Shown here: positions 1-64,000 of the stretch, in pieces
Position numbering within the stretch: the stretch's first letter is position 1
Layout of the letters: each line of letters starts with the position of its first letter
Assembly: GCA_963837495.1 (NCBI GenBank)
Contig: CAWINF010000001.1
Coordinates: 841,843-905,842, forward strand
Source of the DNA: an uncultured Acidobacteriota bacterium
Lineage (GTDB): Bacteria; Acidobacteriota; Thermoanaerobaculia; UBA5066; Gp7-AA6
Length of the DNA stretch: 64,000 bases
Direction: 5' to 3'
The notes under the pieces: model-generated
Databases searched by the model: none
What the model was told of the DNA's origin: nothing
Seen by the model: the letters and a program-made list of their open reading frames with translations, nothing else
Position numbers and translations under genes: made by a program

Positions 1-883
1 GATGAAAGGAGAGGCGGTCGCCGCTCTTGACGGGAGGAGCGCCGCTCAAGAGCTCCAGCCGCGCGGTCAGCAGAGCGCTCGTGGCGAACGCCCCGGGCGC
101 GGCCAGGACGACGCCGCGGCGAACGTCCTCCAGCTCGACGCCGGCCAGATTCGCGCTGACCCGCTCCCCCGCCCTCGCCTCTTCCGTTTCTCTTCCGTGA
201 ACTTCCAGCCGCCGCACGCGCACGGGCCGCCGGGCAGGAAGGAGCTCGAGCCTCTGGTCGCGGGAAATCGTGCCGCTCACGAGACTTCCCGTGACGACCG
301 GGCCGAACCCGACGATCGAGAACGCGCGATCGATCGGAAGGCGGGCGCCGCGGGCCTCCCGGCCCGAAGGGCCTTCCTCGAGAGCGAGCCGCAGCAGCGA
401 GCGTTTCAACTCGGGCAGGCCTTCCCCGGTCTGGGAAGACACGGGCACGATCCGCGCTTCCTCAAGAAACGATCCGCGAACCAGGTCGCGCGCGTCCGAG
501 ACGGTGACCTCGACGAGCTCCGGCGCAACGCGATCGATCTTGGTCACGGCGACGACGCCCTTGCGGATGCCTAGCAGCCGCACGATCTCGAAGTGCTCGC
601 GTGTCTGCGGCATGACCGACTCGTCCGCCGCGATGACGAGGAGCACGGCGTCGATCCCCCCGGCGCCCGCGAGCATGTTGCGCACGAAGCGCTCGTGGCC
701 CGGCACGTCCACGAACGAGAGCCGGACGCCCTCCCACTCCGCGTGCGCGAACCCGAGGTCGATCGTGATGCCGCGGCGTTTTTCTTCCGGCAGACGATCC
801 GCGTCGATACCGGTCAGCGCCTTGACCAGGGCTGTCTTGCCGTGGTCGATGTGCCCGGCCGTGCCCACGAGGAACCGCTTCAT
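1..883 (-). CDS. selB: Selenocysteine-specific translation elongation factor SelB, N-terminal GTPase part; the gene continues past the window start. The six-frame track does not list this ORF.
   Basis: Reverse translation from ATG at 883-881 gives [47 protein letters not shown]...DVPGHERF, the G1/G3 GTPase motifs in a SelB-type layout. Confidence 0.8.
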
Positions 884-907
884 CGGAATGAAGGCTATAC
901 GAAGGCA

Positions 908-1218
908 CTGTCATCCTGAGCGAAGCGGCCATGTCATCCTGAGCGAAGCGAAGGATCTGCTCTGGTCACGATTGCCCGATTCGAGCGGAGCAGGTTCTTC
1001 GTCGCTTCGCTCGCGCCGTCGCCATAGCGGCTTTCCGCCGTCGCTGGAGAGCCGTAGCCGCGCGCCGTCGGGCCATAGCGGCTTTGGCGCGTCGGCGACT
1101 TCGGCGGAGGCTCTGGCGCGTCGGCGACCTCAGAATGACAGGGTTCTGAGTGATAGCCCTCAGAATGACAGGGCCCTGGGAGATAGCGCTCAGAATGACA
1201 GACACCCCAGTGATAGCC
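908..1218. repeat. Cluster of MITE-like units with termini CTGTCATCCTGAGCG / CGCTCAGAATGACAG. Includes a ~30-bp tandem (CCTCAGAATGACAGGNNCTGNGNGATAGC) x3 at 1128-1218.
   Basis: Same terminal inverted repeats and internal GAAGCGAAGGATCTGCTC / GAGCAGATTCTTCGTCGCTTCGCTCGCGCCGTCGCCATAGCGGCTTTGGCGCGTCGGCGACCTCAGAATGACAG segments recur at 9016, 14051 and 16582. Confidence 0.6.
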
Positions 1219-1227
1219 TTTTCCGCC

Positions 1228-1665
1228 ATGCAGAAGCGGATCGAGCAGGATCTGAAGACCGCCATGAAGAGCGGCGATAAGAGGCGTGTTTCGACCCTCC
1301 GCCTCCTTCTCTCCGTTCTGAAGAACGAACGGATCAATTCACAGCGCGAGCTGACGGACGAGGAAGCGGAAGCGGTCATCCGGCGGGCGGTCAAGCAGCG
1401 CAAGGAAGCGATCGAGGTCTACGACCGCACGGGACGGGTGGACCTTGCCGGCGCGGAAAAGGAGGAGCTGGCGATTCTCGAGGCTTATCTTCCCCAATCC
1501 ATGCCCGAGGCCGAGCTGGAAGCGACTGTTCGCGCGATCATCGCGGAGAAGGGTTTCTTCTCGGCGAAAGAGGTCGGGCAGCTCATGAAGGAATTGATGG
1601 CCAGACATCGCGGGCGGGTGGACGGGAAAAAAGCCCAGGAGATCGCCCGTAAGCTGCTCCCGTGA
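1228..1665 (+). CDS. yqeY: GatB/YqeY domain protein
   Basis: [34 protein letters not shown]...[21 protein letters not shown], typical YqeY layout, ~146 aa. Confidence 0.75.
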
Positions 1666-2252
1666 CTCCCCGCCAGGGCGATCCGCCGCGCCGGCGCGAG
1701 GAAATCGAGGTCAAGATTCCGTGCGAAGACCTCGGCGCGCTGCGGGAAAAACTGCGCGGCCTGAAATCGACACCCCGGACGCCTCTCCACTTCGAGTCCA
1801 ACGACCTCTACGACGATCCCGAAGGTCGCCTGCGGGTCTCCGGGCGCGTGTTGCGCCTCCGACGCGCCGACGGGACCGCGCTTCTGACGTACAAGGGGGC
1901 GGCGAGCTTCACCGGCGGCGTCAAGGCGCGGGAGGAACGCGAGACCCGGATCTCCGATCCGGAAGAAATGGAGGCGATCCTGGCCGCTCTGGGTTTGCAG
2001 CGCCGCTTCCGCTACGAGAAGAGGCGGGAGGAGTGGGCGCTCGAGGGCTGCGCCATCGCTCTTGACGAAACGCCCATCGGCAACTTCGTCGAAGTCGAAG
2101 GAGACCCGCGGGGGATCCGCCGCGCCGTCGTCGCGCTCGGCCTCGACGTCGCCAACGCCGTGCCTTACAGCTACGCCCGGCTCTATGCCGAACGCCGCAA
2201 GGCAGACCCTTCCCTCCCCGCCGACATGGTCTTCCGGGACCGTAAGGCGTAA
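1662..2252 (+). CDS. CYTH-domain protein (CyaB-like adenylate cyclase / triphosphatase family)
   Basis: N-terminal EIEVKIP motif and size; ATGA overlap with yqeY stop. Confidence 0.55.
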   Translation: MTPRQGDPPRRREEIEVKIPCEDLGALREKLRGLKSTPRTPLHFESNDLYDDPEGRLRVSGRVLRLRRADGTALLTYKGAASFTGGVKAREERETRISDPEEMEAILAALGLQRRFRYEKRREEWALEGCAIALDETPIGNFVEVEGDPRGIRRAVVALGLDVANAVPYSYARLYAERRKADPSLPADMVFRDRKA

Positions 2253-2331
2253 GGCGTCAGGCGTAAGGCGTGACGTCAGGAAAGAAACGGGGCATCGCCT
2301 CACGCCTCACGCCTTACGTCTCACGGGTTGG
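2252..2331 (+). terminator. Long imperfect hairpin built from GTAAGGCG repeats (GTAAGGCGTAAGGCGTCAGGCGTAAGGCGTGACG ... CGCCTCACGCCTCACGCCTTACG). Terminator or attenuator just upstream of the next gene.
   Basis: Inverted repeat visible in sequence; no clear T-tract. Confidence 0.35.
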
Positions 2332-3309
2332 ATGAGGGCCTTTCTTCTCGCGGCGGGGCTCGGCCGGCGCTTCCGGCCGGTCACGGACTCCATTCCCAAG
2401 CCTCTCTTCCCCTTCCTGAACGTCCCTCTGATCCGGGCGCACCTGACGAGGCTGGCCAGACACGGCATCCTCGAAGCTGGCGTCAATCTTCATCATCTTG
2501 GTGAAAAGATCGAAGGCCATCTGCGCGACCGCGCGGCGGATCTCCCGGACCTGCGCTTCTTCCCGGAGCCGGAAATCCTCGGCACCGCGGGCGCCCTGCG
2601 AAACGCCGCCGGATGGCTTTCCGGCGGAGACTTCCTGGTCGTCAACACGGACACGGTGATCGAGCCCGACATCCCGGCGCTCGTCTCCCGCCACCGCGAG
2701 ACCGGGCGCGCGGCCACGCTCCTCGTCGTGGAGAATCGGAATCCCGACCGGTACACGCCGCTTCAGGCCGAAGGGGACCGAATCACGGGGTTCGCAATGC
2801 CGGTGAAGAGGCCTCTGCTGTACACGGGGATCTGTATCCTGTCGCCGAGACTGCTCCAACGAACCCCGCCCGGAGAGGCGGCGCTCGTCGCCGATCTCTG
2901 GGCTCCGCTCTTGAACGAGACGCGCGACGAGATCGGATGGCTCCTGCACCAGGGCCCCTTCGAGGACCTGGGCCGCCCGAGCGATTTCCTCCGCGCGTCG
3001 CTCGAAGCGCTGGACCGCGGCGGACCGTTTCCGGAAGGCGGAGGGACTTTCGAAGCCGGAAAGCGGGTCCTCTCCGGCGAGCGCCCCGGGAACTTCGATG
3101 CATTCCGCAGCGTCCTCGGCCGGGCGGCGATCGGCGATCGAGCGTCGATCGCGGACAGCGTCGTCTGGGACGGCGTCGAGATCGGCGGCGGCGCCGAGAT
3201 CCGCGGATGTCTGGCAGCCGGCGGAAGGATTCTTCCCGGCGCGTGCCACGAGGGCGTCCTCCTCTGGCCCGGGAAGAACGGTCTCGCCGCCGGGCATCCG
3301 CTTTCCTGA
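2332..3309 (+). CDS. Sugar-phosphate nucleotidyltransferase (NDP-sugar pyrophosphorylase fold) with C-terminal left-handed beta-helix
   Basis: MRAFLLAAGLGRRFRP...LGTAGAL...VVNTDTV N-terminal NTP-transferase signature; C-terminal hexapeptide-like repeats. Confidence 0.65.
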   Translation: MRAFLLAAGLGRRFRPVTDSIPKPLFPFLNVPLIRAHLTRLARHGILEAGVNLHHLGEKIEGHLRDRAADLPDLRFFPEPEILGTAGALRNAAGWLSGGDFLVVNTDTVIEPDIPALVSRHRETGRAATLLVVENRNPDRYTPLQAEGDRITGFAMPVKRPLLYTGICILSPRLLQRTPPGEAALVADLWAPLLNETRDEIGWLLHQGPFEDLGRPSDFLRASLEALDRGGPFPEGGGTFEAGKRVLSGERPGNFDAFRSVLGRAAIGDRASIADSVVWDGVEIGGGAEIRGCLAAGGRILPGACHEGVLLWPGKNGLAAGHPLS

Positions 3310-3314
3310 GCGCC

Positions 3315-3950
3315 TCAGAGCTTCCATTCCCTGTCTCCGCGCCGGTAATAGAGCGTGCGTAACTTTGCCGTGCGGCCGAAGACGCGCACCACGGCCATCC
3401 GATCGTGTCCATCCCACAGATAGACCGAGCCCGGCGTGCTCTCGCCCATCGGTGAGAACGAGCAGATATCCGACGAATTGAAACGGATGGGATCGTCCAG
3501 ATTGTCGAGGGTTTTTGAGGGATTGCCCGGGTCGGGGACCCCGACGCCTCTCAGGATGCCGGGCATCACGTCGTTACGGTTCCAGGGGAAGGCGATGGAC
3601 AGCGGGAAGTCAATGCCCCGATCGATGTCGGCGGTGCGGATGCCGTTGCCGTTGCCGTCCACGTACAACGCCCATTCGTAGCGGTTCCCGTTCTTTCGAA
3701 ACTTGATCCCGACGTATCGTCCGCGGGTAATTGCCTGGGCGCGTGCCTGAAGAAAAGCGACACCCGTCTGCGCCGCGGCGGATCGTACAGAAAGAGCGGT
3801 GCGCAACTGCAACACTCCCGGCGCGGCGACGGCGGTCGCCGCCGCCAGGATCGCCAGGACCGCGATCAACTCCGCTGCCGAATAGCCGGCGTGAGAGAGA
3901 AGGAGGGGCCCGGAGCCGCGAACGCGGCTCCGGGCGGGCGGAGAGATCAC
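3315..3950 (-). CDS. Prepilin-type N-terminal cleavage/methylation domain protein (type IV pilin / pseudopilin-like). GTG start overlaps the comEA stop (GTGA).
   Basis: ...LLLSHAG|YSAAELIAVLAILAA: G at -1, E at +5, hydrophobic helix; C-terminal region hydrophilic. Confidence 0.5.
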   Translation of the reverse strand: MISPPARSRVRGSGPLLLSHAGYSAAELIAVLAILAAATAVAAPGVLQLRTALSVRSAAAQTGVAFLQARAQAITRGRYVGIKFRKNGNRYEWALYVDGNGNGIRTADIDRGIDFPLSIAFPWNRNDVMPGILRGVGVPDPGNPSKTLDNLDDPIRFNSSDICSFSPMGESTPGSVYLWDGHDRMAVVRVFGRTAKLRTLYYRRGDREWKL

Positions 3951-4342
3951 CGTCCTTTGCCCACCGGGACGGAGTTGCGGGCTGTCCTCGTTCCCGCGGA
4001 GCCGCCGCGGGTGCCTTTGGAGGAGACTTTCTCGGAAAGGGTCGTCGGACCGGCGAGGGTCAGATAGGGTTTGAGCGTCGTGAAGAGCTTCTCGCCGATC
4101 CCCTTGACCTCCATCAGATCTTCGACCCTGGCGAAGGAGCCGTGCGCCTGGCGGTACTCGACGATGCGGTCGGCGACCTTGGCCCCGATGCGTGGAAGAT
4201 TCGAGAGCTCCTTGGCGGAAGCCTGGTTGATGTTGACCTTCTTGCCGGCAACCTTGTCGGCCGTGTCCGCCGCAAGGAGACACGACGCTCCGAGAATCGC
4301 CGCGAGGGCGATCGCGAGGCGGCCGGAAGTTCGAGAATTCAT
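3947..4342 (-). CDS. comEA: ComEA-like helix-hairpin-helix DNA-binding protein with signal peptide
   Basis: VNINQASAKELSNLPRIGAKVADRIVEYRQAHGSFARVEDLMEVKGIGEKLFTTLKPYL. Confidence 0.8.
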   Translation of the reverse strand: MNSRTSGRLAIALAAILGASCLLAADTADKVAGKKVNINQASAKELSNLPRIGAKVADRIVEYRQAHGSFARVEDLMEVKGIGEKLFTTLKPYLTLAGPTTLSEKVSSKGTRGGSAGTRTARNSVPVGKGR

Positions 4343-4644
4343 CGTTGACTCACTTTCGAAAAGACGTTTCGTGTTGGGTTTCCTTGTTTCCTCTGGTTCT
4401 TGTCCTCATCGGGTCCCTGCGATCAGGCGTTCTCCATCGGCACCTCCTTTCTGTTCGAGCAGCGGAGAAGGCGAGAGCCGTGCCGCGCGCGCCGCGATGG
4501 AGCAAGCTGATGCATTGGAATGTGTTGCCGCTCGAAGGAGGGGATGGCTTGACCGCCGCGCCCGACAAACGGACTTGCTCTCGAAGAGGGCCGGAGCCGG
4601 TTCAAGCCGGTTCGAATCAGACCGTTACGTTTCCGCAAAAGACT

Positions 4645-4660
4645 TCTGACACGTGTCAGA
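4645..4660. promoter_or_regulatory. Perfect 16-bp palindrome TCTGACACGTGTCAGA ~30 bp upstream of ubiX; candidate operator in the comEA/ubiX divergent region
   Basis: Seen in sequence. Confidence 0.3.
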
Positions 4661-4690
4661 GACTTTTGTCAGCGGATAGACTCCGGCAGC

Positions 4691-5314
4691 ATGGCGGGGC
4701 GGGAAATCGTCGTCGGCGTCTCCGGGGCGTCGGGAGCTTTGCTGGCCCGCCGCTTCGTCGAGGTCGCGCTCGCGGCGAAGGACCTCGCGGTTCTTCACCT
4801 GGTTCTTTCCGAGGCGAGCCTCCAGGTGGCCAGGGGTGAGCTGGATCCTGCCATCTCGACGCCGCAGGACTGGGTCTCGCGCCTGGAGGACGCCGGGAGC
4901 CGCTCCGGCCGCATCCGGATCCACGAGAACGGGGAGGTCGGCGCCTCGATCGCCTCGGGGTCCTATCCGGTTTCAGGGATGGTCGTGATCCCCTGCAGCG
5001 CCGGCACGCTCGGCGCGATCGCCAACGGGATCTCGCGCGACCTCCTGCAGCGCGCGGCCGACGTGACGTTGAAGGAGCGCCGGCCGCTGGTTCTCTGCTT
5101 CCGGGAATCGCCCTACTCGCTCGTCCACATCGAGAACATGAAACGGGCGGCGCTCGCCGGGGCGATCATCGCGCCTCCCGCTCCCGCGTTCTACATTGCC
5201 GAGCCTTCCGTCGAGAGGTTTCTCGACGCGTACTGCCGCAGAGTCGCGAGACTTCTCGATCTCGAAGTCTCCGGAGAGGACTATCAGTGGAAGGGCCGTC
5301 CGCCCGAGCGGTGA
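4691..5314 (+). CDS. ubiX: UbiX/PAD1 flavin prenyltransferase
   Basis: IVVGVSGASGALLA...VIPCSAGTLGAIANGIS...RPLVLCFRESPYSLVHIENM. Confidence 0.85.
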   Translation: MAGREIVVGVSGASGALLARRFVEVALAAKDLAVLHLVLSEASLQVARGELDPAISTPQDWVSRLEDAGSRSGRIRIHENGEVGASIASGSYPVSGMVVIPCSAGTLGAIANGISRDLLQRAADVTLKERRPLVLCFRESPYSLVHIENMKRAALAGAIIAPPAPAFYIAEPSVERFLDAYCRRVARLLDLEVSGEDYQWKGRPPER

Positions 5315-6180
5315 GTCTCCCGGCTCTCTCCCGGTCGCTGAAGACGACGCTGGAGATGATCAAGTTCTCTCACACGCTCTTCGCCCTGCCTTTCGCATTG
5401 CTCGCCGCGGTGCTGGCGGCGCGGGGCCTGCCCTCCTGGCCGACGCTCGCCAAGATCCTGCTGGCGATGGTCGGCGCGCGCAGCGCCGCGATGTCACACA
5501 ACCGGTTAACCGACCACGCGATCGACGCCGCCAACCCCCGAACCGCTTCCCGGGCTCTCCCTTCCGGCACCATCTCGGCCGGCTTCGTCAGGGTCTTCCT
5601 CGCGGGATCGGTCGTTCTCTTCCTGGTCGCCGCCGCGAGCCTGAACCGAATGACGCTGGCCCTCTCGCCCGTCGCTCTCGCGCTTCTCTTTCTCTACGCC
5701 TACACCAAGCGCTTCACCTGGCTCTCGCACCTCGTCCTCGGCCTGTGCCTCGCGCTCGCGCCGATCGGCGCGTGGATCGCCGTGCGCGGGAGCCTGGCGT
5801 GGACTCCGGTCCTTCTGGGCCTGGCGGTGCTCTTCTGGACGGCCGGCTTCGACATCCTCTACGCCCTTCAGGACGAGGAGCATGACCGGCGCGCGGGATT
5901 GAAATCGCTGCCGGCGCGCTGGGGGACGAGGACCGCGCTCGTCGTCTCGGCCCTGCTGCACGCGGCCATGATTCCCCTGCTTCTGGCCGTCTGGCGCCTT
6001 TCGAGCGGAGGCGCTCTCTTTGCCGCCGGGATCCTCGCGACCGCCGCCGCCCTCCTCTACCAGCACGCGATCGTCAAGCCGAACGATCTCTCGCGGATCA
6101 ACACGGCCTTCTTCACCGCGAACGGATTCGTCTCCGTCACCCTCGCCCTCTGCGGGATCGCCGATGTTTTGCTTCGCTAG
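5287..6180 (+). CDS. ubiA: UbiA-family aromatic prenyltransferase (4-hydroxybenzoate polyprenyltransferase-like), multi-TM. Start uncertain (5287 or a later GTG/ATG).
   Basis: IKFSHTLFALPFAL..., NRLTDHAIDA, DILYALQDEEHDRRAGLKSLP; adjacent to ubiX. Confidence 0.75.
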   Translation: MEGPSARAVSLPALSRSLKTTLEMIKFSHTLFALPFALLAAVLAARGLPSWPTLAKILLAMVGARSAAMSHNRLTDHAIDAANPRTASRALPSGTISAGFVRVFLAGSVVLFLVAAASLNRMTLALSPVALALLFLYAYTKRFTWLSHLVLGLCLALAPIGAWIAVRGSLAWTPVLLGLAVLFWTAGFDILYALQDEEHDRRAGLKSLPARWGTRTALVVSALLHAAMIPLLLAVWRLSSGGALFAAGILATAAALLYQHAIVKPNDLSRINTAFFTANGFVSVTLALCGIADVLLR

Positions 6181-6312
6181 GAATCGGCTGGCGCCGATTC
6201 CTAATTTTAATAAATGGTCAATTCAAAAATACTTCGCGCGTCGCGTATTTGGTTTCCGCCTTAGGGGCGGCCCTTGCGGCCGCCCGCTAGGAATCGGCGG
6301 CAGCCGATTCCT
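6179..6312. terminator. Convergent-gene terminator region with three hairpins (AGGAATCGGCTGGCGCCGATTCCT, GGGGCGGCCCTTGCGGCCGCCC, AGGAATCGGCGGCAGCCGATTCCT) flanking a 60-bp AT-rich core
   Basis: Both flanking genes end in TAG embedded in GCTAGGAATCGGC. Confidence 0.5.
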
Positions 6313-7069
6313 GGGCGAGGATCACGGTCTCGCCGGAGACGTAGTCGTAGGGGCGGCGGTCGAAGCCGCCGAGGATCTCGATGTCCTTGAAACCCGCCCG
6401 GGCGAGCAGGTGCTCGAGCTCGTATCGGAAGAAATGGCGCATCTTCGTCCGCGTGCTCCGGCTCTCGGTCGGAGATCCTTCGCGACGCCGCTCGTAGCGG
6501 AACGTGACGTCGGAAACCTGGCTGACGGGGTCTCGCGTGACGCTGGTGAATCGAACGATCTCGGCGTCCGCCTCGCGCCAGCGCGCCTCCTCGAATTCCG
6601 GCTCCTGGAACTGAGCGACTCGCTCGAGTTTCGGCGCGAAAACGTCGAAGGCGAAGAGGCCGGCGGGAGTCAGGTGCCGCCGTACGGCCGCCAGGCAGGC
6701 GAGCTGATCCTCGACGGTCAGGAGATGCTGGAAACCGCGGAACGCCGAGAAGATGAGGGCGAAGCGATCCTCCCCGAGATCGAAGCTCTGCATCGGCCCG
6801 GCCACAAGCCTCAGGTTTTCCGGAGGATTCTTGCGGCGCAGCCGCTCGAGCATCGCTTCGGAGGAATCCAGTCCCGTGCACGCGATTCCGTCCCGGGCGA
6901 TCGGCAGAAGGACGCGGCCGGTGCCGCATCCCAGCTCGAGGACCTGTCCGCCAGCCTCCCGCGCCAGGTTCCGGTAGAACTCCACGTCCCCGGACGAGCT
7001 GCGGAAGAGATCGAATGCGGAGTCGCAATAACCGGCCCCGCCCGGGCCGTAGGCGTCGGCGTCTTCCAT
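6287..7069 (-). CDS. Class I SAM-dependent methyltransferase
   Basis: VLELGCGTGRVLLPIARDG...GLDSSEAML motif I/II. Confidence 0.75.
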   Translation of the reverse strand: MEDADAYGPGGAGYCDSAFDLFRSSSGDVEFYRNLAREAGGQVLELGCGTGRVLLPIARDGIACTGLDSSEAMLERLRRKNPPENLRLVAGPMQSFDLGEDRFALIFSAFRGFQHLLTVEDQLACLAAVRRHLTPAGLFAFDVFAPKLERVAQFQEPEFEEARWREADAEIVRFTSVTRDPVSQVSDVTFRYERRREGSPTESRSTRTKMRHFFRYELEHLLARAGFKDIEILGGFDRRPYDYVSGETVILAQESAAADS

Positions 7070-7322
7070 GGAGCGGCGATTCTAACCGCCGCTCGCAGTC
7101 CGCTCGCTCCCGCAGGGTGGGTACTGAGGATTTGCCAGGGCATCAGGCTTGCGCTCGCGGCGCGCGTAGTCTCCCAGAGGGGAGGAGGCGCGCGCCGCGG
7201 GAGCGTAGCGATTGCGCGGAATCAGGTGAGCGGTGAGGCCGCATCCGGCCGAAGCCGCTCGCCGGGGCGCCCGCCGGGCGCAGATTCCGCGCAATCGCGG
7301 AGCGACGGTACAATCGCGCGCC

Positions 7323-7982
7323 ATGGCGATCCCCTCCGAAGGCGACGTCCCGCTTCGCCACGTCGCGATCGACGGGCCCATCGGCGTGGGCAAGACCTCG
7401 CTCGTGGAGCTGCTTGCCCGGCGCTTTCACGGGACGAAGATCCTGGAGGATGTGGACAACCCCTTCCTCCCCGAGTTCTACAAGCGGAAGAAAGGGGCCG
7501 CGTTCCAGACGCAGCTTTTCTTTCTCCTCTCGCGCTACCAGCAGCAGCGCGAGATCGCGCAGATCGACCTCTTCACGACGCTCGTGGTGGCCGACTACCA
7601 CTTCCCCAAGGACAAGATCTTCGCCTGTCTGAACCTGGACGACTCGGAGCTGCTCATCTACGACCGCCTCTACTCTCTTCTGTCCGAGACCGTTCCCAAG
7701 CCGGATCTCGTCCTCTACCTGCAGGGGTCGCTCGAGACCTGCATGAGACGCATCAAGAGGGCGTCGCGGGCGGTGGAGAAGGGGATCACGCCGGAGTACG
7801 TCGCCCAGCTGATCGAGGCGTACAACTACTACTTCTACCACTACGAGGAGACGCCGCTCCTCGTCGTGAACACCAACGACATCGACTTCGTCAACCGTCC
7901 CGGGGACTTTGACGACCTGGTCGCGCAGATCCAGAAGGCCAGGAAGGGCGTGCAGTACTACGTCCCGGCCGCGAGCCGCTAA
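7323..7982 (+). CDS. Deoxynucleoside kinase (dNK/dGK family)
   Basis: VAIDGPIGVGKTSLVELLARRF P-loop; FQTQLFFLLSRYQQ; DR(L)YS motif. Confidence 0.8.
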   Translation: MAIPSEGDVPLRHVAIDGPIGVGKTSLVELLARRFHGTKILEDVDNPFLPEFYKRKKGAAFQTQLFFLLSRYQQQREIAQIDLFTTLVVADYHFPKDKIFACLNLDDSELLIYDRLYSLLSETVPKPDLVLYLQGSLETCMRRIKRASRAVEKGITPEYVAQLIEAYNYYFYHYEETPLLVVNTNDIDFVNRPGDFDDLVAQIQKARKGVQYYVPAASR

Positions 7983-8144
7983 CGTCGCTCCGCGTGCTTA
8001 ACCACCACTGTGGCTGAAAAGCAGCGGTCTTCCTTAACGTATGCAGGAACACGCTTACGCCTCCCGCCCGGTTGTACTCACGCTATAATTGGGCTTCGCC
8101 CTTCTCGGCGGCGATCCCGATGATCGGGACGTCGACCGAAAGGA

Positions 8145-9008
8145 ATGGAGCGCACCATGGCCAGCCTCTCGGAGACTTCTCCTGTCACGGTTCCCGCGCT
8201 GATCGCCGCCAAGGGGCGCGAGCCCATCGCGATGATGACCGCCTACGACGCCCCGTCGGCCGCGCTGCTCGACGAAGCGGGGCTGGACGTCCTGCTGGTC
8301 GGCGACTCCGCCGAGATGACCGTCTACGGCCGGCCGAACACTCTCTCGGCGACGATGGACTCCATGGTCCGTCACGCGGCGGCCGTCTCCGGGATGGCCA
8401 AGCGGGCGCTGGTCGTCGGGGACATGCCCTTTCTCTCGTACCAGACGAGCGCCCACGAGGCGGTCGCCAACGCCGGGCGATTCCTGTCGCAGGCCGGCTG
8501 CGCGGCGGTAAAGGTCGAGGGAGGACGGCGCGTGCTCGCCGCCGTCGAAGCGATCCTCGCCGCCGACATCCCCGTCATGGGACACGTCGGCCTGACCCCG
8601 CAGTCCTATCGGAAGTTCGGAGGCTTCAAGGTCCAGGGACGCGGGAGCGCCGCGGCCCGCGAGATCCTGGAAGACGCCGCCGCTCTCTCCGAGGCCGGAT
8701 GCTTCGCGATCGTTCTGGAGTGCGTACCCGACGGGCTGGCGGCGGAGATCACCCGGACGATTCCCGTCCCCACCATCGGAATCGGCGCCGGCGCCTCCTG
8801 CGACGGACAGGTCCTCGTCTTTCACGACGTCATGGGCCTGTCGCGCGGAGTCACCCCCCGCTTCGTGCGGCGCTACGCGAATCTCGCGCCGATCATCGAG
8901 GAAGCGGCGCGCGCCTTCACCAAAGACGTCAAGAGCCGCTCCTTCCCGAGCAAGGAAGAGTCGTATTACGACGCGAAGGCTCCGGCCGCCCTGCGGCGTG
9001 TCCGCTGA
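8145..9008 (+). CDS. panB: 3-methyl-2-oxobutanoate hydroxymethyltransferase
   Basis: IAMMTAYDAPSAALLDEAGLDVLLVGDS...VKVEGG...GHVGLTPQS. Confidence 0.9.
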   Translation: MERTMASLSETSPVTVPALIAAKGREPIAMMTAYDAPSAALLDEAGLDVLLVGDSAEMTVYGRPNTLSATMDSMVRHAAAVSGMAKRALVVGDMPFLSYQTSAHEAVANAGRFLSQAGCAAVKVEGGRRVLAAVEAILAADIPVMGHVGLTPQSYRKFGGFKVQGRGSAAAREILEDAAALSEAGCFAIVLECVPDGLAAEITRTIPVPTIGIGAGASCDGQVLVFHDVMGLSRGVTPRFVRRYANLAPIIEEAARAFTKDVKSRSFPSKEESYYDAKAPAALRRVR

Positions 9009-9015
9009 GACTCTC

Positions 9016-9134
9016 CTGTCATTCCGAGGTCGCCGACGCGCCAGAGCCGCTAAGGCGACGGCGCGAGCGAAGCGACAAGGAATCTCCCTCGGTCGGACGA
9101 CGAGAGCAGATCCCTCGCTTCGCTCGGGATGACA
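9016..9134. repeat. MITE-like element (TIR CTGTCATTCCGAGG ... CTCGGGATGACAG) filling the panB-panC intergenic space
   Basis: Terminal inverted repeat; homologous to elements at 908, 14051, 16582. Confidence 0.6.
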
Positions 9135-9147
9135 GAGGACAAGCCTC

Positions 9148-9993
9148 ATGAAAACCGTCAGGGAAGCGGCGTCGCTTCGCCAACTCATCCGCGAAGCGCG
9201 AGATCAGGGTAAGTCCATCGGTTTCGTCCCCACGATGGGGGCGCTGCACGAAGGGCATCTCTCGCTCGTGCGCCTGGCGCGAAAGGCCTGCGGATTCACG
9301 GTGGTTTCGATCTTCGTCAACCCGCTCCAGTTCACGCCGGGGGAAGACTTCGACCGTTATCCCCGGCGCGAGCAGGACGACGCCGCCCTGCTCGAGAGGG
9401 AGGGCGCGGATGCTCTCTACCTGCCCGACGCGCGCGCGTTCTATCCGCCGGATTTCTCGACGTCCATCGAGGTCGCCCGCGTCTCGGAAGGCGGGGAGGG
9501 GGCGGCGCGGCCCGGCCACTTTCGCGGAGTGGCGACAGTCGTCGCGAAGCTTTTCCTCCAGGTCCAGCCCGACTCCGCTTTTTTCGGACGCAAGGACCTG
9601 CAGCAGGTCGCCGTGATCCGGCGCATGGCGCGCGATCTGGATTTCCCGATCTCGATCGCGGTCGGCGACACCGTCCGGGAGCCGGACGGCCTCGCGCTCT
9701 CCTCTCGAAACGCCTATCTCTCCCCCGACGAGCGGCAGCTGGCCGCCGGTTTCCCGGCCGCTCTCTTCGAGGCCCGCGACCGCGTCGCGGCGGGAGAACG
9801 CGACGTCGAGCAGCTCGAGAAGGATACGCGCCGGGATCTCGAGTCCGCCGGGCTCTCGGTGGACTACGTCGAGATCGTCTCGCCCGAAACGATGAGCCGG
9901 CCGGCCCGAATCGAGCCGGGGTCTGCGCTCTGCGCCGCCGTCCGGGCGGGGAAGACGCGCCTCATCGACAACATCGCTCTCTTCGAACAGTGA
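9148..9993 (+). CDS. panC: Pantoate--beta-alanine ligase
   Basis: [18 protein letters not shown]...[13 protein letters not shown]...ALSSRN. Confidence 0.9.
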
Positions 9994-10042
9994 GAGAATC
10001 GGGGAGACCGATGAAACGATTTCTCAAGGAGTCCCGGAAACC

Positions 10043-10858
10043 ATGAGCAGCACGACCGACACAATCGAAACGCTTCCCTCGACCGCAATAGATCCCTTCG
10101 TCTTCGGCGGCAGGACGTTCACGTCGCGACTGATCGTCGGCACCGGCAAGTACTCGAGCTTTCCTCTCATGAAGGAAGCCCTGGAGGCCTCCGGCGCCGG
10201 GCTCGTGACGGTCGCCGTGCGCCGCGTGAACCTGACCGACCGGACGAAGGAGTCGCTCCTCGACTTCATTCCCTCCGCAATGACGCTGCTTCCCAACACG
10301 GCCGGCTGCTACTCGGCCGAGGACGCGGTGCGGGCGGCCCGCCTGGGGCGCGAGGTCGGCCTCTCCAACTGGGTCAAGCTCGAGGTGCTGGGCGACGAGC
10401 AGACGCTGTGGCCCGACAACGAGCAGCTCCTCGCGGCGACGAAAACGCTCGTCGGGGAAGGCTTCGTCGTCTTCCCCTACACCTCCGACGATCCGATCGT
10501 CGCCAGGAAGCTCGAAGACGCGGGCGCCGCGGCCGTCATGCCGCTCGGCGCGCCGATCGGGTCGGGGCTCGGGATCCAGAATCCCAACAACATCTCGATC
10601 ATCCTGGAGCGCGCGAAGGTTCCGGTCATCGTGGACGCGGGGGTCGGCACCGCTTCCGACGCGTGCGTCGCGATGGAATTGGGCGCGGCGGGCGTCCTGA
10701 TGAACACCGGCATCGCCGGAGCGAAGGATCCGGTCCGGATGGCCGGCGCGATGCGCGACGCGGTGCGGGCGGGACGGGCGGCCTATCTCTCCGGAAGGAT
10801 CCCGAGGAAACGCTACGCGACGGCCTCCTCTCCGCTGGAAGGCCGCATCGGCAGATAA
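10043..10858 (+). CDS. thiG: Thiazole synthase
   Basis: [12 protein letters not shown]...[10 protein letters not shown]...[11 protein letters not shown]...[14 protein letters not shown]. Confidence 0.9.
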
Positions 10859-11192
10859 GCCGCGCCTTTTCATCGAATTAAGCTGCCTCAACGGAGACGC
10901 CGCCGGTTTCCGTCAAAAAACATCTTGCAACAGCGAAGATTGGCGTGTTACGGTGCGCCAGCTTTACGAAGACCCCGCATAAGTGACTGCCGCCTTTATG
11001 TTTTTCCTTCCTCGATCCGTACGGCCCGGCGGGGAGACGTGCGCGTGCTCGAAAGGGGGTCGGTCCTAGAGAACCTTCCTTTCGGCGCCGCCGCGACCGG
11101 CGGAGCCCGATTCTTCAGATTCGAGTTTCGGAAACTTTTTTGACCGGGAACAAAAATCCCGGAGGGGAAAACCCAGGAGATCGGTAACTTCC

Positions 11193-11492
11193 ATGATGCA
11201 GCAATATACGGATAAGAACCTCACCTGCGTGGACTGTGGCGGCACGTTCCTTTTTTCGGCCGACGACCAGGAGTTCTACGCCCGCAAGGGATTCACCAAC
11301 GAGCCCAAGCGTTGCAAGCCCTGCCGCGACAAGCGCAAGGCCTCCTCGGGAGAGGGCCGCGAACGGACGTTCTACGATGTGACCTGCGACGGCTGCGGCA
11401 AGCAGACCCAGGTCCCCTTCAACCCGACCAACGGCAAGCCGGTTTACTGCCGCGAGTGCTATTCGGCGCGCCGCGCGCAGCAGGCCTACTGA
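11193..11492 (+). CDS. Small zinc-ribbon protein (two CxxC...CxxC units), 99 aa
   Basis: CVDCGGTF...CKPCRDK...CDGCGK...YCRECY; preceded by a 330-bp leader and followed by a strong terminator. Confidence 0.55.
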   Translation: MMQQYTDKNLTCVDCGGTFLFSADDQEFYARKGFTNEPKRCKPCRDKRKASSGEGRERTFYDVTCDGCGKQTQVPFNPTNGKPVYCRECYSARRAQQAY

Positions 11493-11511
11493 AGTTTTTT
11501 TTCGCATCTCG

Positions 11512-11541
11512 AAAGCCCCGGCATGCCGGGGCTTTTTTTTG
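11512..11541 (+). terminator. Rho-independent terminator AGCCCCGGCATGCCGGGGCT + T8
   Basis: Perfect GC stem followed by T-run; a second T8 run sits at 11495. Confidence 0.8.
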
Positions 11542-11851
11542 CTATCGTCGCTAGCCCGGATTATTCATGGTCACCCGGCCGAAACACAGGCGGCTCGCTG
11601 CGCCAACGAACGTTGTGACAGGAAACCAATGATTGCAGCCGGGAACAGGTTGTCCGCGACAGAGATTTTTCGTCGAGACAAGGAAGGGCGACGACGGCGA
11701 CCGTCCCCGGGGGTTCGGGGGACCAGGAGGTCCCCCGCCGTTCTTGTCTCATCGCCGAGGAGCCCTGACGCGGTATCGGCGAGCATCCATTATCAGGGGG
11801 CGCGTGGCGCCCCCTGTACCCCCGGGATCGGAGCGGCGGCCGGAGTCGATC

Positions 11852-12835
11852 ATGAATAATGCGGGCTCGGGAAATCCGCCTTTGAACCCTTCATCGCCCA
11901 CAGAAATTCACCGCGCTCTCGCGCTCGAGGACTCCATCGGAGCGACGCCGCTCGTGGAGCTGCCGCGACTCTCCCGCGGCGCCGCGCGGATCTTCGCCAA
12001 GCTCGAGTGGTTCAACCCCGGCGGAAGCGTGAAGGACCGCATCGGCCGCGCGATGATCGCGGACGCGGAGCGGCGGGGGCTTCTCGCTCCCGGCGGGACG
12101 ATCGTCGAACCGACCTCGGGCAACACCGGAGTGGCTCTCGCGATGCTCGCGGCGGTCAAGGGCTATCGCTGCGTGATCGTGATGCCGGCGGGCTACGGCC
12201 ACGTCAAGGCGAGGTTGATGGAGGCCCTGGGAGCGACGGTCATCCGGACCCCGTCAACGGACCTCATGAGCGGGGCAATCGACCGTGCCCGGCAGATCAC
12301 GGCCGCGACTCCCGGCGCCTACATGCCGAACCAGTTTTCCAACCCCGTCAATCCCCTCGCCCATTACGAGACGACGGGGCCCGAGATCGGGGAGGTCCTC
12401 GGCGATTCGGTGGACGCCTTCGTCGCAGGCGTCGGGACGACCGGGACGTTCATCGGCGTCGCACGGTACCTCCACGAACGCTCGCCCGATCTCCTGCGAG
12501 TCGCCGCCGAGCCACAGGGCTCGATCCTCGGCGGAGGAGAAAAGGGACCGCACGTGGTCGAGGGCATCGGCCTTTCGTTCTTTCCCGAGATCCTCGACCG
12601 CGGGCAGATCGACGAAGTCGTCACGATCACGGACGCGGAAGCCTTCGAGACCTGCCGGCGGCTGGCCCGCGAGGAAGGCCTCCTCGCCGGCGGCTCCTCG
12701 GGAGTTGCCGCGGCGGCGGCGCTGCGAATCGCGCGGCGCCTCGGGCCGGGCAAGACGGTGGTGACGATCTTCCCCGACGGAGCGGAGCGATACCCGGGGC
12801 AGGGCATCTTCGGAGAACCCGGAGCGATCGGGTAA
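11852..12835 (+). CDS. PLP-dependent cysteine synthase / cystathionine beta-synthase family enzyme
   Basis: KLEWFNPGGSVKDRIGRAMI lysine motif, TSGNTG, GVGTTGT. Confidence 0.8.
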   Translation: MNNAGSGNPPLNPSSPTEIHRALALEDSIGATPLVELPRLSRGAARIFAKLEWFNPGGSVKDRIGRAMIADAERRGLLAPGGTIVEPTSGNTGVALAMLAAVKGYRCVIVMPAGYGHVKARLMEALGATVIRTPSTDLMSGAIDRARQITAATPGAYMPNQFSNPVNPLAHYETTGPEIGEVLGDSVDAFVAGVGTTGTFIGVARYLHERSPDLLRVAAEPQGSILGGGEKGPHVVEGIGLSFFPEILDRGQIDEVVTITDAEAFETCRRLAREEGLLAGGSSGVAAAAALRIARRLGPGKTVVTIFPDGAERYPGQGIFGEPGAIG

Positions 12836-12862
12836 TTCCGCAAAGTCGAATCGAGGTCAAGA

Positions 12863-14002
12863 ATGGGTTTCTCGACCGATTGCATCCACGCGGGCAATGC
12901 TCCGGATCCTCTGACGGGCGCGGTCTCGGTGCCGATCTACCAGACCTCGACGTACGTGCAGGAGGCGCTGGGCAAGCACAAGGGCTACGAGTACGCGCGC
13001 ACCCAGAACCCGACCCGCGAAGCGCTCGAGGAGAACCTCGCGGTACTGGAAGGGGGAGCGGGCGCCCGGGCGTTCGCCTCCGGCATGGCGGCCATCACGG
13101 CCGTCTCGACATTCGTCAAGGCGGGCGAGCACGTCGTCTGCTCCGACATGACCTACGGCGGGACGCACCGCTACTACACGAAGATCCAGGCTCGCTACGG
13201 CGTCGAGTTCTCCTTCGTGGACACCTCCGACGCGGAAGTCGTCCGCCGGGCGTTGCGGGACAACACACGCCTGCTGCACCTGGAATCCCCGACGAACCCG
13301 ACGATGACGGTCTGCGACATCGCGCTGCTGTCGGAGATCGCCCACGAGCGCGGCGCGCTCGTCGTCGTGGACAACACCTTCGCGTCTCCGTATCTCCAGA
13401 AGCCGCTCGGCCTGGGGGCGGACATCGTCGTCCACTCCACGACGAAGTTCTTGAACGGCCACTCCGACTCCGTGGGAGGCATCGCCGTCGCCGCCAGCCC
13501 CGAGCACGTCGAGTGGCTCTCCTTCGTCCAGAACGGCTCGGGAGCGATCCTCTCGCCGCTGGACTCCTGGCTCGTGCTGCGCGGCATCAAGACTCTGGCG
13601 GTCCGCATGGAGCGGCACGAGGCGAACGGCCGCGAGGTCGCACGGTTCCTCGCCTCGCACGCGAAGATCCGGAAGGTCTATTACCCGGGCCTCCCCGACC
13701 ACCCCCAGCACGAGCTCGCGAAGAGACAGATGCGCGGCTTCGGCGCGATGATCTCCTTCGACCTGGGCTCCTATGAGACCGCGAGCCGATTCCTCGCCGC
13801 GGTGCGGCTCTGCTCCCTGGGCGAGAGCCTTGGCGGAGTCGAGACGCTGATCTCGCATCCCGCGACGATGACGCACGCTTCGATCCCGGAAGCGGAACGC
13901 AACCGCCTGGGCGTCACTCCCGGCCTCGTGCGGATCTCCGTCGGCATCGAGGACGTCGCGGACCTGATCGCCGACCTGGAGCAGGCCTTCGCCGCGATCT
14001 GA
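12863..14002 (+). CDS. Cystathionine gamma-lyase/gamma-synthase family PLP enzyme (Cys/Met metabolism)
   Basis: VSVPIYQTSTY...HSTTKFLNGHSD lysine motif; 27 nt downstream of the CBS-like gene (transsulfuration pair). Confidence 0.85.
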   Translation: MGFSTDCIHAGNAPDPLTGAVSVPIYQTSTYVQEALGKHKGYEYARTQNPTREALEENLAVLEGGAGARAFASGMAAITAVSTFVKAGEHVVCSDMTYGGTHRYYTKIQARYGVEFSFVDTSDAEVVRRALRDNTRLLHLESPTNPTMTVCDIALLSEIAHERGALVVVDNTFASPYLQKPLGLGADIVVHSTTKFLNGHSDSVGGIAVAASPEHVEWLSFVQNGSGAILSPLDSWLVLRGIKTLAVRMERHEANGREVARFLASHAKIRKVYYPGLPDHPQHELAKRQMRGFGAMISFDLGSYETASRFLAAVRLCSLGESLGGVETLISHPATMTHASIPEAERNRLGVTPGLVRISVGIEDVADLIADLEQAFAAI

Positions 14003-14050
14003 GTCGGATTCGCGAACCGCGTCTTACCCTGTCATCCCTTCGCCCCCTCC

Positions 14051-14237
14051 CTGTCATCCTGAGCGCAGCGAAGGATCTGCTCCATCCGTTCGAGCGGTGC
14101 CCTCCCGCTCAGGGCAAGCTCTGGGCGCAGCGAAGATCTGCTCCCGTCGGGCTGTCTTAACCGGAGCAGATTCTTCGTCGCTCCGCTCGCGCCGTCGCCA
14201 TAGCGGCTTTGGCGCGTCGGCGACCTCAGAATGACAG
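14051..14237. repeat. MITE-like element (CTGTCATCCTGAGCG ... CCTCAGAATGACAG)
   Basis: TIRs and internal sequence match the 908-1218 cluster. Confidence 0.6.
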
Positions 14238-14251
14238 GAAGGCCGCAAGAG

Positions 14252-14635
14252 TCAGCGCGCGGCGGCCCGCTTCCTCGTCGAGGACTTCTTGCCGCGGGGC
14301 TGTCTCTTCGCGTGTTCCGTCGCGTCCGTGATCCAGGAGGCGAAGGCGGGAGAAGCGGAGTCCACGCGGTAGGCGAGGACCTCAGGAAGCTCGTACGTGT
14401 TCATCTTCTGGATCGTCTCGCGCACCGCCTCGAACTCCCGTGCGCGCGTCTTGATGAGCAGCAGGTACTCCTCGTCGTCGCAGACCCGGCCCTTCCACCG
14501 GTAGATCGAGTGGACGTTGGGAACCAGGTTCACGCACGCCGCGTGGTGGCTGCGGACGAGGGCGTTGGCGATGTCGAGCGCCTGGTCCTCCGTCCCGACG
14601 GACGTGACCACAACGAGCAGGTCCTCCTTTCGCAC
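14252..14635 (-). CDS. cutA: CutA divalent-cation tolerance protein (GTG start assumed; ORF extends to ATG at 14746)
   Basis: LLVVVTSVGTEDQALDIANALV...AACVNLVPNVHSIYRWKG...LLIKT. Confidence 0.7.
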   Translation of the reverse strand: MRKEDLLVVVTSVGTEDQALDIANALVRSHHAACVNLVPNVHSIYRWKGRVCDDEEYLLLIKTRAREFEAVRETIQKMNTYELPEVLAYRVDSASPAFASWITDATEHAKRQPRGKKSSTRKRAAAR

Positions 14636-14767
14636 GGCCTCATTCCATGCTTTGCCGCCGGCCGTTGTCAAGCAAATCGAGCGCGCCGCCCGGGGAAATA
14701 CCGCGGAACCGAAACTGTTAACATGAAGACCTGATCTTTGAGCCAATCGAGCGAGGGCTCATCCCAT

Positions 14768-15128
14768 GGGGGCGAAACGGCTTCGACGGGGACGAGCACG
14801 CGAAAGGTTGCATGCCGAGGTCTCACCTACCTCGTTAATAAGGTGAAAAATGATAGCTGCCAATAACAGCAATCTCGCTCTCGCTGCGTAATTAACGCGC
14901 AGTGACGGTGTCCGGGAAGCGCACCCGCCGCGTCCCGTACGCCGACGCCAAATGCGGGTGTAGGTGCCGCGGACCTCCGGACGCGGCAGCGAAAACCATT
15001 CGGGGATGCCTGACCGCTGTTTTGCCTCTTCTCGAGGCGGCCGGGCGAGAACCAAGAAGAGGCTGAGCATGGAGTAGCCTCTCCCGTGACGCTTCCGGAC
15101 GCGGGTTCAACTCCCGCCGCCTCCACCA
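14768..15128 (+). ncRNA. ssrA: tmRNA (ssrA); encoded tag ANNSNLALAA, stop UAA
   Basis: 5-prime GGGGCGAAACGGCTTCGACGGGG...GGTTGCATGCCGAGG; tag reading frame GCC AAT AAC AGC AAT CTC GCT CTC GCT GCG TAA; 3-prime GGACGCGGGTTCAACTCCCGCCGCCTCCACCA. Confidence 0.9.
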
Positions 15129-15266
15129 ATTTCCCTCCTGGACGATCCTCCCCGACCCGACGGCGCATCGGCGCTGTCCAAGAATTCCTTCTCGCGATTT
15201 CAGGCCCTTCGAGCCGGCCCGGGAACCGATTTCCTCGAATGTCAAACTCCCGGCGGAGCCTCTGAT

Positions 15267-15480
15267 TTGAGCAAGACACGCCAGTTCACAGCAGTCATCG
15301 AAAGGGAAGGATCTGGATGTTTCGCTCTCTGCCCCGAACTGGACGTTGCCAGGCGAGGGTGCCACCGAGGCAGATCTCTTGGAGGGCTATCCGCGCCTGA
15401 CCTCGGAGGATATCCGCGCCGCTCTAGCCTACGCGGCCGACACTCTCGCTCACGAAGAAACGCTCATTCTCGAGGGACCA
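15267..15480 (+). pseudogene. Chimeric remnant: HicB/UPF0150-like N-terminus (FTAVIEREGSGCFALCPELDVA) running out of frame into a DUF433 C-terminal segment (EADLLEGYPRLTSEDIRAALAYAA)
   Basis: Two recognisable motifs in different frames. Confidence 0.4.
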
Positions 15481-15501
15481 ACAAAGTCCTGACGGCGAGT
15501 A

Positions 15502-15682
15502 ATGCAGTTCCTCGCCGACGAGAGCTGCGACTTCGCGCTCGTGCGAGCAATCAGGGAGGCTGGCCACGACGTGGTCGCAGTCGCCGAAATCTTCCCGAGG
15601 GCGGAGGACTCTAAGGTTCTCGCGCGCGCCCTGGATGAAGGGCGAATCCTTCTCACAGAGGATAAGGATTGCCTGCTAAACT
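15502..15682 (+). pseudogene. DUF5615 (PIN-like) N-terminal remnant
   Basis: MQFLADESCDFALVRAIREAGHDVVAVAEI...RILLTEDKD then frame decays. Confidence 0.4.
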
Positions 15683-15907
15683 GTGGACATGGAATTCGAC
15701 CGGATTACTTTCGACCCGGCGGTCATGGGCGGTCGCGCGTGCATTCGAGGAATGCGGATCCCGGTCTCCGTCATCGTGGGCCAGATTGCTCATGGAGCAT
15801 CGGTCGAGGAGATCCTCCTTGGGTACCCCGACCTCGAGTCCGAAGACATCCAGCAGGCTCTCGAGTACGCTGCATGGCTGACGCGCGAAGAGGTCTTCTC
15901 CTCTTAA
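15683..15907 (+). CDS. DUF433 protein (antitoxin-like)
   Basis: ITFDPAVMGGRACIRGMRIPVSVIVGQIAHGASVEEILLGYPDLESEDIQQALEYAA. Confidence 0.75.
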   Translation: MDMEFDRITFDPAVMGGRACIRGMRIPVSVIVGQIAHGASVEEILLGYPDLESEDIQQALEYAAWLTREEVFSS

Positions 15908-15910
15908 GAC

Positions 15911-16498
15911 TTGCGCTTCCTGGCGGACATGGGAGTCAGCATGGAAGTCGTCCGCTGGCTTCAGAGTGAAGGACACGATGCTGTTCACCTGCGAGAGCAA
16001 TCCTTGCAGAGACTTCCAGATCCCCGGATCTTCGCGAAGGCCAACGAGGAAGACAGAGTTCTTCTGACCTTTGATCTCGATTTTGGGGAGATTGCCGCAC
16101 TGTCGAGAGGCACTCCCGGGAAAGTCATCGTCTTCCGCTTACGAAACACCCGAGTATCGAACGTGATCGCCAGACTTTCCTCCGTCATTTCTCTTTGTCG
16201 GGCTGAGCTCGAGCGGGGCCGTCGTCAGCGTCGAGGACTCGCGGCATCGAGTTCGGCTGCTTCCAATTGGACGCTCCTAGAGACCGACCATGGTTGCATC
16301 CGCCTCCGGACGGAATTCCTCCCTTCGAGGGCGCCGGTCTTTGGCTCGGCGCGGTCCAACACGAAGGAAACCGCAACTCCTCTGCGGAGGAATTGGACGC
16401 CATGGACCGGATCGTTCGCCTGCTCGCTTGCGTGGAAACTGCGCCTTCGGCGCACCGGCCAGCGACTCGGCCGGATGTGGCCTCGATCGCTGGCCTGA
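15911..16498 (+). CDS. DUF5615 (PIN-like toxin-like). Domain covers ~15911-16240; the ORF reads on ~80 aa, possibly a lost stop.
   Basis: MRFLADMGVSMEVVRWLQSEGHDAVHL...RVLLTFDLDFGEIAA. Confidence 0.6.
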   Translation: MRFLADMGVSMEVVRWLQSEGHDAVHLREQSLQRLPDPRIFAKANEEDRVLLTFDLDFGEIAALSRGTPGKVIVFRLRNTRVSNVIARLSSVISLCRAELERGRRQRRGLAASSSAASNWTLLETDHGCIRLRTEFLPSRAPVFGSARSNTKETATPLRRNWTPWTGSFACSLAWKLRLRRTGQRLGRMWPRSLA

Positions 16499-16581
16499 TC
16501 CCCTGCAATCGCTACGCTCCCGGTTGCATGCTGGTGATTTATTGGATGTGTCGCCGAGGGCGTGTCGAGGAAACGCCTCCC

Positions 16582-16625
16582 TTGTCATCCTGAGCGAAGC
16601 GAAGGATCTGCTCTCGTCGCAGGAC
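16582..16625. repeat. Half MITE (TTGTCATCCTGAGCGAAGCGAAGGATCTGCTC)
   Basis: Matches the left arm of elements at 908 and 14051. Confidence 0.5.
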
Positions 16626-16679
16626 TGGCGGGCGCCTCCAGGGGACAGCCGAGGTCTTCTACTCGACCCTCGCCGGCAT

Positions 16680-16886
16680 TCAGGGCTCCCGTGCGATCCG
16701 CCTCTTCAGCTTCATCGAGGAGATTACGGGACCGTCTTTGTCTCCAAGACGATCGAGCGCGACCTGGTGGTCGGCATATTCCTCCAGATACGCCTCCAGG
16801 GCCTTTTCGATGAAGTCGGTCTTGGGACGATCCGTCTGTTTGGAGAGCCTGTCGAGGGCCCCGGCGCTCCGATTACCGAGGCGCAC
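16680..16886 (-). CDS. Ribbon-helix-helix (CopG/RelB-like) protein; orphan antitoxin candidate
   Basis: GALDRLSKQTDRPKTDFIEKALEAYLEE. Confidence 0.45.
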   Translation of the reverse strand: MRLGNRSAGALDRLSKQTDRPKTDFIEKALEAYLEEYADHQVALDRLGDKDGPVISSMKLKRRIAREP

Positions 16887-16937
16887 GGAAAAGGTCTCGA
16901 CATCGTTTGCCTCACAAGCAATACCGAGAGGTCCGCC

Positions 16938-17903
16938 TCACCTGGGAGTCGGAGTCGCGCGAGGCTTTCCGTCCGGTGACAGCTTCTCGGATGCGGAGAG
17001 GAGCTTGGCGAGGACCTCGTCGTAGTACGGCTTCTCGCGCAGGCCGGTGTACTTGCCCGGGAAGAAGGCCAGCGAGATGTCCGCGCTCCCGCCGGCGGCG
17101 TCGAAGTTGTTCAACACCACGGCGAAGCGCTGATCATGGGAGAGGCGCGTGTTGTCGATCATCGGGAAATCGAAATAGTCGAGCCAGAACTCCGTCGCGG
17201 TGGTCTCGGCGCTTCCTTCCTCCCCGGTGCGGACCGTCACACGCAGCTGCAGGCCTTCCTCTTTGGGATCCGCGCCCAGCACCTCCAGCTTGAAGTTTCG
17301 CCGGACGCCGCCGAACTCCAGGTCTTTCGCGAGCGATGAGAGATTCTTCCCCTGAGGCCCGCGGAACGCCAGCGCTTTCAAGTCTGCCGTGGCGTCGAAC
17401 GAGGTCCCTCCCTCTCCGATGATGAGCATCTGCTTCTTCGCCACTTCGTCGGCGAGGCGGTTCAAACGGGTCATGTACTCCTGGCGGAGCGGGCTGTCCT
17501 TGACCTGCCGCTGGATGTGACGGAAGAGGGGCTTCAGGTTGAGCGACTCGTGGAAGTTGTACACGAGCAGCTCCAGGTTGAGCACCTGCTCTTCGGGAGT
17601 CTGCCTTCCCGTGCGCAGGAACGATTCGATGATCGACTTGAACATGTCCTTGCGCAGGGAGCTCTCGGACTCCTCGCGGCGGCTCGTCAGCTCGGAGTAG
17701 AGCCGCGCGTTGGTGTCCTGCGTCTGGAGCCGCTCCCTCAGCGCCGCCTCCCGCCCTTCACGCTCGCGCAGGTAGGCGGAGGTCCAGAACCCGAGGACGG
17801 CCACCGCGACCGCCGTCAACAGCCCGCCGACGGGCTTGAGGATGATCTCGGCCTTGTCCCATCCGTCGCGTTCGCGTCGCCGCCCGGCCGCGCTCTCCTC
17901 CAT
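16938..17903 (-). CDS. Hypothetical single-pass membrane protein; ATG overlaps upstream stop (TGATG)
   Basis: One hydrophobic segment (LLTAVAVAVLGFWTSAYL); no recognised domain. Confidence 0.4.
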   Translation of the reverse strand: MEESAAGRRRERDGWDKAEIILKPVGGLLTAVAVAVLGFWTSAYLREREGREAALRERLQTQDTNARLYSELTSRREESESSLRKDMFKSIIESFLRTGRQTPEEQVLNLELLVYNFHESLNLKPLFRHIQRQVKDSPLRQEYMTRLNRLADEVAKKQMLIIGEGGTSFDATADLKALAFRGPQGKNLSSLAKDLEFGGVRRNFKLEVLGADPKEEGLQLRVTVRTGEEGSAETTATEFWLDYFDFPMIDNTRLSHDQRFAVVLNNFDAAGGSADISLAFFPGKYTGLREKPYYDEVLAKLLSASEKLSPDGKPRATPTPR

Positions 17904-18232
17904 CACTTCCTCGTCAGGCTGAGCTTCCCCGCCGCTTCCTTGACTTCCAGGTCGTACCGGCTCGGCTTCTCGTAGACAGTGACCTTCAGGGACGGGTTCG
18001 CCTTCTTGTACTCGATCGACAGGACGCACTCCCCCGTCGCCGCGGTCTTCAGACTGTAATACCCGAACTTGTCCGTCTGGGCCGCCGCCGAAGTCCCTCC
18101 GCAATCGAGCTTCAGTGCGACTCCCTCCGGAAGCGGCTTGCCCCCTTCGCTGACTGTCCCGTGGATCTCCGCCGCCCCGACACCCAGCGCCACACCCACC
18201 CAGCAGATACCGATCAGAAACGTCTTCCTCAT
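17903..18232 (-). CDS. Small secreted protein with carboxypeptidase-regulatory-like beta-sandwich signature
   Basis: Signal peptide MRKTFLIGICWVGVALGVGAA; GTVSEGGKPLPEGVALKL...DKFGYYSL. Confidence 0.45.
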   Translation of the reverse strand: MRKTFLIGICWVGVALGVGAAEIHGTVSEGGKPLPEGVALKLDCGGTSAAAQTDKFGYYSLKTAATGECVLSIEYKKANPSLKVTVYEKPSRYDLEVKEAAGKLSLTRK

Positions 18233-18292
18233 CCTAAACCTCCAGGGCGCAATGGTACGCCCGGTCAATCAGCAAGGTAGAATCGAAAAGCT

Positions 18293-18538
18293 ATGACCCG
18301 CGAAGAGCTCCTCTCTCGCATCACGATCAATCCCGACGTTTGTTTCGGCAAGCCCTGCATCCGAGGACATCGGATCTGGGTTTCTCTGATCCTGGACTTT
18401 CTGGCGGCCGGCCAATCCATGGATGAGATTCAGCGCGAGTACGGTCTTGAGGAAGCGGACATTCTGGCCTGCATTGCCTATGGCGCCGAGATGGCGCGCG
18501 AGCGTTACGTCGAGGTGCCTCTCACCAGACGCAGTTGA
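18293..18538 (+). CDS. DUF433 protein
   Basis: ITINPDVCFGKPCIRGHRIWVSLILDFLAAGQSMDEIQREYGLEEADILACIAYGA. Confidence 0.75.
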   Translation: MTREELLSRITINPDVCFGKPCIRGHRIWVSLILDFLAAGQSMDEIQREYGLEEADILACIAYGAEMARERYVEVPLTRRS

Positions 18539-18735
18539 GACTCGAGTTGGACGAGAATCTGGGCCGCCTGGCAAAGAAACGCTCAGGGTTCAATCAGTTC
18601 GAGGAATTCCCGCGGGCTCTCTACCTTCCGGCTCGCAGTCTTTCGATCGAAGAGGTTCCTGTCCCCTGTAACGAGGACAGCCGCGGCATGCCTGTCGAGG
18701 ATCCGCCAGAGGTGATCGTCTCCTTTGTCGCGTGA
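18535..18735 (+). pseudogene. DUF5615-like remnant (MRLELDENL... then decays)
   Basis: Only the first ~10 aa match the family. Confidence 0.3.
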
Positions 18736-19005
18736 GCCGGCCGGCGTCTCGACCTCTATGACGGTACCGGTGGCGGCGAGATCGGTCAGGATGACGTCCA
18801 CCTCGGACGGCGAGAGCCCATGCCGGCGGCTGATCTTCGGCCTGAGGAGGACTTCCCGATATTCGGCGAGCAGTTCCACCGAGATCAGGAATTGGAATTC
18901 ACCATTCAGCATCGCGTCGAGGATTCTGGCAGTAGGAGACTCCGCGCGCGCCGTCAGAATTCCGCTTACGACGACGTTGGTGTCGATGACCGCCGGCCCT
19001 CTCAC
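18583..19005 (-). CDS. PIN-domain toxin (VapC-like); GTG start overlaps antitoxin stop (GTGA)
   Basis: VIDTNVVVSGIL...LISVELLAEYREVL...VLVTGDRNLF. Confidence 0.7.
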   Translation of the reverse strand: MRGPAVIDTNVVVSGILTARAESPTARILDAMLNGEFQFLISVELLAEYREVLLRPKISRRHGLSPSEVDVILTDLAATGTVIEVETPAGSRDKGDDHLWRILDRHAAAVLVTGDRNLFDRKTASRKVESPREFLELIEP

Positions 19006-19244
19006 CGCCGGCGGCGCCTGTGAGCCTTCGTCTCCTGAACCGCGAGACGGGTGGCCTGCGCCTCGCTCATTGCGGATCGTTGACGCGCGCGGGCAACCAG
19101 CGCCGCGGCCTGGCTGGACGTCTTGATTCCGTAGGCATCGAGGCTCTCCTCGACCAGGCTGCCAATCGTCTTGCCGCGGCGTGCGGCCGTCTCCTTGAGA
19201 GCCCGATGCCTCTCCGAGGAAAGCGTGATCGTCAATCGAGCCAT
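19002..19244 (-). CDS. Ribbon-helix-helix antitoxin (CopG/VapB-like)
   Basis: MARLTITLSSERHRALKETAARRGKTIGSLVEESL. Confidence 0.7.
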   Translation of the reverse strand: MARLTITLSSERHRALKETAARRGKTIGSLVEESLDAYGIKTSSQAAALVARARQRSAMSEAQATRLAVQETKAHRRRRR

Positions 19245-19872
19245 GAAAACATATTATCACCAAGACATCGAGTCATCAATACATCAGGCACCAGGCAAAC
19301 GGTTAAGGAACTCCGGCAGGACGCAGACACGGAAGCCAACGTCGAAGTCGTCCTGCTCGCTTTCAGCTCCTCCTTGCTCCCCTGCCAGGCCCGATACTCC
19401 CTGGTCAAGGCATCCGAATCCGGCTTCATGTCTTCGCGATTTCCTCCCAGGTAGCCGCGGCGCGCTCGCTATACAGGCTCAGATCGGCCAGGGCGATTTC
19501 CGCGTCGAACTCCTCGCCCGAGGCGACGATTCCCAGCCGGGTGAGCGCCGAGCGGTCGAGCGGCTGCCGGATCGAGGAGCCGGTGAAGGCTCAGAGACAC
19601 CCATCGGGTGTTCAGCGCCGACAGCCCACCCGGGTTGCTGAAGTCATCGAGCAGCATCATCGATGGGAGGGGGCGGTCCTGCATGACGGCGCCTCCGTAT
19701 CATTTCAGAAAAAGAACGACTTCACTCTCAACACGGGCAGCGTCGTCAACGAGCAACTGTCCCGGTCCTGGAACGTCTCTGACGCTGGTCCAGGCTGTAG
19801 AATCCGCCCTCTGTCGCATTTGGACATCCACGGCCGGTTGTCGGTCGTGAAAGGAAGCCGGGGGAATCCATC

Positions 19873-22422
19873 GTGATCGGCCGCAGCCTCGGTCAGTACC
19901 GCATCACCGCCTCGATCGGCGCCGGCGGGATGGGCGAGGTTTATCGCGCGACCGACGCCCGGCTCGGCCGTGATGTCGCCATCAAGGTGCTGCCGGCCGC
20001 CACGTCGGCCGACCCCGAACGGCGGCAGCGCTTCGAGCAGGAGGCGCGCGCGGCCTCGGCCCTGAACCACCCCAACATCCTGACCGTTTACGACATCGGC
20101 GAAGCCGATGGGACGACCTACATCGCCATGGAGCTCGTGGAGGGGAAGACCCTGCGCGAGATCCTGGCCTCGGAAGAAGCGGTCCCGACAAAGAGGCTCC
20201 TCGACATCGCCGTGCAGACCGCCGAGGGCCTGGCCAAAGCGCATGCGGCCGGGATCGTCCACAGGGATTTGAAGCCCGAGAACCTGATGGTCTCCAGGGA
20301 CGGCTACGTCAAGATCCTCGACTTCGGCCTGGCGAAGCTGACGGAGACGATCCGGGAGGACGCGTCCGTGCTGCCGACGGCGATCGCGGCGGCGACGCAG
20401 CCCGGCACGGTCATGGGCACGGCCGGGTACATGTCGCCCGAGCAGGCGAGCGGCCAGCCAGTGGACTTCCGCTCGGACCAGTTCACCTTCGGCGCGATCC
20501 TCTATGAGATGGCGACGGGCAGGCGCGCGTTCCAGCGCAAAACCGGCGCCGAGACGCTCGTCGCGATCATCCGGGAGGAGCCCGAGTCGCTGGGACAGCT
20601 CGCGCCGAAGGCGCCGCCGCCGGTGCGCTGGATCGTCGAGCGCCTGCTCGCCAAGGACCCCGAGGAGCGTTACGCCTCGACCAAGGATCTCGCGCGCGAC
20701 TTGAAGAGCGTCCGCGACCATCTCTCGGAAACCTCCGTCTCCGGCGGACTGGCGGCGGCCGAGCCCGCGAGGCCGCGCCGGCGCGGCTGGGTCCTGCCGG
20801 CGGCCGCCGCGCTCGCGGCCGGGATCGCCGCGGGCTTCCTTCTGCGCGCCGCGACGGGCCCGAGGCCGAGCTCGTCGCTCGAGCTCCAGCGGCTGACCTA
20901 CGCGCGCGGCGCCATCACGTCCGCCCGGTTCGCTCCCGACGCCCAGACGATCGTCTACTCCGCCGCCTGGGAAGGCCTCCCCCTGGACATCTTCACGACG
21001 CGGGCCGGGAGCTCGGAATCGCGTTCACTGGCGCTCAAAGGCGCAGGGCTCCTCGCGATCTCCTCCACCGGGGAGCTGGCCATCTCGATCAACCGCCGGA
21101 CCCTGTTCGGCTTCGAAACGGTCGGCACGCTGGCGCGGGTGCCCCTGGCCGGCGGCGCGCCGCGCGAAGTCCTCGAGAACGTGCAGGACGCCGACTGGTC
21201 GGCCGACGGACAGAACCTCGCCGTGGCGCGGCTGGTGGGAAACCGCAACCGCATCGAGTACCCGATCGGAAAAGTGCTCTACGACGCGCCGGGCTGGACG
21301 AGCGACGTCCGGATCTCGCCGGACGGGAAGCTCGTCGCCTTCATCGACCACCCTCTGCGCGGAGACAACAACGGCAGCGTGAAAGTCGTAGACGCGAGCG
21401 GCAACGTCCGGTTGAACGGCCCCTTTGCCCTCTCCGGAATCGCCTGGTCGCCGCGGGGTGACGAAGTCTGGTCGAGCGGGCGCGGCAGCATCCGGGCGAC
21501 TTCGCTCTCGGGGACGAGCCGGCTCGTCTGGAGCTCTCCCGGAGTATTCCTCCGGGACATCGCCCGAGACGGGCGCTTGCTCTGCGCCGTGAACACCTCC
21601 CGCCGCGAGATCGTGGGCCACTCGGCGGACGAAAAGGAGGAGCGCAACCTGACCTGGCTCAACTGGTCGTTTCCCAAGGACATCTCCGCCGACGGCCAGA
21701 CGGTTCTCTTCGAGGAGCAGAACATCCAGCCGGTCGGGGTCTACCTGCGCAAGCTCGACGGCTCCCCCGCGGTGCGCCTCGGAGAAGGCGACACATCGGG
21801 TTTTTCGCCGGACGGCCGCTGGGTCCTGACGACCCGCGACGCGAAGACCGGCCAGTTCATGCTCCTGCCGACCGGCGCGGGCGAGTCGAAGCAGCTCCCG
21901 AAAGTCGGCATCAACTGCCAGTCCGCGGCCTGGTTCCCGGACGGCCGCCGGATCCTCATCGCGGGCAACGAGCCCGGGCACGGCTCCCGGCTCTTCGTCC
22001 AGGACATCGCGCAAGGCAAGCCCCGGGCGATCACTCCGGAGGGCGTCAGCTTTCTCTTCCACGCCGTTTCCCCGGACGGAAAGACGGTCGTCGCGACCGG
22101 GGCGGACCGCCGGATCGCCCTGTATCCGGCCGAGCCGGGCGAGCCGCGCGCCGTGCCCGGCGTCGAGCCCGACGAGATCCCGCTGCGGTGGACGGCCGAC
22201 GGCGCCGCGATCTTCGTCTACCGCCCGACCGCGCCTCCGCTCCGCGTCGAGAAGGTGGACGTGAAGACCGGAACCCGCACGCTCTGGAAGGAGATCCGCC
22301 CTCCGGATCCCTCCGGCGTCCAGCAGGTCGGCCCGATCGAGATCTCGCCGGACGAGAAGTCCTACGTCTACTCCTACCGCCGAGCCCTCGACGAGCTCTA
22401 CCTGGCCACCGGCCTCCGCTGA
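19873..22422 (+). CDS. Ser/Thr protein kinase with C-terminal TolB/WD40-like beta-propeller; GTG start
   Basis: GAGGMGEVYRA...VAIKVL; HRDLKPENLMV; DFGLAK; GTAGYMSPEQ; the C-terminal half has repeated SPDG/WSPDG-type blades. Confidence 0.8.
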   Translation: MIGRSLGQYRITASIGAGGMGEVYRATDARLGRDVAIKVLPAATSADPERRQRFEQEARAASALNHPNILTVYDIGEADGTTYIAMELVEGKTLREILASEEAVPTKRLLDIAVQTAEGLAKAHAAGIVHRDLKPENLMVSRDGYVKILDFGLAKLTETIREDASVLPTAIAAATQPGTVMGTAGYMSPEQASGQPVDFRSDQFTFGAILYEMATGRRAFQRKTGAETLVAIIREEPESLGQLAPKAPPPVRWIVERLLAKDPEERYASTKDLARDLKSVRDHLSETSVSGGLAAAEPARPRRRGWVLPAAAALAAGIAAGFLLRAATGPRPSSSLELQRLTYARGAITSARFAPDAQTIVYSAAWEGLPLDIFTTRAGSSESRSLALKGAGLLAISSTGELAISINRRTLFGFETVGTLARVPLAGGAPREVLENVQDADWSADGQNLAVARLVGNRNRIEYPIGKVLYDAPGWTSDVRISPDGKLVAFIDHPLRGDNNGSVKVVDASGNVRLNGPFALSGIAWSPRGDEVWSSGRGSIRATSLSGTSRLVWSSPGVFLRDIARDGRLLCAVNTSRREIVGHSADEKEERNLTWLNWSFPKDISADGQTVLFEEQNIQPVGVYLRKLDGSPAVRLGEGDTSGFSPDGRWVLTTRDAKTGQFMLLPTGAGESKQLPKVGINCQSAAWFPDGRRILIAGNEPGHGSRLFVQDIAQGKPRAITPEGVSFLFHAVSPDGKTVVATGADRRIALYPAEPGEPRAVPGVEPDEIPLRWTADGAAIFVYRPTAPPLRVEKVDVKTGTRTLWKEIRPPDPSGVQQVGPIEISPDEKSYVYSYRRALDELYLATGLR

Positions 22423-22521
22423 CGAGCGAGCCGGCGCCTTTCGAAAGCATACGCGACGCCAGGCGTAGAATCGTTCTTCAGGACTGACTCGCAGCCCCGC
22501 GGTGTATGATTCCCTTCCGAG

Positions 22522-23178
22522 TTGCGTTCCGTTCAGCCATCGGATCGGCGTATCGCCCGCTTCACGCGGGCTTTCCCATACAGGGGGTACGCTATGGATC
22601 GGGGAGAGCGGCGCCATCGCACCGAACGGATCATCGATCGCAGAGTCCGAAGCCGTGTCTTCGAGGCGGGCCGCCCACCGTACACCCCGTTGCCCTCGGA
22701 GACCTGGCGGAGACGCTTCCTCTATCGGGTCGCCGTCGGCGGCCGGACGTATTGGACATTCCACGAGTGGCTCGCCAAACCCGGAATCCTCCGTAAGGTC
22801 AACGGCGCTCACGGGCGCTGCGGGGTCTGCGACCAGGACGAGAACCCAAGAAGAGGAGAGCCCAGTCTCGCATGGGAGCTGGAGCAACTCTGCGAAGAAG
22901 AAGCCAATCCCGCCCCTTCCCTCTTCCGGCTTCGGTCCCCGAAACCGGGTCGCCGACGCGCTCGGAAGGACACCAAGCGCTGGTGCCGCGGCAAGGTCCG
23001 CATTCTTCACTACACAGAATGGCGGCCGAGCCATCCCGGCTCCGACAGCTACGAGCTCATTTGCACCGTCTGCGGGAAGAAGCTCGATTGGTGCTTTCAT
23101 GCCTCCTGGTGGCGAAGAAAGAATCCCTGCCGCTGCGGCAAGTCGGCGATCACCCGCGCCCGGAGCCCCGTACGATGA
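22522..23178 (+). CDS. Hypothetical Cys-rich protein (CGVCD...CTVCGKK...CRCG), possible Zn finger
   Basis: ORF with coherent codon use; no recognised family. Confidence 0.3.
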   Translation: MRSVQPSDRRIARFTRAFPYRGYAMDRGERRHRTERIIDRRVRSRVFEAGRPPYTPLPSETWRRRFLYRVAVGGRTYWTFHEWLAKPGILRKVNGAHGRCGVCDQDENPRRGEPSLAWELEQLCEEEANPAPSLFRLRSPKPGRRRARKDTKRWCRGKVRILHYTEWRPSHPGSDSYELICTVCGKKLDWCFHASWWRRKNPCRCGKSAITRARSPVR

Positions 23179-23249
23179 ACGGCATGTACTCGCCCGAACC
23201 ACACCGAAGAGGTAGATCAACGGAACCACACAGCGCATCGTCAAATGCA

Positions 23250-23390
23250 ACCGAAGGAGTGAAGTCGCATCGGATCGAGGGCCAGGCAGTTCGGGTATTC
23301 GGAATCGCCAAGACAATCGCGGACTGTTTCAAGTACCGCAACAAGATCGGCCTGGACGTTGCTCTCGAAGCGCTCAGTCAGAGGTGAGCC
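23250..23390 (+). pseudogene. C-terminal fragment resembling the AbiEi-type (type IV TA) antitoxin C-terminal domain
   Basis: ...RVFGIAKTIADCFKYRNKIGLDVALEAL* with no N-terminal part in frame. Confidence 0.3.
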
Positions 23391-23804
23391 ATGAGACCGA
23401 AAGTCGAGTTCGTCGAGATCGTTTCCGACACCGCTTTGAAGCAGAAGGAGAAGGAGGCAACGGAAGCGGTGAGGCGTCTGTGCCCCGACTGCGGTCCGGT
23501 GCACCTTTATCGGACGGCCGACGGAAAGGTCGGGATTCAACTGCAGATCGCCTTGGCTCCCGGAAACAGGAAACTGTTGGATGAAATCTACCGGGCCGTG
23601 ATGAAGGTTGTGGGTCAGCGACGAGGACGCCCGGTTGGCCAGAAGACCGTGCAAACCAAGCTTCGCCTGCCCGAACCTGTCTACGATCTTCTCAAGCGAG
23701 CTGCCGAGAAGTCTCACTCGACGATGTCAAGCGTCGTGGCGGACTCGCTGCGAGACCTTCTCGAATCGAGACTCTCGGCCGAACGACGCCGGTCTCATCC
23801 GTAG
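23391..23804 (+). CDS. Hypothetical protein with C-terminal ribbon-helix-helix-like segment
   Basis: TKLRLPEPVYDLLKRAAEKSHSTMSSVVADSLRDLL. Confidence 0.35.
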   Translation: MRPKVEFVEIVSDTALKQKEKEATEAVRRLCPDCGPVHLYRTADGKVGIQLQIALAPGNRKLLDEIYRAVMKVVGQRRGRPVGQKTVQTKLRLPEPVYDLLKRAAEKSHSTMSSVVADSLRDLLESRLSAERRRSHP

Positions 23805-23837
23805 CCCTCGGAGGGTCCTGGCGTCGGCTCAACCGGG

Positions 23838-23890
23838 CTCCTTCACCCCGCCTTCCGGAAGATCTCGAAGCGTTCGGCGAGGAAGTCGCA
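23838..23890 (-). repeat. Copy of the HNH endonuclease gene 3-prime end (encodes ...PDCDFLAERFEIFRKAG); compare 37199-37290
   Basis: Sequence CCGCCTTCCGGAAGATCTCGAAGCGTTCGGCGAGGAAGTCGCAGTCGGGACC aligns with 27722-27790, 28540-28600, 37199-37260. Confidence 0.55.
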
Positions 23891-23891
23891 G

Positions 23892-24040
23892 TCGGGACCA
23901 GTCATTCGCGGCACCCGTATCCCCGTCGAGTTGATCCTGAGAAGACTTGGCGAGGGCGCCACCGAGGCTGAGCTCCTCGATGGCGCGCGCGAGCACGCTA
24001 AGAGTTCTCCGCCCTCGGACTGGTTGAGGATTCTGTCGCT
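23892..24040 (+). pseudogene. DUF433 fragment (VIRGTRIPVELILRRLGEGATEAELLDG) followed by decayed frame
   Basis: Motif match only. Confidence 0.35.
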
Positions 24041-24113
24041 CCGCCCGGACCACGACTCGGCTTGCCGGTAGGCGGCGGGGTGTCACAAGAGCGCCGGCTC
24101 CGGTGTCATATTC

Positions 24114-25001
24114 GTGGGTGCCATGGAATCTCGCGAAACGGTGTTCGCCTCGGTGCGTCCCCTGCTGTTCTCCATCGCGTACCGGATGCTCGGCAGCGTG
24201 GCGGACGCCGAGGACCTGGTCCAGGAGACCTACCTGCGCTGGCAGGAGGCTTCCGAAGCCGACGTGCGCTCGCCGCGCGCCTACCTCGCGACGATCCTCA
24301 CCCGCCTCGCCATCAACCATCTCCGCTCCGCGCGGGTCCAGCGCGAGACCTACGTGGGGACGTGGCTTCCGGAGCCGGTCGTGACCGAGCCGGCCTCGGA
24401 CCCTTCCGGCGCGGTCGAGCTGTCGGAGTCCCTCTCGATCGCGTTCCTGGTCCTCCTCGAGCGCCTGTCTCCGATCGAGCGCGCCGTGTTCCTGCTGCGG
24501 GAAGTCTTCGATTTCGAGTACGCGGAGATCGGCCGGATCGTTGACAAGACCGAAGCCAACTGCCGCCAGCTCTTCGCGCGGGCAAGGAAGCGCATCGGCG
24601 CGTCCCGGCGCCGTTTCCAGGCCGCGCCGAAACAGGCGGATCGCCTCGTTGAAGAGTTCACGAAGGCGTCGCAGGCCGGCGACATGGACGGCCTCGTCGG
24701 CCTCCTGGCGAAGGACATCACCCTCTGGGCCGACGGCGGCGGCAAGGCGGCGGGCGCGGCGCTCGAGCCGGTGCGCGGCGCGGCCGGCGTCGCCCGATTC
24801 GTCGTCGGCGTCATACAGCGGTTCGTGCCCGAAGGCACCGCGGTGCGCCGCGTCGAGATCAACGGCCAGCCCGGCTTCATCGCGTACGTGAGCGGCCGCC
24901 CGCTGGCGGCGCTGGTGTTCGACATCCACCGCGGCCGCATCCGCGAGATCTACGCGATCGGGAACCCCGACAAGCTGCGCGCCCTGCCCACCGTGATGTA
25001 G
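24114..25001 (+). CDS. ECF sigma factor, ECF41/SigJ-like, with C-terminal SnoaL/NTF2-like extension
   Basis: Region 2 (LLFSIAYRMLGSVADAEDLVQETYLRW), region 4 (EYAEIGRIVDKTEANCRQLFARARKRI), ~100-aa C-terminal extension. Confidence 0.8.
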   Translation: MGAMESRETVFASVRPLLFSIAYRMLGSVADAEDLVQETYLRWQEASEADVRSPRAYLATILTRLAINHLRSARVQRETYVGTWLPEPVVTEPASDPSGAVELSESLSIAFLVLLERLSPIERAVFLLREVFDFEYAEIGRIVDKTEANCRQLFARARKRIGASRRRFQAAPKQADRLVEEFTKASQAGDMDGLVGLLAKDITLWADGGGKAAGAALEPVRGAAGVARFVVGVIQRFVPEGTAVRRVEINGQPGFIAYVSGRPLAALVFDIHRGRIREIYAIGNPDKLRALPTVM

Positions 25002-25093
25002 GGCGGGCCTCGCGCCCGGCCGGGTCGTCCGCCGCCCCGGCTGTCACAAATCAGGTCCCTCGTCTGTCTTATTGCTCGACAGAGGAGGTCACG

Positions 25094-25567
25094 ATGCCGA
25101 ACATGACGAATACGCAAGCGATTCAAACCGCCGCGCTGGCCGGGGAAACGCGCCCGAAGACCGCGTCCTGGATCGACAGGCTGCGGCAACCCGAGGTCAT
25201 CTACTGGATCACCACCAGCATCGTCTGCGCGGTCATGATCTTCAGCGCCGTCAACTTCAACCTGAAGAATCCGCTCGGCCCCATGAAAGGAGCCTTCGTG
25301 CACCTGGGCTACCCGAGCTATTTCCGGATCGAGCTTACGATCGCCAAGGTGTTGGGCGTGGCGGCTCTCCTGATTCCGATCGTCCCGCGAAAGGCCAGGG
25401 AGTTCGCCTACGCGGGATTCGCGATCACCCTGGTCTCCGCCGCCATCGCCCATTTCTCCGTCGGCGACCCGGCTCTGTTCGTGATCGATCCGCTGCTGTT
25501 CCTGATCGTCCTGACCGTCTCCTATCGGTACTTCGGGAAGATCCGGCGTGACAAAACACGCCTATGA
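25094..25567 (+). CDS. DoxX-family membrane protein
   Basis: 4 TM segments; common partner of ECF41 sigma factors. Confidence 0.65.
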   Translation: MPNMTNTQAIQTAALAGETRPKTASWIDRLRQPEVIYWITTSIVCAVMIFSAVNFNLKNPLGPMKGAFVHLGYPSYFRIELTIAKVLGVAALLIPIVPRKAREFAYAGFAITLVSAAIAHFSVGDPALFVIDPLLFLIVLTVSYRYFGKIRRDKTRL

Positions 25568-25590
25568 TTCCGCCCGAGGAGGCATCCGCA

Positions 25591-26250
25591 ATGCCGACCG
25601 ATTCCTCCGCGGTCGCCGATGTCCTCGTCGCCGGCGCGGGCCCGACCGGCCTGACGCTCGCCGCGACGCTCCTCTCCCGCCGCGTGCGGGTCACGGTCGT
25701 GGACCGCCAGGCGGAAGGGGCGAACACGTCGCGCGCCGCGGTCGTGCACGCGCGGACGCTCGAGGTGCTCGAAGATCTCGGCGTCGTCGAGAAGATGACC
25801 GCGCGGGGCATCCACGCTGAACGCTTCACGGTCCGCGACCGTGATCGCGTCCTCATCCGGATCGAATTCGGCGGCCTGCCGACGCGGTACCCGTACACGC
25901 TGATGATCTCGCAGGCCGAGACCGAGGCGATCCTCCTGGCGCGGTTGACCGCGCTCGGCGGCAGTATCCTCCGCCCGCGCGCCGTCGTGGACCTCGCTCA
26001 GGACCCCGACCGCGTGACCGCCACGCTGGAAGACGGCGCGTGGCTGTCCGCCCGCTATCTCGTCGGGGCCGACGGCATGCACAGCACCGTCCGCGAGCGC
26101 GCGCACATCGGCTTCTCCGGCGGCGACTACGAGGAATCCTTCAGCCTCGCCGACGTGCGCCTCTCCGGCGGCGCGCCCCGGGACGAAGTGATCCTAGCCA
26201 GGGTCTTTCGCACCGCTCTGTATCTTTTCGCGAGACCAGAGTCGCTTTGA
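25591..26250 (+). pseudogene. FAD-dependent monooxygenase, N-terminal ~220 aa only (truncated)
   Basis: DVLVAGAGPTGLTLAATL (GxGxxG); DG(x)S-type YLVGADGMHSTVRE; ends abruptly where the inserted TA block begins. Confidence 0.55.
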
Positions 26251-26303
26251 AGCTCGCCCAGATTGGCTCTGGCCTCATCCGTGAAGACGAGCGAAAAGGC
26301 CAT
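26127..26303 (-). pseudogene. RelE/ParE-like toxin N-terminal remnant (MAFSLVFTDEARANLGEL...)
   Basis: Only ~35 aa resemble the family; overlaps the monooxygenase remnant. Confidence 0.3.
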
Positions 26304-26328
26304 CGTCGTGCCGGCGGGAGCGTTCGGG

Positions 26329-26604
26329 CTACTTCCGGCGGGATGAGAACGATCCAAGGGAAGCCGTTCGCCCCGCATCCGCCTCCACCAGACCCTTCCG
26401 CACGCGTCGGAGCGCTTCCGGGTTCTCGAACAGCCATCGCTCTCGCGCGGGGATCTCGGCATAAGGCTCCAGAACGATCTTCCCGTGGGCCTCGACCTTG
26501 ACCCTGTAGCTGCTTACTCCTTCAGCAAGCTTCCCCAGGGTAATCCGACCCTTGGAGTCCGGCCTCACCCTTCCGGCTTCCGCGAACGCGGATGTCCTTG
26601 CCAT
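26329..26604 (-). CDS. AbrB/MazE/SpoVT-type antitoxin
   Basis: RVRPDSKGRITLGKLAEGVSSYRVKVEAHGKIVLEP swapped-hairpin motif. Confidence 0.6.
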   Translation of the reverse strand: MARTSAFAEAGRVRPDSKGRITLGKLAEGVSSYRVKVEAHGKIVLEPYAEIPARERWLFENPEALRRVRKGLVEADAGRTASLGSFSSRRK

Positions 26605-26692
26605 GCGGCCGATGTTAGAGGTGGGTGGGCAATGTGTCAAGTGGGATATCCCACTCAGGCCAGTATTCCGACTGCAGTCGCGTGGTCCATCT

Positions 26693-27031
26693 TCATAGAC
26701 CGGGCACCCGTCCTGTGTGGCGTTCCCCGTTCACCGCCGCGTGAAATGCGGCCCGCGTCTCCGGCCTCGTCCGGTTGATGATGTCGTCCGGCCCGCCAGA
26801 ATCGCCCATCGCCCAGTAACACCAGCCGTCAACGTCAAGATAGTCCTGAAACTTCGCGCGCAGCCTCATCGGCACCCCGTGGGAGTGAATCAGCCGCGCG
26901 GCCTCGTCAAACTCCACCGTGTTGTCGGCCCTCCTCATGAGATATTCGTGCGGCCAGCGCGGCATCGTCTTCGCGTAGGTCCACCGGGTCGCGGCAACAA
27001 ACGCCCTGAACTGTTCGATAGTTCTGACCAT
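26693..27031 (-). CDS. Hypothetical protein
   Basis: ORF MVRTIEQFRAFVAATRWTYAKTMPRWPHEY...; no family recognised. Confidence 0.35.
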   Translation of the reverse strand: MVRTIEQFRAFVAATRWTYAKTMPRWPHEYLMRRADNTVEFDEAARLIHSHGVPMRLRAKFQDYLDVDGWCYWAMGDSGGPDDIINRTRPETRAAFHAAVNGERHTGRVPGL

Positions 27032-27169
27032 ACCTCCAGGCACTCCTCGTACGGGCTCCTGCCGTGTTGCCTGGCTAACACGGGAAGAGGTCTTTTCCTC
27101 CTAGAGCTTGCGCTTCCTGGCGGACATGGCGGTCAGGGAGTCCGAGAGATACGGATCCGGCCGCCGCGG

Positions 27170-27418
27170 ACTGTGACTACAGCCCTCCCCTGGAGTTCAG
27201 CCGAGTGCAGGTCCAGAACCCTCTCCATGAGTTGAATCCGCTTTGCGGCCAGGACGTCAGGCAGCCGAACAATCCCGGAGTGGTTTGCCGCCTCGACCAA
27301 GTACTACTCGGTCCCCAGGGTCCGGTCCTCTTTCTCGTGATTCGATGACGTCGTGACCGTTGTCTCGAAGCCAGTCCGCGAGCCGACGGCCCGCGCACCG
27401 GTCCACGAGGAACCTCAC
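27170..27418 (-). pseudogene. DUF5615 (PIN-like) gene with internal frameshift; GTG start overlaps DUF433 stop (GTGA)
   Basis: VRFLVDRCAGRRLADWLRDNGHDVIESRE... then shifted frame gives ...IVRLPDVLAAKRIQLMERVLDLHSAELQGRAVVTVRGGRIRI. Confidence 0.5.
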
Positions 27419-27672
27419 CGACCGACTCTAACCGCGTCGAGGGAGTCGTCTGCTATTACGGCGTGGGCATAGGCAAGACATGCCCGGACATCGTCCGGCT
27501 CAAGGTCGGGGTAGTCCGCGAGAATTCCGTCGACCGACTCGCCCTGCGCCAAAAGGCTCAAGATCAGCTCGACGGAGATCCTCATCCCGCGAACGACCGG
27601 TTTGCCTCCAAAAATCGCCGGATCGGCGCTGATGCGCTGAAGGAGGGCCGCGTCTTCCATGGCATTTGACAT
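27415..27672 (-). CDS. DUF433 protein
   Basis: ISADPAIFGGKPVVRGMRISVELILSLLAQGESVDGILADYPDLEPDDVRACLAYA. Confidence 0.75.
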   Translation of the reverse strand: MSNAMEDAALLQRISADPAIFGGKPVVRGMRISVELILSLLAQGESVDGILADYPDLEPDDVRACLAYAHAVIADDSLDAVRVGR

Positions 27673-27721
27673 TTTACGCCTCTGTGTCCGTCATCTGGTC
27701 AGACCAATCAGCTCGGCACAG

Positions 27722-27967
27722 TCAACCTGCCTTGCGGAGGGTCTCGTAGCGTTCGGCGAGGAAGTCGCGGTCGGGCTGAAGGTCCCGGCGAGTTGGGATG
27801 AGGATCCGGGCGCCCTGGAAGCCCTGGAGGCTGTGGAGGAGCATCGGTCCGTCCTTCTCCCGGAGGACGTCCTCCCGGATCTCGACGACCAGGTCCGGGC
27901 GTATGCCCAGGACTTGCCTTTCGAAGGCGGCGCCTTCTCTCGACGGAACACCCTTTCGGACGGGCAA
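27722..27967 (-). pseudogene. C-terminal ~80 aa fragment of an HNH endonuclease paralogue
   Basis: GIRPDLVVEIREDVLREKDGPMLLHSLQGFQGARILIPTRRDLQPDRDFLAERYETLRKAG aligns with the C-terminus of the 37175-38143 gene. Confidence 0.55.
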
Positions 27968-28014
27968 AGGCTCGCTTTTTTCTCAGCCTGGGTTTCCGGC
28001 GGGAGGCGATCGGC

Positions 28015-28224
28015 TTGTTGGATCAGGCACTGCGCCGCCATGCCGGGGAGAACAGCGTGGCGGCGAGCGAAGAAACCGATTTTGGGTCAAAATACGTCGT
28101 CGAGGGTCCGCTCGTGGGACCGGACGGCAGGGCAGTAGGGGTTCGCACGGTATGGTTCGTGGAAACGGGCGAGACGGTTCCGCGGTTCGTCACAGCCTAT
28201 CCGTGGAAAGGGGTCGGTAGATGA
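28015..28224 (+). CDS. Small protein, DUF6883-like (family assignment from memory, unverified)
   Basis: YVVEGPLVGPDGRAVGVRTVWFVETGETVPRFVTAYP. Confidence 0.35.
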   Translation: MLDQALRRHAGENSVAASEETDFGSKYVVEGPLVGPDGRAVGVRTVWFVETGETVPRFVTAYPWKGVGR

Positions 28225-28445
28225 TCAAGGAGTTGGATTTGGTCGTGCTTAAACGAGATCTTCCCGAGAGCCAGCTCAAGGCTGGCGACGTGGGCACGGT
28301 TGTGCTTGAGCACACCGGCGGTCGGGGACTGGAAGTGGAGTTCATGACCCTCACCGGCGAGACCGTGGCCGTCGTCACCGTTCCCACGGACGCCGTGCGC
28401 GCAGTCGCCGAGGGCGAGATCGCCCACGTGCGCCGGGTGGCCTAG
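28221..28445 (+). CDS. Small protein, DUF4926-like; ATGA overlap with upstream gene
   Basis: MIKELDLVVLKRDLPESQLKAGDVGTVVLEH...VEFMTLTGETVAVVTVP. Confidence 0.4.
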   Translation: MIKELDLVVLKRDLPESQLKAGDVGTVVLEHTGGRGLEVEFMTLTGETVAVVTVPTDAVRAVAEGEIAHVRRVA

Positions 28446-28539
28446 AGAAAGCCCGGCCTAACGCAGAAACGTCCTCTCCTTCCAACGAAAGCAGCCGCCC
28501 GCAAGTCTCCCGAGTGTTTTCGCTCCCTGTCTTGGCCTC

Positions 28540-28600
28540 ATCCCGCCTTCTCGGAAGATCTCGCAGCGTTCGGCGAAGAAGTGGCGGTCGGCACGCCCAG
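28540..28600 (-). repeat. Third copy of the HNH-gene 3-prime end segment
   Basis: CCGCCTTCTCGGAAGATCTCGCAGCGTTCGGCGAAGAAGTGGCGGTCGG. Confidence 0.45.
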
Positions 28601-28755
28601 GATGTGGCCGTTCTGAACCCGTTCCTTTGTCAAGGTGCCAACGGCCATGTCTTGTGAGAGAATCAAGACACTTCCCGCAACGAGAGAGACCTGATCGGTT
28701 GGCGGCATTCCGTCCTCCGGGGCCTTGATCCGTTTGCTGGATCTTCGGAATCCGG

Positions 28756-31700
28756 ATGGACGCCAAGGTTTTCTGGAACACGCGTGACTGGGCCGACGCG
28801 GTGGCTGCGATGCCCGTCCGCGGGCCCTTGCCGTGCCGCATGGTGCTGGTCTCGCGGGAGCGGGTGGCCCACGTCCTCCGGCGCGAGCTCATCCAAATTG
28901 GCCGGACCGACGCGCTTGCCGGGACGCGCTTCGTGGCGACGCCGTTTGCTGCAGCGGAAGTTCTGCGCGGAGCCGAGACGGCTTTTCAGCCCGGGGAAGA
29001 AACTCTGCGAGCAGCACGGCTTCTGGCTTTGTTCCGGTCCGAACTGAGACTCGTTCACTTCACTCTCGATCTGCTGCGCTCGAAGCCGGGATGGGACGAG
29101 GCCTTCGCCTCAACCATCTCCGATCTCGAGGGAGCCGACCTCCGTCCCTCAGATCTCTCGATGGAATCGGAACGCCTTCGGGACGTCGCCGCGATCTGGA
29201 GCGCGCTCGAGGAGTCCGCCGGCAACTCCTGGACGATCCAGCGGATCTATCTCGAAGCGGCGGCGCAATTGGAGAGAGATCCCGCGGCCTGGCCATTCCA
29301 GGGAGCAACTCTCGCTTCCGCCAGCATTGGCCTGACAGTCGCCGAAGCACGGTTCCTGCGCTCCATCCCGCGGCTGACCGTCGGGCTTCTGGCGGCGAGA
29401 CCGCCGCGCGAGCGCCATCTCGACCGCGTGGAGGCGCTGCTCGGAAAAGAGGCCGGCGACGCGCTGCGATCCGCATCCGTGCCCCGCGCACAGGCGACCG
29501 AGCGAGACTTGCTCGCCTCTTACCTCTTCGAGCCGCCGGTTGTCCTGGCCGATCCAGCGCGTCCGCGAAGCAAGGGACCCGATGGCACGGTCGAGCTCGA
29601 GGAGCATTCGGGCATCGAAGCGGAGCTCGAGGCGACGGCAGACTGGGTCGCTCGACAAGTCGGCGCCGGCATCCCGCTCGAGGAGATCGCCGTCCTGCTC
29701 CCGACTCTCGATTCGGTCGCGGGTCTCGTCGTAGAGCGCATAGCAAGGCTGCCTTTCAGCGAAGGCGGACTGCCGGTGCACGCCGCGGGAGGCTCGCCTC
29801 TGAAAGGAACTTCCGCCGGCGCGCGAGCGCTGGCTGTCGTGCGCGCGCTGCGGACCCACCTGACACCTGAATCGCTGTCGGAAGTTCTACCCGTCCTGCG
29901 CTCGCTTGCGCCCGACGGTCGCCACCTCTCTCACGGCGGCGCGATGGATCTGGCCTGGTCGCTTGGCACGGTCGGCGGAAACCCCGCGCGGCCCGAGGGC
30001 GCCCTGGAGTGGGCGGTTCGCGCCGTCGAGAAGCAGGCGGAGCTCACCAGACAGCTCGCCCTCGCCAAACCTGATGAGGAAGATGGAGACGGCGCAAGCT
30101 TCGGCCGCAGGACCTGGGACAACGAGCGCCTGCTGGAGAACCTCGTCGGGATCGCTCCCGCGCTGGACGCCCTGGCCGGCCTCGCGCGACAAACGATCGA
30201 CGGCAAGACTCTCGCAGAACTCTGGCCCTCGTTTCGTCTCTTTCTGCAGGAGTGGCTGCTCCAGCCGCCGCAGGGCCGCGGCGTTCACGATCTTCTCGAC
30301 GATCGGCTCGCACGGCTGACTTCGGATTCCGCGTGCGGATCGCTCACGGGAGATGACGCGCTGAGGGTCATCGAAGAAACGATCGACTCCCTTCGCGTTC
30401 CCCTCGGCCGATTCGGCGAGCCCGCTGTCTACGTCGGATCAATTCACCAGGCCGTCGGTTTGAGCTTCCGCTCGGTACGCATCATCGGACTCGCCGAAGG
30501 CCAGTTCCCGTTCGTGCCGCGCGAGGATCCGGTCGTTCCCGATTCTCTGCGCTCAACTTTGAGATCCGCCGGGCCATCCGGCAAGGTCGCGTGGCCGGCA
30601 ACCGCCGCGGACCGCGCTCTCGACGGCCTCCATGCTCTCGATATCGTGATTCGTAGCGCGCGGGAGCATGTCGCCCTCTCCGCCCCGCGAACCGACCTGG
30701 AACGCTCCCAGCGCGAGCCCTCGTCCGTGTTCCTGGAGGTTGCCGCCGCGCTTGGCCGTCCCAACAGGGCCACCGGAGAGGCCGGCCGCACGATCCCCAA
30801 CAGCATCGCTCTCGAGCGGGACGGCTTCGAACCGGCGCGCGCAGCCGCCTCCGCGTTTCGCCGGGACAAGCCGCTCGGCGAAGCCGCGTGGCAGGACGGC
30901 GTTTCCAGGGGAGAGCTCGGCGTGCCGCCACACTGGCGCGGCATCCTGTCCCTGGACCTTGCGCGCATAGAGAGCCTGAAATCGTCTGGAGACGCCGGCG
31001 CGATGGACGGGATGCTCGGCATCGCCGACCTGGCCATGCTGCTCCCCGGCCTGACCGCCGAGTACCCGACCTCCCTTTCCGTGCTCAAGACGCTTCTGAC
31101 CTGTCCGCACCAGTTCCTCCTCGCGAATCTCCTCAAGTTCGACGAGCCGAGCGGCGCCCCGCCTCAGCGGGAAATCGGTCAGCCCTATTACGGCAACCTC
31201 TTTCATGCCGTGGCGGCGCGCTTTTCCACACAGCACGGCCTTTCTTTTTGCGCGCGCGAGGGCGCGATTGCCGATTGGCTCGCTCGCGCGGACGCTGTTT
31301 CGGATTCGGCATTCGATGAATTCCTGAAGGAGTACCCCCTCGTCGGGAATGCCGTCCGCGCGCAGCAAAGGGATCGCCTGCGCCGCGATCTGCGGGAGCT
31401 GCTCGAATACGAGTGGAAGAAGCCGAAGCCGCCCCGCCTCGTTGCCTCCGAACGCGGATTTGGCCGGCCCACCCCGGTCGAGCTGAAGATCAACGGCCAC
31501 TCGTTGTTTCTGCGGGGTCGGATCGATCGGATCGATGTCGAGGGCGGGACGACGATCGTCACGGACTTCAAGACTGGGAAGCCCTCTCCCCGCATCGGCG
31601 ACGATGAGAACCCGGATGCCTTGCTCGATCTGCAAATCGCGGCCTACGCGCTCGTAACCCGGTCCCTCGCCGCCGAATGGAAGGTTCCGAAAAGAGTTTC

Positions 31701-31998
31701 AGGCACCTACGTGTATGTCGGGCGCACCGCGGTAACCGAGCGGTCCTTCCGACAGGACTTTGACAAGAACCTGGAGCCGAAGGCGTGGCAATGGCTGGCG
31801 ATCGCCGCCGGGCTCCTCTCGCAAAGGGACTTCCCTCGAACCACCGACCACAAAGACTGCAAGTACTGCCGGTTCAAGCCGGTCTGCGGCGACGACATCC
31901 ACGAGCGCGCCGCGGAGGTCCTCGACGGCGCGGACGGGCCGCTCGGCGACTTCCGGCTGCTGAAGGCGGGTCCCGTTCAAGAAGAAGAGGAAGAGTGA
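28756..31998 (+). CDS. AddB-like subunit: inactivated-helicase N-terminus + PD-(D/E)XK nuclease with C-terminal Cys cluster
   Basis: 1080 aa; C-terminal DFKTGK...CKYCRFKPVCG; gene order nuclease-subunit then helicase-nuclease as in addBA. Confidence 0.65.
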   Translation: MDAKVFWNTRDWADAVAAMPVRGPLPCRMVLVSRERVAHVLRRELIQIGRTDALAGTRFVATPFAAAEVLRGAETAFQPGEETLRAARLLALFRSELRLVHFTLDLLRSKPGWDEAFASTISDLEGADLRPSDLSMESERLRDVAAIWSALEESAGNSWTIQRIYLEAAAQLERDPAAWPFQGATLASASIGLTVAEARFLRSIPRLTVGLLAARPPRERHLDRVEALLGKEAGDALRSASVPRAQATERDLLASYLFEPPVVLADPARPRSKGPDGTVELEEHSGIEAELEATADWVARQVGAGIPLEEIAVLLPTLDSVAGLVVERIARLPFSEGGLPVHAAGGSPLKGTSAGARALAVVRALRTHLTPESLSEVLPVLRSLAPDGRHLSHGGAMDLAWSLGTVGGNPARPEGALEWAVRAVEKQAELTRQLALAKPDEEDGDGASFGRRTWDNERLLENLVGIAPALDALAGLARQTIDGKTLAELWPSFRLFLQEWLLQPPQGRGVHDLLDDRLARLTSDSACGSLTGDDALRVIEETIDSLRVPLGRFGEPAVYVGSIHQAVGLSFRSVRIIGLAEGQFPFVPREDPVVPDSLRSTLRSAGPSGKVAWPATAADRALDGLHALDIVIRSAREHVALSAPRTDLERSQREPSSVFLEVAAALGRPNRATGEAGRTIPNSIALERDGFEPARAAASAFRRDKPLGEAAWQDGVSRGELGVPPHWRGILSLDLARIESLKSSGDAGAMDGMLGIADLAMLLPGLTAEYPTSLSVLKTLLTCPHQFLLANLLKFDEPSGAPPQREIGQPYYGNLFHAVAARFSTQHGLSFCAREGAIADWLARADAVSDSAFDEFLKEYPLVGNAVRAQQRDRLRRDLRELLEYEWKKPKPPRLVASERGFGRPTPVELKINGHSLFLRGRIDRIDVEGGTTIVTDFKTGKPSPRIGDDENPDALLDLQIAAYALVTRSLAAEWKVPKRVSGTYVYVGRTAVTERSFRQDFDKNLEPKAWQWLAIAAGLLSQRDFPRTTDHKDCKYCRFKPVCGDDIHERAAEVLDGADGPLGDFRLLKAGPVQEEEEE

Positions 31999-34900
31999 CC
32001 GTGGCGGCGAAGACGAAAAAGGCGCCGCCGGACCAGGCTCAACGCGATGCGGCCATCAAGGAGCGCGACCGCAACGTGATCGTGAATGCCGGCGCGGGCA
32101 CCGGGAAGACTTCCATCCTCGTGAGCCGCTTCGTCGAGATGGTCGCCCCGGCGAAATCTGCCGCGCCCGCGGTTGCAATCCCCCGCATCGCAGCCATCAC
32201 GTTCACGCGGAAGGCCGCCGGAGAACTGCGCTTTCGCATCCGGGAACGTCTGCTGGCCGAGCTGGCAAGTGTCAAGCCAGATTCTCCCCGCGAAGGCCAG
32301 CTCCGCGAAGCCCTGGCTGGTTTCGACACGGCCTACGTAGGAACGATTCACAGCTTCGCCGATCGCCTTTTGCGTCTTCAGCCTGTCAAAGCGTCGCTCA
32401 GCCCCTCGTACGAAATCGCCGAGGACGATGAGGCGCTGGTCCACGAAACGTTCCAGGTGCTTCTGCAGGCCGTCGAGAGCGAAACTCTCGCCGCCGAGCT
32501 CGAGGGCGACGGCGCGGCAGCGCGGGCCGATGAGGCCACGCGAACCATCCTGGACGCCATTGCCGCCGGTTTGCAGGCGGAGACCCGTGAGACAGAGTTT
32601 TGGGTGTATTCCGGGCTGGACGCCCTCGTAAAAGGCTTTCTCCGGCAGCGCGATGTGCCGCCGCCGTTCGACGCTCCTCCCGCCTCGATTGATTTCGGAG
32701 CCTTCCGCAAAGCCGCGGACGAATTCATACGCGAAGCCGCTCCGGTTATCGGCGGATCCATCAGCGCGGCATGGATCAAACAAACGGCGGAGATCCTCGC
32801 CGGCGTCCGAAACCTGGAAGACCCGATCGCCCTGTATCGCAGCCTCGGCCTGCAACTGCGCCGCAGGTCGCCCAAGAGTGACGCCCAGAAAGGCAGAGAC
32901 TTCGGCGGCGATGCCGCGGCCTGGCGGGTGTGGAAGCTGTACAGCAAGGCTGACGGGAAGCTTCGCCCGACCCCGCTCCGCAATGACCTGCGGGCGCCGC
33001 TCGAGCGCTGGATGGCCAGCCGCCTCGTCCGTCTCTTTCCAGTCGTGAAGGCTCTCTACGAAAAGGTTAAAGCGCGCCACAGGCAACTCGACCAGCTCGA
33101 CCTGCTTTTCAAGTTGCGTACCCTCCTCAAAGACAACCGCGAAGTGCGGGCCGAGTTCCAGGGAATGTTCGATCACATCTTCGTGGACGAATTCCAGGAT
33201 ACGGATCCGCTCCAGGCGGAGATCGTGCTCTTCCTCTGCGAGCGGGGACCCGTCGCGGCGCGTTGGGAGGACGTCCGTCTCGCCGGCGGGAAGCTGACGG
33301 TGGTCGGCGACGCCAAACAGTCCATCTACCGGTTCCGCCGGGCGGACGTGGCGATGTACGACCGCGTCCTGCGCGTCATCGCGAAGACGCCGCTCCTCGA
33401 GGTCAGGCTCTCCGCGAACTTCCGGAGCGTTCCTCCTCTCATCGACTGGTTCAACGACCGGTTTGCTCGCATCCTCAGAGAATCGCAAGACGCCTTCGAC
33501 CCCGTGACCGGGCGGGTCTTCCACCAGCCGCTCGCGAGGGGTCGCGACGTCCCCGGCCCGCCATCCGTCCATGTCCTGAATCTCGCCTTTTCGGACGGCG
33601 AGAAGCACAACGCTGATGACTACCGCTCACTCGAAGGCCGGGCGCTGGCCCGGTACCTGCGCTGGTTGACCGAAACGGATGACGTCCGGATCCTCGACCC
33701 GTTCGACGAGCGCCTCCGGAAGGTTCGATACGGCGACATCGCGGTTCTGGCGGCCTCGACGTGGAGCCTTCCTCATCTGTTCCAACCGCTGGACGAGGAG
33801 GGCATCCCCTACGCATCGCGCGGCGGCGTCCTGTTCCTCAAAGACCCGCTCCACCGGCAGTTCCTGCTCGGTCTCCGAGCCATCGCCGACCGCGATGACG
33901 GCGTCGCCATGGCGGCTTTGCTCCGGCCCCCTTTCTTCGCCGTAGATCCCGCGGACCTCCTCCGCGAGCAAGTCGCGACCCGCGCCGGAGAAGCGCCCGC
34001 CGGAGACTCCGCCCTCCGCGCCCGGGAAGCTCGAGACCTGGTTGTTGACCTGCGCCGGCGCAGATCCGGCCGCCCTCCCGGCGCGACCGCGCGGGACCTG
34101 CTGGAGCGCACGGCGTTCGCGCGCAACGTGGCTTCCGGGCCGAACGGCACGCAGCGCCTCGCGCGGCTGCGGGAGCTTTGCCTGCTCCTGGAGCAGCTCG
34201 CCGCCGATGAAGGGCTCGACTACGACGCCGCGACGTCCCTCATGCGGGAGTGGGTGGATGATCCTGTCCAGCTCGACCCGCCACATCCCGTCGGAGCCGA
34301 AGCGGTTCAAATCCTGACCGTCCATCAGGCCAAAGGCCTCGAGTTTCCCGTCGTCGTCATCTGGGACGGGCAGGGCAAATGGGCCCCGCCCGCCGGGAAC
34401 GCCCCCTGGCGCATGGAGCGTGATGGCCGAGGCTGGATGATGGATCTCGCCGGCCTGACGTGGGAGGAGCCCGCCGGTCTCGGCATCCGCAAGACGGAGC
34501 TCGACTACCAGAGACAGGAGCGTGAGCGCGTGGCCTACGTCGCCGCCACCCGCGCCCGCGACCTGCTGGTCATTCCGAAAGCCGGCGACCTCAAGCCAGG
34601 GACTTACGTGTGCAGCGATCTTCTCGCTGAAGCGCCCTCCCATCTTGTCAACGAGCTCGAGCCCTACACTGACGGCCACGAGCCCGCCTGGGCCACGCAG
34701 AAACCCGCAACCACGCAGCTCCCCAAAGATGGAGGAACTGTCGAACAGGCAACCGACGCCTGGTGGACAGCCGCCTCTGCGGAATCCGCCCGCCCCCGCT
34801 TCCGCCCCGCGAGTGTCTCCGGCGAGACTCAATCCACCCCCGTGGACGACACCGAGGAAGTGGTGGATCCCGCCCTCGCGAAACCACGGGAAGGCCGCTT

Positions 34901-35372
34901 GGGCCCTCTGTTCGGCACGGCAGTTCACCACGCAATCGGCCTCATCCTTCGTGACAGCACCCTGACACCCGAGGAAGCCGCCCGCCGGGCCGCCAGGCGA
35001 TTCGGCCTCGAGGACCACCTCCCCGAGTGCATCGCCGACGTCACCCGAGCCCTCGACTCCCTCCGAACAGAGGGCCTCGCCCGCCCCCTCGGCCCCGACC
35101 TCCAGGTCGAATACTCTGTCGCCGCGGAATGGGAAGGCGGCCAACTCCTGGGCGGCTACATCGACCTCGTCAGCGCGACCGACGGCCGCCTCGACGTACT
35201 CGACTTCAAGACCGACGCCCCACCGCAAGGGCCGGTGGAGCAGACCTACCCGGAGTACGCGGTCCAGGTGCAAACCTACGGCCGCCTTCTGGAGACAACC
35301 GCCGCGCTCGGAGCCCATGAACTCCGCTGCGGCCTTCTCTTCACGGCCGACGGAGGAATCCGATGGGTCTAA
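31995..35372 (+). CDS. AddA-like UvrD/Rep-family helicase with C-terminal nuclease domain; GTG start overlaps upstream stop (GTGA)
   Basis: NAGAGTGKTSILVSRF (Walker A), ITFTRKAAGELRFRI, VDEFQDTDPLQ, TVVGDAKQSIYRFRRAD, TVHQAKGLEFPVVV, C-terminal DFKTD. Confidence 0.75.
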   Translation: MTVAAKTKKAPPDQAQRDAAIKERDRNVIVNAGAGTGKTSILVSRFVEMVAPAKSAAPAVAIPRIAAITFTRKAAGELRFRIRERLLAELASVKPDSPREGQLREALAGFDTAYVGTIHSFADRLLRLQPVKASLSPSYEIAEDDEALVHETFQVLLQAVESETLAAELEGDGAAARADEATRTILDAIAAGLQAETRETEFWVYSGLDALVKGFLRQRDVPPPFDAPPASIDFGAFRKAADEFIREAAPVIGGSISAAWIKQTAEILAGVRNLEDPIALYRSLGLQLRRRSPKSDAQKGRDFGGDAAAWRVWKLYSKADGKLRPTPLRNDLRAPLERWMASRLVRLFPVVKALYEKVKARHRQLDQLDLLFKLRTLLKDNREVRAEFQGMFDHIFVDEFQDTDPLQAEIVLFLCERGPVAARWEDVRLAGGKLTVVGDAKQSIYRFRRADVAMYDRVLRVIAKTPLLEVRLSANFRSVPPLIDWFNDRFARILRESQDAFDPVTGRVFHQPLARGRDVPGPPSVHVLNLAFSDGEKHNADDYRSLEGRALARYLRWLTETDDVRILDPFDERLRKVRYGDIAVLAASTWSLPHLFQPLDEEGIPYASRGGVLFLKDPLHRQFLLGLRAIADRDDGVAMAALLRPPFFAVDPADLLREQVATRAGEAPAGDSALRAREARDLVVDLRRRRSGRPPGATARDLLERTAFARNVASGPNGTQRLARLRELCLLLEQLAADEGLDYDAATSLMREWVDDPVQLDPPHPVGAEAVQILTVHQAKGLEFPVVVIWDGQGKWAPPAGNAPWRMERDGRGWMMDLAGLTWEEPAGLGIRKTELDYQRQERERVAYVAATRARDLLVIPKAGDLKPGTYVCSDLLAEAPSHLVNELEPYTDGHEPAWATQKPATTQLPKDGGTVEQATDAWWTAASAESARPRFRPASVSGETQSTPVDDTEEVVDPALAKPREGRLGPLFGTAVHHAIGLILRDSTLTPEEAARRAARRFGLEDHLPECIADVTRALDSLRTEGLARPLGPDLQVEYSVAAEWEGGQLLGGYIDLVSATDGRLDVLDFKTDAPPQGPVEQTYPEYAVQVQTYGRLLETTAALGAHELRCGLLFTADGGIRWV

Positions 35373-35399
35373 TGGTGAGCTTCCTGTAAAGTCGGGCCC

Positions 35400-36464
35400 G
35401 TGACGGCCGATCTGAATCCTGTGGACGAGCTTCAGTCCAGATTCGGAATCACATGGGAACAAATCAACGCCGCGCGGAAACGCTCTTCGACTGTTCGGGC
35501 CGAACTAACTAAGACTCTGCGGGCGGAGGACTCGGAGGCGGCTTGCATCGTTGGGTACGGGTCTCTCGCCAGGCAAGAGTGGACATCCGGAAGCGATGTC
35601 GATTGGACATTATTGGTGGACGGCCAGGCAGATCCCCAGCACGCACAGACGGTGAACCGAGTTGAGGGCGCCTTGACTGCCGGCAGCCACAAGCATCCGG
35701 GCCGCACTGGCACATTCGCAAGCCTTTCATCCAGCCATGACCTTGTGCACAAGATCGGCGGCGCAGAGGACACGAACCAGAACACGACGCGGCGGATTCT
35801 GCTGCTGCTCGAATCGATTCCTCTCGGTAGATCCGACGCCTACGATCGAGTGAAGCGCAACATCCTTCATCGGTACATCCTGGAAGACCGCGGTCTTCGG
35901 TTCGGAACAACAGATTTCGTTCCCCGCTTTCTGCTGAACGACATCGCTCGATACTGGCGAACGATGGCGGTCGATTTCGCCCAGAAACAGCGTGATCGAG
36001 GGGGACACGGTTCAGGATTGAGGAATGCAAAACTTCGGCTGTCTCGAAAACTCATTTTCGCCTCGGGTCTTCTGAACTGCCTGCGATGCCATGTTGCCCC
36101 CGAGCTTCATACCGTTCGATCGAACCGGCGTTCTCTGGAGTCCGCAGCACTGCTCGTTGTGCACTTTGAGGAGTACCTGAAGATGACGCCCCTCGAGAAC
36201 CTCGCGAAGGCAGTGGTTGACTTTTCTGCCAGTGCGGAAGTTGCCAGGGCGCTTTTTGGAGCGTACGATACTTTTCTCGGCGTTCTCAACAACGATACCA
36301 AGCGGACTCACTTGGATGATCTCGAACCCGAAGCTTTCGAAGGCGACGCTATTTTCGGCGAGGTTCTCGATCTCAGCCACGAATTTCAGAATGGTCTCGA
36401 CGGCTTGTTCTTCGCCACCGATGCAACGTTGACCAGGCTTACCCAGAAATACGGGGTGTTCTGA
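35400..36464 (+). CDS. Nucleotidyltransferase-fold protein (minimal NTase motif GS-x9-DxD) with large helical C-terminal domain, resembling GlnD/GlnE/DUF294-type substrate-binding region; GTG start
   Basis: IVGYGSLARQEWTSGSDVDWTLLV; C-terminal GGHGSGLRNAKLRLSRKLIFASGLL resembles GlnE G-G-G-x-R-[DN]-[IA]-[EK]-[FL]. Confidence 0.55.
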   Translation: MTADLNPVDELQSRFGITWEQINAARKRSSTVRAELTKTLRAEDSEAACIVGYGSLARQEWTSGSDVDWTLLVDGQADPQHAQTVNRVEGALTAGSHKHPGRTGTFASLSSSHDLVHKIGGAEDTNQNTTRRILLLLESIPLGRSDAYDRVKRNILHRYILEDRGLRFGTTDFVPRFLLNDIARYWRTMAVDFAQKQRDRGGHGSGLRNAKLRLSRKLIFASGLLNCLRCHVAPELHTVRSNRRSLESAALLVVHFEEYLKMTPLENLAKAVVDFSASAEVARALFGAYDTFLGVLNNDTKRTHLDDLEPEAFEGDAIFGEVLDLSHEFQNGLDGLFFATDATLTRLTQKYGVF

Positions 36465-37186
36465 TGAGGGTCATCGGCTTTTCGACGGGCGCGGTTGCAA
36501 AAGGCGACTTTCGACGTGCGCTCGGTCTCATCACCGCTGCAAGCGTCGAAGCGGTAGAGCTTTCTGCCCTGCGTCTATCTGAGCTCCAACCGCTCCTTCG
36601 TGCCTTGCCTACCCTGGACCTATCGTCCTTTGGCTATATTTCCGTGCACGCCCCGAGTTCCTTCGCTGAGAGCGACGAAGACGGCGTCGTCAGAGACCTC
36701 GAAGAGTTCACGAGAAGAGACTGGAACGTCATTGTCCACCCGAACGTGATTTATCACCCAGCGGTCTGGCGGAACTTGGGTAGGCGTCTTCTGATTGAGA
36801 ATATGGACCGCCGAAAAGCAGTTGGGCGAACCGCTCCCGAGCTTCGAGGGCTGCTGAACTCGCTTCCGGAGGCCGGGCTCTGCCTCGATCTCGGCCACGC
36901 CCGTCAGGTAGATCCGACGATGACTGAGGCGCTAATGCTGCTCAGGTGGTTTGGGTCTCGGGTTCGCCAGCTTCACGTCAGCGAGGTCAACGAGCGAAGT
37001 CATCATGACCCCATCAGCGCGGGTTCGATAGACGCCTTTCGGTCGATTTCCGATCTCCTGCCCTCGGACGTCCCAATCATCCTTGAGCCCCTCATCGACG
37101 AAGGGCAGAGCGAAATCTCTGTCGAGATAGAGAAGGCGGCAGCGGCCCTCCAGCCCGAAACCTCCCGCGTGGCCTCAGCCGTCTAG
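36464..37186 (+). CDS. Xylose-isomerase-like TIM-barrel protein (sugar-phosphate isomerase/epimerase / AP-endonuclease family 2-like); TGATG overlap with the NTase gene
   Basis: LCLDLGHA and LHVSEVNERSHHDPISAGSIDF resemble the metal-binding motifs of the family. Confidence 0.45.
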   Translation: MRVIGFSTGAVAKGDFRRALGLITAASVEAVELSALRLSELQPLLRALPTLDLSSFGYISVHAPSSFAESDEDGVVRDLEEFTRRDWNVIVHPNVIYHPAVWRNLGRRLLIENMDRRKAVGRTAPELRGLLNSLPEAGLCLDLGHARQVDPTMTEALMLLRWFGSRVRQLHVSEVNERSHHDPISAGSIDAFRSISDLLPSDVPIILEPLIDEGQSEISVEIEKAAAALQPETSRVASAV

Positions 37187-38143
37187 CTCGACGTCATCCC
37201 GCCTTCCTGAAGATTTCGTAGCGCTCGGCCAGGAAGTCGCGGTCGGGCTGGAGGTCTCGGCGGGTCGGGATGAGGATTCGGGAGAGCTCTGGAAGCCCTG
37301 GAGACCGTGGAGGAGCATCGGGCCGTCCTTTTCTCGGAGGATGTCTTGTCGGATCTCGACGATAAGGTCCGGGCGCACACCCAGGATTTGGCCGTCGAAG
37401 GCGGCGTGGTGGAGCTTGCAGAGAGCCAGGCCGTTCGAGACCGTCGGGTCGCCCTTGGGATGGCGGTCCGGGAGGATGTGGGCGGCGTCGAGCAGCTCGA
37501 AGTGCCTGAGGCGGCAGACGGCGCAGCGCTCCTGATACGCCCGGATCACCCGAACCCGGAACCCCGCCTGATGGAGGCGTTGCTGCGTCACTCGCGTGAC
37601 GTAGGCCCGCCTAGCATCGGAGAGGTCGGAGACGAGATGCGCCGTATCCATGACCGCAGCGTCCTTCAGGTCCACGGCCACTGAAAATGCCAGCGACTCG
37701 GGATGATCCCGGACGATGAACACCGGCCAGACCGGCAGGTACTCACCGGGAACTACACCGTAGAGATAGATCAGCGGAACTGCACGCCGCATCGCCAGAC
37801 GCAGCCCCGCGTTGTCCCGATGCCTCGGATCCGTCCCGCGGTACCGGTAGAGAAGGAGACCGTTCTCGTCCATCTCGTCTTCATAGGGCCGTTGTCGCCC
37901 TTCAATCACCGGCGTGGTGTTGAAGGTTAGAGGCATCTCGGGCAAAACGGCTGGCTTGAAGATGCCCTGCGGATTGATGAGCGGAACCCTCTGCCCGTCG
38001 AACCAGAAACCCTCGGCCAGGATTTTGCGCGGGAGCACCTCACCCCGAAGCTCCGTCTGAGTTCGGAGAAACTCGAACGCCGCGATCCTGACCCGCTGGT
38101 CAAACTCCCGCGCCGCCGTCCATGGATCCTGATCCTCGGTCAC
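37175..38143 (-). CDS. HNH endonuclease (HNH_2-type) with ~200-aa N-terminal domain; apparent +2 indel shifts the last ~30 codons relative to the 27722-27967 paralogue fragment
   Basis: CAVCRL...LDAAHILP...NGLALCKLHHAAFD; C-terminus LHGLQGFQSSPESS... vs paralogue LHSLQGFQGARILIPTRRDLQPDRDFLAERYE. The correct-frame RILIPTRRDLQPDRDFLAERYEIFRKAG is present in DNA at 37199-37290. Confidence 0.65.
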   Translation of the reverse strand: MTEDQDPWTAAREFDQRVRIAAFEFLRTQTELRGEVLPRKILAEGFWFDGQRVPLINPQGIFKPAVLPEMPLTFNTTPVIEGRQRPYEDEMDENGLLLYRYRGTDPRHRDNAGLRLAMRRAVPLIYLYGVVPGEYLPVWPVFIVRDHPESLAFSVAVDLKDAAVMDTAHLVSDLSDARRAYVTRVTQQRLHQAGFRVRVIRAYQERCAVCRLRHFELLDAAHILPDRHPKGDPTVSNGLALCKLHHAAFDGQILGVRPDLIVEIRQDILREKDGPMLLHGLQGFQSSPESSSRPAETSSPTATSWPSATKSSGRRDDVELDG

Positions 38144-38329
38144 GTACCGTCAGGATACGCCGCTGTCCACGTGACTCTTCGACGCACGCCCTGGCACCCC
38201 GGGTTGGCGCCTTCTCCTCGGACATCAGCTGTCCGTGCCGCCAAGTCAAGATAGAGGGTTGCAAGGTAAACTGAGGGGAAACCTAAGCGATCTGCCGCGT
38301 CTCGTCGGGAAAGGACTCTGGTCGTCGTC

Positions 38330-41826
<3,497 letters not shown>

Positions 41827-41830
<4 letters not shown>

Positions 41831-42435
41831 GGCGAGAAGAGGTTGATGAACTTCACTTCATCGCGCCGATCGAAAACGTTGCTTCGATCCTCACGATGGG
41901 CATTCTTTCGAACGAGCGGGCTCGAAGCATCTCGCATCTCTCGATAGCCATGGAGGAGGTTCAAGTGCGGCGCGACATGAAGACGGTCCCCGGGGGTCGA
42001 CCACTTCACGAGTACGCCAATCTGTACTTCACCGCTCGTAACCCGATGATGTTCAAGAAGCAGGCGATCCACGCGGAGACTTGCGTTCTACGTGTCGACC
42101 CATGCGTCCTCGATCTGTCAGGCGTCGTCGTAACCGACAGGAACGCATCACGCGGATGGGCTCGCTTTCGCCCCCCCGCAGAAGGACTCGGAGCCCTGAA
42201 ACACGAAGAGATCTTCGCGGATGATTGGCGCCATCCCGGAGATCCGGTTGCCTACGACCGCCATAAGGGCCTTAAGTGCGCCGAAGTTCTTGTGCCAGAC
42301 CGGGTTGAGCCAAGTCTGATTCGCGGAGCGTACGTTTCCTCCGACGAGGCATTTCGACGTCTGTCCGATGCTTGTCCGGCGCTCGACGTTCGGAAGTACC
42401 CTCACCTTTTCTTCTTAGAAGGTGGCCTCGAATGA
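41827..42435 (+). CDS. darT: DarT-like ssDNA ADP-ribosyltransferase toxin (DUF4433); ATGA overlap with the helicase stop
   Basis: ELHFIAPIENVASILTMGILSN...VPGGRPLHEYANLYFTARNPMMFK matches the DarT N-terminal consensus. Confidence 0.65.
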
Positions 42436-43562
42436 CCGTTCAGACTCTTGTGGGTAATCTTTTCGACTCCTCTGCGCAGACGCTTGTCAACACCGTAAAC
42501 ACGGTTGGGGTGATGGGCAAAGGAATCGCCCTTGAGTTCAGGAAGCGGTTCCCGGAGATGCACCAGGATTATGTGGCACGCTGCGCCGCCGGTAAAATCC
42601 ACCTCGGCGAGCCATACCTCTTCAAGGCGCTGCTGCCTCCGTGGATCCTCAACTTCCCGACGAAGGAGCACTGGCGGTCAGTCTCGCGGGTGGCCGACAT
42701 CGTGCGCGGATTGGAGTACCTCGAAAGGAATTACAAGGCCTGGGGAATCACATCACTGGCCGTTCCGCCTCTCGGCTGCGGTCTCGGGCAGCTCGAATGG
42801 CGGGTCGTTGGGCCTACACTCTTTCGTCACCTAAGCCGTCTCGATATTCCGGTTGAACTCTTCGCGCCGCATGGCACACCAGCCGAACAGCTCGACCCGC
42901 TGTTTTTGGGCATCGTCCCTCAGGCGCAAGCAGCCACTACGAACGGTCCCGAACAGGCTCGTATAGATGCAGCGTCCGTAGCTCTCGCGGAGATTCTCGC
43001 CCGGATTGCGAGGGAGCCCTACCATCGCCCGGTGGGTCGAACGATTTTTCAGAAGATTGCTTTCTTCGCGACGGAAGAGGGGATCCCAACGCGGCTTGAC
43101 TTTGCGCCCGAGAGTTATGGGCCGTTCTCCACAAGCGTTAAGCCCCTGCTCACGAGGCTCGTCAACAATGGTCTGCTCGTGGAGACCAAGCTCGGGCGGA
43201 TGTTCCGCCTGGATCCAGGTCCCACTTTCACAGATGCCTGCAAGACATTCGCGGACGCGATTTCGCAGTGGGAACCTGCAATCGAACGGATCGCGGACCT
43301 CTTTTTGAGAATGACTACTGAGCAGGCTGAAATCGCAGCGACCGTCTTTTACGCGGCCCGCCATCTGGTCGGCAATGGCGAGACGCCTCCGACGGAGCGC
43401 GACGTTCTTTCCGCGGTAAAGCAATGGAAGCGCAGGCGGAGTCCCCAGCTACGTGACGAGGATTTGGCTCTGGCAATCCGGAACCTTAACGTTCTTGGCT
43501 GGTTAAACACGCGGGCCAGCACGGATCTCCCGCTTCCTGAGGCCGCTTCTATTGGAGCATAA
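42432..43562 (+). CDS. darG: DarG-like macrodomain antitoxin; ATGA overlap with darT
   Basis: N-terminal macrodomain VNTVNTVGVMGKGIALEFRKRFP; ~240-aa C-terminal domain. Confidence 0.65.
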   Translation: MTVQTLVGNLFDSSAQTLVNTVNTVGVMGKGIALEFRKRFPEMHQDYVARCAAGKIHLGEPYLFKALLPPWILNFPTKEHWRSVSRVADIVRGLEYLERNYKAWGITSLAVPPLGCGLGQLEWRVVGPTLFRHLSRLDIPVELFAPHGTPAEQLDPLFLGIVPQAQAATTNGPEQARIDAASVALAEILARIAREPYHRPVGRTIFQKIAFFATEEGIPTRLDFAPESYGPFSTSVKPLLTRLVNNGLLVETKLGRMFRLDPGPTFTDACKTFADAISQWEPAIERIADLFLRMTTEQAEIAATVFYAARHLVGNGETPPTERDVLSAVKQWKRRRSPQLRDEDLALAIRNLNVLGWLNTRASTDLPLPEAASIGA

Positions 43563-43616
43563 CGGGTTACCTGCTACTACCAAACGCCGAAGCGTGGCGG
43601 AGTACGCTGAGTCGCT

Positions 43617-44414
43617 GTGGTGAAAAAGGCGGTGCCGCCAGACCCCCGTCCAGCGCAGCTCTCGGTCGGCGAGATTCGCACCGCCATACCGAAGCTCGAG
43701 CGCCGCCTTGCAGAGGTGGAAGCCCTTGAACCCGATGGTATCCAAGGACGACCTGACCCGGCCTTTAGGGCAGTTGAAGACAAGATCGACAGTACGTTGG
43801 TCGAGGTTTTCGGACCTGACACGCTCGACTATAGGCGATTCACCGTCGGGCCTCTGTACAAGGGAGCCCTCTACAGGGGCGGCATGCCCATTGCGGAGGT
43901 CCGCGAGGGGTATCGGCGAGGGAAGGATCAGGCGGCTGGGAAACTCAAAACAGCAATCGAGATTCTGAGAGAAAAGCTCTTGGCTGTCCTGGGCACAGCT
44001 AACTCCGGAGCCGCGACGCCCCCGTCGCTCGATGCGCTCGATCTCGATCCGCAACTGAGAAATCGCGTTGCCCCGCTCTTTAGGGATGGTCATTATGCCA
44101 ACGCGATCGAGGACGCTTGCAAGGTTCTCGACCTCCTCGTCAAGTTGCGCAGCGGGCGAGAAGATCTGTCCGGGACGGAGTTAATGCAGGCAGTCTTCTC
44201 CGAGAGAAACCCGGTGCTTAGGTTCAACGACGGTGTGATGGAGACCGACAGAAGTGAGCAAAAGGGCATGATGTTCCTGTACTCGGGTACGATGTTGGCC
44301 CTGCGCAACCCCCGAGCCCACGGCTTTCAACCGGACGACGCCGCGACAGCCATCCAAGTTATCTCCATCATTAATTTCCTTATCGGTGCTCTGGGTAGGA
44401 CGACGAAAGCCTAG
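43617..44414 (+). CDS. HEPN-domain protein (TIGR02391-like); GTG start
   Basis: C-terminal FRDGHYANAIEDACKVLDLLV...MMFLYSGTMLALRNPRAHG (Rx4H motif). Confidence 0.5.
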   Translation: MVKKAVPPDPRPAQLSVGEIRTAIPKLERRLAEVEALEPDGIQGRPDPAFRAVEDKIDSTLVEVFGPDTLDYRRFTVGPLYKGALYRGGMPIAEVREGYRRGKDQAAGKLKTAIEILREKLLAVLGTANSGAATPPSLDALDLDPQLRNRVAPLFRDGHYANAIEDACKVLDLLVKLRSGREDLSGTELMQAVFSERNPVLRFNDGVMETDRSEQKGMMFLYSGTMLALRNPRAHGFQPDDAATAIQVISIINFLIGALGRTTKA

Positions 44415-44419
44415 TCAGG

Positions 44420-47296
44420 ATGGCATCGAAGAAGCTCATCGAGGTCGCCCTGCCCCTGCCCGAGATCAACGATGCCTCGGCTTACGACAAGAGACCTGGA
44501 ATCGGGCCTCACCCTAAGGGAATCCACCACTGGTGGGCGCGCCTCCCGCTGCCAACGGCGCGGGCGGTGCTCTTTGCGTCGGTGGTGGACGACCCGAGCG
44601 GCCATCCGGAGAAGTGGCTGACGGAAGAAGCGCAGGACGCCGAGCGCGAGCGGCTTTTCGAAATCATACGCCGCATGATGGGTAAGAAGCTGCATACGCA
44701 TCCGGAGGTGTACGCCGAAGCGCGTGCCGAGATGCTCGATGACACCGGTGGAAAGCTTCCCGTCGCGTTCGACCCGTTCGCTGGTGGCGGCTCGATCCCG
44801 CTCGAGGCCAATCGTCTCGGCTTCGAGCCCCATGCCGGCGATCTCAACCCCGTAGCGGTGCTCCTCAACAAGTGCAGTCTCGAGATCGCCCCTCACTGGG
44901 CCAGCCGAGCACCAGTCAATCCGGAGGACCGCGCGCAGATCGGCGGAACAGAATCATGGCCCGGAACGCGTGGGCTTGCGGCCGACGTTCGTTACTACGG
45001 TAGGCTCATCCAAGACCGGGCGCGGCAGAAGATCGGGCACCTCTACCCGAAAGTCCGATTGCCGAGGGCGGAAGGGGGCGGGGAAGCAAACGTGATCGCC
45101 TGGATTTGGGCGCGCACCGTGGCGAGCCCCGATCCGTCGGCGCGTGGTGCCCACGTACCGCTAGTCAGTACTTTCTGGCTCTCAGCTAAGAAGGGAATGG
45201 AGGCGCGGCTCGAACCGATCGTGGACAGGGACGCGCGCATCTGGCGGTTCGCTGTGCGCCTGGGGATTCCCACCGAATGCACCGGGAAGCGCCCAGGGCA
45301 GAAGTGGAAGGATCACGCCAAAGAGTGCATCGCGTGCGCGGCGGTGGTATTTGGAACGAAGACAGGAAGAGCGCAGTTTCGCTGCCTCCTGACAGGCGCG
45401 CCGATCTCCGACGATCACATCAAGGCCGAGGGAGTTGCAGGCCGGCTCGGCAGTGTCTTGCTTGCGATCGTGGCGGAGGGCAAACGGGGACGCGTGTATC
45501 TCGATAGCTCCGATGCGCAAGTCGAGGCAGCAAGTGTCACGGCTCCCGTCGGGCAGGTGGAAGAACCGCTGGCCGAAGATCCCCGGAACATCTGGTGCGT
45601 CGGATATGGTCTCGATCGCTTCCGCCGGCTCTTTACCCCTCGCCAACTCACAGCAATGGTGACACTGAGTGACCTGGTGAAGGCGATCGCGGCGGACGTG
45701 AGGCGCGACGCGAAGGCGACGCTCGCCTCCGACGAGGTCCAGGCTTACGGCCTCGCGGTTACGACGTTTCTGGCGCTGGCGGTAGACCGGTGCGCAGACT
45801 TCAATAACACCTTATGTCGGTGGGATCAAAGCGCCGCCGGTCAGAGAGTAAAGAACCTATTCGGGCGGCAGGCGATCCCCATGTTGTGGGATTTCGCCGA
45901 GGCCAATACCCTCGGAGAGAAGTCTGTCTGCTGGGCGAACGCAGTAGATGTCACCGCCGACGCGATCGGCGCGCTCGCGTCTTCTGAGCGAATGCGAGGA
46001 ACCGCCCGCCAGATCGACGCTGCCACAGGGGCCAATGGGCTCAAGAACCTTCTCGTTAGCACCGATCCTCCCTACTACGACAACATCAGCTACGCTGGGC
46101 TCTCGGACTTCTTCTACGTCTGGCTCCGGCGCACGATCGGTGACCTTTACCCGGATCTCTTCAGCACAGTGCTTGTGCCGAAGGTGCCGGAACTCACGGC
46201 CGCGCCCGAACGCTTCGGCGGCGACAAGCAAAAGGCCAAGGAGCACTTCGAATCTGGCTTTCGCAAGGCCTTCACCGCGCTGCGCGAGAAGATGGATCCG
46301 CGATTTCCTCTTACCGTTTACTACGCCTTCAAGCAGGCCGACGAGGAAGGCGGAGGCGACGACGAGGATGCCGAGGGCGTTCCGCGCGTGGACCTTACCA
46401 CTGGCTGGGAGACGCTCCTCGAGGCGCTCATCGCGAGCGGCTTCCAGATCACGGCTACGTGGCCCGTGCGTGCGTCGCAGGCCTGGCGCATGCGCGCGAT
46501 GGACTCCAACGCCCTGGCCTCGTACATCGTGCTCGCCTGTCGCCCACGCAACGATGACGTCCCGCAGCCCGACCGCCGCTCGTTCGTTGCCGAACTCAAG
46601 CGGGAGTTGCCCATTGCGCTACGCCATCTTCAACAGGGCAACATCTCGCCGGTCGACTTTGCTCAGGCTGCCATTGGGCCGGGGATGGCAATCTACTCGC
46701 GATACAGTCAAATACTCGAGAGCAGTGGCAAAGCGATGAAAGTTCGTGGGGCGCTCTCGCTCATCAACCAAACTCTCACGGAGGTGCTGTCGGAACAGGA
46801 TGACGACTTCGACGCCGACACTCGGTGGGCGCTGGCGTGGTTCGATCAATCGGGATTCGACGCCGGAGAGTACGGCGCTGCAGAGACGCTCTCCAAGGCC
46901 AAGAATACAAGCGTCCAGGGCATGAAGGACGCCGGCATTCTCGACAAGAAGTCTCCGGGCGGAAAAGTTCGTCTGCTCAAACCGAGCGAACTGCGCGAGG
47001 ACTGGGACCCAGGCACCGACCCGCGCCTCACGGCATGGGAAGTCGTTCACCACCTGATCCGTGCTCTGGAGGAGGGCGGCGAGGCTGCGGCGGCAAAACT
47101 GGTCGCCAAACTCGGGAGCAAGGCCGAAGTTGCCCGCGAACTTGCCTACCGGCTCTACGCGATCTGCGAGCGGAAGAAACGCGCCGCCGAAGCGCTTTCC
47201 TACAATGCACTCGTCCAGAGCTGGCCCGAGATCACTCGTCTCGCTCGCGAGAGCCGCAAATCGAAGCCAGAGCAAGCCGCAATGTTCGGAGAGTAA
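44420..47296 (+). CDS. DUF1156-family N6-adenine DNA methyltransferase with inserted Zn ribbon
   Basis: N-terminal KLIEVALPLPEINDASAYDKRPGIGPHPKGIHHWWARLPL; FDPFAGGGS (motif I), LVSTDPPYYDNISY (motif IV, DPPY), CIACAA...C Zn ribbon. Confidence 0.7.
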   Translation: MASKKLIEVALPLPEINDASAYDKRPGIGPHPKGIHHWWARLPLPTARAVLFASVVDDPSGHPEKWLTEEAQDAERERLFEIIRRMMGKKLHTHPEVYAEARAEMLDDTGGKLPVAFDPFAGGGSIPLEANRLGFEPHAGDLNPVAVLLNKCSLEIAPHWASRAPVNPEDRAQIGGTESWPGTRGLAADVRYYGRLIQDRARQKIGHLYPKVRLPRAEGGGEANVIAWIWARTVASPDPSARGAHVPLVSTFWLSAKKGMEARLEPIVDRDARIWRFAVRLGIPTECTGKRPGQKWKDHAKECIACAAVVFGTKTGRAQFRCLLTGAPISDDHIKAEGVAGRLGSVLLAIVAEGKRGRVYLDSSDAQVEAASVTAPVGQVEEPLAEDPRNIWCVGYGLDRFRRLFTPRQLTAMVTLSDLVKAIAADVRRDAKATLASDEVQAYGLAVTTFLALAVDRCADFNNTLCRWDQSAAGQRVKNLFGRQAIPMLWDFAEANTLGEKSVCWANAVDVTADAIGALASSERMRGTARQIDAATGANGLKNLLVSTDPPYYDNISYAGLSDFFYVWLRRTIGDLYPDLFSTVLVPKVPELTAAPERFGGDKQKAKEHFESGFRKAFTALREKMDPRFPLTVYYAFKQADEEGGGDDEDAEGVPRVDLTTGWETLLEALIASGFQITATWPVRASQAWRMRAMDSNALASYIVLACRPRNDDVPQPDRRSFVAELKRELPIALRHLQQGNISPVDFAQAAIGPGMAIYSRYSQILESSGKAMKVRGALSLINQTLTEVLSEQDDDFDADTRWALAWFDQSGFDAGEYGAAETLSKAKNTSVQGMKDAGILDKKSPGGKVRLLKPSELREDWDPGTDPRLTAWEVVHHLIRALEEGGEAAAAKLVAKLGSKAEVARELAYRLYAICERKKRAAEALSYNALVQSWPEITRLARESRKSKPEQAAMFGE

Positions 47297-47299
47297 CTC

Positions 47300-50200
47300 A
47301 TGGCGATCACGAATCAGGAGCGCGTCGGTAAAGCGATGGAGCTACTCAAGGATGGGCTGGCTCCCTTCGTTGAGCGCGAGCTGAAGGCGCATCACGCTCA
47401 GAGCTGGTTTGAGGAAGCAAAGGCAGCAGTGAGCGAGATGCAAACAAGCTTCCTTGGAAGCGCCTCGGCGCCGAAGTGGGACGTTGGCTCGCTCCTGGTG
47501 GTCATGTGGAATCAGTGGAACCTCGTCTTCCGAAAGACCCTGGGCCAGGCCGAGCGAACTCTCGTGAGCGAGCTTCGCGACGCGCGCAAACGGTGGGCCC
47601 ACCAGGACGCCATCTCTGGCGACGACGCTTACCGGACTCTTGACTCAGCCAGCCGGCTGCTGACGGCCGTCTCCGCGCCGCAGTCGGACGAACTCGAGAA
47701 GATGAAGATGGAGCTCCTGCGCGTCCGATTCGACGAGCAGGTGCGAAGCGAAAAGCGGAAGAGCGCCGGGGCGGCCATCGAGAGTGCAGCGGCTGGGACC
47801 TTGAAGCCCTGGCGGGAGGTCGTCACGCCTCACAAGGACGTGGCTAGCGGCCGCTATCAGCAGGCGGAGTTCGCAGCCGACCTCTGGCAAGTACACCTCG
47901 GTGAGGGGACCGACGAATACCGGGATCCAGTCGAATTCTTCCGGCGGACGTACCTCACTGAAAGCCTCAAGGGGCTGCTCGTCGGGGCGGTGCAGCGAAT
48001 GGCCGGGCACGGCGGCGACCCCGTGGTGCAGCTCCAAACGAACTTTGGCGGCGGCAAGACCCACTCGATGCTCGCGCTCTACCACCTGTTTTCCAAGGCA
48101 ACTCTCAGCCAGTTGCCTGGCGCGGGTGCGATTCTGAATGAGGCCGGGGTCTCGAAGCTTCCCTCGGTTAATCGCGTCGTGCTCGTGGGTAATAAGATCT
48201 CGCCGGGAAACCCGGTCACGAAGCCCGACGGGACCGTCGTTCGGACGCTGTGGGGTGAGCTTGCGTGGCAGCTTGGCTTCGCGGCCGGCGGGGCCAAGGA
48301 AGCGAAGAAGGCTTTCCAGCGCGTCGCGCCGGACGACGAGAGGGCTACCAGCCCCGGTGACGCGCTGCGGGAGCTGATGAACGAGTACGGGCCGTGCCTG
48401 ATTCTGATCGACGAGTGGGTGGCCTACGCGCGGCAGCTCCACGATCAGAGCGACCTGCCGGCCGGAAGTTTCGAAACCCACTTCAGCTTTGCCCAGGTGC
48501 TTACGGAATCCGCGAAGGCGGCGAAGAAGTGCCTGCTGGTGATCAGCTTGCCCGCCTCGGACACCACGGGCTCTCCCCACGCGGTGGCCGACGACGTCGA
48601 GGTGGGCGGTGAACGAGGGCGCGCGGCGCTTGATCGCCTGCGCAATGCCGTAGGCCGTATCGAGGCGTCTTGGCGGCCGGCCAGCGCGGAGGAGAGTTTC
48701 GAGATTGTTCGGCGGCGACTTTTCGAGCCACTCGTTGAGAAGGCACAATTTGTGGCACGGGACACAGTGGCCCGGGCCTTCTACGACCTCTACCGGACGC
48801 AACATCAGGAATTCCCGCCCGAGTGCCGCGATTCGGACTACGAGAATCGGCTCAAGGCTGCCTATCCCATACATCCCGAGGTCTTCGACCGGCTCTACAA
48901 CGATTGGTCCACGCTGGTGAAGTTCCAGCGCACGCGCGGCGTGCTGCGGCTGATGGCGGCCGTGATCCACAGCCTGTGGCAGAAGGGCGACAGGAACCCG
49001 CTGATTCTTCCCGCCAACATCTCCATCGACGATCCGCGCGTCCAGTTCGAGCTCACGCGCTACCTCTCGGACAACTGGGTGCCCGTGATTGAGAAGGACG
49101 TGGACGGCCCTAATGTGCTGCCACTCCGGCTGGATGGCGAGGTGCCCAACCTCGGCAAGTACGCCGCCTGCCGCCGCGTGGCGCGGACGATCTACCTCGG
49201 GTCGGCACCCACCGCCACCGCCGCCCATCGGGGCATCGAGGACCGACGAATCAAACTTGGCTGCGTGATGCCAGGCGAGTCGCCCGCCGTCTTCGGCGAT
49301 GCTCTGCGGCGGCTCGCCGGCGCGGCCACGTACCTCTATCAGGATGGCCCGCGCTACTGGTACTCGACACAGCCGACGGTTACTAAGCTCGCGGAGGATC
49401 GCGCCGAGCAACTCAAACGCGATCCGGACAAGGTCGTGAAGGAGCTGGAGTCGCGCATCAGCGAGGACGTCACCGAGGACAGGCGAGAGAAGACAAGCAG
49501 AAAAGGCGCCTTCAGCCGCGTCCACCCGCTGCCGCACAGCGGCCAGGATGTGCCCGACGACATGGATGCCCGCCTCGTGATCCTCGACATCGACCATCCC
49601 TACGGCAAGGAGCCGGGCAATCCCGCTGAAGCCCAGGCAAATGCGATTCTCGAGTCCCGTGGCAACACGCCGCGCCTGTTCCGCAACACGTTGGTCTTCC
49701 TGGCTGTTGACCAGGCACGCCTGCAGGACCTCGACGAGGCGGCACGTCGTTACCTCGCCTGGGAATCCATCTTGGCCGAGAAGGTGACGCTGGATCTCTC
49801 GCCGCATCAAGTGAAACAGGCCGAGACCCAGAGGACGTCAGCCGACGGCGCCGTGACCGCTCGACTCCCCGAAGCGTACCAGTGGCTCCTGATTCCCACG
49901 CAGAGCACCCCGCAATCGCCGGTAAAGTGGCAGGCAGTCCGCCTCACAGGCCAGGACGCGCTAGCGGCAAGGGCCAGCAAGAAGCTCCGAGGCGACGATT
50001 CCCTCGTAACCGGGCTAGGCGCGACCGTTCTACGAAAATACCTCGACGAGGTTCCCCTCTGGCGTGGCGATCACGTCGACATCAGACAGCTCGGCGAAGA
50101 CTTCGCGCGCTATCTCTACCTTCCCCGAATCAAGGACACCTCCGTGCTGATCGGCGCGATCCGTAGTGGGCTCAACCTGATCACCTGGGAGAAGGACTCC

Positions 50201-50677
50201 TTCGGCTACGCCGACAGCTTCGACGAGGCGACCGGCCGATACCGAGGCCTCCAAGTCGGCCGAAACGTCTCCATCTCGGACGAGGACTCTCACGGTCTAC
50301 TCGTCAAGCCCGAAGTTGCCGCTCGACAGCTAGCCCAGGAAACCGCCGCCTCTTCCTACCCCGCAGGCGCCGCCCCCACAGCTCTTCAAGCCAACGGTCC
50401 CGCAGCGACGGCGGCACCCCTCACCGCTCCCGCACCTCGCCTCCTCACGCGCTTCCACGGCTCCGTCCACCTTGACGCCTCCCGCCTAGGCCGAGACGCG
50501 GGCAGAATCGCTGAAGAAATCGTCCAACACCTAGCGGCCTTGGTAGGCTCCGACGTCGAAGTGACGTTGGAAATCCACGCCGCCGTCCCCACCGGCACCC
50601 CCGACCAGGTAGTCCGCACCGTATCCGAAAACTGCCGCACCTTGAGATTCACAGACTTTGGGTTTGAGGAAGATTAG
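47300..50677 (+). CDS. DUF499-family large P-loop ATPase
   Basis: NFGGGKTHSMLALYHLF Walker A; LILIDEWVAY Walker B; 1125 aa. Confidence 0.6.
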   Translation: MAITNQERVGKAMELLKDGLAPFVERELKAHHAQSWFEEAKAAVSEMQTSFLGSASAPKWDVGSLLVVMWNQWNLVFRKTLGQAERTLVSELRDARKRWAHQDAISGDDAYRTLDSASRLLTAVSAPQSDELEKMKMELLRVRFDEQVRSEKRKSAGAAIESAAAGTLKPWREVVTPHKDVASGRYQQAEFAADLWQVHLGEGTDEYRDPVEFFRRTYLTESLKGLLVGAVQRMAGHGGDPVVQLQTNFGGGKTHSMLALYHLFSKATLSQLPGAGAILNEAGVSKLPSVNRVVLVGNKISPGNPVTKPDGTVVRTLWGELAWQLGFAAGGAKEAKKAFQRVAPDDERATSPGDALRELMNEYGPCLILIDEWVAYARQLHDQSDLPAGSFETHFSFAQVLTESAKAAKKCLLVISLPASDTTGSPHAVADDVEVGGERGRAALDRLRNAVGRIEASWRPASAEESFEIVRRRLFEPLVEKAQFVARDTVARAFYDLYRTQHQEFPPECRDSDYENRLKAAYPIHPEVFDRLYNDWSTLVKFQRTRGVLRLMAAVIHSLWQKGDRNPLILPANISIDDPRVQFELTRYLSDNWVPVIEKDVDGPNVLPLRLDGEVPNLGKYAACRRVARTIYLGSAPTATAAHRGIEDRRIKLGCVMPGESPAVFGDALRRLAGAATYLYQDGPRYWYSTQPTVTKLAEDRAEQLKRDPDKVVKELESRISEDVTEDRREKTSRKGAFSRVHPLPHSGQDVPDDMDARLVILDIDHPYGKEPGNPAEAQANAILESRGNTPRLFRNTLVFLAVDQARLQDLDEAARRYLAWESILAEKVTLDLSPHQVKQAETQRTSADGAVTARLPEAYQWLLIPTQSTPQSPVKWQAVRLTGQDALAARASKKLRGDDSLVTGLGATVLRKYLDEVPLWRGDHVDIRQLGEDFARYLYLPRIKDTSVLIGAIRSGLNLITWEKDSFGYADSFDEATGRYRGLQVGRNVSISDEDSHGLLVKPEVAARQLAQETAASSYPAGAAPTALQANGPAATAAPLTAPAPRLLTRFHGSVHLDASRLGRDAGRIAEEIVQHLAALVGSDVEVTLEIHAAVPTGTPDQVVRTVSENCRTLRFTDFGFEED

Positions 50678-50733
50678 CGTTGCGCCTCGCTGAAAGCGTT
50701 TGCCCATCACCGTTCTCGAAAGAGAGGTAATCA

Positions 50734-52866
50734 ATGAGAATCTCAACCATCCTCGAAAAGATCGACGAGAAGCAGCTGTTCGTTCCCGCGTTTCAGCGCG
50801 AATACGTCTGGAAGCGCGAGGATGCGAAGTCGCTCATCGATTCGCTCATAAAGGAGTACCCGACGGGCACCATGCTGACCTGGGAGACGGCACACCCGCC
50901 AGAACTCAAGGGTCCGCACAAATACAACGAGAGACAGGGCGCCGTGCGCCTGCTCTTGGACGGCCAGCAGCGTGTCACAACTCTGTACATGCTCATGCGC
51001 GGGGAAATACCTGCGTATTACACGCTCGCGGAGATCATGACCGACACCCGCGGCCTGTATGTCAACCTGGCGACCCTCGAGCTTTCTTATTATATTAAGA
51101 CGAGAATGGAGACCGACCCCTACTGGCAGAATATCACCGACGTATTTCAGGGAAAAGTCAGCGCCTTTGACCTCCAGGCCTCCTTTGCCACGCTCAACAT
51201 AATGCTTAGCATGGAAGAGTTGAAGCAGCTCAACGAGAAGATTAACGTCGTCACACGGATTAAGGACAGAGAGTTCCCCGAACAGACGATACCCGTCAAG
51301 GCACACATCAGGCAAGCTATCGACATTTTCTACAAGGTCAATGCAAGCGGCGTCTCCCTTACCGACGCCGAACTTGCGTTAGCACAGATCTCAGGGTTCT
51401 GGCCCCAAGCTCGCGATCTCTTCAAGGCTAAGCTCGCCAAGCTCGCGAATGAGGGATTCGGCTTTCAGCTGGATTTCCTCGTCTATGTCTTGTTGGGTTG
51501 TCTGCACCACATGGGCTCCGACATGCGAAAGCTACACGATGAGGAGAAGAAGACAGATTTGCAAGCAGCATGGGAGCGGCTGGATACACAGGTTCTGGAC
51601 TACGTAGTGAATCTGTTGAGAGCGACCGCTTACGTCGACCACATTTCTGAGATCAACTCACCCTATGCGCTCGTGCCCATCATCGTATATTGCTTTGACA
51701 GAATCGGAAAGAACCTCTCCGATCTAGAGATTCGTAAGATGGTTAAGTGGTTCTATTACACTCAGATCCGAACCAGATATGTCAGCCAGTTGCCGCAAAA
51801 GCTCGACCGGGACCTCCGAACGCTGGTGGAATCGCAACAGCCGTTTGATGACCTGCTGCAGGTGATTGCTGAGGAACGACCCCTCCAAGTGTCGCCCTCG
51901 GAGTTTGTGGGCCGGGCGACGGGGCACCCGCTTTTCGGAATGATGCGCTGGTACCTCAAGAGCCGTGGCGCGGTCTGCCTGACCACCGGCCTCAGCCTAC
52001 GGAAGAATATGGGCAAGAAGTACCAGCTTGAACTGGACCATATCTTTCCCTTCTCCCGGCTCAAGAAGGCAGGTTACGGCAAGGGCAACCGTGTGAAGTA
52101 CGCGCTGGCACAGGAATTCACCAACCGGGCTCTTCTCACTCAGGTCGCCAACCGCTCGAAGGCGGCGATGGACGCCGCGGTGTACCTGGCCGGCGTGAAG
52201 AAGCAGTTTCCTAAGGCCCTCGAGTTGCAGTGCATTCCCGAGAACCCGGAGTTGTGGAAGATTGAGCGCTATGAGGGCTTTCTCGAGGCTCGACGCGAGA
52301 TTCTGGCATCGCATTTCAATGAGTTCCTCAACACGCTGACCGACACCGAAGAAACCGGCGCCCCAGCGACCCTCGAGGACCTGATCTCCGAGGGCGAGAG
52401 CAACGAACTGGAGTTCAAGGCGACCTTGCGCTGGGATCTCGAGAAAGGCGAAGTCAGTCACAAGATGGAGGGTGCCATCGTCAAGGCAGTCGCAGCGTTT
52501 GCCAATTCCCATGGTGGCACGCTACTGATTGGTGTGGACAACGATGGCCAGGCGGTTGGCCTGGAGCACGATTATACTTCGCTCGGTGACGCTGATAAGG
52601 ACAAGTTCGAGCGATGTCTTTACAGCCTCCTCTACCAGAGTGTCGGTAAAAGCTTCGTAACCACGAAGGTTACAGCCAGATTTCATGATGTTGCCGGAGC
52701 GGAGGTCTGCCAAGTGGATGTCGCGAAGGCCAAGGAGCCGATCGTCGTGGCGTCGAAAGACAAGAACGGCGTGGCCGTGGAGAAGTTCTACGTGCGTAGC
52801 GGAAACGCATCCCAAGAGATTCCGCTGAGCCAGATGAATGCATACCTAAAGGAACGGTTCAGCTGA
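50734..52866 (+). CDS. GmrSD-like type IV restriction enzyme: DUF262 (ParB-like) + DUF1524 (His-Me finger) + C-terminal AlbA_2/Schlafen-like domain
   Basis: LFVPAFQREYVWKRED...LLDGQQRVTTL; ...QLELDHIFPFS...NRALLTQVANRSK; C-terminal ESNELEFKATLRWD...AFANSHGGTLLIGVDNDGQ. Confidence 0.65.
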   Translation: MRISTILEKIDEKQLFVPAFQREYVWKREDAKSLIDSLIKEYPTGTMLTWETAHPPELKGPHKYNERQGAVRLLLDGQQRVTTLYMLMRGEIPAYYTLAEIMTDTRGLYVNLATLELSYYIKTRMETDPYWQNITDVFQGKVSAFDLQASFATLNIMLSMEELKQLNEKINVVTRIKDREFPEQTIPVKAHIRQAIDIFYKVNASGVSLTDAELALAQISGFWPQARDLFKAKLAKLANEGFGFQLDFLVYVLLGCLHHMGSDMRKLHDEEKKTDLQAAWERLDTQVLDYVVNLLRATAYVDHISEINSPYALVPIIVYCFDRIGKNLSDLEIRKMVKWFYYTQIRTRYVSQLPQKLDRDLRTLVESQQPFDDLLQVIAEERPLQVSPSEFVGRATGHPLFGMMRWYLKSRGAVCLTTGLSLRKNMGKKYQLELDHIFPFSRLKKAGYGKGNRVKYALAQEFTNRALLTQVANRSKAAMDAAVYLAGVKKQFPKALELQCIPENPELWKIERYEGFLEARREILASHFNEFLNTLTDTEETGAPATLEDLISEGESNELEFKATLRWDLEKGEVSHKMEGAIVKAVAAFANSHGGTLLIGVDNDGQAVGLEHDYTSLGDADKDKFERCLYSLLYQSVGKSFVTTKVTARFHDVAGAEVCQVDVAKAKEPIVVASKDKNGVAVEKFYVRSGNASQEIPLSQMNAYLKERFS

Positions 52867-52873
52867 GGAACCA

Positions 52874-53542
52874 ATGCGACGCCTCTTCACGTACTGCATA
52901 CCGTGGGACGAGGGAGGCGCTCCGAACCCTTTTTGGGGAATCTGCACGCTCGCGATCTGCAAGCCAGCCATTCGACGTACGGCACGCGTCGGCGACTGGG
53001 TTGCTGGAACCGGCTCCAAATACTCTCGAGGTAGCGACCTAAGTGGCCGCCTAGTCTACGCCATGGAAGTCTCCTCCATCATGACCCTTGCAGAGTACGA
53101 TGCCTGGACGCGGGACCATGCACCGAAGAAGATTCCTGATCTCAAGAAGAGGGATCTGCGAAGGCGCGTCGGCGACTCGATCTACGATTTCTCGGCTGGC
53201 CAGCCGCAGCAACGGCCAGGAGTCCATGGGAAAGGAAACATCAGGACAGATCTCAGCGGCGAATACGTACTGCTCTCCTTGAATTTCTACTATTTCGGCG
53301 ATCAAGCCGTCGTTGTGCCGGACTACCTCAGCCCCATCGTTCACCAGGCCCAGGGGCACAAGGTCAACGCGAACGGACCGTACGTGGAGCGGTTCCTCAA
53401 GTGGCTGAAAGCCCAGGGTTACCCTCGCAACTGCCTCTTTGGCAAACCTACACTGCTCGAAAGGGTCGCAACTGGCCTTGCTCAGCCTGCTCGAGCCCGG
53501 CGTCGCTGTGCTGAAGCCGACGAAGGGGCCCCAGAGTCATGA
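52874..53542 (+). CDS. Nmad2-like (nucleotide-modification-associated domain 2) protein; assignment from memory of the family N-terminal signature
   Basis: MRRLFTYCIPWDEGGAPNPFWGICTLAICKPAIRRTARVGDWVAGTGS. Confidence 0.4.
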   Translation: MRRLFTYCIPWDEGGAPNPFWGICTLAICKPAIRRTARVGDWVAGTGSKYSRGSDLSGRLVYAMEVSSIMTLAEYDAWTRDHAPKKIPDLKKRDLRRRVGDSIYDFSAGQPQQRPGVHGKGNIRTDLSGEYVLLSLNFYYFGDQAVVVPDYLSPIVHQAQGHKVNANGPYVERFLKWLKAQGYPRNCLFGKPTLLERVATGLAQPARARRRCAEADEGAPES

Positions 53543-54735
53543 ATCCTGTGGACCGTGGCGCACCCGGTGCTGCGATGGGTTCCATTGCCAGGGCCTCGCT
53601 CGTTCAAGAGGTCTACCGTTGTACCCACTGCGTTCCGCTGGTCTTACCCTTCGCCACTTGCACGGATGCAGGCCGCTTCTTCCGGTTTCCGCCGGTGATC
53701 GGAGCTCCAGGCGCCGCAGAAGTCCTTTTTGTGGGAATTAACCCCCGTGTTTCTCCCTCCAATCTTCCTTTGCACACCGCGCTGATGCGGGACATTTCCG
53801 CTTTCCAGGAACTCGCAGCTAATAGCTATCGCGAGAGGGACTACATCGGACCGCAAGGGCAGGAGAGTCACTATTCCCTTCATCTCTGGATTGCGAGTCA
53901 ACTGTTCCCCGGTCGTCGTTTCGCTTCCGTTGCCGCGGTAACCGAGTTGTTCTTCTGCGCGTCAGAATCTTCCGCAAGACTCCCGGTCGAGCAGAGCCCT
54001 TGCGCGGACAAGTATCTTGGCAGAGTACTAGCTTCGACGCGCCCTAAGCTGGTCGTTGCCGTCGGCAGCAGGGTTGCGAACTACTTGGCTGGGAGGTTTC
54101 CGAGGCAGGCACAGTACGCAATCGCGGCCTGGGGAGACCACGGTCGAGCGCCAATCATTCCGGTGCCGCATCCTAACTCTAGGGGCGAGAAGCACTCAAG
54201 AACGTTGAGGGCAGTAGAAGTTGCCCGGGAATATCTAATTTCGGGGAATGTGCCAGCCCTGCCCGCGGTATCGGCAACTACAGCGCGAGAACCGAGACGG
54301 TTATCGGCGTCGTTGAGAGGTCACGCTGGGCCCCGCGATGCCGGGCGGCGCGACGGGAGAGTGGATGCAACGCCAGCCGCACCACGCGCTAGCCGTTCTG
54401 AGCTCGCTCGGCTCGTGCAAGACCCCGAGCCCGGGAGCATACAGAGGGATTGGACCGGCAACGACAAGAGCGCCAGGAACCACAACGGCATTGTAGACCT
54501 GAGAGAGAGTCCGCTGAGGTTGCGCCTTTCCTGGAAGAGGAACCCAGATGACCAAGCCAAATTCATCGGGGTCTTTGATCTAGACCTTCCACGCCTTCTT
54601 GCTGCCAACTACATTAGAGTTGAGGGAAATCGGCCAAGTGCCGTTCGTCTTCGATTCTGGCATGGCTACGACGATGTCATCTACATCCAGGTCAATAGCC
54701 AGACCAGAGGTTTGCCGCTAGGGCGAATCGTGTAG
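53539..54735 (+). CDS. Uracil-DNA-glycosylase-superfamily-like N-terminal domain (~220 aa) fused to an unknown ~170-aa C-terminal domain; ATGA overlap with the Nmad2-like gene
   Basis: VLFVGINPRVSP (motif A position), ELFFCASESS, KLVVAVGSRVANYL, IIPVPHPNSRGE (motif B position). Confidence 0.4.
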   Translation: MNPVDRGAPGAAMGSIARASLVQEVYRCTHCVPLVLPFATCTDAGRFFRFPPVIGAPGAAEVLFVGINPRVSPSNLPLHTALMRDISAFQELAANSYRERDYIGPQGQESHYSLHLWIASQLFPGRRFASVAAVTELFFCASESSARLPVEQSPCADKYLGRVLASTRPKLVVAVGSRVANYLAGRFPRQAQYAIAAWGDHGRAPIIPVPHPNSRGEKHSRTLRAVEVAREYLISGNVPALPAVSATTAREPRRLSASLRGHAGPRDAGRRDGRVDATPAAPRASRSELARLVQDPEPGSIQRDWTGNDKSARNHNGIVDLRESPLRLRLSWKRNPDDQAKFIGVFDLDLPRLLAANYIRVEGNRPSAVRLRFWHGYDDVIYIQVNSQTRGLPLGRIV

Positions 54736-54761
54736 CGACGGCTACGGCGGGCCGTAGTGAG

Positions 54762-54850
54762 AAGGGGTCAGCCGTGCGCCTCGTGTATTTTCTGATTCCG
54801 GGCGACAGGCGATCCTGTCATCGTTTCCGGCGCCGGCGGGCGGGGAGAGG
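54762..54850. repeat. Partial copy (3-prime-of-relE end) of the ~360-bp relE repeat
   Basis: GGGGTCAGCCGTGCGCCTCGTGTATTTTCTGATTCCGGGCGACAGG... Confidence 0.6.
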
Positions 54851-54934
54851 TCGGCTAGGGGGGTCAGTCTTGTACGATGGTACTTTGCGTGGGGTTTCCG
54901 GGTCGACCGTCATTTCAATCGGCCTGGGAGAAGA

Positions 54935-55295
54935 AGGGTCAGCCGTGCGCTTCGTGTATTTCCTGATTCCGGGCGACAGGGTCATCGTTTCCGGCGCCGG
55001 CGGGCGGGCAGAGGTGTCTTCTGCTTCCTGGAAGAAGGGGCCAGGCCCGAGGCGGACGACCTTTCGCGCGAGCTCGTAGAGGCCATCATGCGCACCTTCG
55101 CGCCGGAGGCCGGCAGCCACGACGTAAACCATCCGGGCGGCAGGATCAACCGAAGAGATCAGGCGGTATCGCCGGCCAACCACCCGAAGGCTTCCAAAGC
55201 CCATGAGGTCTTCCCGGAGCGGCTTTCTCTGCCTTTCAGGATCACCCTGCAGACGTTTGGACCGATAAGGGGTCAGCCGTCCGCTTCGTGCACTG
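54935..55295. repeat. Full copy of the ~360-bp repeat carrying 5-prime-truncated relE on the minus strand, bounded by AAGGGGTCAGCCGT(G/C)CGCTTCGTG direct repeats
   Basis: Encodes ...RLQGDPERQRKPLREDLMGFGSLRVVGRRYRLISSVDPAARMVYVVAAGLRREGAHD... Confidence 0.6.
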
Positions 55296-55305
55296 TCGCC
55301 AATTG

Positions 55306-55599
55306 CTAAGAGCGGCGACGCGGCTTGGAGCGTTTTCGCCGCCCGCGTGGTTTCTTGATGCCGTAGAGCTCTCGAACCTCAGCAATCGTAGCTGACCGAT
55401 TCTTGCGGCGGCGGTCCTCGATCATTTCCCAGAAGCGGGGATTGCCCATCGTCAGGAGGTCTTCCAAATCCTCCCCCTCGACCCCGATAACCAGGGCGGC
55501 GGGCTTTCCGTGCTTTGTAATGAGCACGCGATCCTGCTGAGCCTTGGCGATGTACTCCGAGAGAGACGCTTTCGCATCGCGAACCGCTACGACTTTCAT
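55306..55599 (-). CDS. Phd/YefM-family antitoxin
   Basis: MKVVAVRDAKASLSEYIAKAQQDRVLITKHGKPAALVIGVEGEDLEDLL. Confidence 0.7.
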   Translation of the reverse strand: MKVVAVRDAKASLSEYIAKAQQDRVLITKHGKPAALVIGVEGEDLEDLLTMGNPRFWEMIEDRRRKNRSATIAEVRELYGIKKPRGRRKRSKPRRRS

Positions 55600-55892
55600 A
55601 AAATCTCCTCCGTTCTCTTTCTTTCTTTCCGCCGGACGGAACGAACCGTCACGGTCCGTCCCGATTCATCCACGTCGTAGAAAACCCGCAGGTCACCCAC
55701 GCGAAGCTGCCAGACCGGCCGCACCTGTTCCCACGGAGGCGCCAGACCGCTGAGCATCTTCCTCCTTCTGCTTGCCTCAGCAGGTTCGTGAGCCAGCTGC
55801 TTTTCGATGGCGTCGAGAACACGTTTCCTCTCGGAGGCTCGAAGCTCCCCGATTTCCGCAACCGCATCCTGATCGAGCCGGATCGCGAACAT
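55596..55892 (-). CDS. ParE/RelE-family toxin (complete); stop overlaps Phd start (ATGA); TATAAT 13 nt upstream of ATG
   Basis: MFAIRLDQDAVAEIGEL...WQLRVGDLRVFYDVDESGRTVTVRSVRRKE. Confidence 0.6.
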   Translation of the reverse strand: MFAIRLDQDAVAEIGELRASERKRVLDAIEKQLAHEPAEASRRRKMLSGLAPPWEQVRPVWQLRVGDLRVFYDVDESGRTVTVRSVRRKERKRTEEIL

Positions 55893-56049
55893 CGTGACTA
55901 CAATTATAGTCTCTAGATCCAGCGCTGCCAACCCGTGCAAATAGAGAGATCCGAGGCGGGGGAAGAACTGGGGTCGGGCTTGAATATCGGGTGTTGAGCC
56001 GAAACAATTCCGACTCCACCTTAGCCGTTGGGTGGTGTTTCGGGTCGAT

Positions 56050-56441
56050 CGGGAAGAAGGGGTCAGCCGTGCGCTTCGTGTATTTCCTGATTCCGGGCGA
56101 CAGGCAATCCAGTCATCGTTTCCGGCGCCGGCGGGCGGGGAGAGGTGTCTTCTGCTTCTTGGAAGCAGGGGCCAGGCCGAGTTGGACGATCTTCGCGCGA
56201 GCTCGTAGACGTCATCGTGCGCACCTTCGCGCCGCAGGCCGGCAGCCACGACGTAAACCAACCGGGCGGCAGGATCAACCGAACAGATCAGGCGGTATCG
56301 CTGGCCAACCACCCGAAGGCTTCCAAAGCCCATGAGGTCTTCCCGGAGCGGCTTTCCCTGCTTCTCAGGATCACCCTGCAGACGTTTGGACGTGTCGAAG
56401 AGTTGCTGCCGTACTCGTCGGTCGGCAACGCCGGCGAGCAT
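56050..56441 (-). pseudogene. Repeat copy with near-full-length relE-like gene (MLAGVADRRVRQQLFDTSKRLQGDPEKQGKPLRED...) whose 3-prime end is frameshifted and fuses into the downstream ORF
   Basis: Compared with other copies, a 1-nt indel near ...YELARK. Confidence 0.5.
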
Positions 56442-56639
56442 CTTGGACGCGGTCGTCGTCCAGAGGACCTCGCAGGCGGGAGTGGGGGAAGAGCGGGGTC
56501 AATCGTCTATCGGTGTATTACGGATGCATTAGCCGGAGCTGGCGGTGCTGATTCGCCGGGCCATCGTGACCAGGTGCAGGGCGAAGGCAGTTCGAAGGGT
56601 CGATCCGCGCGACCTGGGCCCCGGGTCAGTTGTCGCTGA

Positions 56640-56771
56640 TGCGCGGAAGCCGCGATCGGATGGCGTTTCTGACTCTCTTCGCAATCCGGACCGCCTCATC
56701 GGCCTCCCGGCGTGTGATCGGTTCCCAGTCTCCCGGATAGCGAGCCTCGACCGCGTAGCGCTTCAGAAGTC
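56640..56771 (-). pseudogene. HEPN-toxin C-terminal fragment (...LLKRYAVEARYPGDWEPITRREADEAVRIAKRV)
   Basis: Motif only; 5-prime part replaced by the adjacent parE gene. Confidence 0.35.
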
Positions 56772-57077
56772 CTACCTCTTGAGGCGATCGGTCCAGTAGC
56801 GGGGCCGGCGACTTTGGTGGCCGACGGCCAGGATGCGGATCATGTCCGATGCGATCAGGTAATAGAGGTTGTAGGGAAACCGACGGAGCACCTTGCGTCG
56901 GACGCCCCTTCGATGGACTACCGGAGAGGCTTCCGGGTGATCCAGGATGAACCGGATGCTTCTACTGACTTCCTCCAGGAAGCTCCGAGCAATCGGAGAA
57001 GGCGCCTCGTCTCGGTAGTAACGTCCGGCTTCAAGAAGGTCGGCCCTGGCGTCGGGATGAAACTGCCAGCTACGCAA
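56772..57077 (-). CDS. ParE-family toxin
   Basis: ...VLRRFPYNLYYLIASDMIRILAVGHQSRRP. Confidence 0.7.
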   Translation of the reverse strand: MRSWQFHPDARADLLEAGRYYRDEAPSPIARSFLEEVSRSIRFILDHPEASPVVHRRGVRRKVLRRFPYNLYYLIASDMIRILAVGHQSRRPRYWTDRLKR

Positions 57078-57306
57078 GCAGGTCGCGGAACTCCTTCATG
57101 ACTTTGTCGCCAGGAATTCCCTTAACCTTGCCCTGTTCCCACTCTTCCAATCGCCGTTCTGTCTCCTCGAGCCACAGCGCCTCGAATTCTGCCGGCGACA
57201 GCTTCTCTTCCTCCTCATCCAGACTTCGGAGCAGCCGGCCGGCGAGCCTGGCGCGCTCTTTGTGGCCGAGCTTCAAAGCAGCGGCAACGATCTCTTCGGT
57301 GGTCAC
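57070..57306 (-). CDS. Addiction-module antitoxin, TIGR02574-like; GTG start
   Basis: VTTEEIVAAALKLGHKERARLAGRLLRSL...EFEALWLEETERRLEEWEQGKVKGIPGDKV. Confidence 0.6.
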   Translation of the reverse strand: MTTEEIVAAALKLGHKERARLAGRLLRSLDEEEEKLSPAEFEALWLEETERRLEEWEQGKVKGIPGDKVMKEFRDLLA

Positions 57307-57329
57307 GAGCCAATGATACCTCGAGCTCC

Positions 57330-57530
57330 ACAAGCAGGTCCGGGGCCAGGCCGAGGCGGACGACCTTTCGCGCCAGCTCGTAGAGGTCATCGTGCGCACC
57401 TTCGTGCCGCAGGCCGGCAGCCACGACGTAAACCAACCGGGCGGGAGGATCAACCGAACAGATCAGGCGGTATCGCTGGCCAACCACCCGAAGGCTTCCA
57501 AAGCCCATGAGGTCTTCCCGGGATGAAATG
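57330..57530. repeat. Partial copy of the relE repeat
   Basis: Aligns to the central 200 bp of the 54935-55295 copy. Confidence 0.55.
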
Positions 57531-57679
57531 GGATCGGTCCTGAATTCATGCATTATTACGGTGGGCAGCCGTCAGAACTCGGAAAGGTTCTCATGACTCT
57601 ACTTCTTCGAGCTGAAAGGGTATCGAGCGTGTACACAATTGTTGACACACATGAGATACCGTGGCAGAATCGCTTCGAG

Positions 57680-57946
57680 ATGAAGACGACGACGATCCGG
57701 GAGTTCCGAAAGGATGTCAGCGAGTTGCTGCGCGGCAGGGATGCTGTCCTGGTGACCCGGCATGGCAAGCCCGCCGGTGTCCTCTACCCCCTCACCGATC
57801 CGCGCAAACTGCCGATGAAGGTTCGCCGCAAGCTTTACCTGGAGCTCTCCGAAGGAATCGCCAGGCAGCTCAAGACCAAAGGGATAGCCGAAGAGCAGCT
57901 CCAGCATGACTTCGAGGATTTTAAGAAGCGTCGCCGCCGACAGTAA
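57680..57946 (+). CDS. Phd/YefM-like antitoxin
   Basis: MKTTTIREFRKDVSELLRGRDAVLVTRHGKPAGVLYPL. Confidence 0.6.
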   Translation: MKTTTIREFRKDVSELLRGRDAVLVTRHGKPAGVLYPLTDPRKLPMKVRRKLYLELSEGIARQLKTKGIAEEQLQHDFEDFKKRRRRQ

Positions 57947-58328
57947 CGTTCTCCTCTCGGCGGCCGTCGGTCATGCGGCGCGGCGGGTCTTCGAACGGGC
58001 GCCGAGACTCCTCGTCGTCACGACGGAAGCCAATCTGGCCGAAGTTCAAGCGTATTTGCCTTCCATGTCGGAGGCCTACGGTCTCGATCTGCTCGAGGTG
58101 CAAGAGGCCCTGGCAGCTCTGCCGATCAGGTTCTACAACGTAAGGTGGTATCGGAGCCGCATTCCCGAAGCCAGGAGATACCTGCAGGATCGCGATCCCG
58201 ACGACGTTGCCCTGGCGGCGCTGGCCCTCAAGCTCCAGATTCCCATTTGGTCCAATGACCGGGACTTCGAAGGCATGCCGATCGAGATCTATCCCACAGC
58301 GAAGCTCTTGAAGGCGCTCGGTCTCTGA
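57906..58328 (+). CDS. PIN-domain toxin (VapC-like)
   Basis: VAADSNVLLSAA...DPDDVALAALALKLQIPIWSNDRDF. Confidence 0.65.
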   Translation: MTSRILRSVAADSNVLLSAAVGHAARRVFERAPRLLVVTTEANLAEVQAYLPSMSEAYGLDLLEVQEALAALPIRFYNVRWYRSRIPEARRYLQDRDPDDVALAALALKLQIPIWSNDRDFEGMPIEIYPTAKLLKALGL

Positions 58329-58418
58329 TGGTCAGAGGCGCCTTCCGTAGAGCGAGATGTCGTCGTGTTTGACAACGTCGACTGCGCCGGGATGAAGGTC
58401 AACGACGCGGTGCGGCAT
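58329..58418 (-). pseudogene. Truncated parE (MPHRVVDLHPGAVDVVKHDDISLYGRRL*), cut where the vapBC-like module begins
   Basis: First 10 codons identical to the intact parE at 61194. Confidence 0.45.
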
Positions 58419-58668
58419 CCACAGACCCCAGGATCTGGCGTCTTGCCTCTTCCCAGGGAATGGTCTGCACCGATCCGGAATCCAATTCGCTCAGGCGGCG
58501 AGCGATCTCGACACTCCACTCGGCCTCGGCGCCTTCATCGACCTCAGCCTCGAGGCTTTCAATCAGACGACCGGCAACGGCCGCCAGGGACTCCGGCGCA
58601 AGCCGCAAAGCGTCTCTGAAAATCTCCTCGGCTTCTCTAGTCACGAGAGAAATGCTAGCGCGGGGCAT
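58399..58668 (-). CDS. TIGR02574-like antitoxin (paralogue of 61175-61471)
   Basis: VTREAEEIFRDALRLAPESLAAVAGRLIESLEAEVDEGAEAEWSVEIARRLSELDSGSVQTIPWEEARRQILG. Confidence 0.6.
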   Translation of the reverse strand: MPRASISLVTREAEEIFRDALRLAPESLAAVAGRLIESLEAEVDEGAEAEWSVEIARRLSELDSGSVQTIPWEEARRQILGSVDAAPRR

Positions 58669-58674
58669 TTCTCG

Positions 58675-59030
58675 GGGGGAAGAAGGGGTCAGCCGTGCGC
58701 TTCGTGTATTTCCTGATTCCGGGCGACAGGCACTCCTGTCATCGTTTCCGGCGCCGGCGGGCGGGGAGAGGTGTCTCCTGCTTCCTGGAAGAAGGGGCCA
58801 GGCCGAGGCGGACGACCTTTCGCGCGAGCTCGTAGAGGCCATCGCGCGCACCTTCGTGCCGCAGGCCGGCAGCCACGACGTAAACCAACCGGGCGGCAGG
58901 ATCAACCGAAGAGATCAGGCGGTATCGCTGGCCAACCACCCGAAGGCTTCCAAAGCCCATGAGGTCTTCCCGGAGCGGCTTTCCCTGCTTTTCAGGATCA
59001 CCCTGCAGACGTTTGGACGTGCGCCTGGTC
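58675..59030. repeat. Full copy of relE repeat
   Basis: GAAGAAGGGGTCAGCCGTGCGCTTCGTGTATTTCC ... GCAGACGTTTGGACGTG. Confidence 0.6.
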
Positions 59031-59045
59031 GGGAGTGGTGCCGTG

Positions 59046-59480
59046 TCACCTGAGATCGTAGAGATAGAGGAGCGCTGCCCATCCGCTTGGGAGGGAGTTG
59101 GAAGGGCCGGGGAGGTCGGCATACCGGACGGCCATTTCAAGGAAGAAGCGGGCGTGGAAGAAGGCCTCGAGGATCGGACGCGTGTGATGGTCCCAGGCCG
59201 CGTTCATGCCAGTCGAGAACTTCTTGCCCGTTCCCTCGCCGACGATCTGGAGGAATCGGGCGTTCAACGGACGGGTCGGAACGAGCAGGCGGAGTGCAGA
59301 GACGATCTTTTCGGTCTGGTTCTGCAGCGCGAACACTTTGAAGCTGTGATGATAGAAGCGATAAACCGGATCCTCGTAGCCCCAATGGCTGTTTGATTCC
59401 TCCAGAATCTTTCTGAGGTCCTGCAGACGTGCCTTTAGATTGCCGAGCAGCTCCAATTCCGGGGTCCGTTCAATCATCAC
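59046..59480 (-). CDS. Hypothetical 144-aa protein downstream of the DUF433/DUF5615 pair
   Basis: Coherent ORF MMIERTPELELLGNLKARLQDLRKILEE...; no family recognised. Confidence 0.35.
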   Translation of the reverse strand: MMIERTPELELLGNLKARLQDLRKILEESNSHWGYEDPVYRFYHHSFKVFALQNQTEKIVSALRLLVPTRPLNARFLQIVGEGTGKKFSTGMNAAWDHHTRPILEAFFHARFFLEMAVRYADLPGPSNSLPSGWAALLYLYDLR

Positions 59481-59490
59481 ATCGCTCGGG

Positions 59491-59850
59491 CTAGTCTTCC
59501 TCGTCCGAGGTGCGGATTCTCAAGCGAGTGGGCTCAGCCGTGATGAGAGCGCCGGCGAGGAGATCTCTCCCGTGCCGTGTCAAGATCTCCTGGCAGGCTG
59601 TGGCCTGCCGGCGAGCAGAAACTCCGACGAGACGAATGATGCCGCTGTGCGGACGGCCTTGGACTACCGCGAGCTCGCCGAAATCCTTGTCGAGGGTGAC
59701 GAGTATTCGTTCCTCGGCGCTCGCCCTCGAGAGAACGACGTCGTCACCCGGGTCCTCCGGCCAGTCTCCCGCCCAGACAACGTCATGGCCTAGAGCGACG
59801 AGAGCGGGTTTCGAGCCTCCCCAGACGCATGCGTCGAGGAGAAGTTTCAC
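59491..59850 (-). CDS. DUF5615 (PIN-like) protein, intact
   Basis: MKLLLDACVWGGSKPALVALGHDVVWAGDW...ILVTLDKDFGELAV. Confidence 0.75.
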   Translation of the reverse strand: MKLLLDACVWGGSKPALVALGHDVVWAGDWPEDPGDDVVLSRASAEERILVTLDKDFGELAVVQGRPHSGIIRLVGVSARRQATACQEILTRHGRDLLAGALITAEPTRLRIRTSDEED

Positions 59851-60099
59851 CTAGCTGCCGGAAGTCACCAGCGGCTCGACTCGCTCATGCGCGACGAGCT
59901 TGTGAGCGTACGCGAGGCATGCCTGGATGTCTTCAGGTTCGAGCCACGGATAACCGGCGAGGATCGTGTCGGGTGTGTCGCCGGCGGCCAGCATCCCAAG
60001 CACGTGCTCGACGGCCAGCCTATGGCCGCGAATGATTGGCTTTCCGGCGAAGATCGCAGGATTCACTGTGATCCTCGTCAGGAGTGTCTTCTCGTCCAC
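59851..60099 (-). CDS. DUF433 protein, intact
   Basis: ITVNPAIFAGKPIIRGHRLAVEHVLGMLAAGDTPDTILAGYPWLEPEDIQACLAYA. Confidence 0.75.
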   Translation of the reverse strand: MDEKTLLTRITVNPAIFAGKPIIRGHRLAVEHVLGMLAAGDTPDTILAGYPWLEPEDIQACLAYAHKLVAHERVEPLVTSGS

Positions 60100-60179
60100 G
60101 CCGAGAGTATAGACCCGAGCCGGCTGGGGCCGGTTCCCACTTCTCGCAGCCCGGCGGGAAGTAACGGCACGCGAGGGCT

Positions 60180-60560
60180 TATTGGGGAAGAAGGGGTCAG
60201 CCGTGCGCTTCGTGTATTTCCTGATTCCGGGCGACAGGCAATCCTGTCATCGTTTCCGGCGCCGGCGGGCGGCGAGAGGTGTCTTCCGCTTCCTGGAAGA
60301 AGGGGCCAGGCCGAGGCGGACGACCTTTCGCGCGAGCTCGTAGACGTCATCGCGCGCACCTTCGTGCCGCAGGCCGGCAGCCACGACGTAAACCAACCGG
60401 GCGGCAGGATCAACCGAAGAGATCAGGCGGTATCGCTGGCCAACCACCCGAAGGCTTCCATGGCCCATGAGGTCTTCCCGGAGCGGCTTTCCCTGCTTCT
60501 CAGGATCACCCTGCAGACGTCTGGACGTGTCGAAGAGTTGCTGCCGTACTCGTCAGGAGC
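60180..60560. repeat. Full copy of relE repeat (relE lacks start; in-frame TGA upstream of RVRQQLFDTSRRLQGDPE)
   Basis: Same boundaries as the 58675 copy. Confidence 0.6.
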
Positions 60561-60632
60561 GAAGCTGGGTCAGTCTCGCATACTGGTACTTTGAGAAAGA
60601 ATGAGGGAAATGAGCGACTCAAAGCTACCGGC

Positions 60633-60900
60633 TCAGGAAGATCGAGTGCGGAGCGAATCGAGTGAAATATTCGCCGGTTCGCGGGAGCGCTCGTCGAGAA
60701 GCCTCATGAGGGCCGGGTTAGCTCTCATGAGTTCGACCTCGTGTTGGAAGTCTTCGACGGCCCCGATCACGTACTCCTCTCCTTCGGAAGTGCGGAGGAT
60801 TACCGGCTCGTCGTGAGCCATGGCCAGAAGCTCCTGGAGAGTGAGCGCGCGCGAAGGGAGTTCGATGGTTTTCACAATGTGATCCTTCACGAAAGACCTA
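60633..60900 (-). CDS. Small antitoxin-like protein (start uncertain)
   Basis: IVKTIELPSRALTLQELLAMAHDEPVILRTSEGEEYVIGAVEDFQHEVELM. Confidence 0.35.
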
Positions 60901-61194
60901 CCGGTGTCTCCAGAATCCCGGTCGTCGCTTGCCGTGGGCGACCGCAACGATTTGGATAGCCGAGGAAGTCAGGCGATAGACGACGCTGAAGGGATATCTT
61001 CGGAGAAGAAACCTTCGGGTGCCAAGCACATATGAAGGCCATGCCTCGGGGCGCTCGACGATTCTGTCGAGCGCTCCTTCGATCTCGTTGAAAAACGCGC
61101 GGGCAGCAATCGCGTCGCGCGACTGGTACCAGTCGTGCGCTTGCCGGATATCTTCGATTGCGGCGGGATGAAGGTCAACGACGCGGTGCGGCAT
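60898..61194 (-). CDS. ParE-family toxin, intact
   Basis: MPHRVVDLHPAAIEDIRQAHDWY...RRFLLRRYPFSVVYRLTSSAIQIVAVAHGKRRP. Confidence 0.7.
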   Translation of the reverse strand: MPHRVVDLHPAAIEDIRQAHDWYQSRDAIAARAFFNEIEGALDRIVERPEAWPSYVLGTRRFLLRRYPFSVVYRLTSSAIQIVAVAHGKRRPGFWRHR

Positions 61195-61471
61195 CCACGG
61201 ACCCCAGGATCTGGCGTCGCGCCTCTTCCCAGGGGACGGTCTGCACCGACCCAGAATCCAACTCGGTCAGGCGGCGAGCGATCTCGACACTCCACTCGGC
61301 CTCGGCGTTCTCATCGACCTCCGACTCGAGGCTCTCGATCAGACGACCGGCAACGGCTGCCCGGGACTCGGGTGCGAGCCGCAAGGCGTCTCTGAGGATC
61401 TCCTCGGCTTCTCTAGTCACGATCAAATGGTAGCACGGGGATCCCGGCTGTCGCCTCGACCAGGAGCGCAC
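61175..61471 (-). CDS. TIGR02574-like antitoxin
   Basis: VTREAEEILRDALRLAPESRAAVAGRLIESLESEVDENAEAEWSVEIARRLTELDSGSVQTVPWEEARRQILG. Confidence 0.6.
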   Translation of the reverse strand: MRSWSRRQPGSPCYHLIVTREAEEILRDALRLAPESRAAVAGRLIESLESEVDENAEAEWSVEIARRLTELDSGSVQTVPWEEARRQILGSVDAAPRR

Positions 61472-61519
61472 GGGGGATCATGGTTGACGTCACGGGAGAA
61501 GGCGACCTGGCGCAGTGGG

Positions 61520-61690
61520 GTGCGGAAGAAGGGGTCAGCCGTGCGCTTCGTGTATTTCCTGATTCCGGGCGACAGGCAATCCTGTCATCGTTTCCGGCGC
61601 CGGCGGGCGGGCAGAGGTGTCTTCTGCTTCCTGGAAGAAGGGGCCAGGCCCGAGGCGGACGACCTTTCGCGCGAGCTCGTAGAGGCCATC
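61520..61690. repeat. Partial copy of relE repeat
   Basis: GAAGAAGGGGTCAGCCGTGCGCTTCGTGTATTTCC ... GAGGCCATCATGCC. Confidence 0.55.
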
Positions 61691-61768
61691 ATGCCTGAAG
61701 TTCCTCGGTCGTCATTCGCACGAACGGCCTGGGTTCGAGGGATTATCCTGAGGCAACCGGCAGGCCCG

Positions 61769-62044
61769 TTATCCGGCCTTCCGGTTCGCTCGAGACCGGG
61801 ATCGCGGTTTCGACGGCAAAGCGGAAATCACCGAGCGGAGCAGGGCGTTCACATCTTTCGAAGATCGGAATACCGACGCCACGTCGGGCTCCAGCATGAC
61901 GGCGACAGAACCCGCCTTGACCAAGCCCGCAAACCGGTTCGACCGGGATCTCCGGTAGTCGAAGCGGTACTCCCGCCTTAGCTCGTCGGCGGAGGCGCGT
62001 GCAGTCTTACGGGATGACATTCTCTTCATAGTCTTGGCGTTCAT
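61769..62044 (-). CDS. BrnA-like antitoxin
   Basis: EYRFDYRRSRSNRFAG...VAVMLEPDVASVFRSSKDVNALLRSVI. Confidence 0.5.
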   Translation of the reverse strand: MNAKTMKRMSSRKTARASADELRREYRFDYRRSRSNRFAGLVKAGSVAVMLEPDVASVFRSSKDVNALLRSVISALPSKPRSRSRANRKAG

Positions 62045-62130
62045 GCCTCGTCGCTTTCCTCGCGCTGATCATCCGGATCGAGTCGCGCCGCGCCATAAAC
62101 GATACCACCAAGAGACGCCGCGTCACGGAA
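62007..62130 (-). pseudogene. BrnT-like toxin C-terminal fragment (...LLVVSFMARRDSIRMISARKATRHERQDYE)
   Basis: N-terminal half missing; overlaps the end of the 62123-62830 ORF. Confidence 0.4.
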
Positions 62131-62830
62131 TGCCCCACGATGTTGCGGCCCCTCTGGCCCGGCGGATCCCGCAAAGGGCGACGTAGAGGGCCGAGTGCCA
62201 CGTGGACTTCCCAGGGTACGTGTAGCGATCACCCTCGCAGGGCTTGTGGAAGTGCCCGAGGAAGGCGTGGGCCAGGCCGCCGCGCTCGATGTCGGCTGCC
62301 CGGAACGGCGCGTGAGCGGCCTTCCCGGCGTCCTGAAATGCGAAGAACCCGAGCTCGGATCCGTGGAACAGGGCGAGATGGACGCCACCGCGGTCAACAT
62401 GGAAGCCCTCGAGTAAGTTTCGGGTATTGGCGGGCGCGCAATGCGCTGCGCCCCAGAGAGTCAGGCCTTCGGCCAAAGTGACGGGAGCCAGCCGATCGCT
62501 CTCGAAGACGTGGACGTTGGCGCTCCACCGGACGCGCCGGTAGAGGCTGGCAGGACCGAGCCAGTCATGGTTGCCGGGCGCGATGTATATCCGCGTCTGA
62601 CCCAGTCCCTCAAACGTCTGCCTCAGAAATTCGCCGGTCTCCGAAGAGAAGCACTCCTGCTCATAGAGATCGCCGCCGCAGAGCACAGCGTCAACGCGCA
62701 ACTCGGTGGCCAGCGACACGATCTTCCGTAGCGTGTCCCGAAGGCTCTGCCGCCGCTTGCGCGCGAGAAGCGGATCAAACCACCGGAACGGCGTGTCCAG
62801 GTGAAGATCCGAGAAAAGCAGCAGCTTCAT
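62123..62830 (-). CDS. Metallophosphoesterase (calcineurin-like)
   Basis: MKLLLFSDLHLD, GGDLYEQ, APGNHDW, LFHGSE, GHFH. Confidence 0.7.
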   Translation of the reverse strand: MKLLLFSDLHLDTPFRWFDPLLARKRRQSLRDTLRKIVSLATELRVDAVLCGGDLYEQECFSSETGEFLRQTFEGLGQTRIYIAPGNHDWLGPASLYRRVRWSANVHVFESDRLAPVTLAEGLTLWGAAHCAPANTRNLLEGFHVDRGGVHLALFHGSELGFFAFQDAGKAAHAPFRAADIERGGLAHAFLGHFHKPCEGDRYTYPGKSTWHSALYVALCGIRRARGAATSWGIP

Positions 62831-62967
62831 CTGTACCTGATCCGCAGATTAGTGTTCAGAGAGACGTGGCGGACTTCTGAGATGCTACGCCTCTCGAGAC
62901 CGAAAGGCGAACTCAGCTCGTAATTCGGGGCGGGGCTTCCAGGTGCCAGACGTGCAACTACACCCCG

Positions 62968-63243
62968 GTGGCGGTGTTTCGAGCTCGCGTCAACCGGTGC
63001 GTGGTCGAGTACCTGGCGATCGCCCATGTCCTGGGCCGTAAACCGACCAGTGGAGACCTTCAGCACTCCGGCCAGAAGGGTTGGAGAGCTACCTACGCCC
63101 GAATCCTCCGCCACGTCGGAGCAATGTCGAAGTTCGAGCAGGAGCTGGCCCGGCGCGGATTGGGACTATCCCTGCGAGCCGGCCCGCCCCGAGACCGTGT
63201 AGAAGGTGACGAAAGCCGGCGCGGACCCATGGCGGAGAGCTGA
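62968..63243 (+). CDS. Hypothetical small protein; followed by GGGTCCTGCGCGCGGGACCC hairpin
   Basis: ORF only. Confidence 0.2.
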   Translation: MAVFRARVNRCVVEYLAIAHVLGRKPTSGDLQHSGQKGWRATYARILRHVGAMSKFEQELARRGLGLSLRAGPPRDRVEGDESRRGPMAES

Positions 63244-63343
63244 GGGTCCTGCGCGCGGGACCCGGTTTCGGCGAGGGCTGCTCGGCCTTGTGGTCGGCCT
63301 TTGCTTCACCTGGCCCGTTTCCGCATATCGCAGCGGGGCGAGC

Positions 63344-63643
63344 TCATCCTGCTCGACGGAGGGGCTTTGGAAGACTCGCAAGTCGGCTGACAGCCCGGTG
63401 GAGGTCCACGGCTTTCTGCGCATTGAGCCAGAACTCGGGAGTGGTGCGAAATGACGCGGCGAGCTTCAAGGACATTTCGGCCGTCACCGAGCTGCGGCCG
63501 TTGACGATCCGGTTGACCACTTTGACGTCGCATCCGAGATGGCCCGCCAAACGCCTTTGGGTCATGCCCAGAGGGATCAGAAACTCCTCGCGAAGGATCT
63601 CGCCGGGCGAAGTTGGCTTCCGGCTTCTCGATCTGTCTCTCAC
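63344..63643 (-). CDS. higA: HigA-family HTH antitoxin
   Basis: PGEILREEFLIPLGMTQRRLAGHLGCDVKVVNRIVNGRSSVTAEMSLKLAASFRTTPEFWLNAQ. Confidence 0.75.
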   Translation of the reverse strand: MRDRSRSRKPTSPGEILREEFLIPLGMTQRRLAGHLGCDVKVVNRIVNGRSSVTAEMSLKLAASFRTTPEFWLNAQKAVDLHRAVSRLASLPKPLRRAG

Positions 63644-63652
63644 AACCAGCTC

Positions 63653-64000
63653 TCAGTGATAGTCGCGGATATCGACCGCGGCGGGTCCAGACGTCGTCCA
63701 GCGAAAGACCACTCTCCACTGATCGTTGATTCGAATGCTGTGAAACCCATCGAGTTTCCCCTTCAAGGCCTCCAAGCGATTGCCCGGCGGCGATGCCAGA
63801 TCCCTCAAGGCAGCCGCGTAGTCCAGCATGTCAAGCTTCCTCGTGGCGATCTTCGCCACAGCGGACCAACCAACGCCTTTGGGAAGCTTCCCTTGCAGAA
63901 AGAACCGCTCGAGCGCCTGGCTGGCGAAGCTCTGGATCGCCCCCGCAGAAAACCATACCTCGATGAGGTATACCCCGTCAAGGTATCGCCCCCCTGATCT
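63653..64000 (-). CDS. higB: HigB-family toxin; 5-prime end close to or beyond the window edge, start codon not resolved
   Basis: ...FASQALERFFLQGKLPKGV...LKGKLDGFHSIRINDQWRVVFRWTTSGPAAVDIRDYH. Confidence 0.6.
   Translation of the reverse strand, partial: RSGGRYLDGVYLIEVWFSAGAIQSFASQALERFFLQGKLPKGVGWSAVAKIATRKLDMLDYAAALRDLASPPGNRLEALKGKLDGFHSIRINDQWRVVFRWTTSGPAAVDIRDYH

Follow-up and report, generated by a model that had tools for sequence, protein, structure and literature searches.

Downstream of a single nuclease gene in a 64-kb stretch of acidobacterial DNA (hereafter the window), the end of that same gene recurs several times, each time beyond a block of unrelated genes. The question is whether these repeated ends mark serial site-specific integration into the gene, as the first-pass annotation had proposed, or are the remains of earlier versions of the gene itself.

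The HNH gene and its conserved anchor

The only full-length copy of the gene (copy A, 37194-38143, minus strand) was recognized as HNH_2 (PF13391) by nhmmer and Pfam. It also matches the TagI HNH domain and NF045808, both weakly, and its product is a putative modification-dependent restriction nuclease. A 2-nt insertion ('TC') near 37283-37286 causes a +2 frameshift which places the last 29 codons out of frame; the 3' end annotated as attached to the gene is therefore read in a different frame from the codons before it. The frameshift-corrected protein is full-length (315 aa), covers 100% of the proteins P0001 and P0002 and is 91% identical to both.

Copy A is oriented divergently from hmaA, and the Hma defence system (38330-50677, plus strand) represents the conserved anchor of the locus. 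All three of its genes were detected by PADLOC with an E-value of 0: hmaA (38330-41830), hmaB (44420-47296) and hmaC fused to HEPN (47300-50677), each on the plus strand. The system is syntenic in the related loci L001, L002 and L090 at 88-91% nucleotide identity, and the hmaA-HNH synteny is kept there at 87-91%. The far conserved flank is a plus-strand gene for a Ser/Thr kinase with PD40/WD40 repeats (19873-22422), which recurs in L002 (85% identity) approximately 220 nt beyond the outermost HNH relic of that locus. The region from the HNH 3' end to the core genes (kinase, CutA1) is an accumulation zone for defence and toxin-antitoxin genes.

HNH relics in the window

A DNA profile built from six full HNH genes was searched against the window with nhmmer; a repeat search and blastn gave concordant results. 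Apart from copy A (38143-37195, E 0), this search recovered copy B (27931-27723, E 2e-53, profile positions 739-947), copy D (23896-23844, E 2e-9) and copy C (28591-28539, E 2e-6, together with a weak but collinear stretch at 28611-28591). The four 3' copies on the minus strand, all in the same orientation, are therefore present as the first-pass annotation had described them, while a fifth, mid-gene fragment (E, profile positions 313-436, E 5e-14) had been overlooked. The four 3' copies are far beyond chance; they are 81-92% identical over 54-211 nt.

Copy B (27722-27932, minus strand) corresponds to aa 247-315, and its 69 codons contain neither stops nor indels. Its 3' copy stands as annotated; the upstream limit does not, as the homology spans 27932-27722 and only the open reading frame runs past it to the 27967 given earlier. 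Copies C and D were also annotated correctly as to presence, with their extents now corrected to 28611-28538 and 23896-23843, respectively, on the minus strand. Copy C is a decayed relic: an internal deletion has brought approximately aa 249-256 next to aa 299-315, and the stop codon has been lost via a 1-nt insertion; the 21 nt at 28611-28591 are weak by themselves, yet collinear. Copy D (approximately aa 298-315) is fused at its 5' end to a 5'-truncated DUF433 gene on the opposite strand and shares 92.6% identity with the displaced L001 copy, itself next to a DUF433 gene. Fragment E (23167-23276, minus strand, approximately aa 105-145) is the most divergent copy (76-81%) and lies back-to-back with a 5'-truncated AbiEi fragment. 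The relic 5' ends in the window accordingly fall at approximately aa 105 (E), 247 (B), 249 (C) and 298 (D). The earlier reading had looked to an alignment of the four 3' copies (A-D) for a shared core, taking its lack as evidence against integration; no exact in-register stretch longer than 5 nt is common to them.

Gene blocks between the relics

The present order is A, block 1, C, block 2, B, block 3, D, ORF137, E and the kinase. Pfam and PADLOC bore out the earlier descriptions of the blocks between the copies. Block 1 (28756-37186, plus strand) encodes an AddB-like PD-(D/E)XK protein (28756-31998), an AddA-like UvrD/PD-(D/E)XK helicase (31785-35372), the NTase PDC-M70A (35400-36464) and the TIM barrel protein PDC-M70B (36464-37186), all on the plus strand, the last two forming the PADLOC candidate system PDC-M70A/B. 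Block 1 and copy A converge, the TIM and HNH stop codons lying 7 nt apart. This TIM-HNH junction is kept in L091, where it aligns with the window in a single 1726-nt HSP (76%), which indicates that the HNH gene moves together with its convergent neighbour; the NTase proteins of these two loci are only 59% identical. The NTase-TIM pair was also found in L092 (89% identity).

Block 2 (27933-28445, plus strand) consists of a DUF6883 gene followed by a DUF4926 gene (28221-28445). The first in-frame start of the former is the TTG at 28015, its reading frame stays open from there back to the junction with copy B, and at this junction the gene appears to have lost its 5' end; the Pfam match, obtained with the open reading frame from 28015 only, covers profile positions 47-109 of 110.

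Block 3 (24114-27672) has seven features: on the minus strand a DUF433 gene (27415-27672), a DUF5615 fragment (27257-27418), ORF116 (26693-27043) and a 103-aa open reading frame (26329-26640), and on the plus strand a truncated FAD monooxygenase gene (25564-26250), DoxX_2 (25094-25567) and an ECF41-type sigma factor gene (24114-25001). The latter three are a truncated piece of an ordinary ECF41/DoxX/monooxygenase operon, which looks illegitimately captured rather than like a mobile element. ORF116 is 97% identical to L002 13383-13731, exactly over the open reading frame. The debris around D (23270-24071, plus strand) includes a C-terminal AbiEi fragment (23270-23387, assigned by reading the translation, without a profile match), ORF137 (23391-23804, with a weak Arc-like match and convergent with D) and a DUF433 fragment (23898-24071), all on the plus strand. 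L091 has an ORF137 homologue (85.6%) at a distance of 3.9 kb from the HNH gene there.

In agreement with the annotation, which saw no integrase, neither an integrase nor a transposase, nor a relic of either, was found in the open reading frames scanned between 22.4 and 37.2 kb. Neither enzyme was found in the six-frame translation of the debris (22423-24113) or among the 46 window open reading frames scanned overall.

Related loci and the allele history of copy B

The geometry noted in the first pass, with foreign blocks each followed at the far side by a displaced HNH 3' end, was right and recurs in L001, L002, L090, L006, L067 and L073. The pattern was seen in 5 of the 17 family loci whose downstream flank measures 5 kb or more. 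All four close relatives, including L001, L002 and L090, have hmaA-HNH synteny, differing cargo and HNH relics of their own. The clean empty site that the earlier check was to look for in related genomes does not exist. As downstream cargo, L001 has DUF433/DUF5615, L002 has AbiE and toxin-antitoxin genes, L090 has HicAB and the window has PDC-M70/AddAB. Relic 5' ends elsewhere fall at aa 239 (L001), 265 (L006), 278 (L090) and 103 (L067). Moreover, L002 contains a mid-gene relic (aa 66-88), while L017 and L068 have 5' HNH fragments upstream of the gene.

The allele comparison of copy A, copy B and the L001 gene over 207 nt gave dS values of 0.55 (A-B), 0.34 (A-L001) and 0.29 (B-L001). In the neighbour-joining tree, B grouped with the L001 main gene at 81% bootstrap and with A in 0 of 1000 replicates; C, D and E were too short for placement. 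The dN/dS of copy B was 0.17-0.25, as against 0.06-0.12 among the functional genes. A value of about 0.2, together with 69 codons lacking any stop or indel, indicates that most of the divergence arose within a working gene. Copy B is an L001-type allele, distinct from A and not a duplicate of it.

Origin of the relics

The copies probably arose by sequential displacement, as remnants of HNH alleles that succeeded one another. From time to time, DNA of a related strain with hmaA/HNH homology and its own downstream cargo would recombine in, at one end by homologous recombination within the conserved hmaA/HNH region and at the other by an illegitimate joint within the resident HNH gene or past it. 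The newly arrived, complete gene would take over as the functional copy, whereby the resident gene, stripped of its 5' part, would keep its 3' end with its own downstream genes and be shifted with them one step toward the kinase. Repeated rounds, followed by deletions, small insertions and gene conversion, would then yield the present order. The distinct alleles, the irregular junctions, the lack of a recombinase in the open reading frames scanned and the recurrence in relatives are observed; we infer in which direction each event ran and that the molecular route was one-sided homologous recombination. The fallback of the first-pass annotation, recombination between HNH paralogues or alleles, comes close to what the evidence supports.

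The polarity agrees with displacement: downstream relics are 3' pieces, and the upstream relics in L017 and L068 are 5' pieces. The irregular junctions also speak for it, the D/DUF433 and E/AbiEi fusions being truncated and B adjoining the startless DUF6883 frame, and the combination of a conserved anchor with variable cargo (L001, L002, L090 and the window) supports the same reading, as do the separate allele identity of copy B, the joint movement of the HNH gene and its TIM neighbour, the recurrence among family loci, the captured operon piece in block 3 and a 4-nt microhomology (AGAA) between an HNH relic and ORF116 in L002. No parental (pre-event) allele was found, and hence no displacement event could be reconstructed base by base. 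A point against displacement is that decay is not monotonic with distance, the nearest relic, C, being more damaged than B. In addition, three or four relic 5' ends of the clade (L001, the L002 15.5-kb fragment, B and C) fall within approximately 30 nt (aa 239-249), which is not expected from purely random illegitimate joints unless the relics share ancestry. Homology-facilitated illegitimate recombination is rare and is known from experiments in a few competent species only (PMC5361080, PMC3240628).

The clustering of 5' ends would suit a RecA-dependent shuttle, an unlikely alternative, although the likeliest of three rivals. Here, the HNH 3' fragment would be a portable homology handle travelling with each cassette: recombination between direct copies would excise a circle with the cassette and one copy, and homologous recombination with a single crossover would bring the circle back into any HNH 3' end, as in an integron-like array without integrase. 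The ~600-bp toxin-antitoxin pairs inserted in L001 and L090 are compact operons which begin approximately 35 nt from the relic 5' end. Each operon is transcribed away from the adjoining relic. The L001 relic is a mosaic against its own gene (84%, then 98.9% over the last 94 nt), which fits a gene-conversion or crossover tract, and ORF116, 97% identical to L002 between flanks of 85-89%, points to recent exchange of cassette-sized DNA. However, that block is bounded in L002, at the HNH relic/ORF116 junction, by a 4-nt microhomology (AGAA) and not by an HNH handle; the boundary of B, at a startless frame, is unlike that of an intact cassette; copies 81-92% identical over 54-211 nt are a poor RecA substrate; mid-gene and 5' relics lie outside the model's predictions; and no circular or empty forms were seen. 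Integron arrays share the compact cassettes, many of them toxin-antitoxin, ordered beside a fixed gene, with the newest presumably nearest the fixed end. In comparison, the HNH locus has no IntI, and its repeat is coding sequence without an attC-like hairpin (fold z-scores -0.2 to +0.9).

Still less probable is an origin by local duplication, in which the resident 3' end was copied at every insertion and the resulting repeats diverged where they lie. Nobusato and Furuta have described insertion with duplication for restriction-modification genes. The class treated in PMC2853133 resembles the HNH locus in having defence genes between direct repeats of variable length (here >30 bp), well above the size of transposon target duplications, and in lacking a mobility gene close by. 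In that class, however, the repeats are near-identical (e.g. 44/46) and the target is single-copy in the empty-site genome, whereas here they are different alleles (A and B are not sisters) and there is no clean empty site. The grouping of B with the L001 allele and the purifying-selection signature in its divergence also speak against duplication in place. The near-identical end of the L001 relic could suggest it, but the mosaic fits later gene conversion rather than recent duplication. Likewise, L067 resembles a tandem repeat of the HNH gene and its partner, but not one simple duplication, since the HNH parts are 84% identical in nucleotides and the partner proteins only 45%.

The least probable origin, and one already disfavoured, is serial site-specific integration, in which elements with a substitute HNH 3' end would enter an att core in the gene, each displacing the previous end, by integrases since lost or acting in trans. 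Such elements are known at gene 3' ends, as with phage 21/e14 in icd, and they share with this locus a displaced end at the far side of the insert and scattered substitutions between substitute and displaced ends. The blocks are delimited by 3' copies in the same orientation, the homology ends at the stop codon or within ~12-24 nt past it, B, C and the L001 copy have clustered 5' ends, and element-borne ends would be distinct alleles too. These elements, including those at tRNA genes mentioned in PMC2853133, do not provide a supported model, however: they have an integrase beside the att site, an exact core and a fixed left homology limit, of which the HNH locus has none, its relic 5' ends spreading from aa 103 to aa 298; the L001 and L090 inserts are too small for a recombinase gene; neighbouring genes are cut at no fewer than two junctions (D and E); mid-gene and upstream 5' relics are impossible from a 3' att site; and the post-stop flank common to the window, L090 and the far relic of L002 is accounted for as what remains of the native 3' end of the TIM gene.

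Comparison with displacement arrays

The closest known counterparts of the HNH relic trail are the Rhs, CdiA and T6SS orphan arrays. CdiA-CT/CdiI orphans reportedly form C-terminal displacement arrays. The T6SS effector-immunity arrays of Vibrio cholerae are sequential displacement arrays (Kirchberger 2017, PMC5361080), and the displacement model favoured here was put forward for them and for Rhs orphans, whose 3' regions are cited there from Jackson 2009. In all of them, as in the window, one complete gene is followed by 3' remnants in the same orientation, each keeping its own downstream genes; the conserved upstream region is the recombination anchor, with no integrase; the proposed mechanism combines homologous recombination at one end with an illegitimate joint at the other; and array content varies among close relatives. 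In contrast, the displaced HNH ends are homologous (81-92% nucleotide identity) rather than polymorphic toxin domains, and the gene is a restriction-type HNH_2 nuclease beside a Hma system. Moreover, the genes kept are not cognate immunity genes but unrelated defence, toxin-antitoxin or ordinary ones, so that selection for their retention is not obvious. Overall, the relic trail beside the Hma system would record the growth of a defence island through repeated recombination, rather than the footprint of an integrase-driven element.

The HNH gene and its surroundings

Gene A, the only full-length HNH_2 (PF13391) gene found with Pfam in the window, lies on the minus strand at 38143-37194. Its end at 37199-37290, regarded in the first-pass annotation as attached to the gene, is out of frame through a 2-nt 'TC' insertion (+2) near 37283-37286, which affects the last 29 codons. 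Read without this insertion, A encodes a full-length protein of 315 aa with 91% identity to the nearest database proteins, and the large ORFs neighbouring it are intact. Either an assembly error or a true inactivation may lie behind the insertion; with the +2 frameshift, the full-length HNH gene may be inactive itself. Judged from its sequence, the protein has the predicted layout of a modification-dependent restriction nuclease: the HNH domain of TagI was matched weakly, and the match to the NCBIfam model of phosphorothioate-DNA-binding restriction endonucleases was also weak and under the cut-off.

The anti-phage system Hma consists of the SNF2 helicase HmaA, the DUF1156 methylase HmaB and the DUF499 ATPase HmaC, encoded in a single locus. 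Descriptions of Hma are given in PMC8565338 and PMC11232893. All three components were identified by PADLOC, each with E 0, in one locus of the window, to the right of A and divergent from it, in the order HmaA, HmaB and HmaC, the last fused to HEPN. Beyond Hma follow a GmrSD-like gene and then a toxin-antitoxin array, and the first 14.7 kb of the window carry housekeeping genes. The stretch 50734-54735 downstream of Hma encodes a GmrSD_N/Schlafen-AlbA_2 protein (best PADLOC match HEC-05), then a Nmad2-domain protein, and a further protein with a below-threshold UDG-like match; it looks like another module related to DNA-modification sensing. A second repeat array was present at 54754-61694, where a 130-300-nt direct repeat occurs 6-7 times with 65-97% identity and a spacing of 1.1-1.5 kb (starts at 54754, 54918, 56049, 57224, 58675, 60183 and 61521), together with a 276-nt pair at 58371/61147 (89%). 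Its units are Unstab_antitox/ParE-type toxin-antitoxin genes with an interleaved PIN_2 gene, and the array is one of tandem toxin-antitoxin paralogues, in which a repeat likewise appears to delimit blocks.

HNH relics and the blocks between them

Searching both strands of the window with a DNA profile of six full HNH genes from the clade returned five HNH places, all in gene orientation: A and the relics B, C, D and E. The four co-oriented copies of the HNH 3' end noticed in the first-pass annotation were all recovered (E 2e-6 or better for B, C and D), and matches in gene orientation show that these sites are real and not due to chance. Their extents had to be revised, and a fifth place, E, had been overlooked. 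All four relics are on the minus strand. B (27931-27723; E 2e-53) is homologous to aa 247-315. C (28591-28539; E 2e-6), to which a weak collinear match adds 28611-28591, is decayed: it has lost about aa 257-298 to an internal deletion and its stop to the insertion of 1 nt. D (23896-23844; E 2e-9) covers about aa 298-315, and E (23276-23167; E 5e-14) is a mid-gene fragment of about aa 105-145. The C-terminal end DFLAERYEIFRKAG is present in all copies, whose C-terminal ends are homologous, and the 5' limits of the relics lie at about aa 105, 247, 249 and 298. The limit of D is a joint with a DUF433 gene missing its first ~17 codons, that is, between two truncated genes; E stands back-to-back with a truncated AbiEi gene, and the DUF6883 reading frame next to B lacks a start codon ahead of the junction. 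None of these three joints shows an intact element end. The decay of the relics does not strictly rise with distance from the HNH gene. A putative further HNH 3' end, very decayed, at 22435-22675 beside the kinase gene was not accepted, having only tblastn matches at E>5 that the profiles did not confirm.

The block contents described earlier were borne out by Pfam and PADLOC. One block carries an AddAB-like pair with an NTase/TIM pair, the latter being the PADLOC candidate PDC-M70; another carries DUF6883/DUF4926; and the third has DUF433 and a DUF5615 fragment, small ORFs and a truncated ECF41/DoxX/monooxygenase piece. PDC-M70 (35400-37186) is convergent on HNH, with the stops 5-7 nt apart, and the same arrangement is seen in L091 (2563-4349), a locus of a distant relative; L092 has the NTase/TIM pair as well. 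HNH_2 and PDC-M70 may be functionally linked. In L091, PDC-M70 is preceded by a 499-aa PD-(D/E)XK/RNase_H_2-like protein, not by an AddAB-like pair. The NTases of the window and L091 are just 59% identical, and the TIM-HNH junction is nevertheless covered by a single 1726-nt HSP between the two, so HNH and its convergent neighbour were inherited or moved as one unit. An 11-nt post-stop flank, 'CGTCGAGCTAG', is common to the window gene, the gene of the related locus L090 and the outermost relic of the related locus L002. The next few bases are similar too, and in both the window and L091 they code for the C-terminus of TIM, which is native. A single exact joining site for different cargos after 'TGACGTCGAGCTAG' (window, L090 and the far relic of L002) was considered and rejected: with the TIM C-terminus native in L091, the common flank was inherited as what is left of the TIM 3' end and is not a target site.

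ORF116 (26693-27043, minus strand) has no Pfam or NCBIfam match and shows 97% DNA identity to L002 13383-13731, over exactly the ORF and about 20 nt, whereas the conserved genes around it are just 85-89% identical between the window and L002 and the flanks are unrelated. The start of ORF116 in L002 is fused to an HNH relic via the 4-nt microhomology AGAA. This indicates a recent exchange of an ORF-sized piece. A 69-nt repeat pair (15871-15939 and 27068-27136, 84% identity) has one copy just upstream of ORF116 and the other beside a 74-aa ORF at 15683-15907; the pair may supply small genes of the island with a common promoter or 5' leader.

Allele history of the copies

The relationships of B were examined over the 207 nt that it has in common with full genes. 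B clusters with the functional gene of the related locus L001 in 81% of 1000 bootstraps and with A in none of them (0/1000), and dS is 0.55 between A and B, 0.34 between A and L001, and 0.29 between B and L001. The 69 codons of B are uninterrupted by stops or indels, and compared with functional genes B has a dN/dS of 0.17-0.25, about twice the 0.06-0.12 found between functional genes. An intact frame with a low dN/dS marks B as a former working allele, a result that applies to B only, C, D and E being too short. This is the signature expected of an allele which evolved as a working gene and would have been truncated fairly recently, not of a duplicate of A decaying in place. The fallback of the first-pass annotation, recombination between HNH paralogues, is essentially right if taken as recombination among HNH alleles. 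The copy closest to D is the displaced one in L001, with 92.6% identity over 54 nt; each has a DUF433 gene next to it on the opposite strand, their post-stop flanks are similar, and the D relic is probably older than the split of the window and L001 genomes.

Related loci

Four contigs carry close HNH genes (90-91% protein identity or otherwise closely related), and in three of them (L001, L002 and L090) hmaA is kept beside HNH, syntenic at 87-91% nucleotide identity. L001, L002, L090 and L091 derive from ENA ERZ25039463 and JGI 3300064809, 3300051099 and 3300061690. L001, L002 and L090 each have a different cargo past the HNH stop and HNH relics of their own. In L001, a DUF433/DUF5615 pair precedes an HNH copy reaching from near aa 239 to its stop, interrupted at codon 281/282 by a 166-nt MITE (11722-11887) with a TA target duplication and ~19-bp terminal inverted repeats (GCCCGCATAATCCATGGAC / GCCCGGATAATTTATGGAC); this relic is 84% identical to its own gene and then 98.9% over the last 94 nt. 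L002 has 7 kb of AbiE and toxin-antitoxin genes with HNH fragments of aa 66-88, 241-249 and 258-272 within, and its outermost relic (aa 304-315) lies about 220 nt from the kinase gene that also bounds the window region. Directly after this relic, L002 has a ~80-nt REP/MITE-like intergenic element (17712-17852), which the housekeeping part of the window also carries, in either orientation (961-1043, 9014-9139, 14137-14239 and 16578-16619). In L090, HicAB is followed by a relic of aa ~278-313. L091 is nearest to an emptier allele, with a single HNH gene, no relic and a PDC-M70-like operon convergent on the gene.

In the wider family, relics 84-99% identical to the gene of their own locus were found in L006, L017, L067, L068 and L073, and downstream relics occur in 5 of the 17 family loci (about 30%) whose downstream sequence is 5 kb or longer. 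The relics are polar: downstream ones are 3' pieces and upstream ones (L017, L068) are 5' pieces. P0045, an HNH allele present on hundreds of contigs, has a stable context and no relics in 10 of the 10 places listed; an unchanging context of this kind gives no information on turnover. The single-protein scan of the genome collection returned two distant loci only (51% identity), and the two loci from the viral-contig scan were both irrelevant.

Other arrangements of HNH_2 genes were also seen. L067 has a tandem at 9986-13098, in which HNH and a secreted 243-aa protein are followed by a 5'-truncated HNH (aa 103-314, 84% nucleotide identity) and a 238-aa paralogue of the partner, the partner proteins being just 45% identical; an IS481-type transposase gene lies upstream (8581-9732). 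Directly up- or downstream of many family HNH_2 genes lies a second, distant HNH_2 paralogue with 29-40% identity to about aa 137-315 (L006, L008, L010, L017, L020, L022, L025, L028, L029, L043, L050, L053, L061, L062, L074-L079 and L084, the window being without it), which suggests a two-gene HNH_2 arrangement in those lineages. In the more distant L088 and the contig of P0015, HNH_2 borders, in divergent orientation, Type I or IIG-like restriction-modification systems and not Hma, and one contig has an HNH_2 gene at each end of a Type I system.

Proposed sequential displacement of HNH alleles

The findings are in line with sequential displacement, in which DNA of a related strain, with hmaA/HNH homology and its own downstream genes, would recombine in, one end by homologous exchange within the conserved part and the other by illegitimate joining, either within the resident HNH gene or past it. 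That gene would lose its 5' part, while its 3' end and own neighbours would stay, shifted outward. Such displacement accounts for the single full-length copy beside hmaA; the co-oriented 3' relics with differing flanks and allele-level divergence; the irregular joints, one of them with 4-nt microhomology (L002); the captured piece of an ordinary operon and the lack of a recombinase; and, in L017 and L068, the 5' relics that lie upstream as a mirror image. Later changes can be seen too: internal deletions between short repeats (C and the third relic of L006), the MITE insertion in the L001 relic, and gene conversion of the L001 gene with its own relic. The direction of events and the one-sided-homology route are what we infer; no pre-event allele was found from which an event could be rebuilt base by base.

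Sequential displacement was proposed earlier, in PMC5361080, to account for Rhs orphan 3' regions and the T6SS effector-immunity arrays of Vibrio cholerae. Like the orphan arrays of Rhs, CdiA and T6SS effector-immunity loci, the window has a complete gene followed by co-oriented 3' remnants with their own downstream genes, as do L001, L002, L006 and L090. The likeness extends to a remnant that is a former functional allele (B only) and to a conserved upstream anchor, here hmaA and HNH (L001, L002, L090). Unlike in those arrays, there are no polymorphic C-terminal toxin domains with cognate immunity genes, and the downstream genes belong to unrelated systems. With homologous ends and unrelated downstream genes, the locus works like an orphan array but is not a polymorphic-toxin locus; it is a new instance, with a restriction-type HNH beside Hma, of the known displaced-3'-end array.

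A class of insertion with long target duplication has been described for restriction-modification genes (PMC2853133), and has in common with the window that direct repeats of more than 30 bp flank defence genes without a mobility gene: repeats of 54-211 nt bound the PDC-M70/AddAB and toxin-antitoxin blocks. Unlike in that class, the repeats are not sister copies of one resident target. Since A and B are not sisters (0/1000; dS higher between A and B than between A and L001), the class fits in geometry only.

Alternative readings of the repeated ends

The 5' ends of several relics of this clade are clustered within about 30 nt just past the HHAAFD codons (L001, the 15.5-kb fragment of L002, B and C). 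This clustering can be explained by common descent of the relics; it could also be explained by an HNH fragment travelling with cassettes as a homology handle. In the latter reading, HNH_2 genes at the edge of defence systems would be landing pads, and cassettes would carry a ~230-nt HNH 3' fragment, from just past the catalytic HHAAFD codons, as a portable handle by which host homologous recombination excises, exchanges and re-inserts them. We consider this improbable; if true, it would be an integrase-free analogue of the integron, from which the window differs in having no IntI integrase and no attC hairpin (folds at z -0.22 to +0.93). The idea that a third relic of L006 likewise starts at HHAAFD was dropped, because this relic also retains codons from about aa 210-214, attached through a microhomology deletion.

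Serial site-specific integration into the HNH 3' end, the main reading of the first-pass annotation, does not hold: no recombinase was found in the ORFs and debris scanned, the four copies have no common core, the 5' limits vary, neighbouring genes are cut, and E, being mid-gene, cannot derive from a 3' att site. That no integrase was visible was correct, since Pfam detected no integrase, resolvase or transposase domains among 46 window ORFs in total, including the main ORFs at 22.4-37.2 kb, or in the six-frame translation of the debris at 22423-24113. Pairwise alignment, advised for defining a common crossover core, showed that A, B, C and D together have at most 5 nt in a row identical in register, with pairwise maxima of 10-21 nt. 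The missing core is a strong argument against att sites, but not an absolute one, as decay could have erased it. There is no fixed 5' limit, either in the window (aa 105-298) or among the relatives (aa 103, 239, 265 and 278). DNA folds of the repeat on both strands were no better than shuffled sequence (z -0.22 to +0.93), and a promoter/terminator scan found nothing at the HNH copies. In L091, the homologue of ORF137 (23391-23804 in the window, adjoining D) is 3.9 kb from the one HNH gene, compared with 13.4 kb in the window, and the differences between window and L091 neither begin nor end at the repeat copies; L001, L002 and L090 are all occupied. Divergent copies without a common core, which had been named beforehand as evidence against site-specific integration, together with the irregular limits, lead to its rejection.

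Implications for defence-island turnover

The HNH relics should not be annotated as att sites, nor should they be used to set the limits of 'genomic islands'. Defence islands turn over quickly, and the molecular route is rarely visible. Here, the order of the HNH relics is a partial record of island growth beside Hma, in which HNH together with its neighbours appears to have come in as whole segments, via recombination in conserved defence genes and not via dedicated mobile elements. The relic trail in about 30% of the family loci with sufficient flank suggests that conserved defence genes can anchor the gain of defence and toxin-antitoxin genes.

Follow-up and report, generated by a model that had tools for sequence, protein, structure and literature searches.

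Nucleotidyltransferase and xylose-isomerase-like TIM-barrel genes form a conserved, translationally coupled pair belonging to the catalogued candidate family PDC-M70

The window analysed here is a stretch of 64,000 nt from an uncultured Acidobacteriota bacterium, in which two adjoining genes, here called A and B, lie on the plus strand. Gene A (35400-36464) starts with GTG and encodes 354 amino acids, while gene B (36464-37186) starts with ATG and encodes 240. Both are intact open reading frames, and their coordinates in the first-pass annotation were exact. The TGA of gene A (36462-36464) and the ATG of gene B (36464-36466) have one base in common, so that a TGATG stop/start overlap (36462-36466, plus strand) is formed within CTGATGAGG (36461-36469), which spans the end of A and the start of B. 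The spacing in which B starts at the last codon of A + 3 was found in most of 80 genome loci and in 52 of the 61 metagenome loci whose A match reaches the last codons. The translational coupling proposed for A and B is thus kept in most loci.

A promoter-like element of the extended -10 type, TGTAAAGT (35385-35392, plus strand), is located 7 nt 5' of the GTG of gene A, and a simple sigma-70 scan gave no full -35/-10 match at this position. Among 116 non-redundant loci, hexamers of the form TA[GAT][AG][GA]T were enriched within 30 nt before the start codon of A, with 23 in this bin, 9 in the adjacent one and 0-5 in most upstream bins. Apart from this -10-like hexamer, the regions upstream of A are alike only among close relatives, and a search there for a conserved RNA or small ORF gave no Rfam match. 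The TGTAAAGT element suggests that A and B may be carried on a separate, leaderless-type transcript.

The surroundings of the pair had been correctly described. On the 5' side lie an AddB-like gene (PDDEXK_1) and an AddA-like gene (UvrD + PDDEXK), and on the 3' side a convergent HNH_2 endonuclease gene (37175-38143, minus strand; Pfam HNH_2, 3.5e-9), which is regarded as context outside the module. The last ~40 codons of the HNH_2 gene are frameshifted, with a 2-nt insertion near 37283, and the gene is 86% identical, only up to residue ~287, to the HNH gene adjoining A-B at L169, one of the two closest homologous loci. A remnant of an HNH 3' end (27721-27932, minus strand) marks the upstream boundary of the AddB-AddA-A-B segment. 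It is 84% identical to 37193-37406 over about 212 nt, which shows that the duplicated HNH 3' ends reported to bound the region are real. This remnant retains the ancestral frame, ending in RILIPTRRDLQPDRDFLAERYETLRKAG and a stop codon, and shares 77% identity with the C-terminal end of the HNH protein at L169; a third remnant of the HNH 3' end is 40 nt long (28552-28591). The G+C content of the A-B module is 57%, compared with 65-70% for the AddAB-like genes.

Gene A encodes an intact nucleotidyltransferase (NTase) of the Pol-beta superfamily with a large helical C-terminal domain, in a two-domain fold similar to those of GlnE and DrrA. Its NTase motif, G52-Y-G-S55...S65-D66-V-D68 (35553-35603, plus strand), lies in the signature GYGSLARQEWTSGSDVDW (residues 52-69), and a third carboxylate is provided by E138 (codon 35811-35813). 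Residues G54, S65, D66, D68 and E138 are invariant among 114 homologues of A and likewise in a sister clade, which upholds the minimal GS...DxD signature recognised earlier and adds a third invariant acid to it. According to the secondary structure of the AF2 model, the helical C-terminal domain covers residues ~146-354 (35835-36461, plus strand). It contains GGHGSGLRNAKL (residues 201-212) and the invariant stretches PRFLLNDxxRYWRTxxVDFxxK and LRNxKLRxSRK, and aligns end to end with that of the sister clade. No further Pfam domain was found in gene A, which is a single NTase unit.

The AF2 model of A (pLDDT 92.9) gave GlnE (1v4a, 5.5e-4), DrrA (6yx5, 6.3e-4) and the GlnE C-terminal domain as its top Foldseek matches, the top three, 3k7d included, showing E-values of ~5e-4 to 5e-3, probability 1.00 and TM-scores of 0.34-0.44. 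HalB, MntA, ANT(4'), AAD(9) and AadA were also among the fold matches. Profile matches to Pfam DUF294 (18.6 bits, cut-off 21) and Pfam GlnE (12.5 bits, cut-off 24) stayed below threshold, and the sole NCBIfam match was a weak one to GlnD (15.3 bits, cut-off 631). Together, these fold matches and weak profile matches agree with the likeness to GlnE, GlnD and DUF294 proteins that had been noticed in the helical domain. Sequence relatives of A with solved structures were not found beyond the NTase core, and matches to designer PPR proteins were dismissed as repeat artefacts. In total, 3053 homologues of A were collected, or 732 representatives at 50% identity (E<=1e-30).

Gene B encodes an intact xylose-isomerase-like (AP_endonuc_2) TIM barrel with putative metal ligands of the endonuclease IV type. 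It matched Pfam AP_endonuc_2 above the cut-off (32.4 bits, cut-off 31.1), and its AF2 model (pLDDT 94.4) is an 8-stranded barrel, for which Foldseek returned UlaE, MbnB and endonuclease IV (5zhz; E 4e-6, TM 0.65). The proposal of a xylose-isomerase-like barrel with metal-site motifs is therefore consistent with both searches. All peptides quoted in that proposal are present in A and B, including LCLDLGHA (residues 139-146) and HVSEVNERSHHDPISAGSIDAF of gene B, with the trivial correction that SIDF reads SIDAF in the sequence. Two roles considered for the LIDxGQS motif of B, marking B proteins that are coupled to A and accepting a nucleotidylyl group, were both rejected, as the motif is missing in 101 of 142 A-coupled B proteins.

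The putative metal-ligand set of B (36647-37087, plus strand) sits at the C-terminal ends of strands 3-8 and consists of H62, H92, E112, D142, H145, H171, (S179), H181/D182 and E208, all invariant or at least 90% conserved in 120 homologues. We compared it with the E. coli Nfo set of H69, H109, E145, D179, H182, H216, D229, H231 and E261. Six ligands, corresponding to E145, D179, H182, H216, H231 and E261 of Nfo, align and are conserved. The position of Nfo D229 is occupied by the invariant S179 in B, with D182 beside H181, and H62 and H92 of B are candidate counterparts of Nfo H69 and H109, paired by strand order only. The profile alignment of B with Nfo (hhalign) was statistically weak (E 0.069), as was the match to 5zhz in the PDB profile search (E 0.25), the sole solved-structure relative by sequence.

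Taken by itself, the predicted fold of B does not separate a phosphodiesterase from a sugar isomerase or an MNIO-type oxidase, and its top fold matches are sugar epimerases and isomerases. In NCBIfam searches (matches at E<=0.001), 117 of 120 members of the B family matched the CbiR phosphodiesterase and 2 matched endonuclease IV (E 2.6e-5 at best), and isomerase and epimerase models matched none. Gene B itself scored 26.6 bits against CbiR (cut-off 105). CbiR, which belongs to the AP endonuclease 2 superfamily, is a proven phosphodiesterase acting on a cofactor (PMC7733943). Cobamide genes were absent from all loci examined. We consider B a putative metal-dependent phosphodiesterase.

The two genes are tightly linked. 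B lies directly downstream of A in 80/80 best-matching genome loci, and A lies directly upstream of B in 53/57 metagenome loci; the pair is hence conserved as neighbours in other genomes. Two in-frame A-B fusions were found, in Acidobacteriaceae bacterium KBS 96 (L064) and in P0367. None of the 80 best-matching loci contains A without B. By comparison, B stands alone with all putative ligands intact in 4 of the 57 metagenome loci, with no conserved partner found 5' of these genes. One of these loci (L129) carries a 32-aa A remnant, so that at least this stand-alone B goes back to loss of A; no A remnant was present at the other solo loci. With full-length profile matches, thousands of homologues and two-way adjacency, the A-B association is far beyond chance. 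The family occurs in at least 583 species-representative genomes and is widespread in soil Acidobacteriota and Myxococcota.

The first-pass annotation did not recognise the pair as a described system, and in this respect it has to be revised. Gene A matched the PADLOC profile PDC-M70A over its full length (E 1.7e-132, 440 bits; residues 1-354 on model 1-355), and gene B matched PDC-M70B (E 2.5e-94; residues 1-233 on model 1-231 of 238). Because both matches are full-length, the pair is, as judged by profile comparison, the already catalogued candidate PDC-M70 of PADLOC-DB. PDC-M70 corresponds to cassette CAS_00217, a guilt-by-embedding candidate in the supplement of Payne et al., and all 145 PDC systems, PDC-M70 included, are candidates only (bioRxiv 10.1101/2024.01.29.577857). 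We found no literature naming PDC-M70 or a defence pair of an NTase and a xylose-isomerase-like protein. The A-B pair is accordingly a further member of a catalogued yet uncharacterised family.

The neighbourhoods of the pair were then compared. The AddAB-like pair and the HNH gene were rejected as parts of the system, being absent beside the pair in 80 genome and 80 metagenome loci, with one weak HNH match as the sole exception; the difference in G+C between the module and the AddAB-like genes also argues against them. In the closest homologues, L083 and L169, a different RecB-like PD-(D/E)XK/RNase_H_2 gene overlaps the start of A, and L169 has the HNH gene in common with the present locus. 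Recurrence of a nuclease companion is therefore confined to this sub-clade. The window contains Hma, DarTG, HEC-05 and the HNH gene, and A-B adjoins Hma rather than being embedded in it. Elsewhere, the pair is found near a type III R-M system and a PIN/ParD pair (L083), DUF87 and an MmeI-like methyltransferase (L084), SIR2, ThiF and ImmA/IrrE (L175), or a type I R-M system (L173), and among housekeeping genes at L082, L170 and L172. It is syntenic across about 16 Sorangium genomes, all of those sampled, which is unusual for a defence system; outside this synteny, no other conserved neighbour of the pair was found. No metabolic, biosynthetic or sugar-metabolism gene is a conserved neighbour, and no nitrogen-regulation genes lie near A. 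An identity as ordinary GlnE/GlnD or sugar-isomerase housekeeping genes, an alternative raised at the outset, was not borne out. IMG/VR and GenBank phages yielded no relatives either of A or of its sister NTase, and a phage origin of A-B is unsupported.

The sister clade of A matched PDC-M70A with E-values of 1e-48 to 1e-54 and aligned with A over the full length. Its NTase is always located beside a dNTPase-type HD protein with an HD...HxxE motif, in the order HD then NTase. Four lineages were found, namely an E. coli ColE1-type plasmid, a K. pneumoniae P2-like prophage, a Pseudomonas island and Aliarcobacter. In the P2-like prophage the sister pair lies between tail-fibre and tail genes, and in the small plasmid it is the only annotated non-replication cargo. 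Other partners of the NTase family are an added His_Phos_1 gene and, in a single example on a Mycobacterium plasmid, a convergent gene for a HIT protein.

These arrangements resemble Clover, in which the HD dGTPase CloA is restrained by the dinucleotide p3diT, the product of the NTase CloB; the effector alone is toxic, and CloB homologues have been grouped by differing adjacent effector proteins (PMC12265719). The family of gene A may include CloB, to judge by its architecture, the hosts in which it occurs, the sizes of the genes and the kind of motif. The Clover NTase motif was taken as [D/E]h[D/E]...h[D/E]h; the residue numbering differs, with D71/D73 in CloB and D62/D64 in a Salmonella sister protein, which speaks against the inclusion. 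NCBIfam holds no Clover model.

A role of the pair in nucleotide signalling or modification is plausible, and it is sharpened by the Clover-like link of the NTase. As the best explanation we tentatively favour, while rating it somewhat short of probable, a self-contained and horizontally mobile anti-phage or conflict module in which the NTase A controls the phosphodiesterase B. If the analogy with Clover holds, A would turn NTPs or dNTPs into a small nucleotide signal by which B is gated; alternatively, A might nucleotidylylate B directly. B would be the effector and, after infection is sensed, hydrolyse a phosphodiester of DNA or of a metabolite that contains a nucleotide; control by A could be either inhibiting, as in Clover, or activating. 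Intact stand-alone B genes suggest that B is not constitutively toxic. A more specific version, possible but doubtful, takes PDC-M70 as an effector-swapped relative of Clover, in which a CloB-family NTase would gate an endonuclease-IV/CbiR-like TIM-barrel phosphodiesterase through a linear nucleotide signal or by direct nucleotidylylation of its partner.

The same gene distribution can be read differently, since B occurs alone and A was never found alone, a pattern that a harmless or antidote role of B would fit at least as well. GlnD is an NTase joined to an HD hydrolase that takes off UMP, and a writer/eraser pair like GlnD or DarTG would let A nucleotidylylate a macromolecule and the phosphodiesterase B remove the adduct. 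The target, cellular or phage, would be a protein hydroxyl or a nucleic-acid end, modified for example by AMPylation or UMPylation; the toxic or active role would fall to A, and B would serve as the antidote, protecting the host or resetting the switch. We regard this as rather unlikely, but several observations argue for it. The top structural matches of A are the protein AMPylators GlnE and DrrA and its sole NCBIfam match is the GlnD uridylyltransferase, every partner of the NTase family is a phosphoesterase (TIM-barrel phosphodiesterase, HD, HIT and His_Phos_1), and DarTG, which works by this logic, is encoded in the same island. Moreover, the absence of A without B (80/80) and the persistence of B alone with its ligands intact would suit an antidote, and with B translated only after A, A would never be made without B. 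However, the HD partners in the sister clade are of the dNTPase type, and a protein of this kind acts in Clover as effector and not as eraser; the HIT case is a single convergent gene, a target for A was not identifiable, and the absence of solo A rests on the 80 best-matching loci only. The intact solo B genes also bear on an arrangement of the type VII toxin-antitoxin kind, where B would be a toxic nuclease silenced by covalent (oligo)AMPylation from A, as MntA acts on HepT, and set free by infection or by loss of A. They would be unexpected for an unneutralised toxin. In addition, A is three times the size of an MNT antitoxin and includes a helical domain like that of GlnE, B does not belong to the HEPN proteins, and its candidate acceptor motif, LIDxGQS, is the one missing in those 101 of 142 A-coupled B proteins. 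Such silencing is the most improbable of the readings considered here, in spite of MntA structures among the fold matches of A, TA modules that often adjoin the pair (L083, L167, L172) and a coupled or fused NTase + hydrolase format that parallels HepT/MntA and fused MNT-HEPN systems (PMC7641770, PMC13000451).

A function outside defence was also weighed. The host bacteria live in soil and have a rich secondary metabolism, housekeeping genes neighbour the pair at several loci, and synteny holds in all sampled Sorangium genomes. A and B might accordingly be an accessory metabolic or resistance pair, in which A nucleotidylylates, for example, an antibiotic, a sugar phosphate or a cofactor and B isomerises or hydrolyses the product, or else a regulatory switch with a housekeeping role in Acidobacteriota and Myxococcota of the soil. 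ANT(4'), AAD(9) and AadA, the aminoglycoside nucleotidyltransferases among the fold matches of A, the sugar epimerases and isomerases that head those of B, and the action of CbiR on a cofactor are all consistent with this possibility. Isomerases of the superfamily use an E-D-H-E metal set, however, and B has the extra invariant histidines H62, H92, H145 and H181; the complete lack of NCBIfam isomerase or epimerase matches in the B family and of a conserved metabolic or biosynthetic neighbour points the same way. The pair also recurs in defence islands, and the sister clade is found in a P2-like prophage and a small plasmid. We thus consider a non-defence function improbable and retain, tentatively, the conflict module in which A controls B.

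If the pair is a defence system, a xylose-isomerase-like TIM-barrel phosphodiesterase would join the known antiviral effectors, and the logic of Clover, with NTase-made signals that restrain or trigger hydrolase effectors, would extend to a large soil-bacterial family. Were the effector-swap version true, the TIM barrel would represent a new class of signal-controlled antiviral effector, and the CloB-type NTase would be a general regulatory module with interchangeable hydrolase effectors, including the HD dNTPase, the TIM-barrel phosphodiesterase and possibly HIT or His_Phos enzymes. The writer/eraser alternative, if true, would amount to a GlnD-type nucleotidylylation switch in compact, mobile form. 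In each case PDC-M70, until now a catalogue number, is described at the level of its domains, with its conserved active site mapped and with hypotheses that can be tested.

Compared with known systems, A has the same GS...DxD core followed by a helical domain as GlnE, GlnD and DrrA (SidM), but it is a single 354-aa unit whose TM-scores to its best structural matches reach only 0.34-0.44. It lacks the second NTase domain of GlnE, the HD and ACT domains of GlnD, the GEF and P4M domains of DrrA, and the cNMP and CBS domains carried by DUF294 proteins. B has the TIM-barrel fold in common with endonuclease IV (Nfo) and CbiR, and one or other of these is the only NCBIfam match for 119/120 B members; however, the CbiR score is far below the cut-off, B is shorter than Nfo (240 aa compared with 285), and an invariant Ser replaces D229. 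The fold of UlaE-like isomerases and epimerases also matches B, whereas neither sequence membership nor a carbohydrate-gene context was found. HepT/MntA combines an MNT NTase of ~100-140 aa with a HEPN RNase, while A has 354 aa and B is a TIM barrel, and no HEPN match was found in A or B. HepT/MntA and DarTG are similar to A-B as two-gene conflict modules in which one enzyme modifies its partner or target and the second counteracts, and MntA, like A, is a Pol-beta NTase. As A-B has no HEPN, macrodomain or ART domain, this analogy concerns the logic only.

Like A-B, Clover is an operon of two genes, one for a Pol-beta NTase (about 330 aa) and the other for a metal-dependent hydrolase. The acidic triad is likewise comparable, with D66-V-D68 and L-E138-S invariant in the A family and the sister clade, and the sister pair of about 2.06 kb is close to the 2.2 kb of the cloned Clover fragments. 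On the other hand, the partner of A is an AP_endonuc_2 TIM barrel, with an HD protein absent in or beside the pair; the NTase comes first, the reverse of the Clover order; and the effector alone is toxic in Clover, whereas intact solo B occurs in 4/57 loci here. With PDC-M70, a catalogue entry without assigned domains or mechanism, no compositional difference was observed: it consists of the same two proteins, in the order A then B, on the same strand.

Gene A, encoding the nucleotidyltransferase (NTase), lies at 35400-36464 on the plus strand (GTG start, 354 aa), and gene B, encoding the xylose-isomerase-like TIM barrel, at 36464-37186 on the same strand (ATG start, 240 aa). The first-pass annotation had placed both ORFs exactly, and the motifs it quoted for A and B were found in the sequences. 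One base is common to the TGA stop of A and the ATG of B. The G+C content of the pair is 57%, vs 65-70% in the AddAB-like genes of the window. A -10-like element (TGTAAAGT) was located at 35385-35392, 7 nt before the GTG of A, and hexamers of the -10 type were positionally enriched upstream of the A start among 116 loci. TAAAGT, TAGAGT or TAGAAT stands 5-12 nt before the A start codon in numerous unrelated loci, which points to frequent transcription of the A-B operon as a leaderless mRNA.

The pair had been regarded as an undescribed system, and this was only partly borne out. When searched against PADLOC-DB, A matched PDC-M70A over its full length (E 1.7e-132) and B matched PDC-M70B (E 2.5e-94). 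PDC-M70 is a phage-defence candidate, catalogued as cassette CAS_00217 (FAM_01459>>FAM_02243) and listed with number 32 (bioRxiv 10.1101/2024.01.29.577857). PDC-M70 is named in no paper of the literature searched. Thus the A-B pair belongs to an already catalogued yet uncharacterised family, to which this locus adds one member.

A was modelled with confidence by AF2 (pLDDT 92.9) as a pair of N-terminal helices, an alpha/beta NTase core and a helical domain of ~210 aa. Its best PDB matches by Foldseek were both GlnE domains and Legionella DrrA, followed by aminoglycoside nucleotidyltransferases, Hailong HalB and MntA. Residues G54, S65, D66, D68 and E138 are invariant in the family, and the same holds for the motifs LND..RYWRT..VDF..K and LRN.KLR.SRK of the helical domain. 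In searches with family models, the resemblance to DUF294, GlnE and GlnD proposed earlier gave solely sub-threshold matches (DUF294 and GlnE in Pfam, GlnD in NCBIfam).

B was modelled as a barrel of eight strands (pLDDT 94.4), in line with the TIM barrel anticipated from its motifs. Matches to the fold range from UlaE and putative sugar isomerases through MbnB and YcjR to M. tuberculosis endonuclease IV (Endo IV), so that the chemistry of B is not settled by its fold. More can be learned from its sequence, which exceeds the Pfam AP_endonuc_2 threshold. At E<=0.001 in NCBIfam, 117 of the 120 B family members matched the cobamide phosphodiesterase CbiR and 2 matched Endo IV, while none matched an isomerase model. 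The invariant residues E112, D142, H145, H171, H181 and E208 align with E145, D179, H182, H216, H231 and E261 of Nfo, the Endo IV of E. coli; the Nfo ligand D229 is replaced by an invariant Ser. H62 and H92, likewise invariant, end strands 3 and 4, and by strand order alone they would be the counterparts of Nfo H69 and H109. CbiR is an experimentally demonstrated metal-dependent phosphodiesterase of the same superfamily (PMC7733943). From these matches, the Nfo-like ligands and the proven activity of CbiR, B is read as a putative multi-metal phosphodiesterase, an assignment not found in the literature searched.

When genomes were scanned with an A alignment, relatives were detected in at least 583 species-representative genomes. 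The hosts are mostly Acidobacteriota and Myxococcota (all sampled Sorangium; Chondromyces), together with Gemmatimonadota, Planctomycetota, Lentisphaeria and Rhodospirillales. The expected co-occurrence held in both directions. B lies directly 3' of A on the same strand in all 80 genome loci kept, most of them with the same TGATG stop/start overlap; in the reverse test, A was directly upstream of B in 53 of the 57 metagenome loci found with B that had enough upstream sequence. The remaining four carry stand-alone B genes that all retain the putative metal ligands; at one of them 32 aa of A persist as a remnant, and no common alternative partner was seen among them. In-frame A-B fusions were found in Acidobacteriaceae bacterium KBS 96 (600-aa ORF, 9998-11797 of locus L064, junction ...TYGLF-YL-MRPIGFSTG) and in the 633-aa protein P0367. 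An NTase and a metal-site TIM barrel, both intact, are co-inherited, co-translated and at times fused. Clustering of all neighbouring ORFs gave no further conserved neighbour except the synteny of about 16 Sorangium genomes. A tblastn search of plasmids with A revealed pairs on Mesorhizobium and Sinorhizobium megaplasmids, the former adjoining SIR2, ThiF and ImmA/IrrE genes. In view of the two-way adjacency, the fusions, the lack of another conserved neighbour, the differing G+C and its own -10-like element, A-B is an autonomous, mobile two-gene module, and the AddAB-like and HNH genes are its local company.

These flanking genes are as previously described: AddB-like PD-(D/E)XK (28756-31998) and AddA-like UvrD/PD-(D/E)XK (31785-35372) proteins upstream, and a convergent HNH_2 gene (37175-38143, minus strand) downstream. 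Both AddAB-like proteins score far under the NCBIfam AddA/AddB/RecB equivalog cut-offs (e.g. 189 bits vs 708), and they may represent an island-borne, divergent helicase-nuclease instead of the housekeeping AddAB. The listed AddA-like ORF shares 214 nt with AddB, so that translation probably begins farther in, near 31990. The reported duplication of HNH 3' ends was confirmed as a direct repeat of ~212 nt bracketing AddB-AddA-A-B (27721-27932 vs 37193-37406, 84% identical), with a third copy in a 40-nt HNH remnant at 28552-28591 (minus strand). A 2-nt insertion near 37283 frameshifts the last ~40 codons of the full-length HNH_2 gene; the truncated remnant at 27721-27932 (minus strand) retains the ancestral C-terminus, ending in RILIPTRRDLQPDRDFLAERYETLRKAG at the stop. 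In L083 and L169, among the closest homologous loci, a distinct RecB-like gene of about 500 aa (PDDEXK_1 + RNase_H_2) extends over the start of A. The HNH gene of L169 is 86% identical to that of the window although its A is just 59% identical, which indicates cassette exchange next to a conserved HNH gene. Such exchange is consistent with the window's HNH 3' remnants, and the HNH 3' end looks like a recombination point for it.

The surrounding region is a defence island. It contains a complete Hma system (HmaA, 38330-41830; HmaB, 44420-47296; HmaC, 47300-50677) with DarT (41827-42435), DarG (42372-43562) and a Hypoth_Ymh/HEPN-like gene (43617-44414) between hmaA and hmaB, a textbook nesting of defence genes. 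Additional conflict genes stand farther downstream, namely those for a HEC-05-like protein (50734-52866), Nmad2 (52874-53542) overlapping a UDG-superfamily gene (53539-54735), and a ParE-toxin-like ORF (55596-56441, minus strand). A PIN gene likewise lies in the region. Upstream of the island are a tmRNA gene (ssrA, 14768-15128, plus strand; tag ANNSNLALAA) and an 849-aa PD-T4-6-like Ser/Thr kinase (19873-22422, plus strand; PADLOC PD-T4-6 models). Genes for tmRNA are frequent integration sites of islands, and no integrase was found among the tested ORFs adjoining this one. On metagenome contig L167, an A-B pair whose A is 55% identical is preceded, at a distance of a few kb, by an 848-aa kinase with Pkinase and PD40 domains (3501-6047). 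The similar length of these upstream kinases hints at a common insertion region.

The plasmid search also gave more distant NTases. One sister clade shares 26-30% identity with A, aligns over the full length with every motif conserved, and is still recognised by the PDC-M70A model (E 1e-48 to 1e-54); Enterobacterales and Pseudomonas are among the groups in which it is common. In every locus inspected, L180 and L181 included, the gene before the NTase encodes an HD-domain protein (about 340 aa). The pair is the sole annotated content besides rop of the 4.5-kb E. coli ColE1-type plasmid pISHS7_5 (L176), and lies between tail-fibre and gpU/tape-measure genes of a K. pneumoniae P2-like prophage (L177-L179, 4954-7011). 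It adjoins integrases in a Pseudomonas island, where, as in Aliarcobacter, a His_Phos_1 phosphatase gene is additionally present. A further NTase, 30% identical to A, on a Mycobacterium sp. SMC-8 plasmid (L173, 4860-6349) is convergent with a HIT-domain gene (4-nt overlap) and is flanked by an OLD/Gabija-like ATPase on one side and a type I R-M system on the other. The hydrolase partner of the NTase family varies, but the architecture of the NTase itself is retained in full.

By analogy with other signalling defence systems, the NTase might be the regulatory part that stays constant, combined with a hydrolase effector that can be swapped. A would make a small nucleotide signal, or else nucleotidylylate B, and B would then cut a phosphodiester, either in DNA or in some metabolite that contains a nucleotide. 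We tentatively favour this arrangement, in which A gates B as a phosphodiesterase; if confirmed, such effector swapping would raise the interest of the locus. Rather unlikely, though the main rival, is a GlnD- or DarTG-like arrangement of writer and eraser; in its favour, the closest folds to A are protein AMPylators, all partners of the NTase family are phosphoesterases, and B is seen alone while A is not. A non-defence metabolic or regulatory role, for which the housekeeping surroundings of some A-B loci and the synteny across Sorangium speak, appears improbable. A HepT/MntA-like scheme seems the least probable of all, and the intact stand-alone B genes argue against it.

A described system in which an NTase controls its hydrolase is Clover: dTTP activates the dGTPase CloA, and p3diT made by CloB inhibits it; about 650 CloB homologues have been grouped by adjacent effector protein (PMC12265719). 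A link between A's family and such dNTPase-coupled NTases appears nowhere in the literature searched. The HD proteins of the sister clade are mutually homologous, carry the dNTPase-type pattern H...HD...HxxE...D and find dGTP triphosphohydrolases as best database matches. Judging from architecture, gene order, operon size and host range, the sister clade may itself be Clover. Its residue numbering does not exactly match that of CloB. It has the same NTase plus dNTPase-type HD architecture, and its HD-NTase pairs are probably Clover-like systems.

What the first reader, a model, noticed from the sequence alone, without database searches (positions are those of the whole stretch)
41827..43562. 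DarT-DarG module translationally coupled to the upstream helicase
DarT (ssDNA thymidine ADP-ribosyltransferase, DUF4433 signature HF...N..SIL..G.LS ... VPGG..LH.Y..LYF...NPM) begins with an ATG that overlaps the helicase stop codon (CATGAGG at 41826-41832). The macrodomain antitoxin DarG begins with an ATG overlapping the DarT stop. DarTG is an established abortive-infection TA. Its insertion inside a larger R-M-like operon, coupled 3-prime of an SNF2/DUF3883 helicase, suggests the toxin pair is wired to the helicase. One possibility is that the helicase or nuclease supplies the ssDNA substrate, or that it stabilises the island.
Basis: partly seen in the sequence, partly recalled or inferred. 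Interest (0 to 1): 0.65.

Follow-up and report, generated by a model that had tools for sequence, protein, structure and literature searches.

The report
DarTG toxin-antitoxin cargo inside Hma defence operon
A complete DarT-DarG DNA-ADP-ribosylating toxin-antitoxin pair sits, as one of many interchangeable cargo modules, in the variable slot between the helicase and methylase genes of a known "Hma" phage-defence operon; this is a clear example of a documented arrangement, not a new system.

Summary
darT (41827-42435) starts with an ATG that overlaps the helicase stop (ATGA). darG (42432-43562) overlaps the darT stop in the same way. Both proteins are full-length DarTG2-type proteins with their catalytic residues intact.

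The "R-M-like operon" is an Hma system: HmaA is the SNF2/NOV_C helicase, HmaB the DUF1156 methylase and HmaC the DUF499 ATPase. darT, darG and a HEPN (Ymh) gene are embedded between hmaA and hmaB.

The arrangement recurs. HmaA is the immediate upstream neighbour of darT in 16 of 73 related loci, across many phyla and two divergent Hma lineages.

The wiring idea is not supported:
- The same DarTG clade is mostly free-standing.
- Only about 2 of 63 close Hma relatives carry DarTG. The others carry GmrSD-like, ABC-ATPase, PIN and other cargo in the same slot.
- Relatives with about 90% identical hmaA and hmaC carry entirely different cargo.
- The ATGA overlap at the hmaA stop occurs whatever gene follows, including hmaB itself.

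Embedding in Hma (Payne 2024 preprint) and DarTG embedded in type I R-M operons are both published. Verdict: a new member of a known kind, of modest interest.

The parts
38330..41830 (+). hmaA: SNF2-family helicase with C-terminal NOV_C (DUF3883) domain, 1166 aa; first gene of the Hma system
   Evidence: PADLOC HmaA at 1753.6 bits, covering model positions 1-1170 of 1176; Pfam SNF2-rel_dom, Helicase_C, ResIII, NOV_C
41827..41830 (+). ATGA junction: the darT start codon overlaps the hmaA stop codon
   Evidence: Read directly from the sequence. The same -4 overlap occurs in relatives L009, L010, L014, L021, L077 and L091, and with unrelated downstream genes in 37/80 Hma loci
41827..42435 (+). 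darT: ssDNA ADP-ribosyltransferase toxin, 202 aa (DarT2 type)
   Evidence: Pfam PF14487 at 3.1e-33; PADLOC DarT at 1e-32. R49, H61, Y67, M74 and E153 align with Thermus R51, H65, Y71, M78 and E160 and are invariant in a 40-sequence alignment
42432..42435 (+). ATGA junction: the darG start codon overlaps the darT stop codon
   Evidence: Read directly from the sequence; AGGTGG lies 6 nt upstream
42432..43562 (+). darG: macrodomain ADP-ribosyl-DNA glycohydrolase antitoxin with a C-terminal DarT-binding domain, 376 aa
   Evidence: PADLOC DarG at 5.8e-88 (model positions 3-326 of 329); Pfam Macro. K78 and W81 align with T. aquaticus K80 and W83 (5m31, 4e-30). Residues 190-350 match the M. tuberculosis DarG C-terminal domain 7yk3_B at 7.6e-7
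43617..44414 (+). Third embedded gene: Hypoth_Ymh / HEPN-like protein, 265 aa, with an RNPRAH (Rx4H) motif
   Evidence: Pfam PF09509 at 1.7e-25; PADLOC Aga_HEPN at 1.6e-11; motif read in the translation. No homologue found by tblastn in the 88 DarT-related or 80 Hma-related loci screened
44420..47296 (+). hmaB: DUF1156 DNA methyltransferase, 958 aa
   Evidence: PADLOC HmaB at 1031 bits over its full length; Pfam DUF1156
47300..50677 (+). hmaC: DUF499 ATPase with an N-terminal Swt1-like HEPN domain, 1125 aa
   Evidence: PADLOC HmaC at 1133.8 bits (aa 167-1124); Pfam HEPN_Swt1 (aa 11-125) and DUF499

Best explanation
Bases 41827-43562 encode a complete and apparently active DarTG2-type toxin-antitoxin pair. 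DarT is an ssDNA ADP-ribosyltransferase, probably thymidine-specific. DarG is a macrodomain hydrolase with a DarT-sequestering C-terminal domain. Together with a HEPN (Ymh) gene, the pair is cargo embedded in the variable slot between hmaA and hmaB of an Hma (helicase-methylase-ATPase) defence system.

Shown: the identities, the catalytic residues, the embedding, the recurrence, the interchangeability of the cargo and the generic nature of the ATGA junction.

Inferred: the whole hmaA-darT-darG-ymh-hmaB-hmaC string is one transcript, so darT translation rides on hmaA translation and darG on darT. DarTG then works autonomously as an abortive-infection layer: on infection DarT escapes DarG and ADP-ribosylates ssDNA, blocking replication. 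It would act alongside the methylation-based Hma layer and share its regulation and horizontal transfer, but would not need the helicase biochemically.
For: Identity and catalytic residues:
- Family matches and full-length coverage for DarT, DarG and HmaA/B/C.
- Catalytic residues are conserved. Matches to DarT2 structures are much stronger than to DarT1 (7omu 1.7e-30, 7omv 2.2e-17, 7yk3_A 2e-9, against 8baq 5e-6).

Autonomy and interchangeability:
- Free-standing DarTG of the same clade exists (L003, L005). In an NJ tree, Hma-embedded and free-standing pairs are interspersed.
- In 63 close type-1 Hma loci where both hmaA and hmaB are seen, the gap between them runs from about 0 to 6.2 kb. 52 have inserts; cargo ORFs with GmrSD_N number 9, ABC ATPase 8, PIN 6, AlbA_2 6 and DarT 2.
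- L169 and L170 share about 90% nucleotide identity with the window over hmaA, up to about 40 bp before its stop, and 87-91% over hmaC. Their cargo is entirely different.
- Four blindly chosen type-2a HmaA homologues have no DarTG (0 of 4).
- Cargo GC3 is 0.63-0.68, against 0.75-0.81 for the hma genes.

Expression:
- An ATG at -4 of the hmaA stop, opening an ORF of at least 80 aa, occurs in 37/80 loci with many different downstream genes, including hmaB itself (L145, L167).
- No promoter- or terminator-like site lies on the + strand inside 38330-50677 (weak evidence).

Literature:
- 62.7% of Hma systems have embedded genes, oriented like the host system in 96.7% of cases pooled over Hma, BREX, DISARM and type I R-M (10.1101/2024.01.29.577857).
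Against: HmaA is by far the commonest upstream neighbour of this DarT clade (16/73; the next family reaches at most 3). Insertion is always directly after hmaA, in two Hma lineages that share only about 33% HmaA identity. Within the type-2a lineage, DarTG identity tracks HmaA identity (Mantel r 0.62, p about 5e-4). All this shows a preferential and sometimes long-lived association that pure neutral 'sink' insertion does not fully explain.

No expression, toxicity or phage data exist for this locus. Hma's own mechanism is unknown.
Confidence: 0.78

Rival explanations
1. Functional integration with Hma. The HmaA translocase/helicase exposes ssDNA on invading DNA, which DarT then ADP-ribosylates. 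Alternatively, DarTG is a guard that fires when a phage inhibits Hma, as PrrC does with EcoprrI. Either way the pair would be an effector or back-up of Hma, not an independent system.
For: The junction is tight and conserved, always directly 3' of hmaA: a -4 overlap in type-1 loci and a 3-63 bp gap in type-2 loci. HmaA is the dominant upstream neighbour (16/73). DarTG co-diverges with HmaA in the type-2a lineage. DarT needs ssDNA (PMC9967889). A PrrC-type precedent is discussed for embedded systems.
Against: The same slot holds many unrelated cargos with the same ATGA junction. The cargo differs between backbones that are about 90% identical. Most DarTG of the clade are free-standing (57/73). 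DarTG2 defends on its own when moved into E. coli, as stated in PMC12255303.
Confidence: 0.12
2. Addiction or stabilisation module. DarTG mainly serves to prevent loss of the Hma island through post-segregational killing, or hitch-hikes selfishly on Hma's horizontal transfer, with little direct antiviral role.
For: Jankevicius et al. proposed this for DarTG inside type I R-M operons (PMC5179494). Payne et al. note a selfish benefit of embedding. Other near-identical backbones carry different TA-like cargo: a Gp49/HTH/SecB-like set, and RelA_SpoT and AbiEii genes. The window has further TA pairs downstream at 55.6-58.3 kb.
Against: The island is chromosomal, and DarTG2 systems have demonstrated anti-phage activity. 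Non-TA cargo (GmrSD-like, ABC ATPases) is at least as common in the slot. This reading is not mutually exclusive with the best explanation.
Confidence: 0.2
3. Physiological growth or replication regulator, as proposed for M. tuberculosis DarTG, unrelated to defence and adjacent to Hma only by chance.
For: M. tuberculosis DarTG controls replication and gene expression (PMC12170906, listed).
Against: The pair sits between two genes of a defence operon, in a lower-GC island packed with defence genes (PDC-M70, HNH, GmrSD-like, TA pairs). The cargo varies between strains.
Confidence: 0.04

Closest known systems
DarTG2 toxin-antitoxin systems (Thermus aquaticus / Thermus sp. 2.9, M. tuberculosis Rv0059-Rv0060, EPEC)
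   Same: Gene order darT then darG. DarT has the PF14487 fold and the R/H/Y/M/E active-site set. DarG has a TARG1-like macrodomain with the catalytic Lys and the stacking Trp, plus a C-terminal DarT-binding domain.
   Different: Identity to the solved proteins is low. Thermus H119 is Asn106 here, invariant in this clade and also Asn in the T. africanus protein. Thermus H13 is Phe11, with a His one residue earlier. Target sequence motif and toxicity are untested.
Thermosipho africanus DarT-DarG fusion protein (PDB 7omu)
   Same: Best solved-structure match for both DarT (1.3e-12; 1.7e-30 with the profile) and the DarG macrodomain (4.3e-36). It shares Asn at the Thermus H119 position.
   Different: There the two are one polypeptide. 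Here they are separate genes overlapping by 4 bp. Single DarT-DarG ORFs do occur in some related loci (L022, L024, L049, L052, L057).
EPEC RRDM island: DarTG2 embedded in a type I R-M system between hsdS and hsdR (PMC12255303); 'DarTG often inserted in type I R-M operons' (PMC5179494)
   Same: A DarTG2 pair is nested, in the same orientation, between genes of a methylation-based restriction-like system and co-regulated with it. The slot is described there as a possible recombination hotspot.
   Different: The host system here is Hma (SNF2/NOV_C helicase, DUF1156 methylase, DUF499 ATPase), not HsdMSR. No RptR-like regulator was identified. In this DarT clade, type I R-M subunits are rare upstream neighbours (about 2-3 of 73) and HmaA is the common one.
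Hma systems with embedded defence genes (Payne et al. 2021 PMC8565338; Payne et al. 2024 preprint 10.1101/2024.01.29.577857)
   Same: hmaA, hmaB and hmaC all match the PADLOC models over their full length. Three co-oriented genes are embedded between hmaA and hmaB. The cargo spectrum in relatives (ABC ATPases, GmrSD-like/HEC-05, PIN) matches what that work reports.
   Different: DarTG is not named as Hma cargo in the text or held supplements of the preprint; the figures could not be read. This lineage's HmaC carries an extra N-terminal Swt1-like HEPN domain.
PrrC anticodon nuclease embedded in EcoprrI (hsdMSR)
   Same: A toxic effector gene nested in an R-M-type operon; it is the textbook case in which embedding reflects functional guarding.
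   Different: No evidence here of physical or functional dependence on the host system. DarT has its own dedicated antitoxin.

Membership tests
DarT (PF14487, DUF4433) ssDNA ADP-ribosyltransferase | Sequence match to the family model above the curated threshold, over the whole domain | tested here: met
   115.6 bits against a cut-off of 22.5, covering profile positions 2-189 of 201; PADLOC DarT at 1e-32
DarT (PF14487, DUF4433) ssDNA ADP-ribosyltransferase | Active-site residues equivalent to Thermus sp. 2.9 R51, H65, Y71, M78 and the catalytic E160 | tested here: met
   R49, H61, Y67, M74 and E153 align and are invariant in 40 homologues. E153 aligns with the Ala that occupies this position in the crystallised chains 7omu and 7yk3_A. 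I take that Ala to be an inactivating E-to-A substitution; this is my inference, since only the Thermus structures are described as E160A.
DarT (PF14487, DUF4433) ssDNA ADP-ribosyltransferase | Thermus H119 (base-locking His) and H13 (NAD ribose contact) | tested here: not met
   These positions are N106 and F11 here. N106 is invariant in the clade and is also Asn in T. africanus DarTG; an H10 lies one residue upstream of F11. These two positions vary among bona fide DarT2 proteins, so this does not exclude membership.
DarT (PF14487, DUF4433) ssDNA ADP-ribosyltransferase | Toxicity on expression; ADP-ribosylation of thymidine in ssDNA | not testable with these tools
   Needs expression and biochemical assays. 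The DarT2 subtype is inferred from the macrodomain partner (PMC11543638) and from much stronger matches to DarT2 than to DarT1 structures.
DarG (DarTG2 antitoxin) | TARG1-like macrodomain with the catalytic Lys (Taq K80) and Trp (W83) | tested here: met
   K78 and W81 in PTKEHW align with TKKHW of 5m31 (4.1e-30). The glycine-rich loop PPLGCGLG is conserved.
DarG (DarTG2 antitoxin) | Second, C-terminal domain that binds and inhibits DarT | tested here: met
   Residues 190-350 match the M. tuberculosis DarG C-terminal chain 7yk3_B (7.6e-7). The PADLOC DarG model is covered at positions 3-326 of 329. Binding itself was not tested.
DarG (DarTG2 antitoxin) | Encoded immediately downstream of darT in one operon | tested here: met
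   4-bp overlap at 42432-42435
Hma defence system (PADLOC) | Co-oriented hmaA (SNF2 helicase), hmaB (methylase) and hmaC (ATPase) in one locus | tested here: met
   HmaA 1753.6 bits, HmaB 1031 bits, HmaC 1133.8 bits, all near full length and all on the + strand between 38330 and 50677
Hma defence system (PADLOC) | Anti-phage activity of the three-gene system | not testable with these tools
   Hma is called 'candidate' and 'putative' in the passages of Payne 2021 that I read. I read no passage that tests Hma itself.
Hma-embedded system (sense of Payne et al. 2024) | Up to three genes lying between two hma genes, in the same orientation, and also found outside Hma loci | tested here: met
   darT, darG and ymh lie between hmaA and hmaB on the + strand. 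The same DarTG clade is free-standing in L003, L005 and most of L009-L088.

The most novel reading that the evidence does not exclude
The hmaA|hmaB slot could be a dedicated 'effector socket'. Its conserved ATGA junction would tie translation of whatever toxin cargo is plugged in (here DarT) to translation of the helicase. In DarTG-bearing lineages the HmaA translocase would generate, or mark, the ssDNA that DarT ADP-ribosylates. Hma plus DarTG would then be a single two-stage system (sense by methylation status, kill by DNA ADP-ribosylation), not two stacked systems.
Probability: 0.1. Interest if true: 0.65.

Novelty: new member of a known kind. Interest (0 to 1): 0.3.

Why it matters
It gives a clean, well-resolved example of a defence system nested inside another. 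It also adds three quantitative points that are not in the text I could read:
- For this DarTG2 clade, the commonest genomic home after free-standing is the slot right behind hmaA: 16 of 73 loci, across many phyla and two Hma lineages.
- The 4-bp start/stop overlap at the hmaA end is kept whatever cargo follows. This suggests that cargo is exchanged together with the last ~40 bp of hmaA and is expressed by translational coupling.
- hmaB is swapped or diverges along with the cargo, while hmaA and hmaC stay about 90% identical.

These points bear on how defence islands diversify and on how toxic cargo is kept under the host system's control. None of them changes what DarTG or Hma is understood to be.

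Tried and rejected
- An exact look-up of the window's DarT (P0001) in the contig index found nothing. The genome scan did not return the source genome. Cluster members carry no organism names. The organism is therefore unidentified. The nearest named relatives are MAGs of Methylomirabilis, Nitrospirales and others.
- DarT, DarG, DUF4433 and Hypoth_Ymh gave no hits, and 'Macro' only irrelevant ones, in the text or held supplements of the Payne 2024 preprint. I cannot say whether its figures list DarTG as Hma cargo.
- A search for the Schuller 2021 DarT structure paper failed. Residue roles were taken from a review instead (PMC9967889).
- The promoter/terminator scan was uninformative: 4 promoter-like sites against 2.7 expected, and none on the + strand inside the operon.
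- I considered that DarTG might be an integral, fixed component of the divergent type-2a Hma lineage, because all six sampled members had it and it co-diverges with HmaA. I rejected this because four HmaA homologues chosen without reference to DarT have other cargo.
- I considered an inactive remnant and rejected it, because both ORFs are full length and the catalytic residues are intact.
- Structure prediction was not run. The sequence-level matches to solved DarT and DarG structures were already decisive.
Full report
**Observation.** The ORF map and raw sequence confirm every coordinate in the finding.
- The 1166-aa helicase ORF runs 38330-41830.
- darT runs 41827-42435 (202 aa). Its ATG shares ATGA with the helicase stop.
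- darG begins at the ATG at 42432, not at the upstream TTG that the ORF lister reports, and ends at 43562 (376 aa). It shares ATGA with the darT stop.
- An AGGTGG lies 6 nt before the darG ATG, and a GGAG lies 13 nt before the darT ATG.

**Identity of the pair.**
- DarT matches Pfam PF14487 at 115.6 bits (cut-off 22.5) and PADLOC DarT at 1e-32.
- DarG matches Pfam Macro and the full-length PADLOC DarG model at 5.8e-88.
- The best solved-structure matches are the T. africanus DarT-DarG fusion 7omu, Thermus DarT 7omv, the T. aquaticus and M. tuberculosis DarG macrodomains 5m31 and 5m3i, and the M. tuberculosis DarG C-terminal domain 7yk3_B.
- Residue roles are taken from PMC9967889. Window R49, H61, Y67, M74 and E153 correspond to Thermus R51, H65, Y71, M78 and E160, and all are invariant in a 40-sequence alignment of relatives.
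- Thermus H119 is an invariant Asn here (N106), as in the T. africanus protein. Thermus H13 is Phe11, with a His one residue earlier. I treat both as clade variation.
- DarG keeps K78 and W81, the equivalents of Taq K80 and W83.
- A macrodomain antitoxin defines the DarTG2 subfamily, which acts on thymidine (PMC11543638). The DarT profile also matches DarT2 structures far better than E. coli C7 DarT1 (1.7e-30 against 5e-6).

**What the surrounding operon is.**
- PADLOC identifies the helicase as HmaA (1754 bits), 44420-47296 as HmaB (DUF1156 methylase) and 47300-50677 as HmaC (DUF499 ATPase, here with an N-terminal Swt1-like HEPN domain).
- So darT, darG and a third gene are embedded between hmaA and hmaB. 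The third gene is 43617-44414, a Hypoth_Ymh/HEPN protein with an RNPRAH motif.
- Gene spacings from hmaA onward are -4, -4, 54, 5 and 3 nt.
- The whole region from about 36 kb onward has lower GC than the upstream addAB region. It is a defence island: PDC-M70A/B, an HNH gene, Hma, a GmrSD-like/AlbA_2 protein, Nmad2 with a UDG-like gene, then several type II TA pairs.

**Published context.**
- Hma was defined by Payne et al. 2021.
- Payne et al. 2024 (preprint) report that 62.7% of 1,485 Hma systems have embedded genes. These are often known defence systems. They are co-oriented with the host system in 96.7% of cases, a figure pooled over Hma, BREX, DISARM and type I R-M.
- DarTG is not named there in the text or supplements I could search.
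- DarTG nested in R-M operons is long known. [quoted passage not shown] The EPEC DarTG2 lies between hsdS and hsdR (PMC12255303).

**Does darTG recur behind HmaA?** Yes.
- A DarT-profile scan of species-representative genomes gave 80 loci at 45-62% identity.
- In 16 of them an HmaA-like ORF stops within 75 bp of the darT start. In a 17th (L083) the upstream region is cut off, but hmaB and hmaC follow darG.
- Scanning the immediate upstream neighbour in 73 evaluable loci, HmaA/NOV_C is present in 16. No other family exceeds 3, and type I R subunits account for about 2-3.
- The hosts span Methylomirabilota, Clostridia, Desulfobacterales, Acidobacteriota, Nitrospirales, Planctomycetota, Gemmatimonadota, Hydrogenedentota and Sumerlaeota.
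- Two Hma lineages are involved. Type 1 has HmaA about 67% identical to the window and a -4 overlap. Type 2 has about 33% identity and gaps of 3-63 bp.
- This sample is biased toward relatives of an Hma-embedded DarT, so 22% is a clade figure and not a figure for all DarTG.

**Is the pair wired to the helicase?** The evidence says it is swappable cargo.
- Free-standing pairs of the same clade exist. In an NJ tree, embedded and free-standing pairs are interspersed.
- I examined 80 metagenomic loci with HmaA 60-75% identical to the window. In the 63 where both hmaA and hmaB are visible, the gap runs from about 0 to 6.2 kb.
  - 52 have at least 485 bp of insert.
  - Cargo ORFs include GmrSD-like (9), ABC ATPases of the HEC-01/Septu/Gabija type (8), PIN (6), AlbA_2/HATPase_c_4 (6) and DarT (2, in L091 and L096).
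- Two contigs, L169 and L170, have HmaA in the same 90% cluster as the window. They share about 90% nucleotide identity with the window from the hmaA start to about 41790, and 87-91% from the hmaC start onward.
  - Between those points they carry quite different genes. L169 has a Gp49/HTH/SecB-like set plus an AAA_16 ATPase. L170 has HTH, NOV_C, RelA_SpoT and DUF4145 genes.
  - Their hmaB is only 67-74% identical to the window's, and only in patches.
- The cargo genes have GC3 of 0.63-0.68, against 0.75-0.81 for hmaA, hmaB and hmaC.
- The ATGA overlap is not specific to darT. In 37 of the 80 loci a start codon sits at -4 of the hmaA stop and opens an ORF of at least 80 aa. These ORFs have many different lengths (about 200, 290, 380, 545 and 1390 aa) and include hmaB itself where there is no cargo (L145, L167).

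**A check on the strongest counter-signal.** Six type-2a loci (HmaA 75-92% identical to each other) all carry DarTG, and DarTG identity tracks HmaA identity (Mantel r 0.62, p about 5e-4). This shows that loaded Hma units spread as units. These loci had been selected through DarT, however. Four HmaA homologues picked blind from the same lineage, 85-90% identical to L015, carry other cargo and no DarTG.

**Mechanism.**
- Shown: an intact DarTG2 pair is embedded, with a HEPN gene, in the hypervariable hmaA-to-hmaC segment of an Hma system.
- Inferred: it is co-transcribed with Hma, and hmaA, darT and darG are translationally coupled.
- Inferred: DarG neutralises DarT by de-ADP-ribosylation and sequestration, and infection frees DarT to ADP-ribosylate ssDNA and abort replication (established for DarTG2).
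- Under this reading DarTG acts in parallel with, and not through, the Hma helicase.
- Wiring (about 0.12) and island stabilisation (about 0.2; not exclusive of the main reading) remain possible.

**Verdict.** This is a new member of a known kind, namely DarTG2 as cargo of an Hma system. Interest is modest. The by-products worth noting are the cargo-independent ATGA junction, the hmaB hypervariability and the high share of this DarT clade that lives behind hmaA.

Noticed in passing
window 41787-41830; loci L089-L168: The hmaA stop is overlapped by the start codon of whatever gene follows (ATGA, GTGA or TTGA) in 37 of 80 close Hma relatives. Homology between near-identical backbones breaks about 40 bp before the hmaA stop. 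The cargo therefore seems to travel with the last codons of hmaA.
   Followed up: partly
window 44420-47296 compared with L169 and L170: hmaB (the methylase) is only 67-74% identical at the nucleotide level, and only in patches, between loci whose hmaA and hmaC are 87-91% identical. The methylase looks like part of the variable segment, which is reminiscent of specificity switching in R-M systems.
   Followed up: partly
window 43617-44414: A third embedded gene: a Hypoth_Ymh (PF09509) HEPN-like protein with an RNPRAH motif. It has no tblastn homologue in the 88 DarT-related or 80 Hma-related loci screened. It may be an independent single-gene RNase-type defence or toxin.
   Followed up: partly
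window 47300-47700 (HmaC residues 11-125): HmaC carries an N-terminal Swt1-like HEPN domain fused to the DUF499 ATPase. The fusion is common in the type-1 lineage (hits cover residues 1-1125 in many loci, and L169 and L170 have it). It is absent in L007 and the type-2a loci, where HmaC is 934-972 aa.
   Followed up: partly
window 50734-54735: Directly after hmaC come three genes. The first is a GmrSD-like DUF262 protein fused to a Schlafen/AlbA_2 domain (HEC-05/BrxU-like). It is followed by an Nmad2 gene and a weak UDG-superfamily match (23.0 bits, just under Pfam's 24.3 cut-off) that overlap by 4 bp. The last two may be a DNA-modification-related pair extending the same operon.
   Followed up: no
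window 35400-38143: A PDC-M70A/B candidate defence pair (full-length PADLOC matches, 1.7e-132 and 2.5e-94) and a divergently oriented HNH endonuclease gene lie just upstream of hmaA. The HNH gene is also present at 87% nucleotide identity next to hmaA in L169.
   Followed up: no
window 28756-35372: An AddB-like (PD-(D/E)XK) and an AddA-like (UvrD helicase plus nuclease) gene pair borders the defence island. GC drops from about 0.66 to 0.58-0.63 just after it.
   Followed up: no
window 14768-15128: A tmRNA gene (Rfam RF00023 at 183.5 bits; ARAGORN tag peptide ANNSNLALAA). It shows the window is chromosomal.
   Followed up: no
window 55596-58328: A cluster of type II toxin-antitoxin genes downstream of the island: two ParE-family toxins (one as the C-terminal part of a 281-aa ORF), an 'Unstab_antitox' antitoxin and a Phd/YefM-PIN pair.
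   Followed up: no
loci L022, L024, L049, L052, L057: In these relatives darT and darG appear to form a single continuous ORF, a fusion like the crystallised T. africanus DarTG. This rests on reading-frame extension only.
   Followed up: no
window 19873-22422: An 849-aa PknB-like Ser/Thr kinase with a C-terminal TolB-like beta-propeller region. It also gives sub-threshold matches to defence-associated kinases (MADS6, PglW).
   Followed up: no
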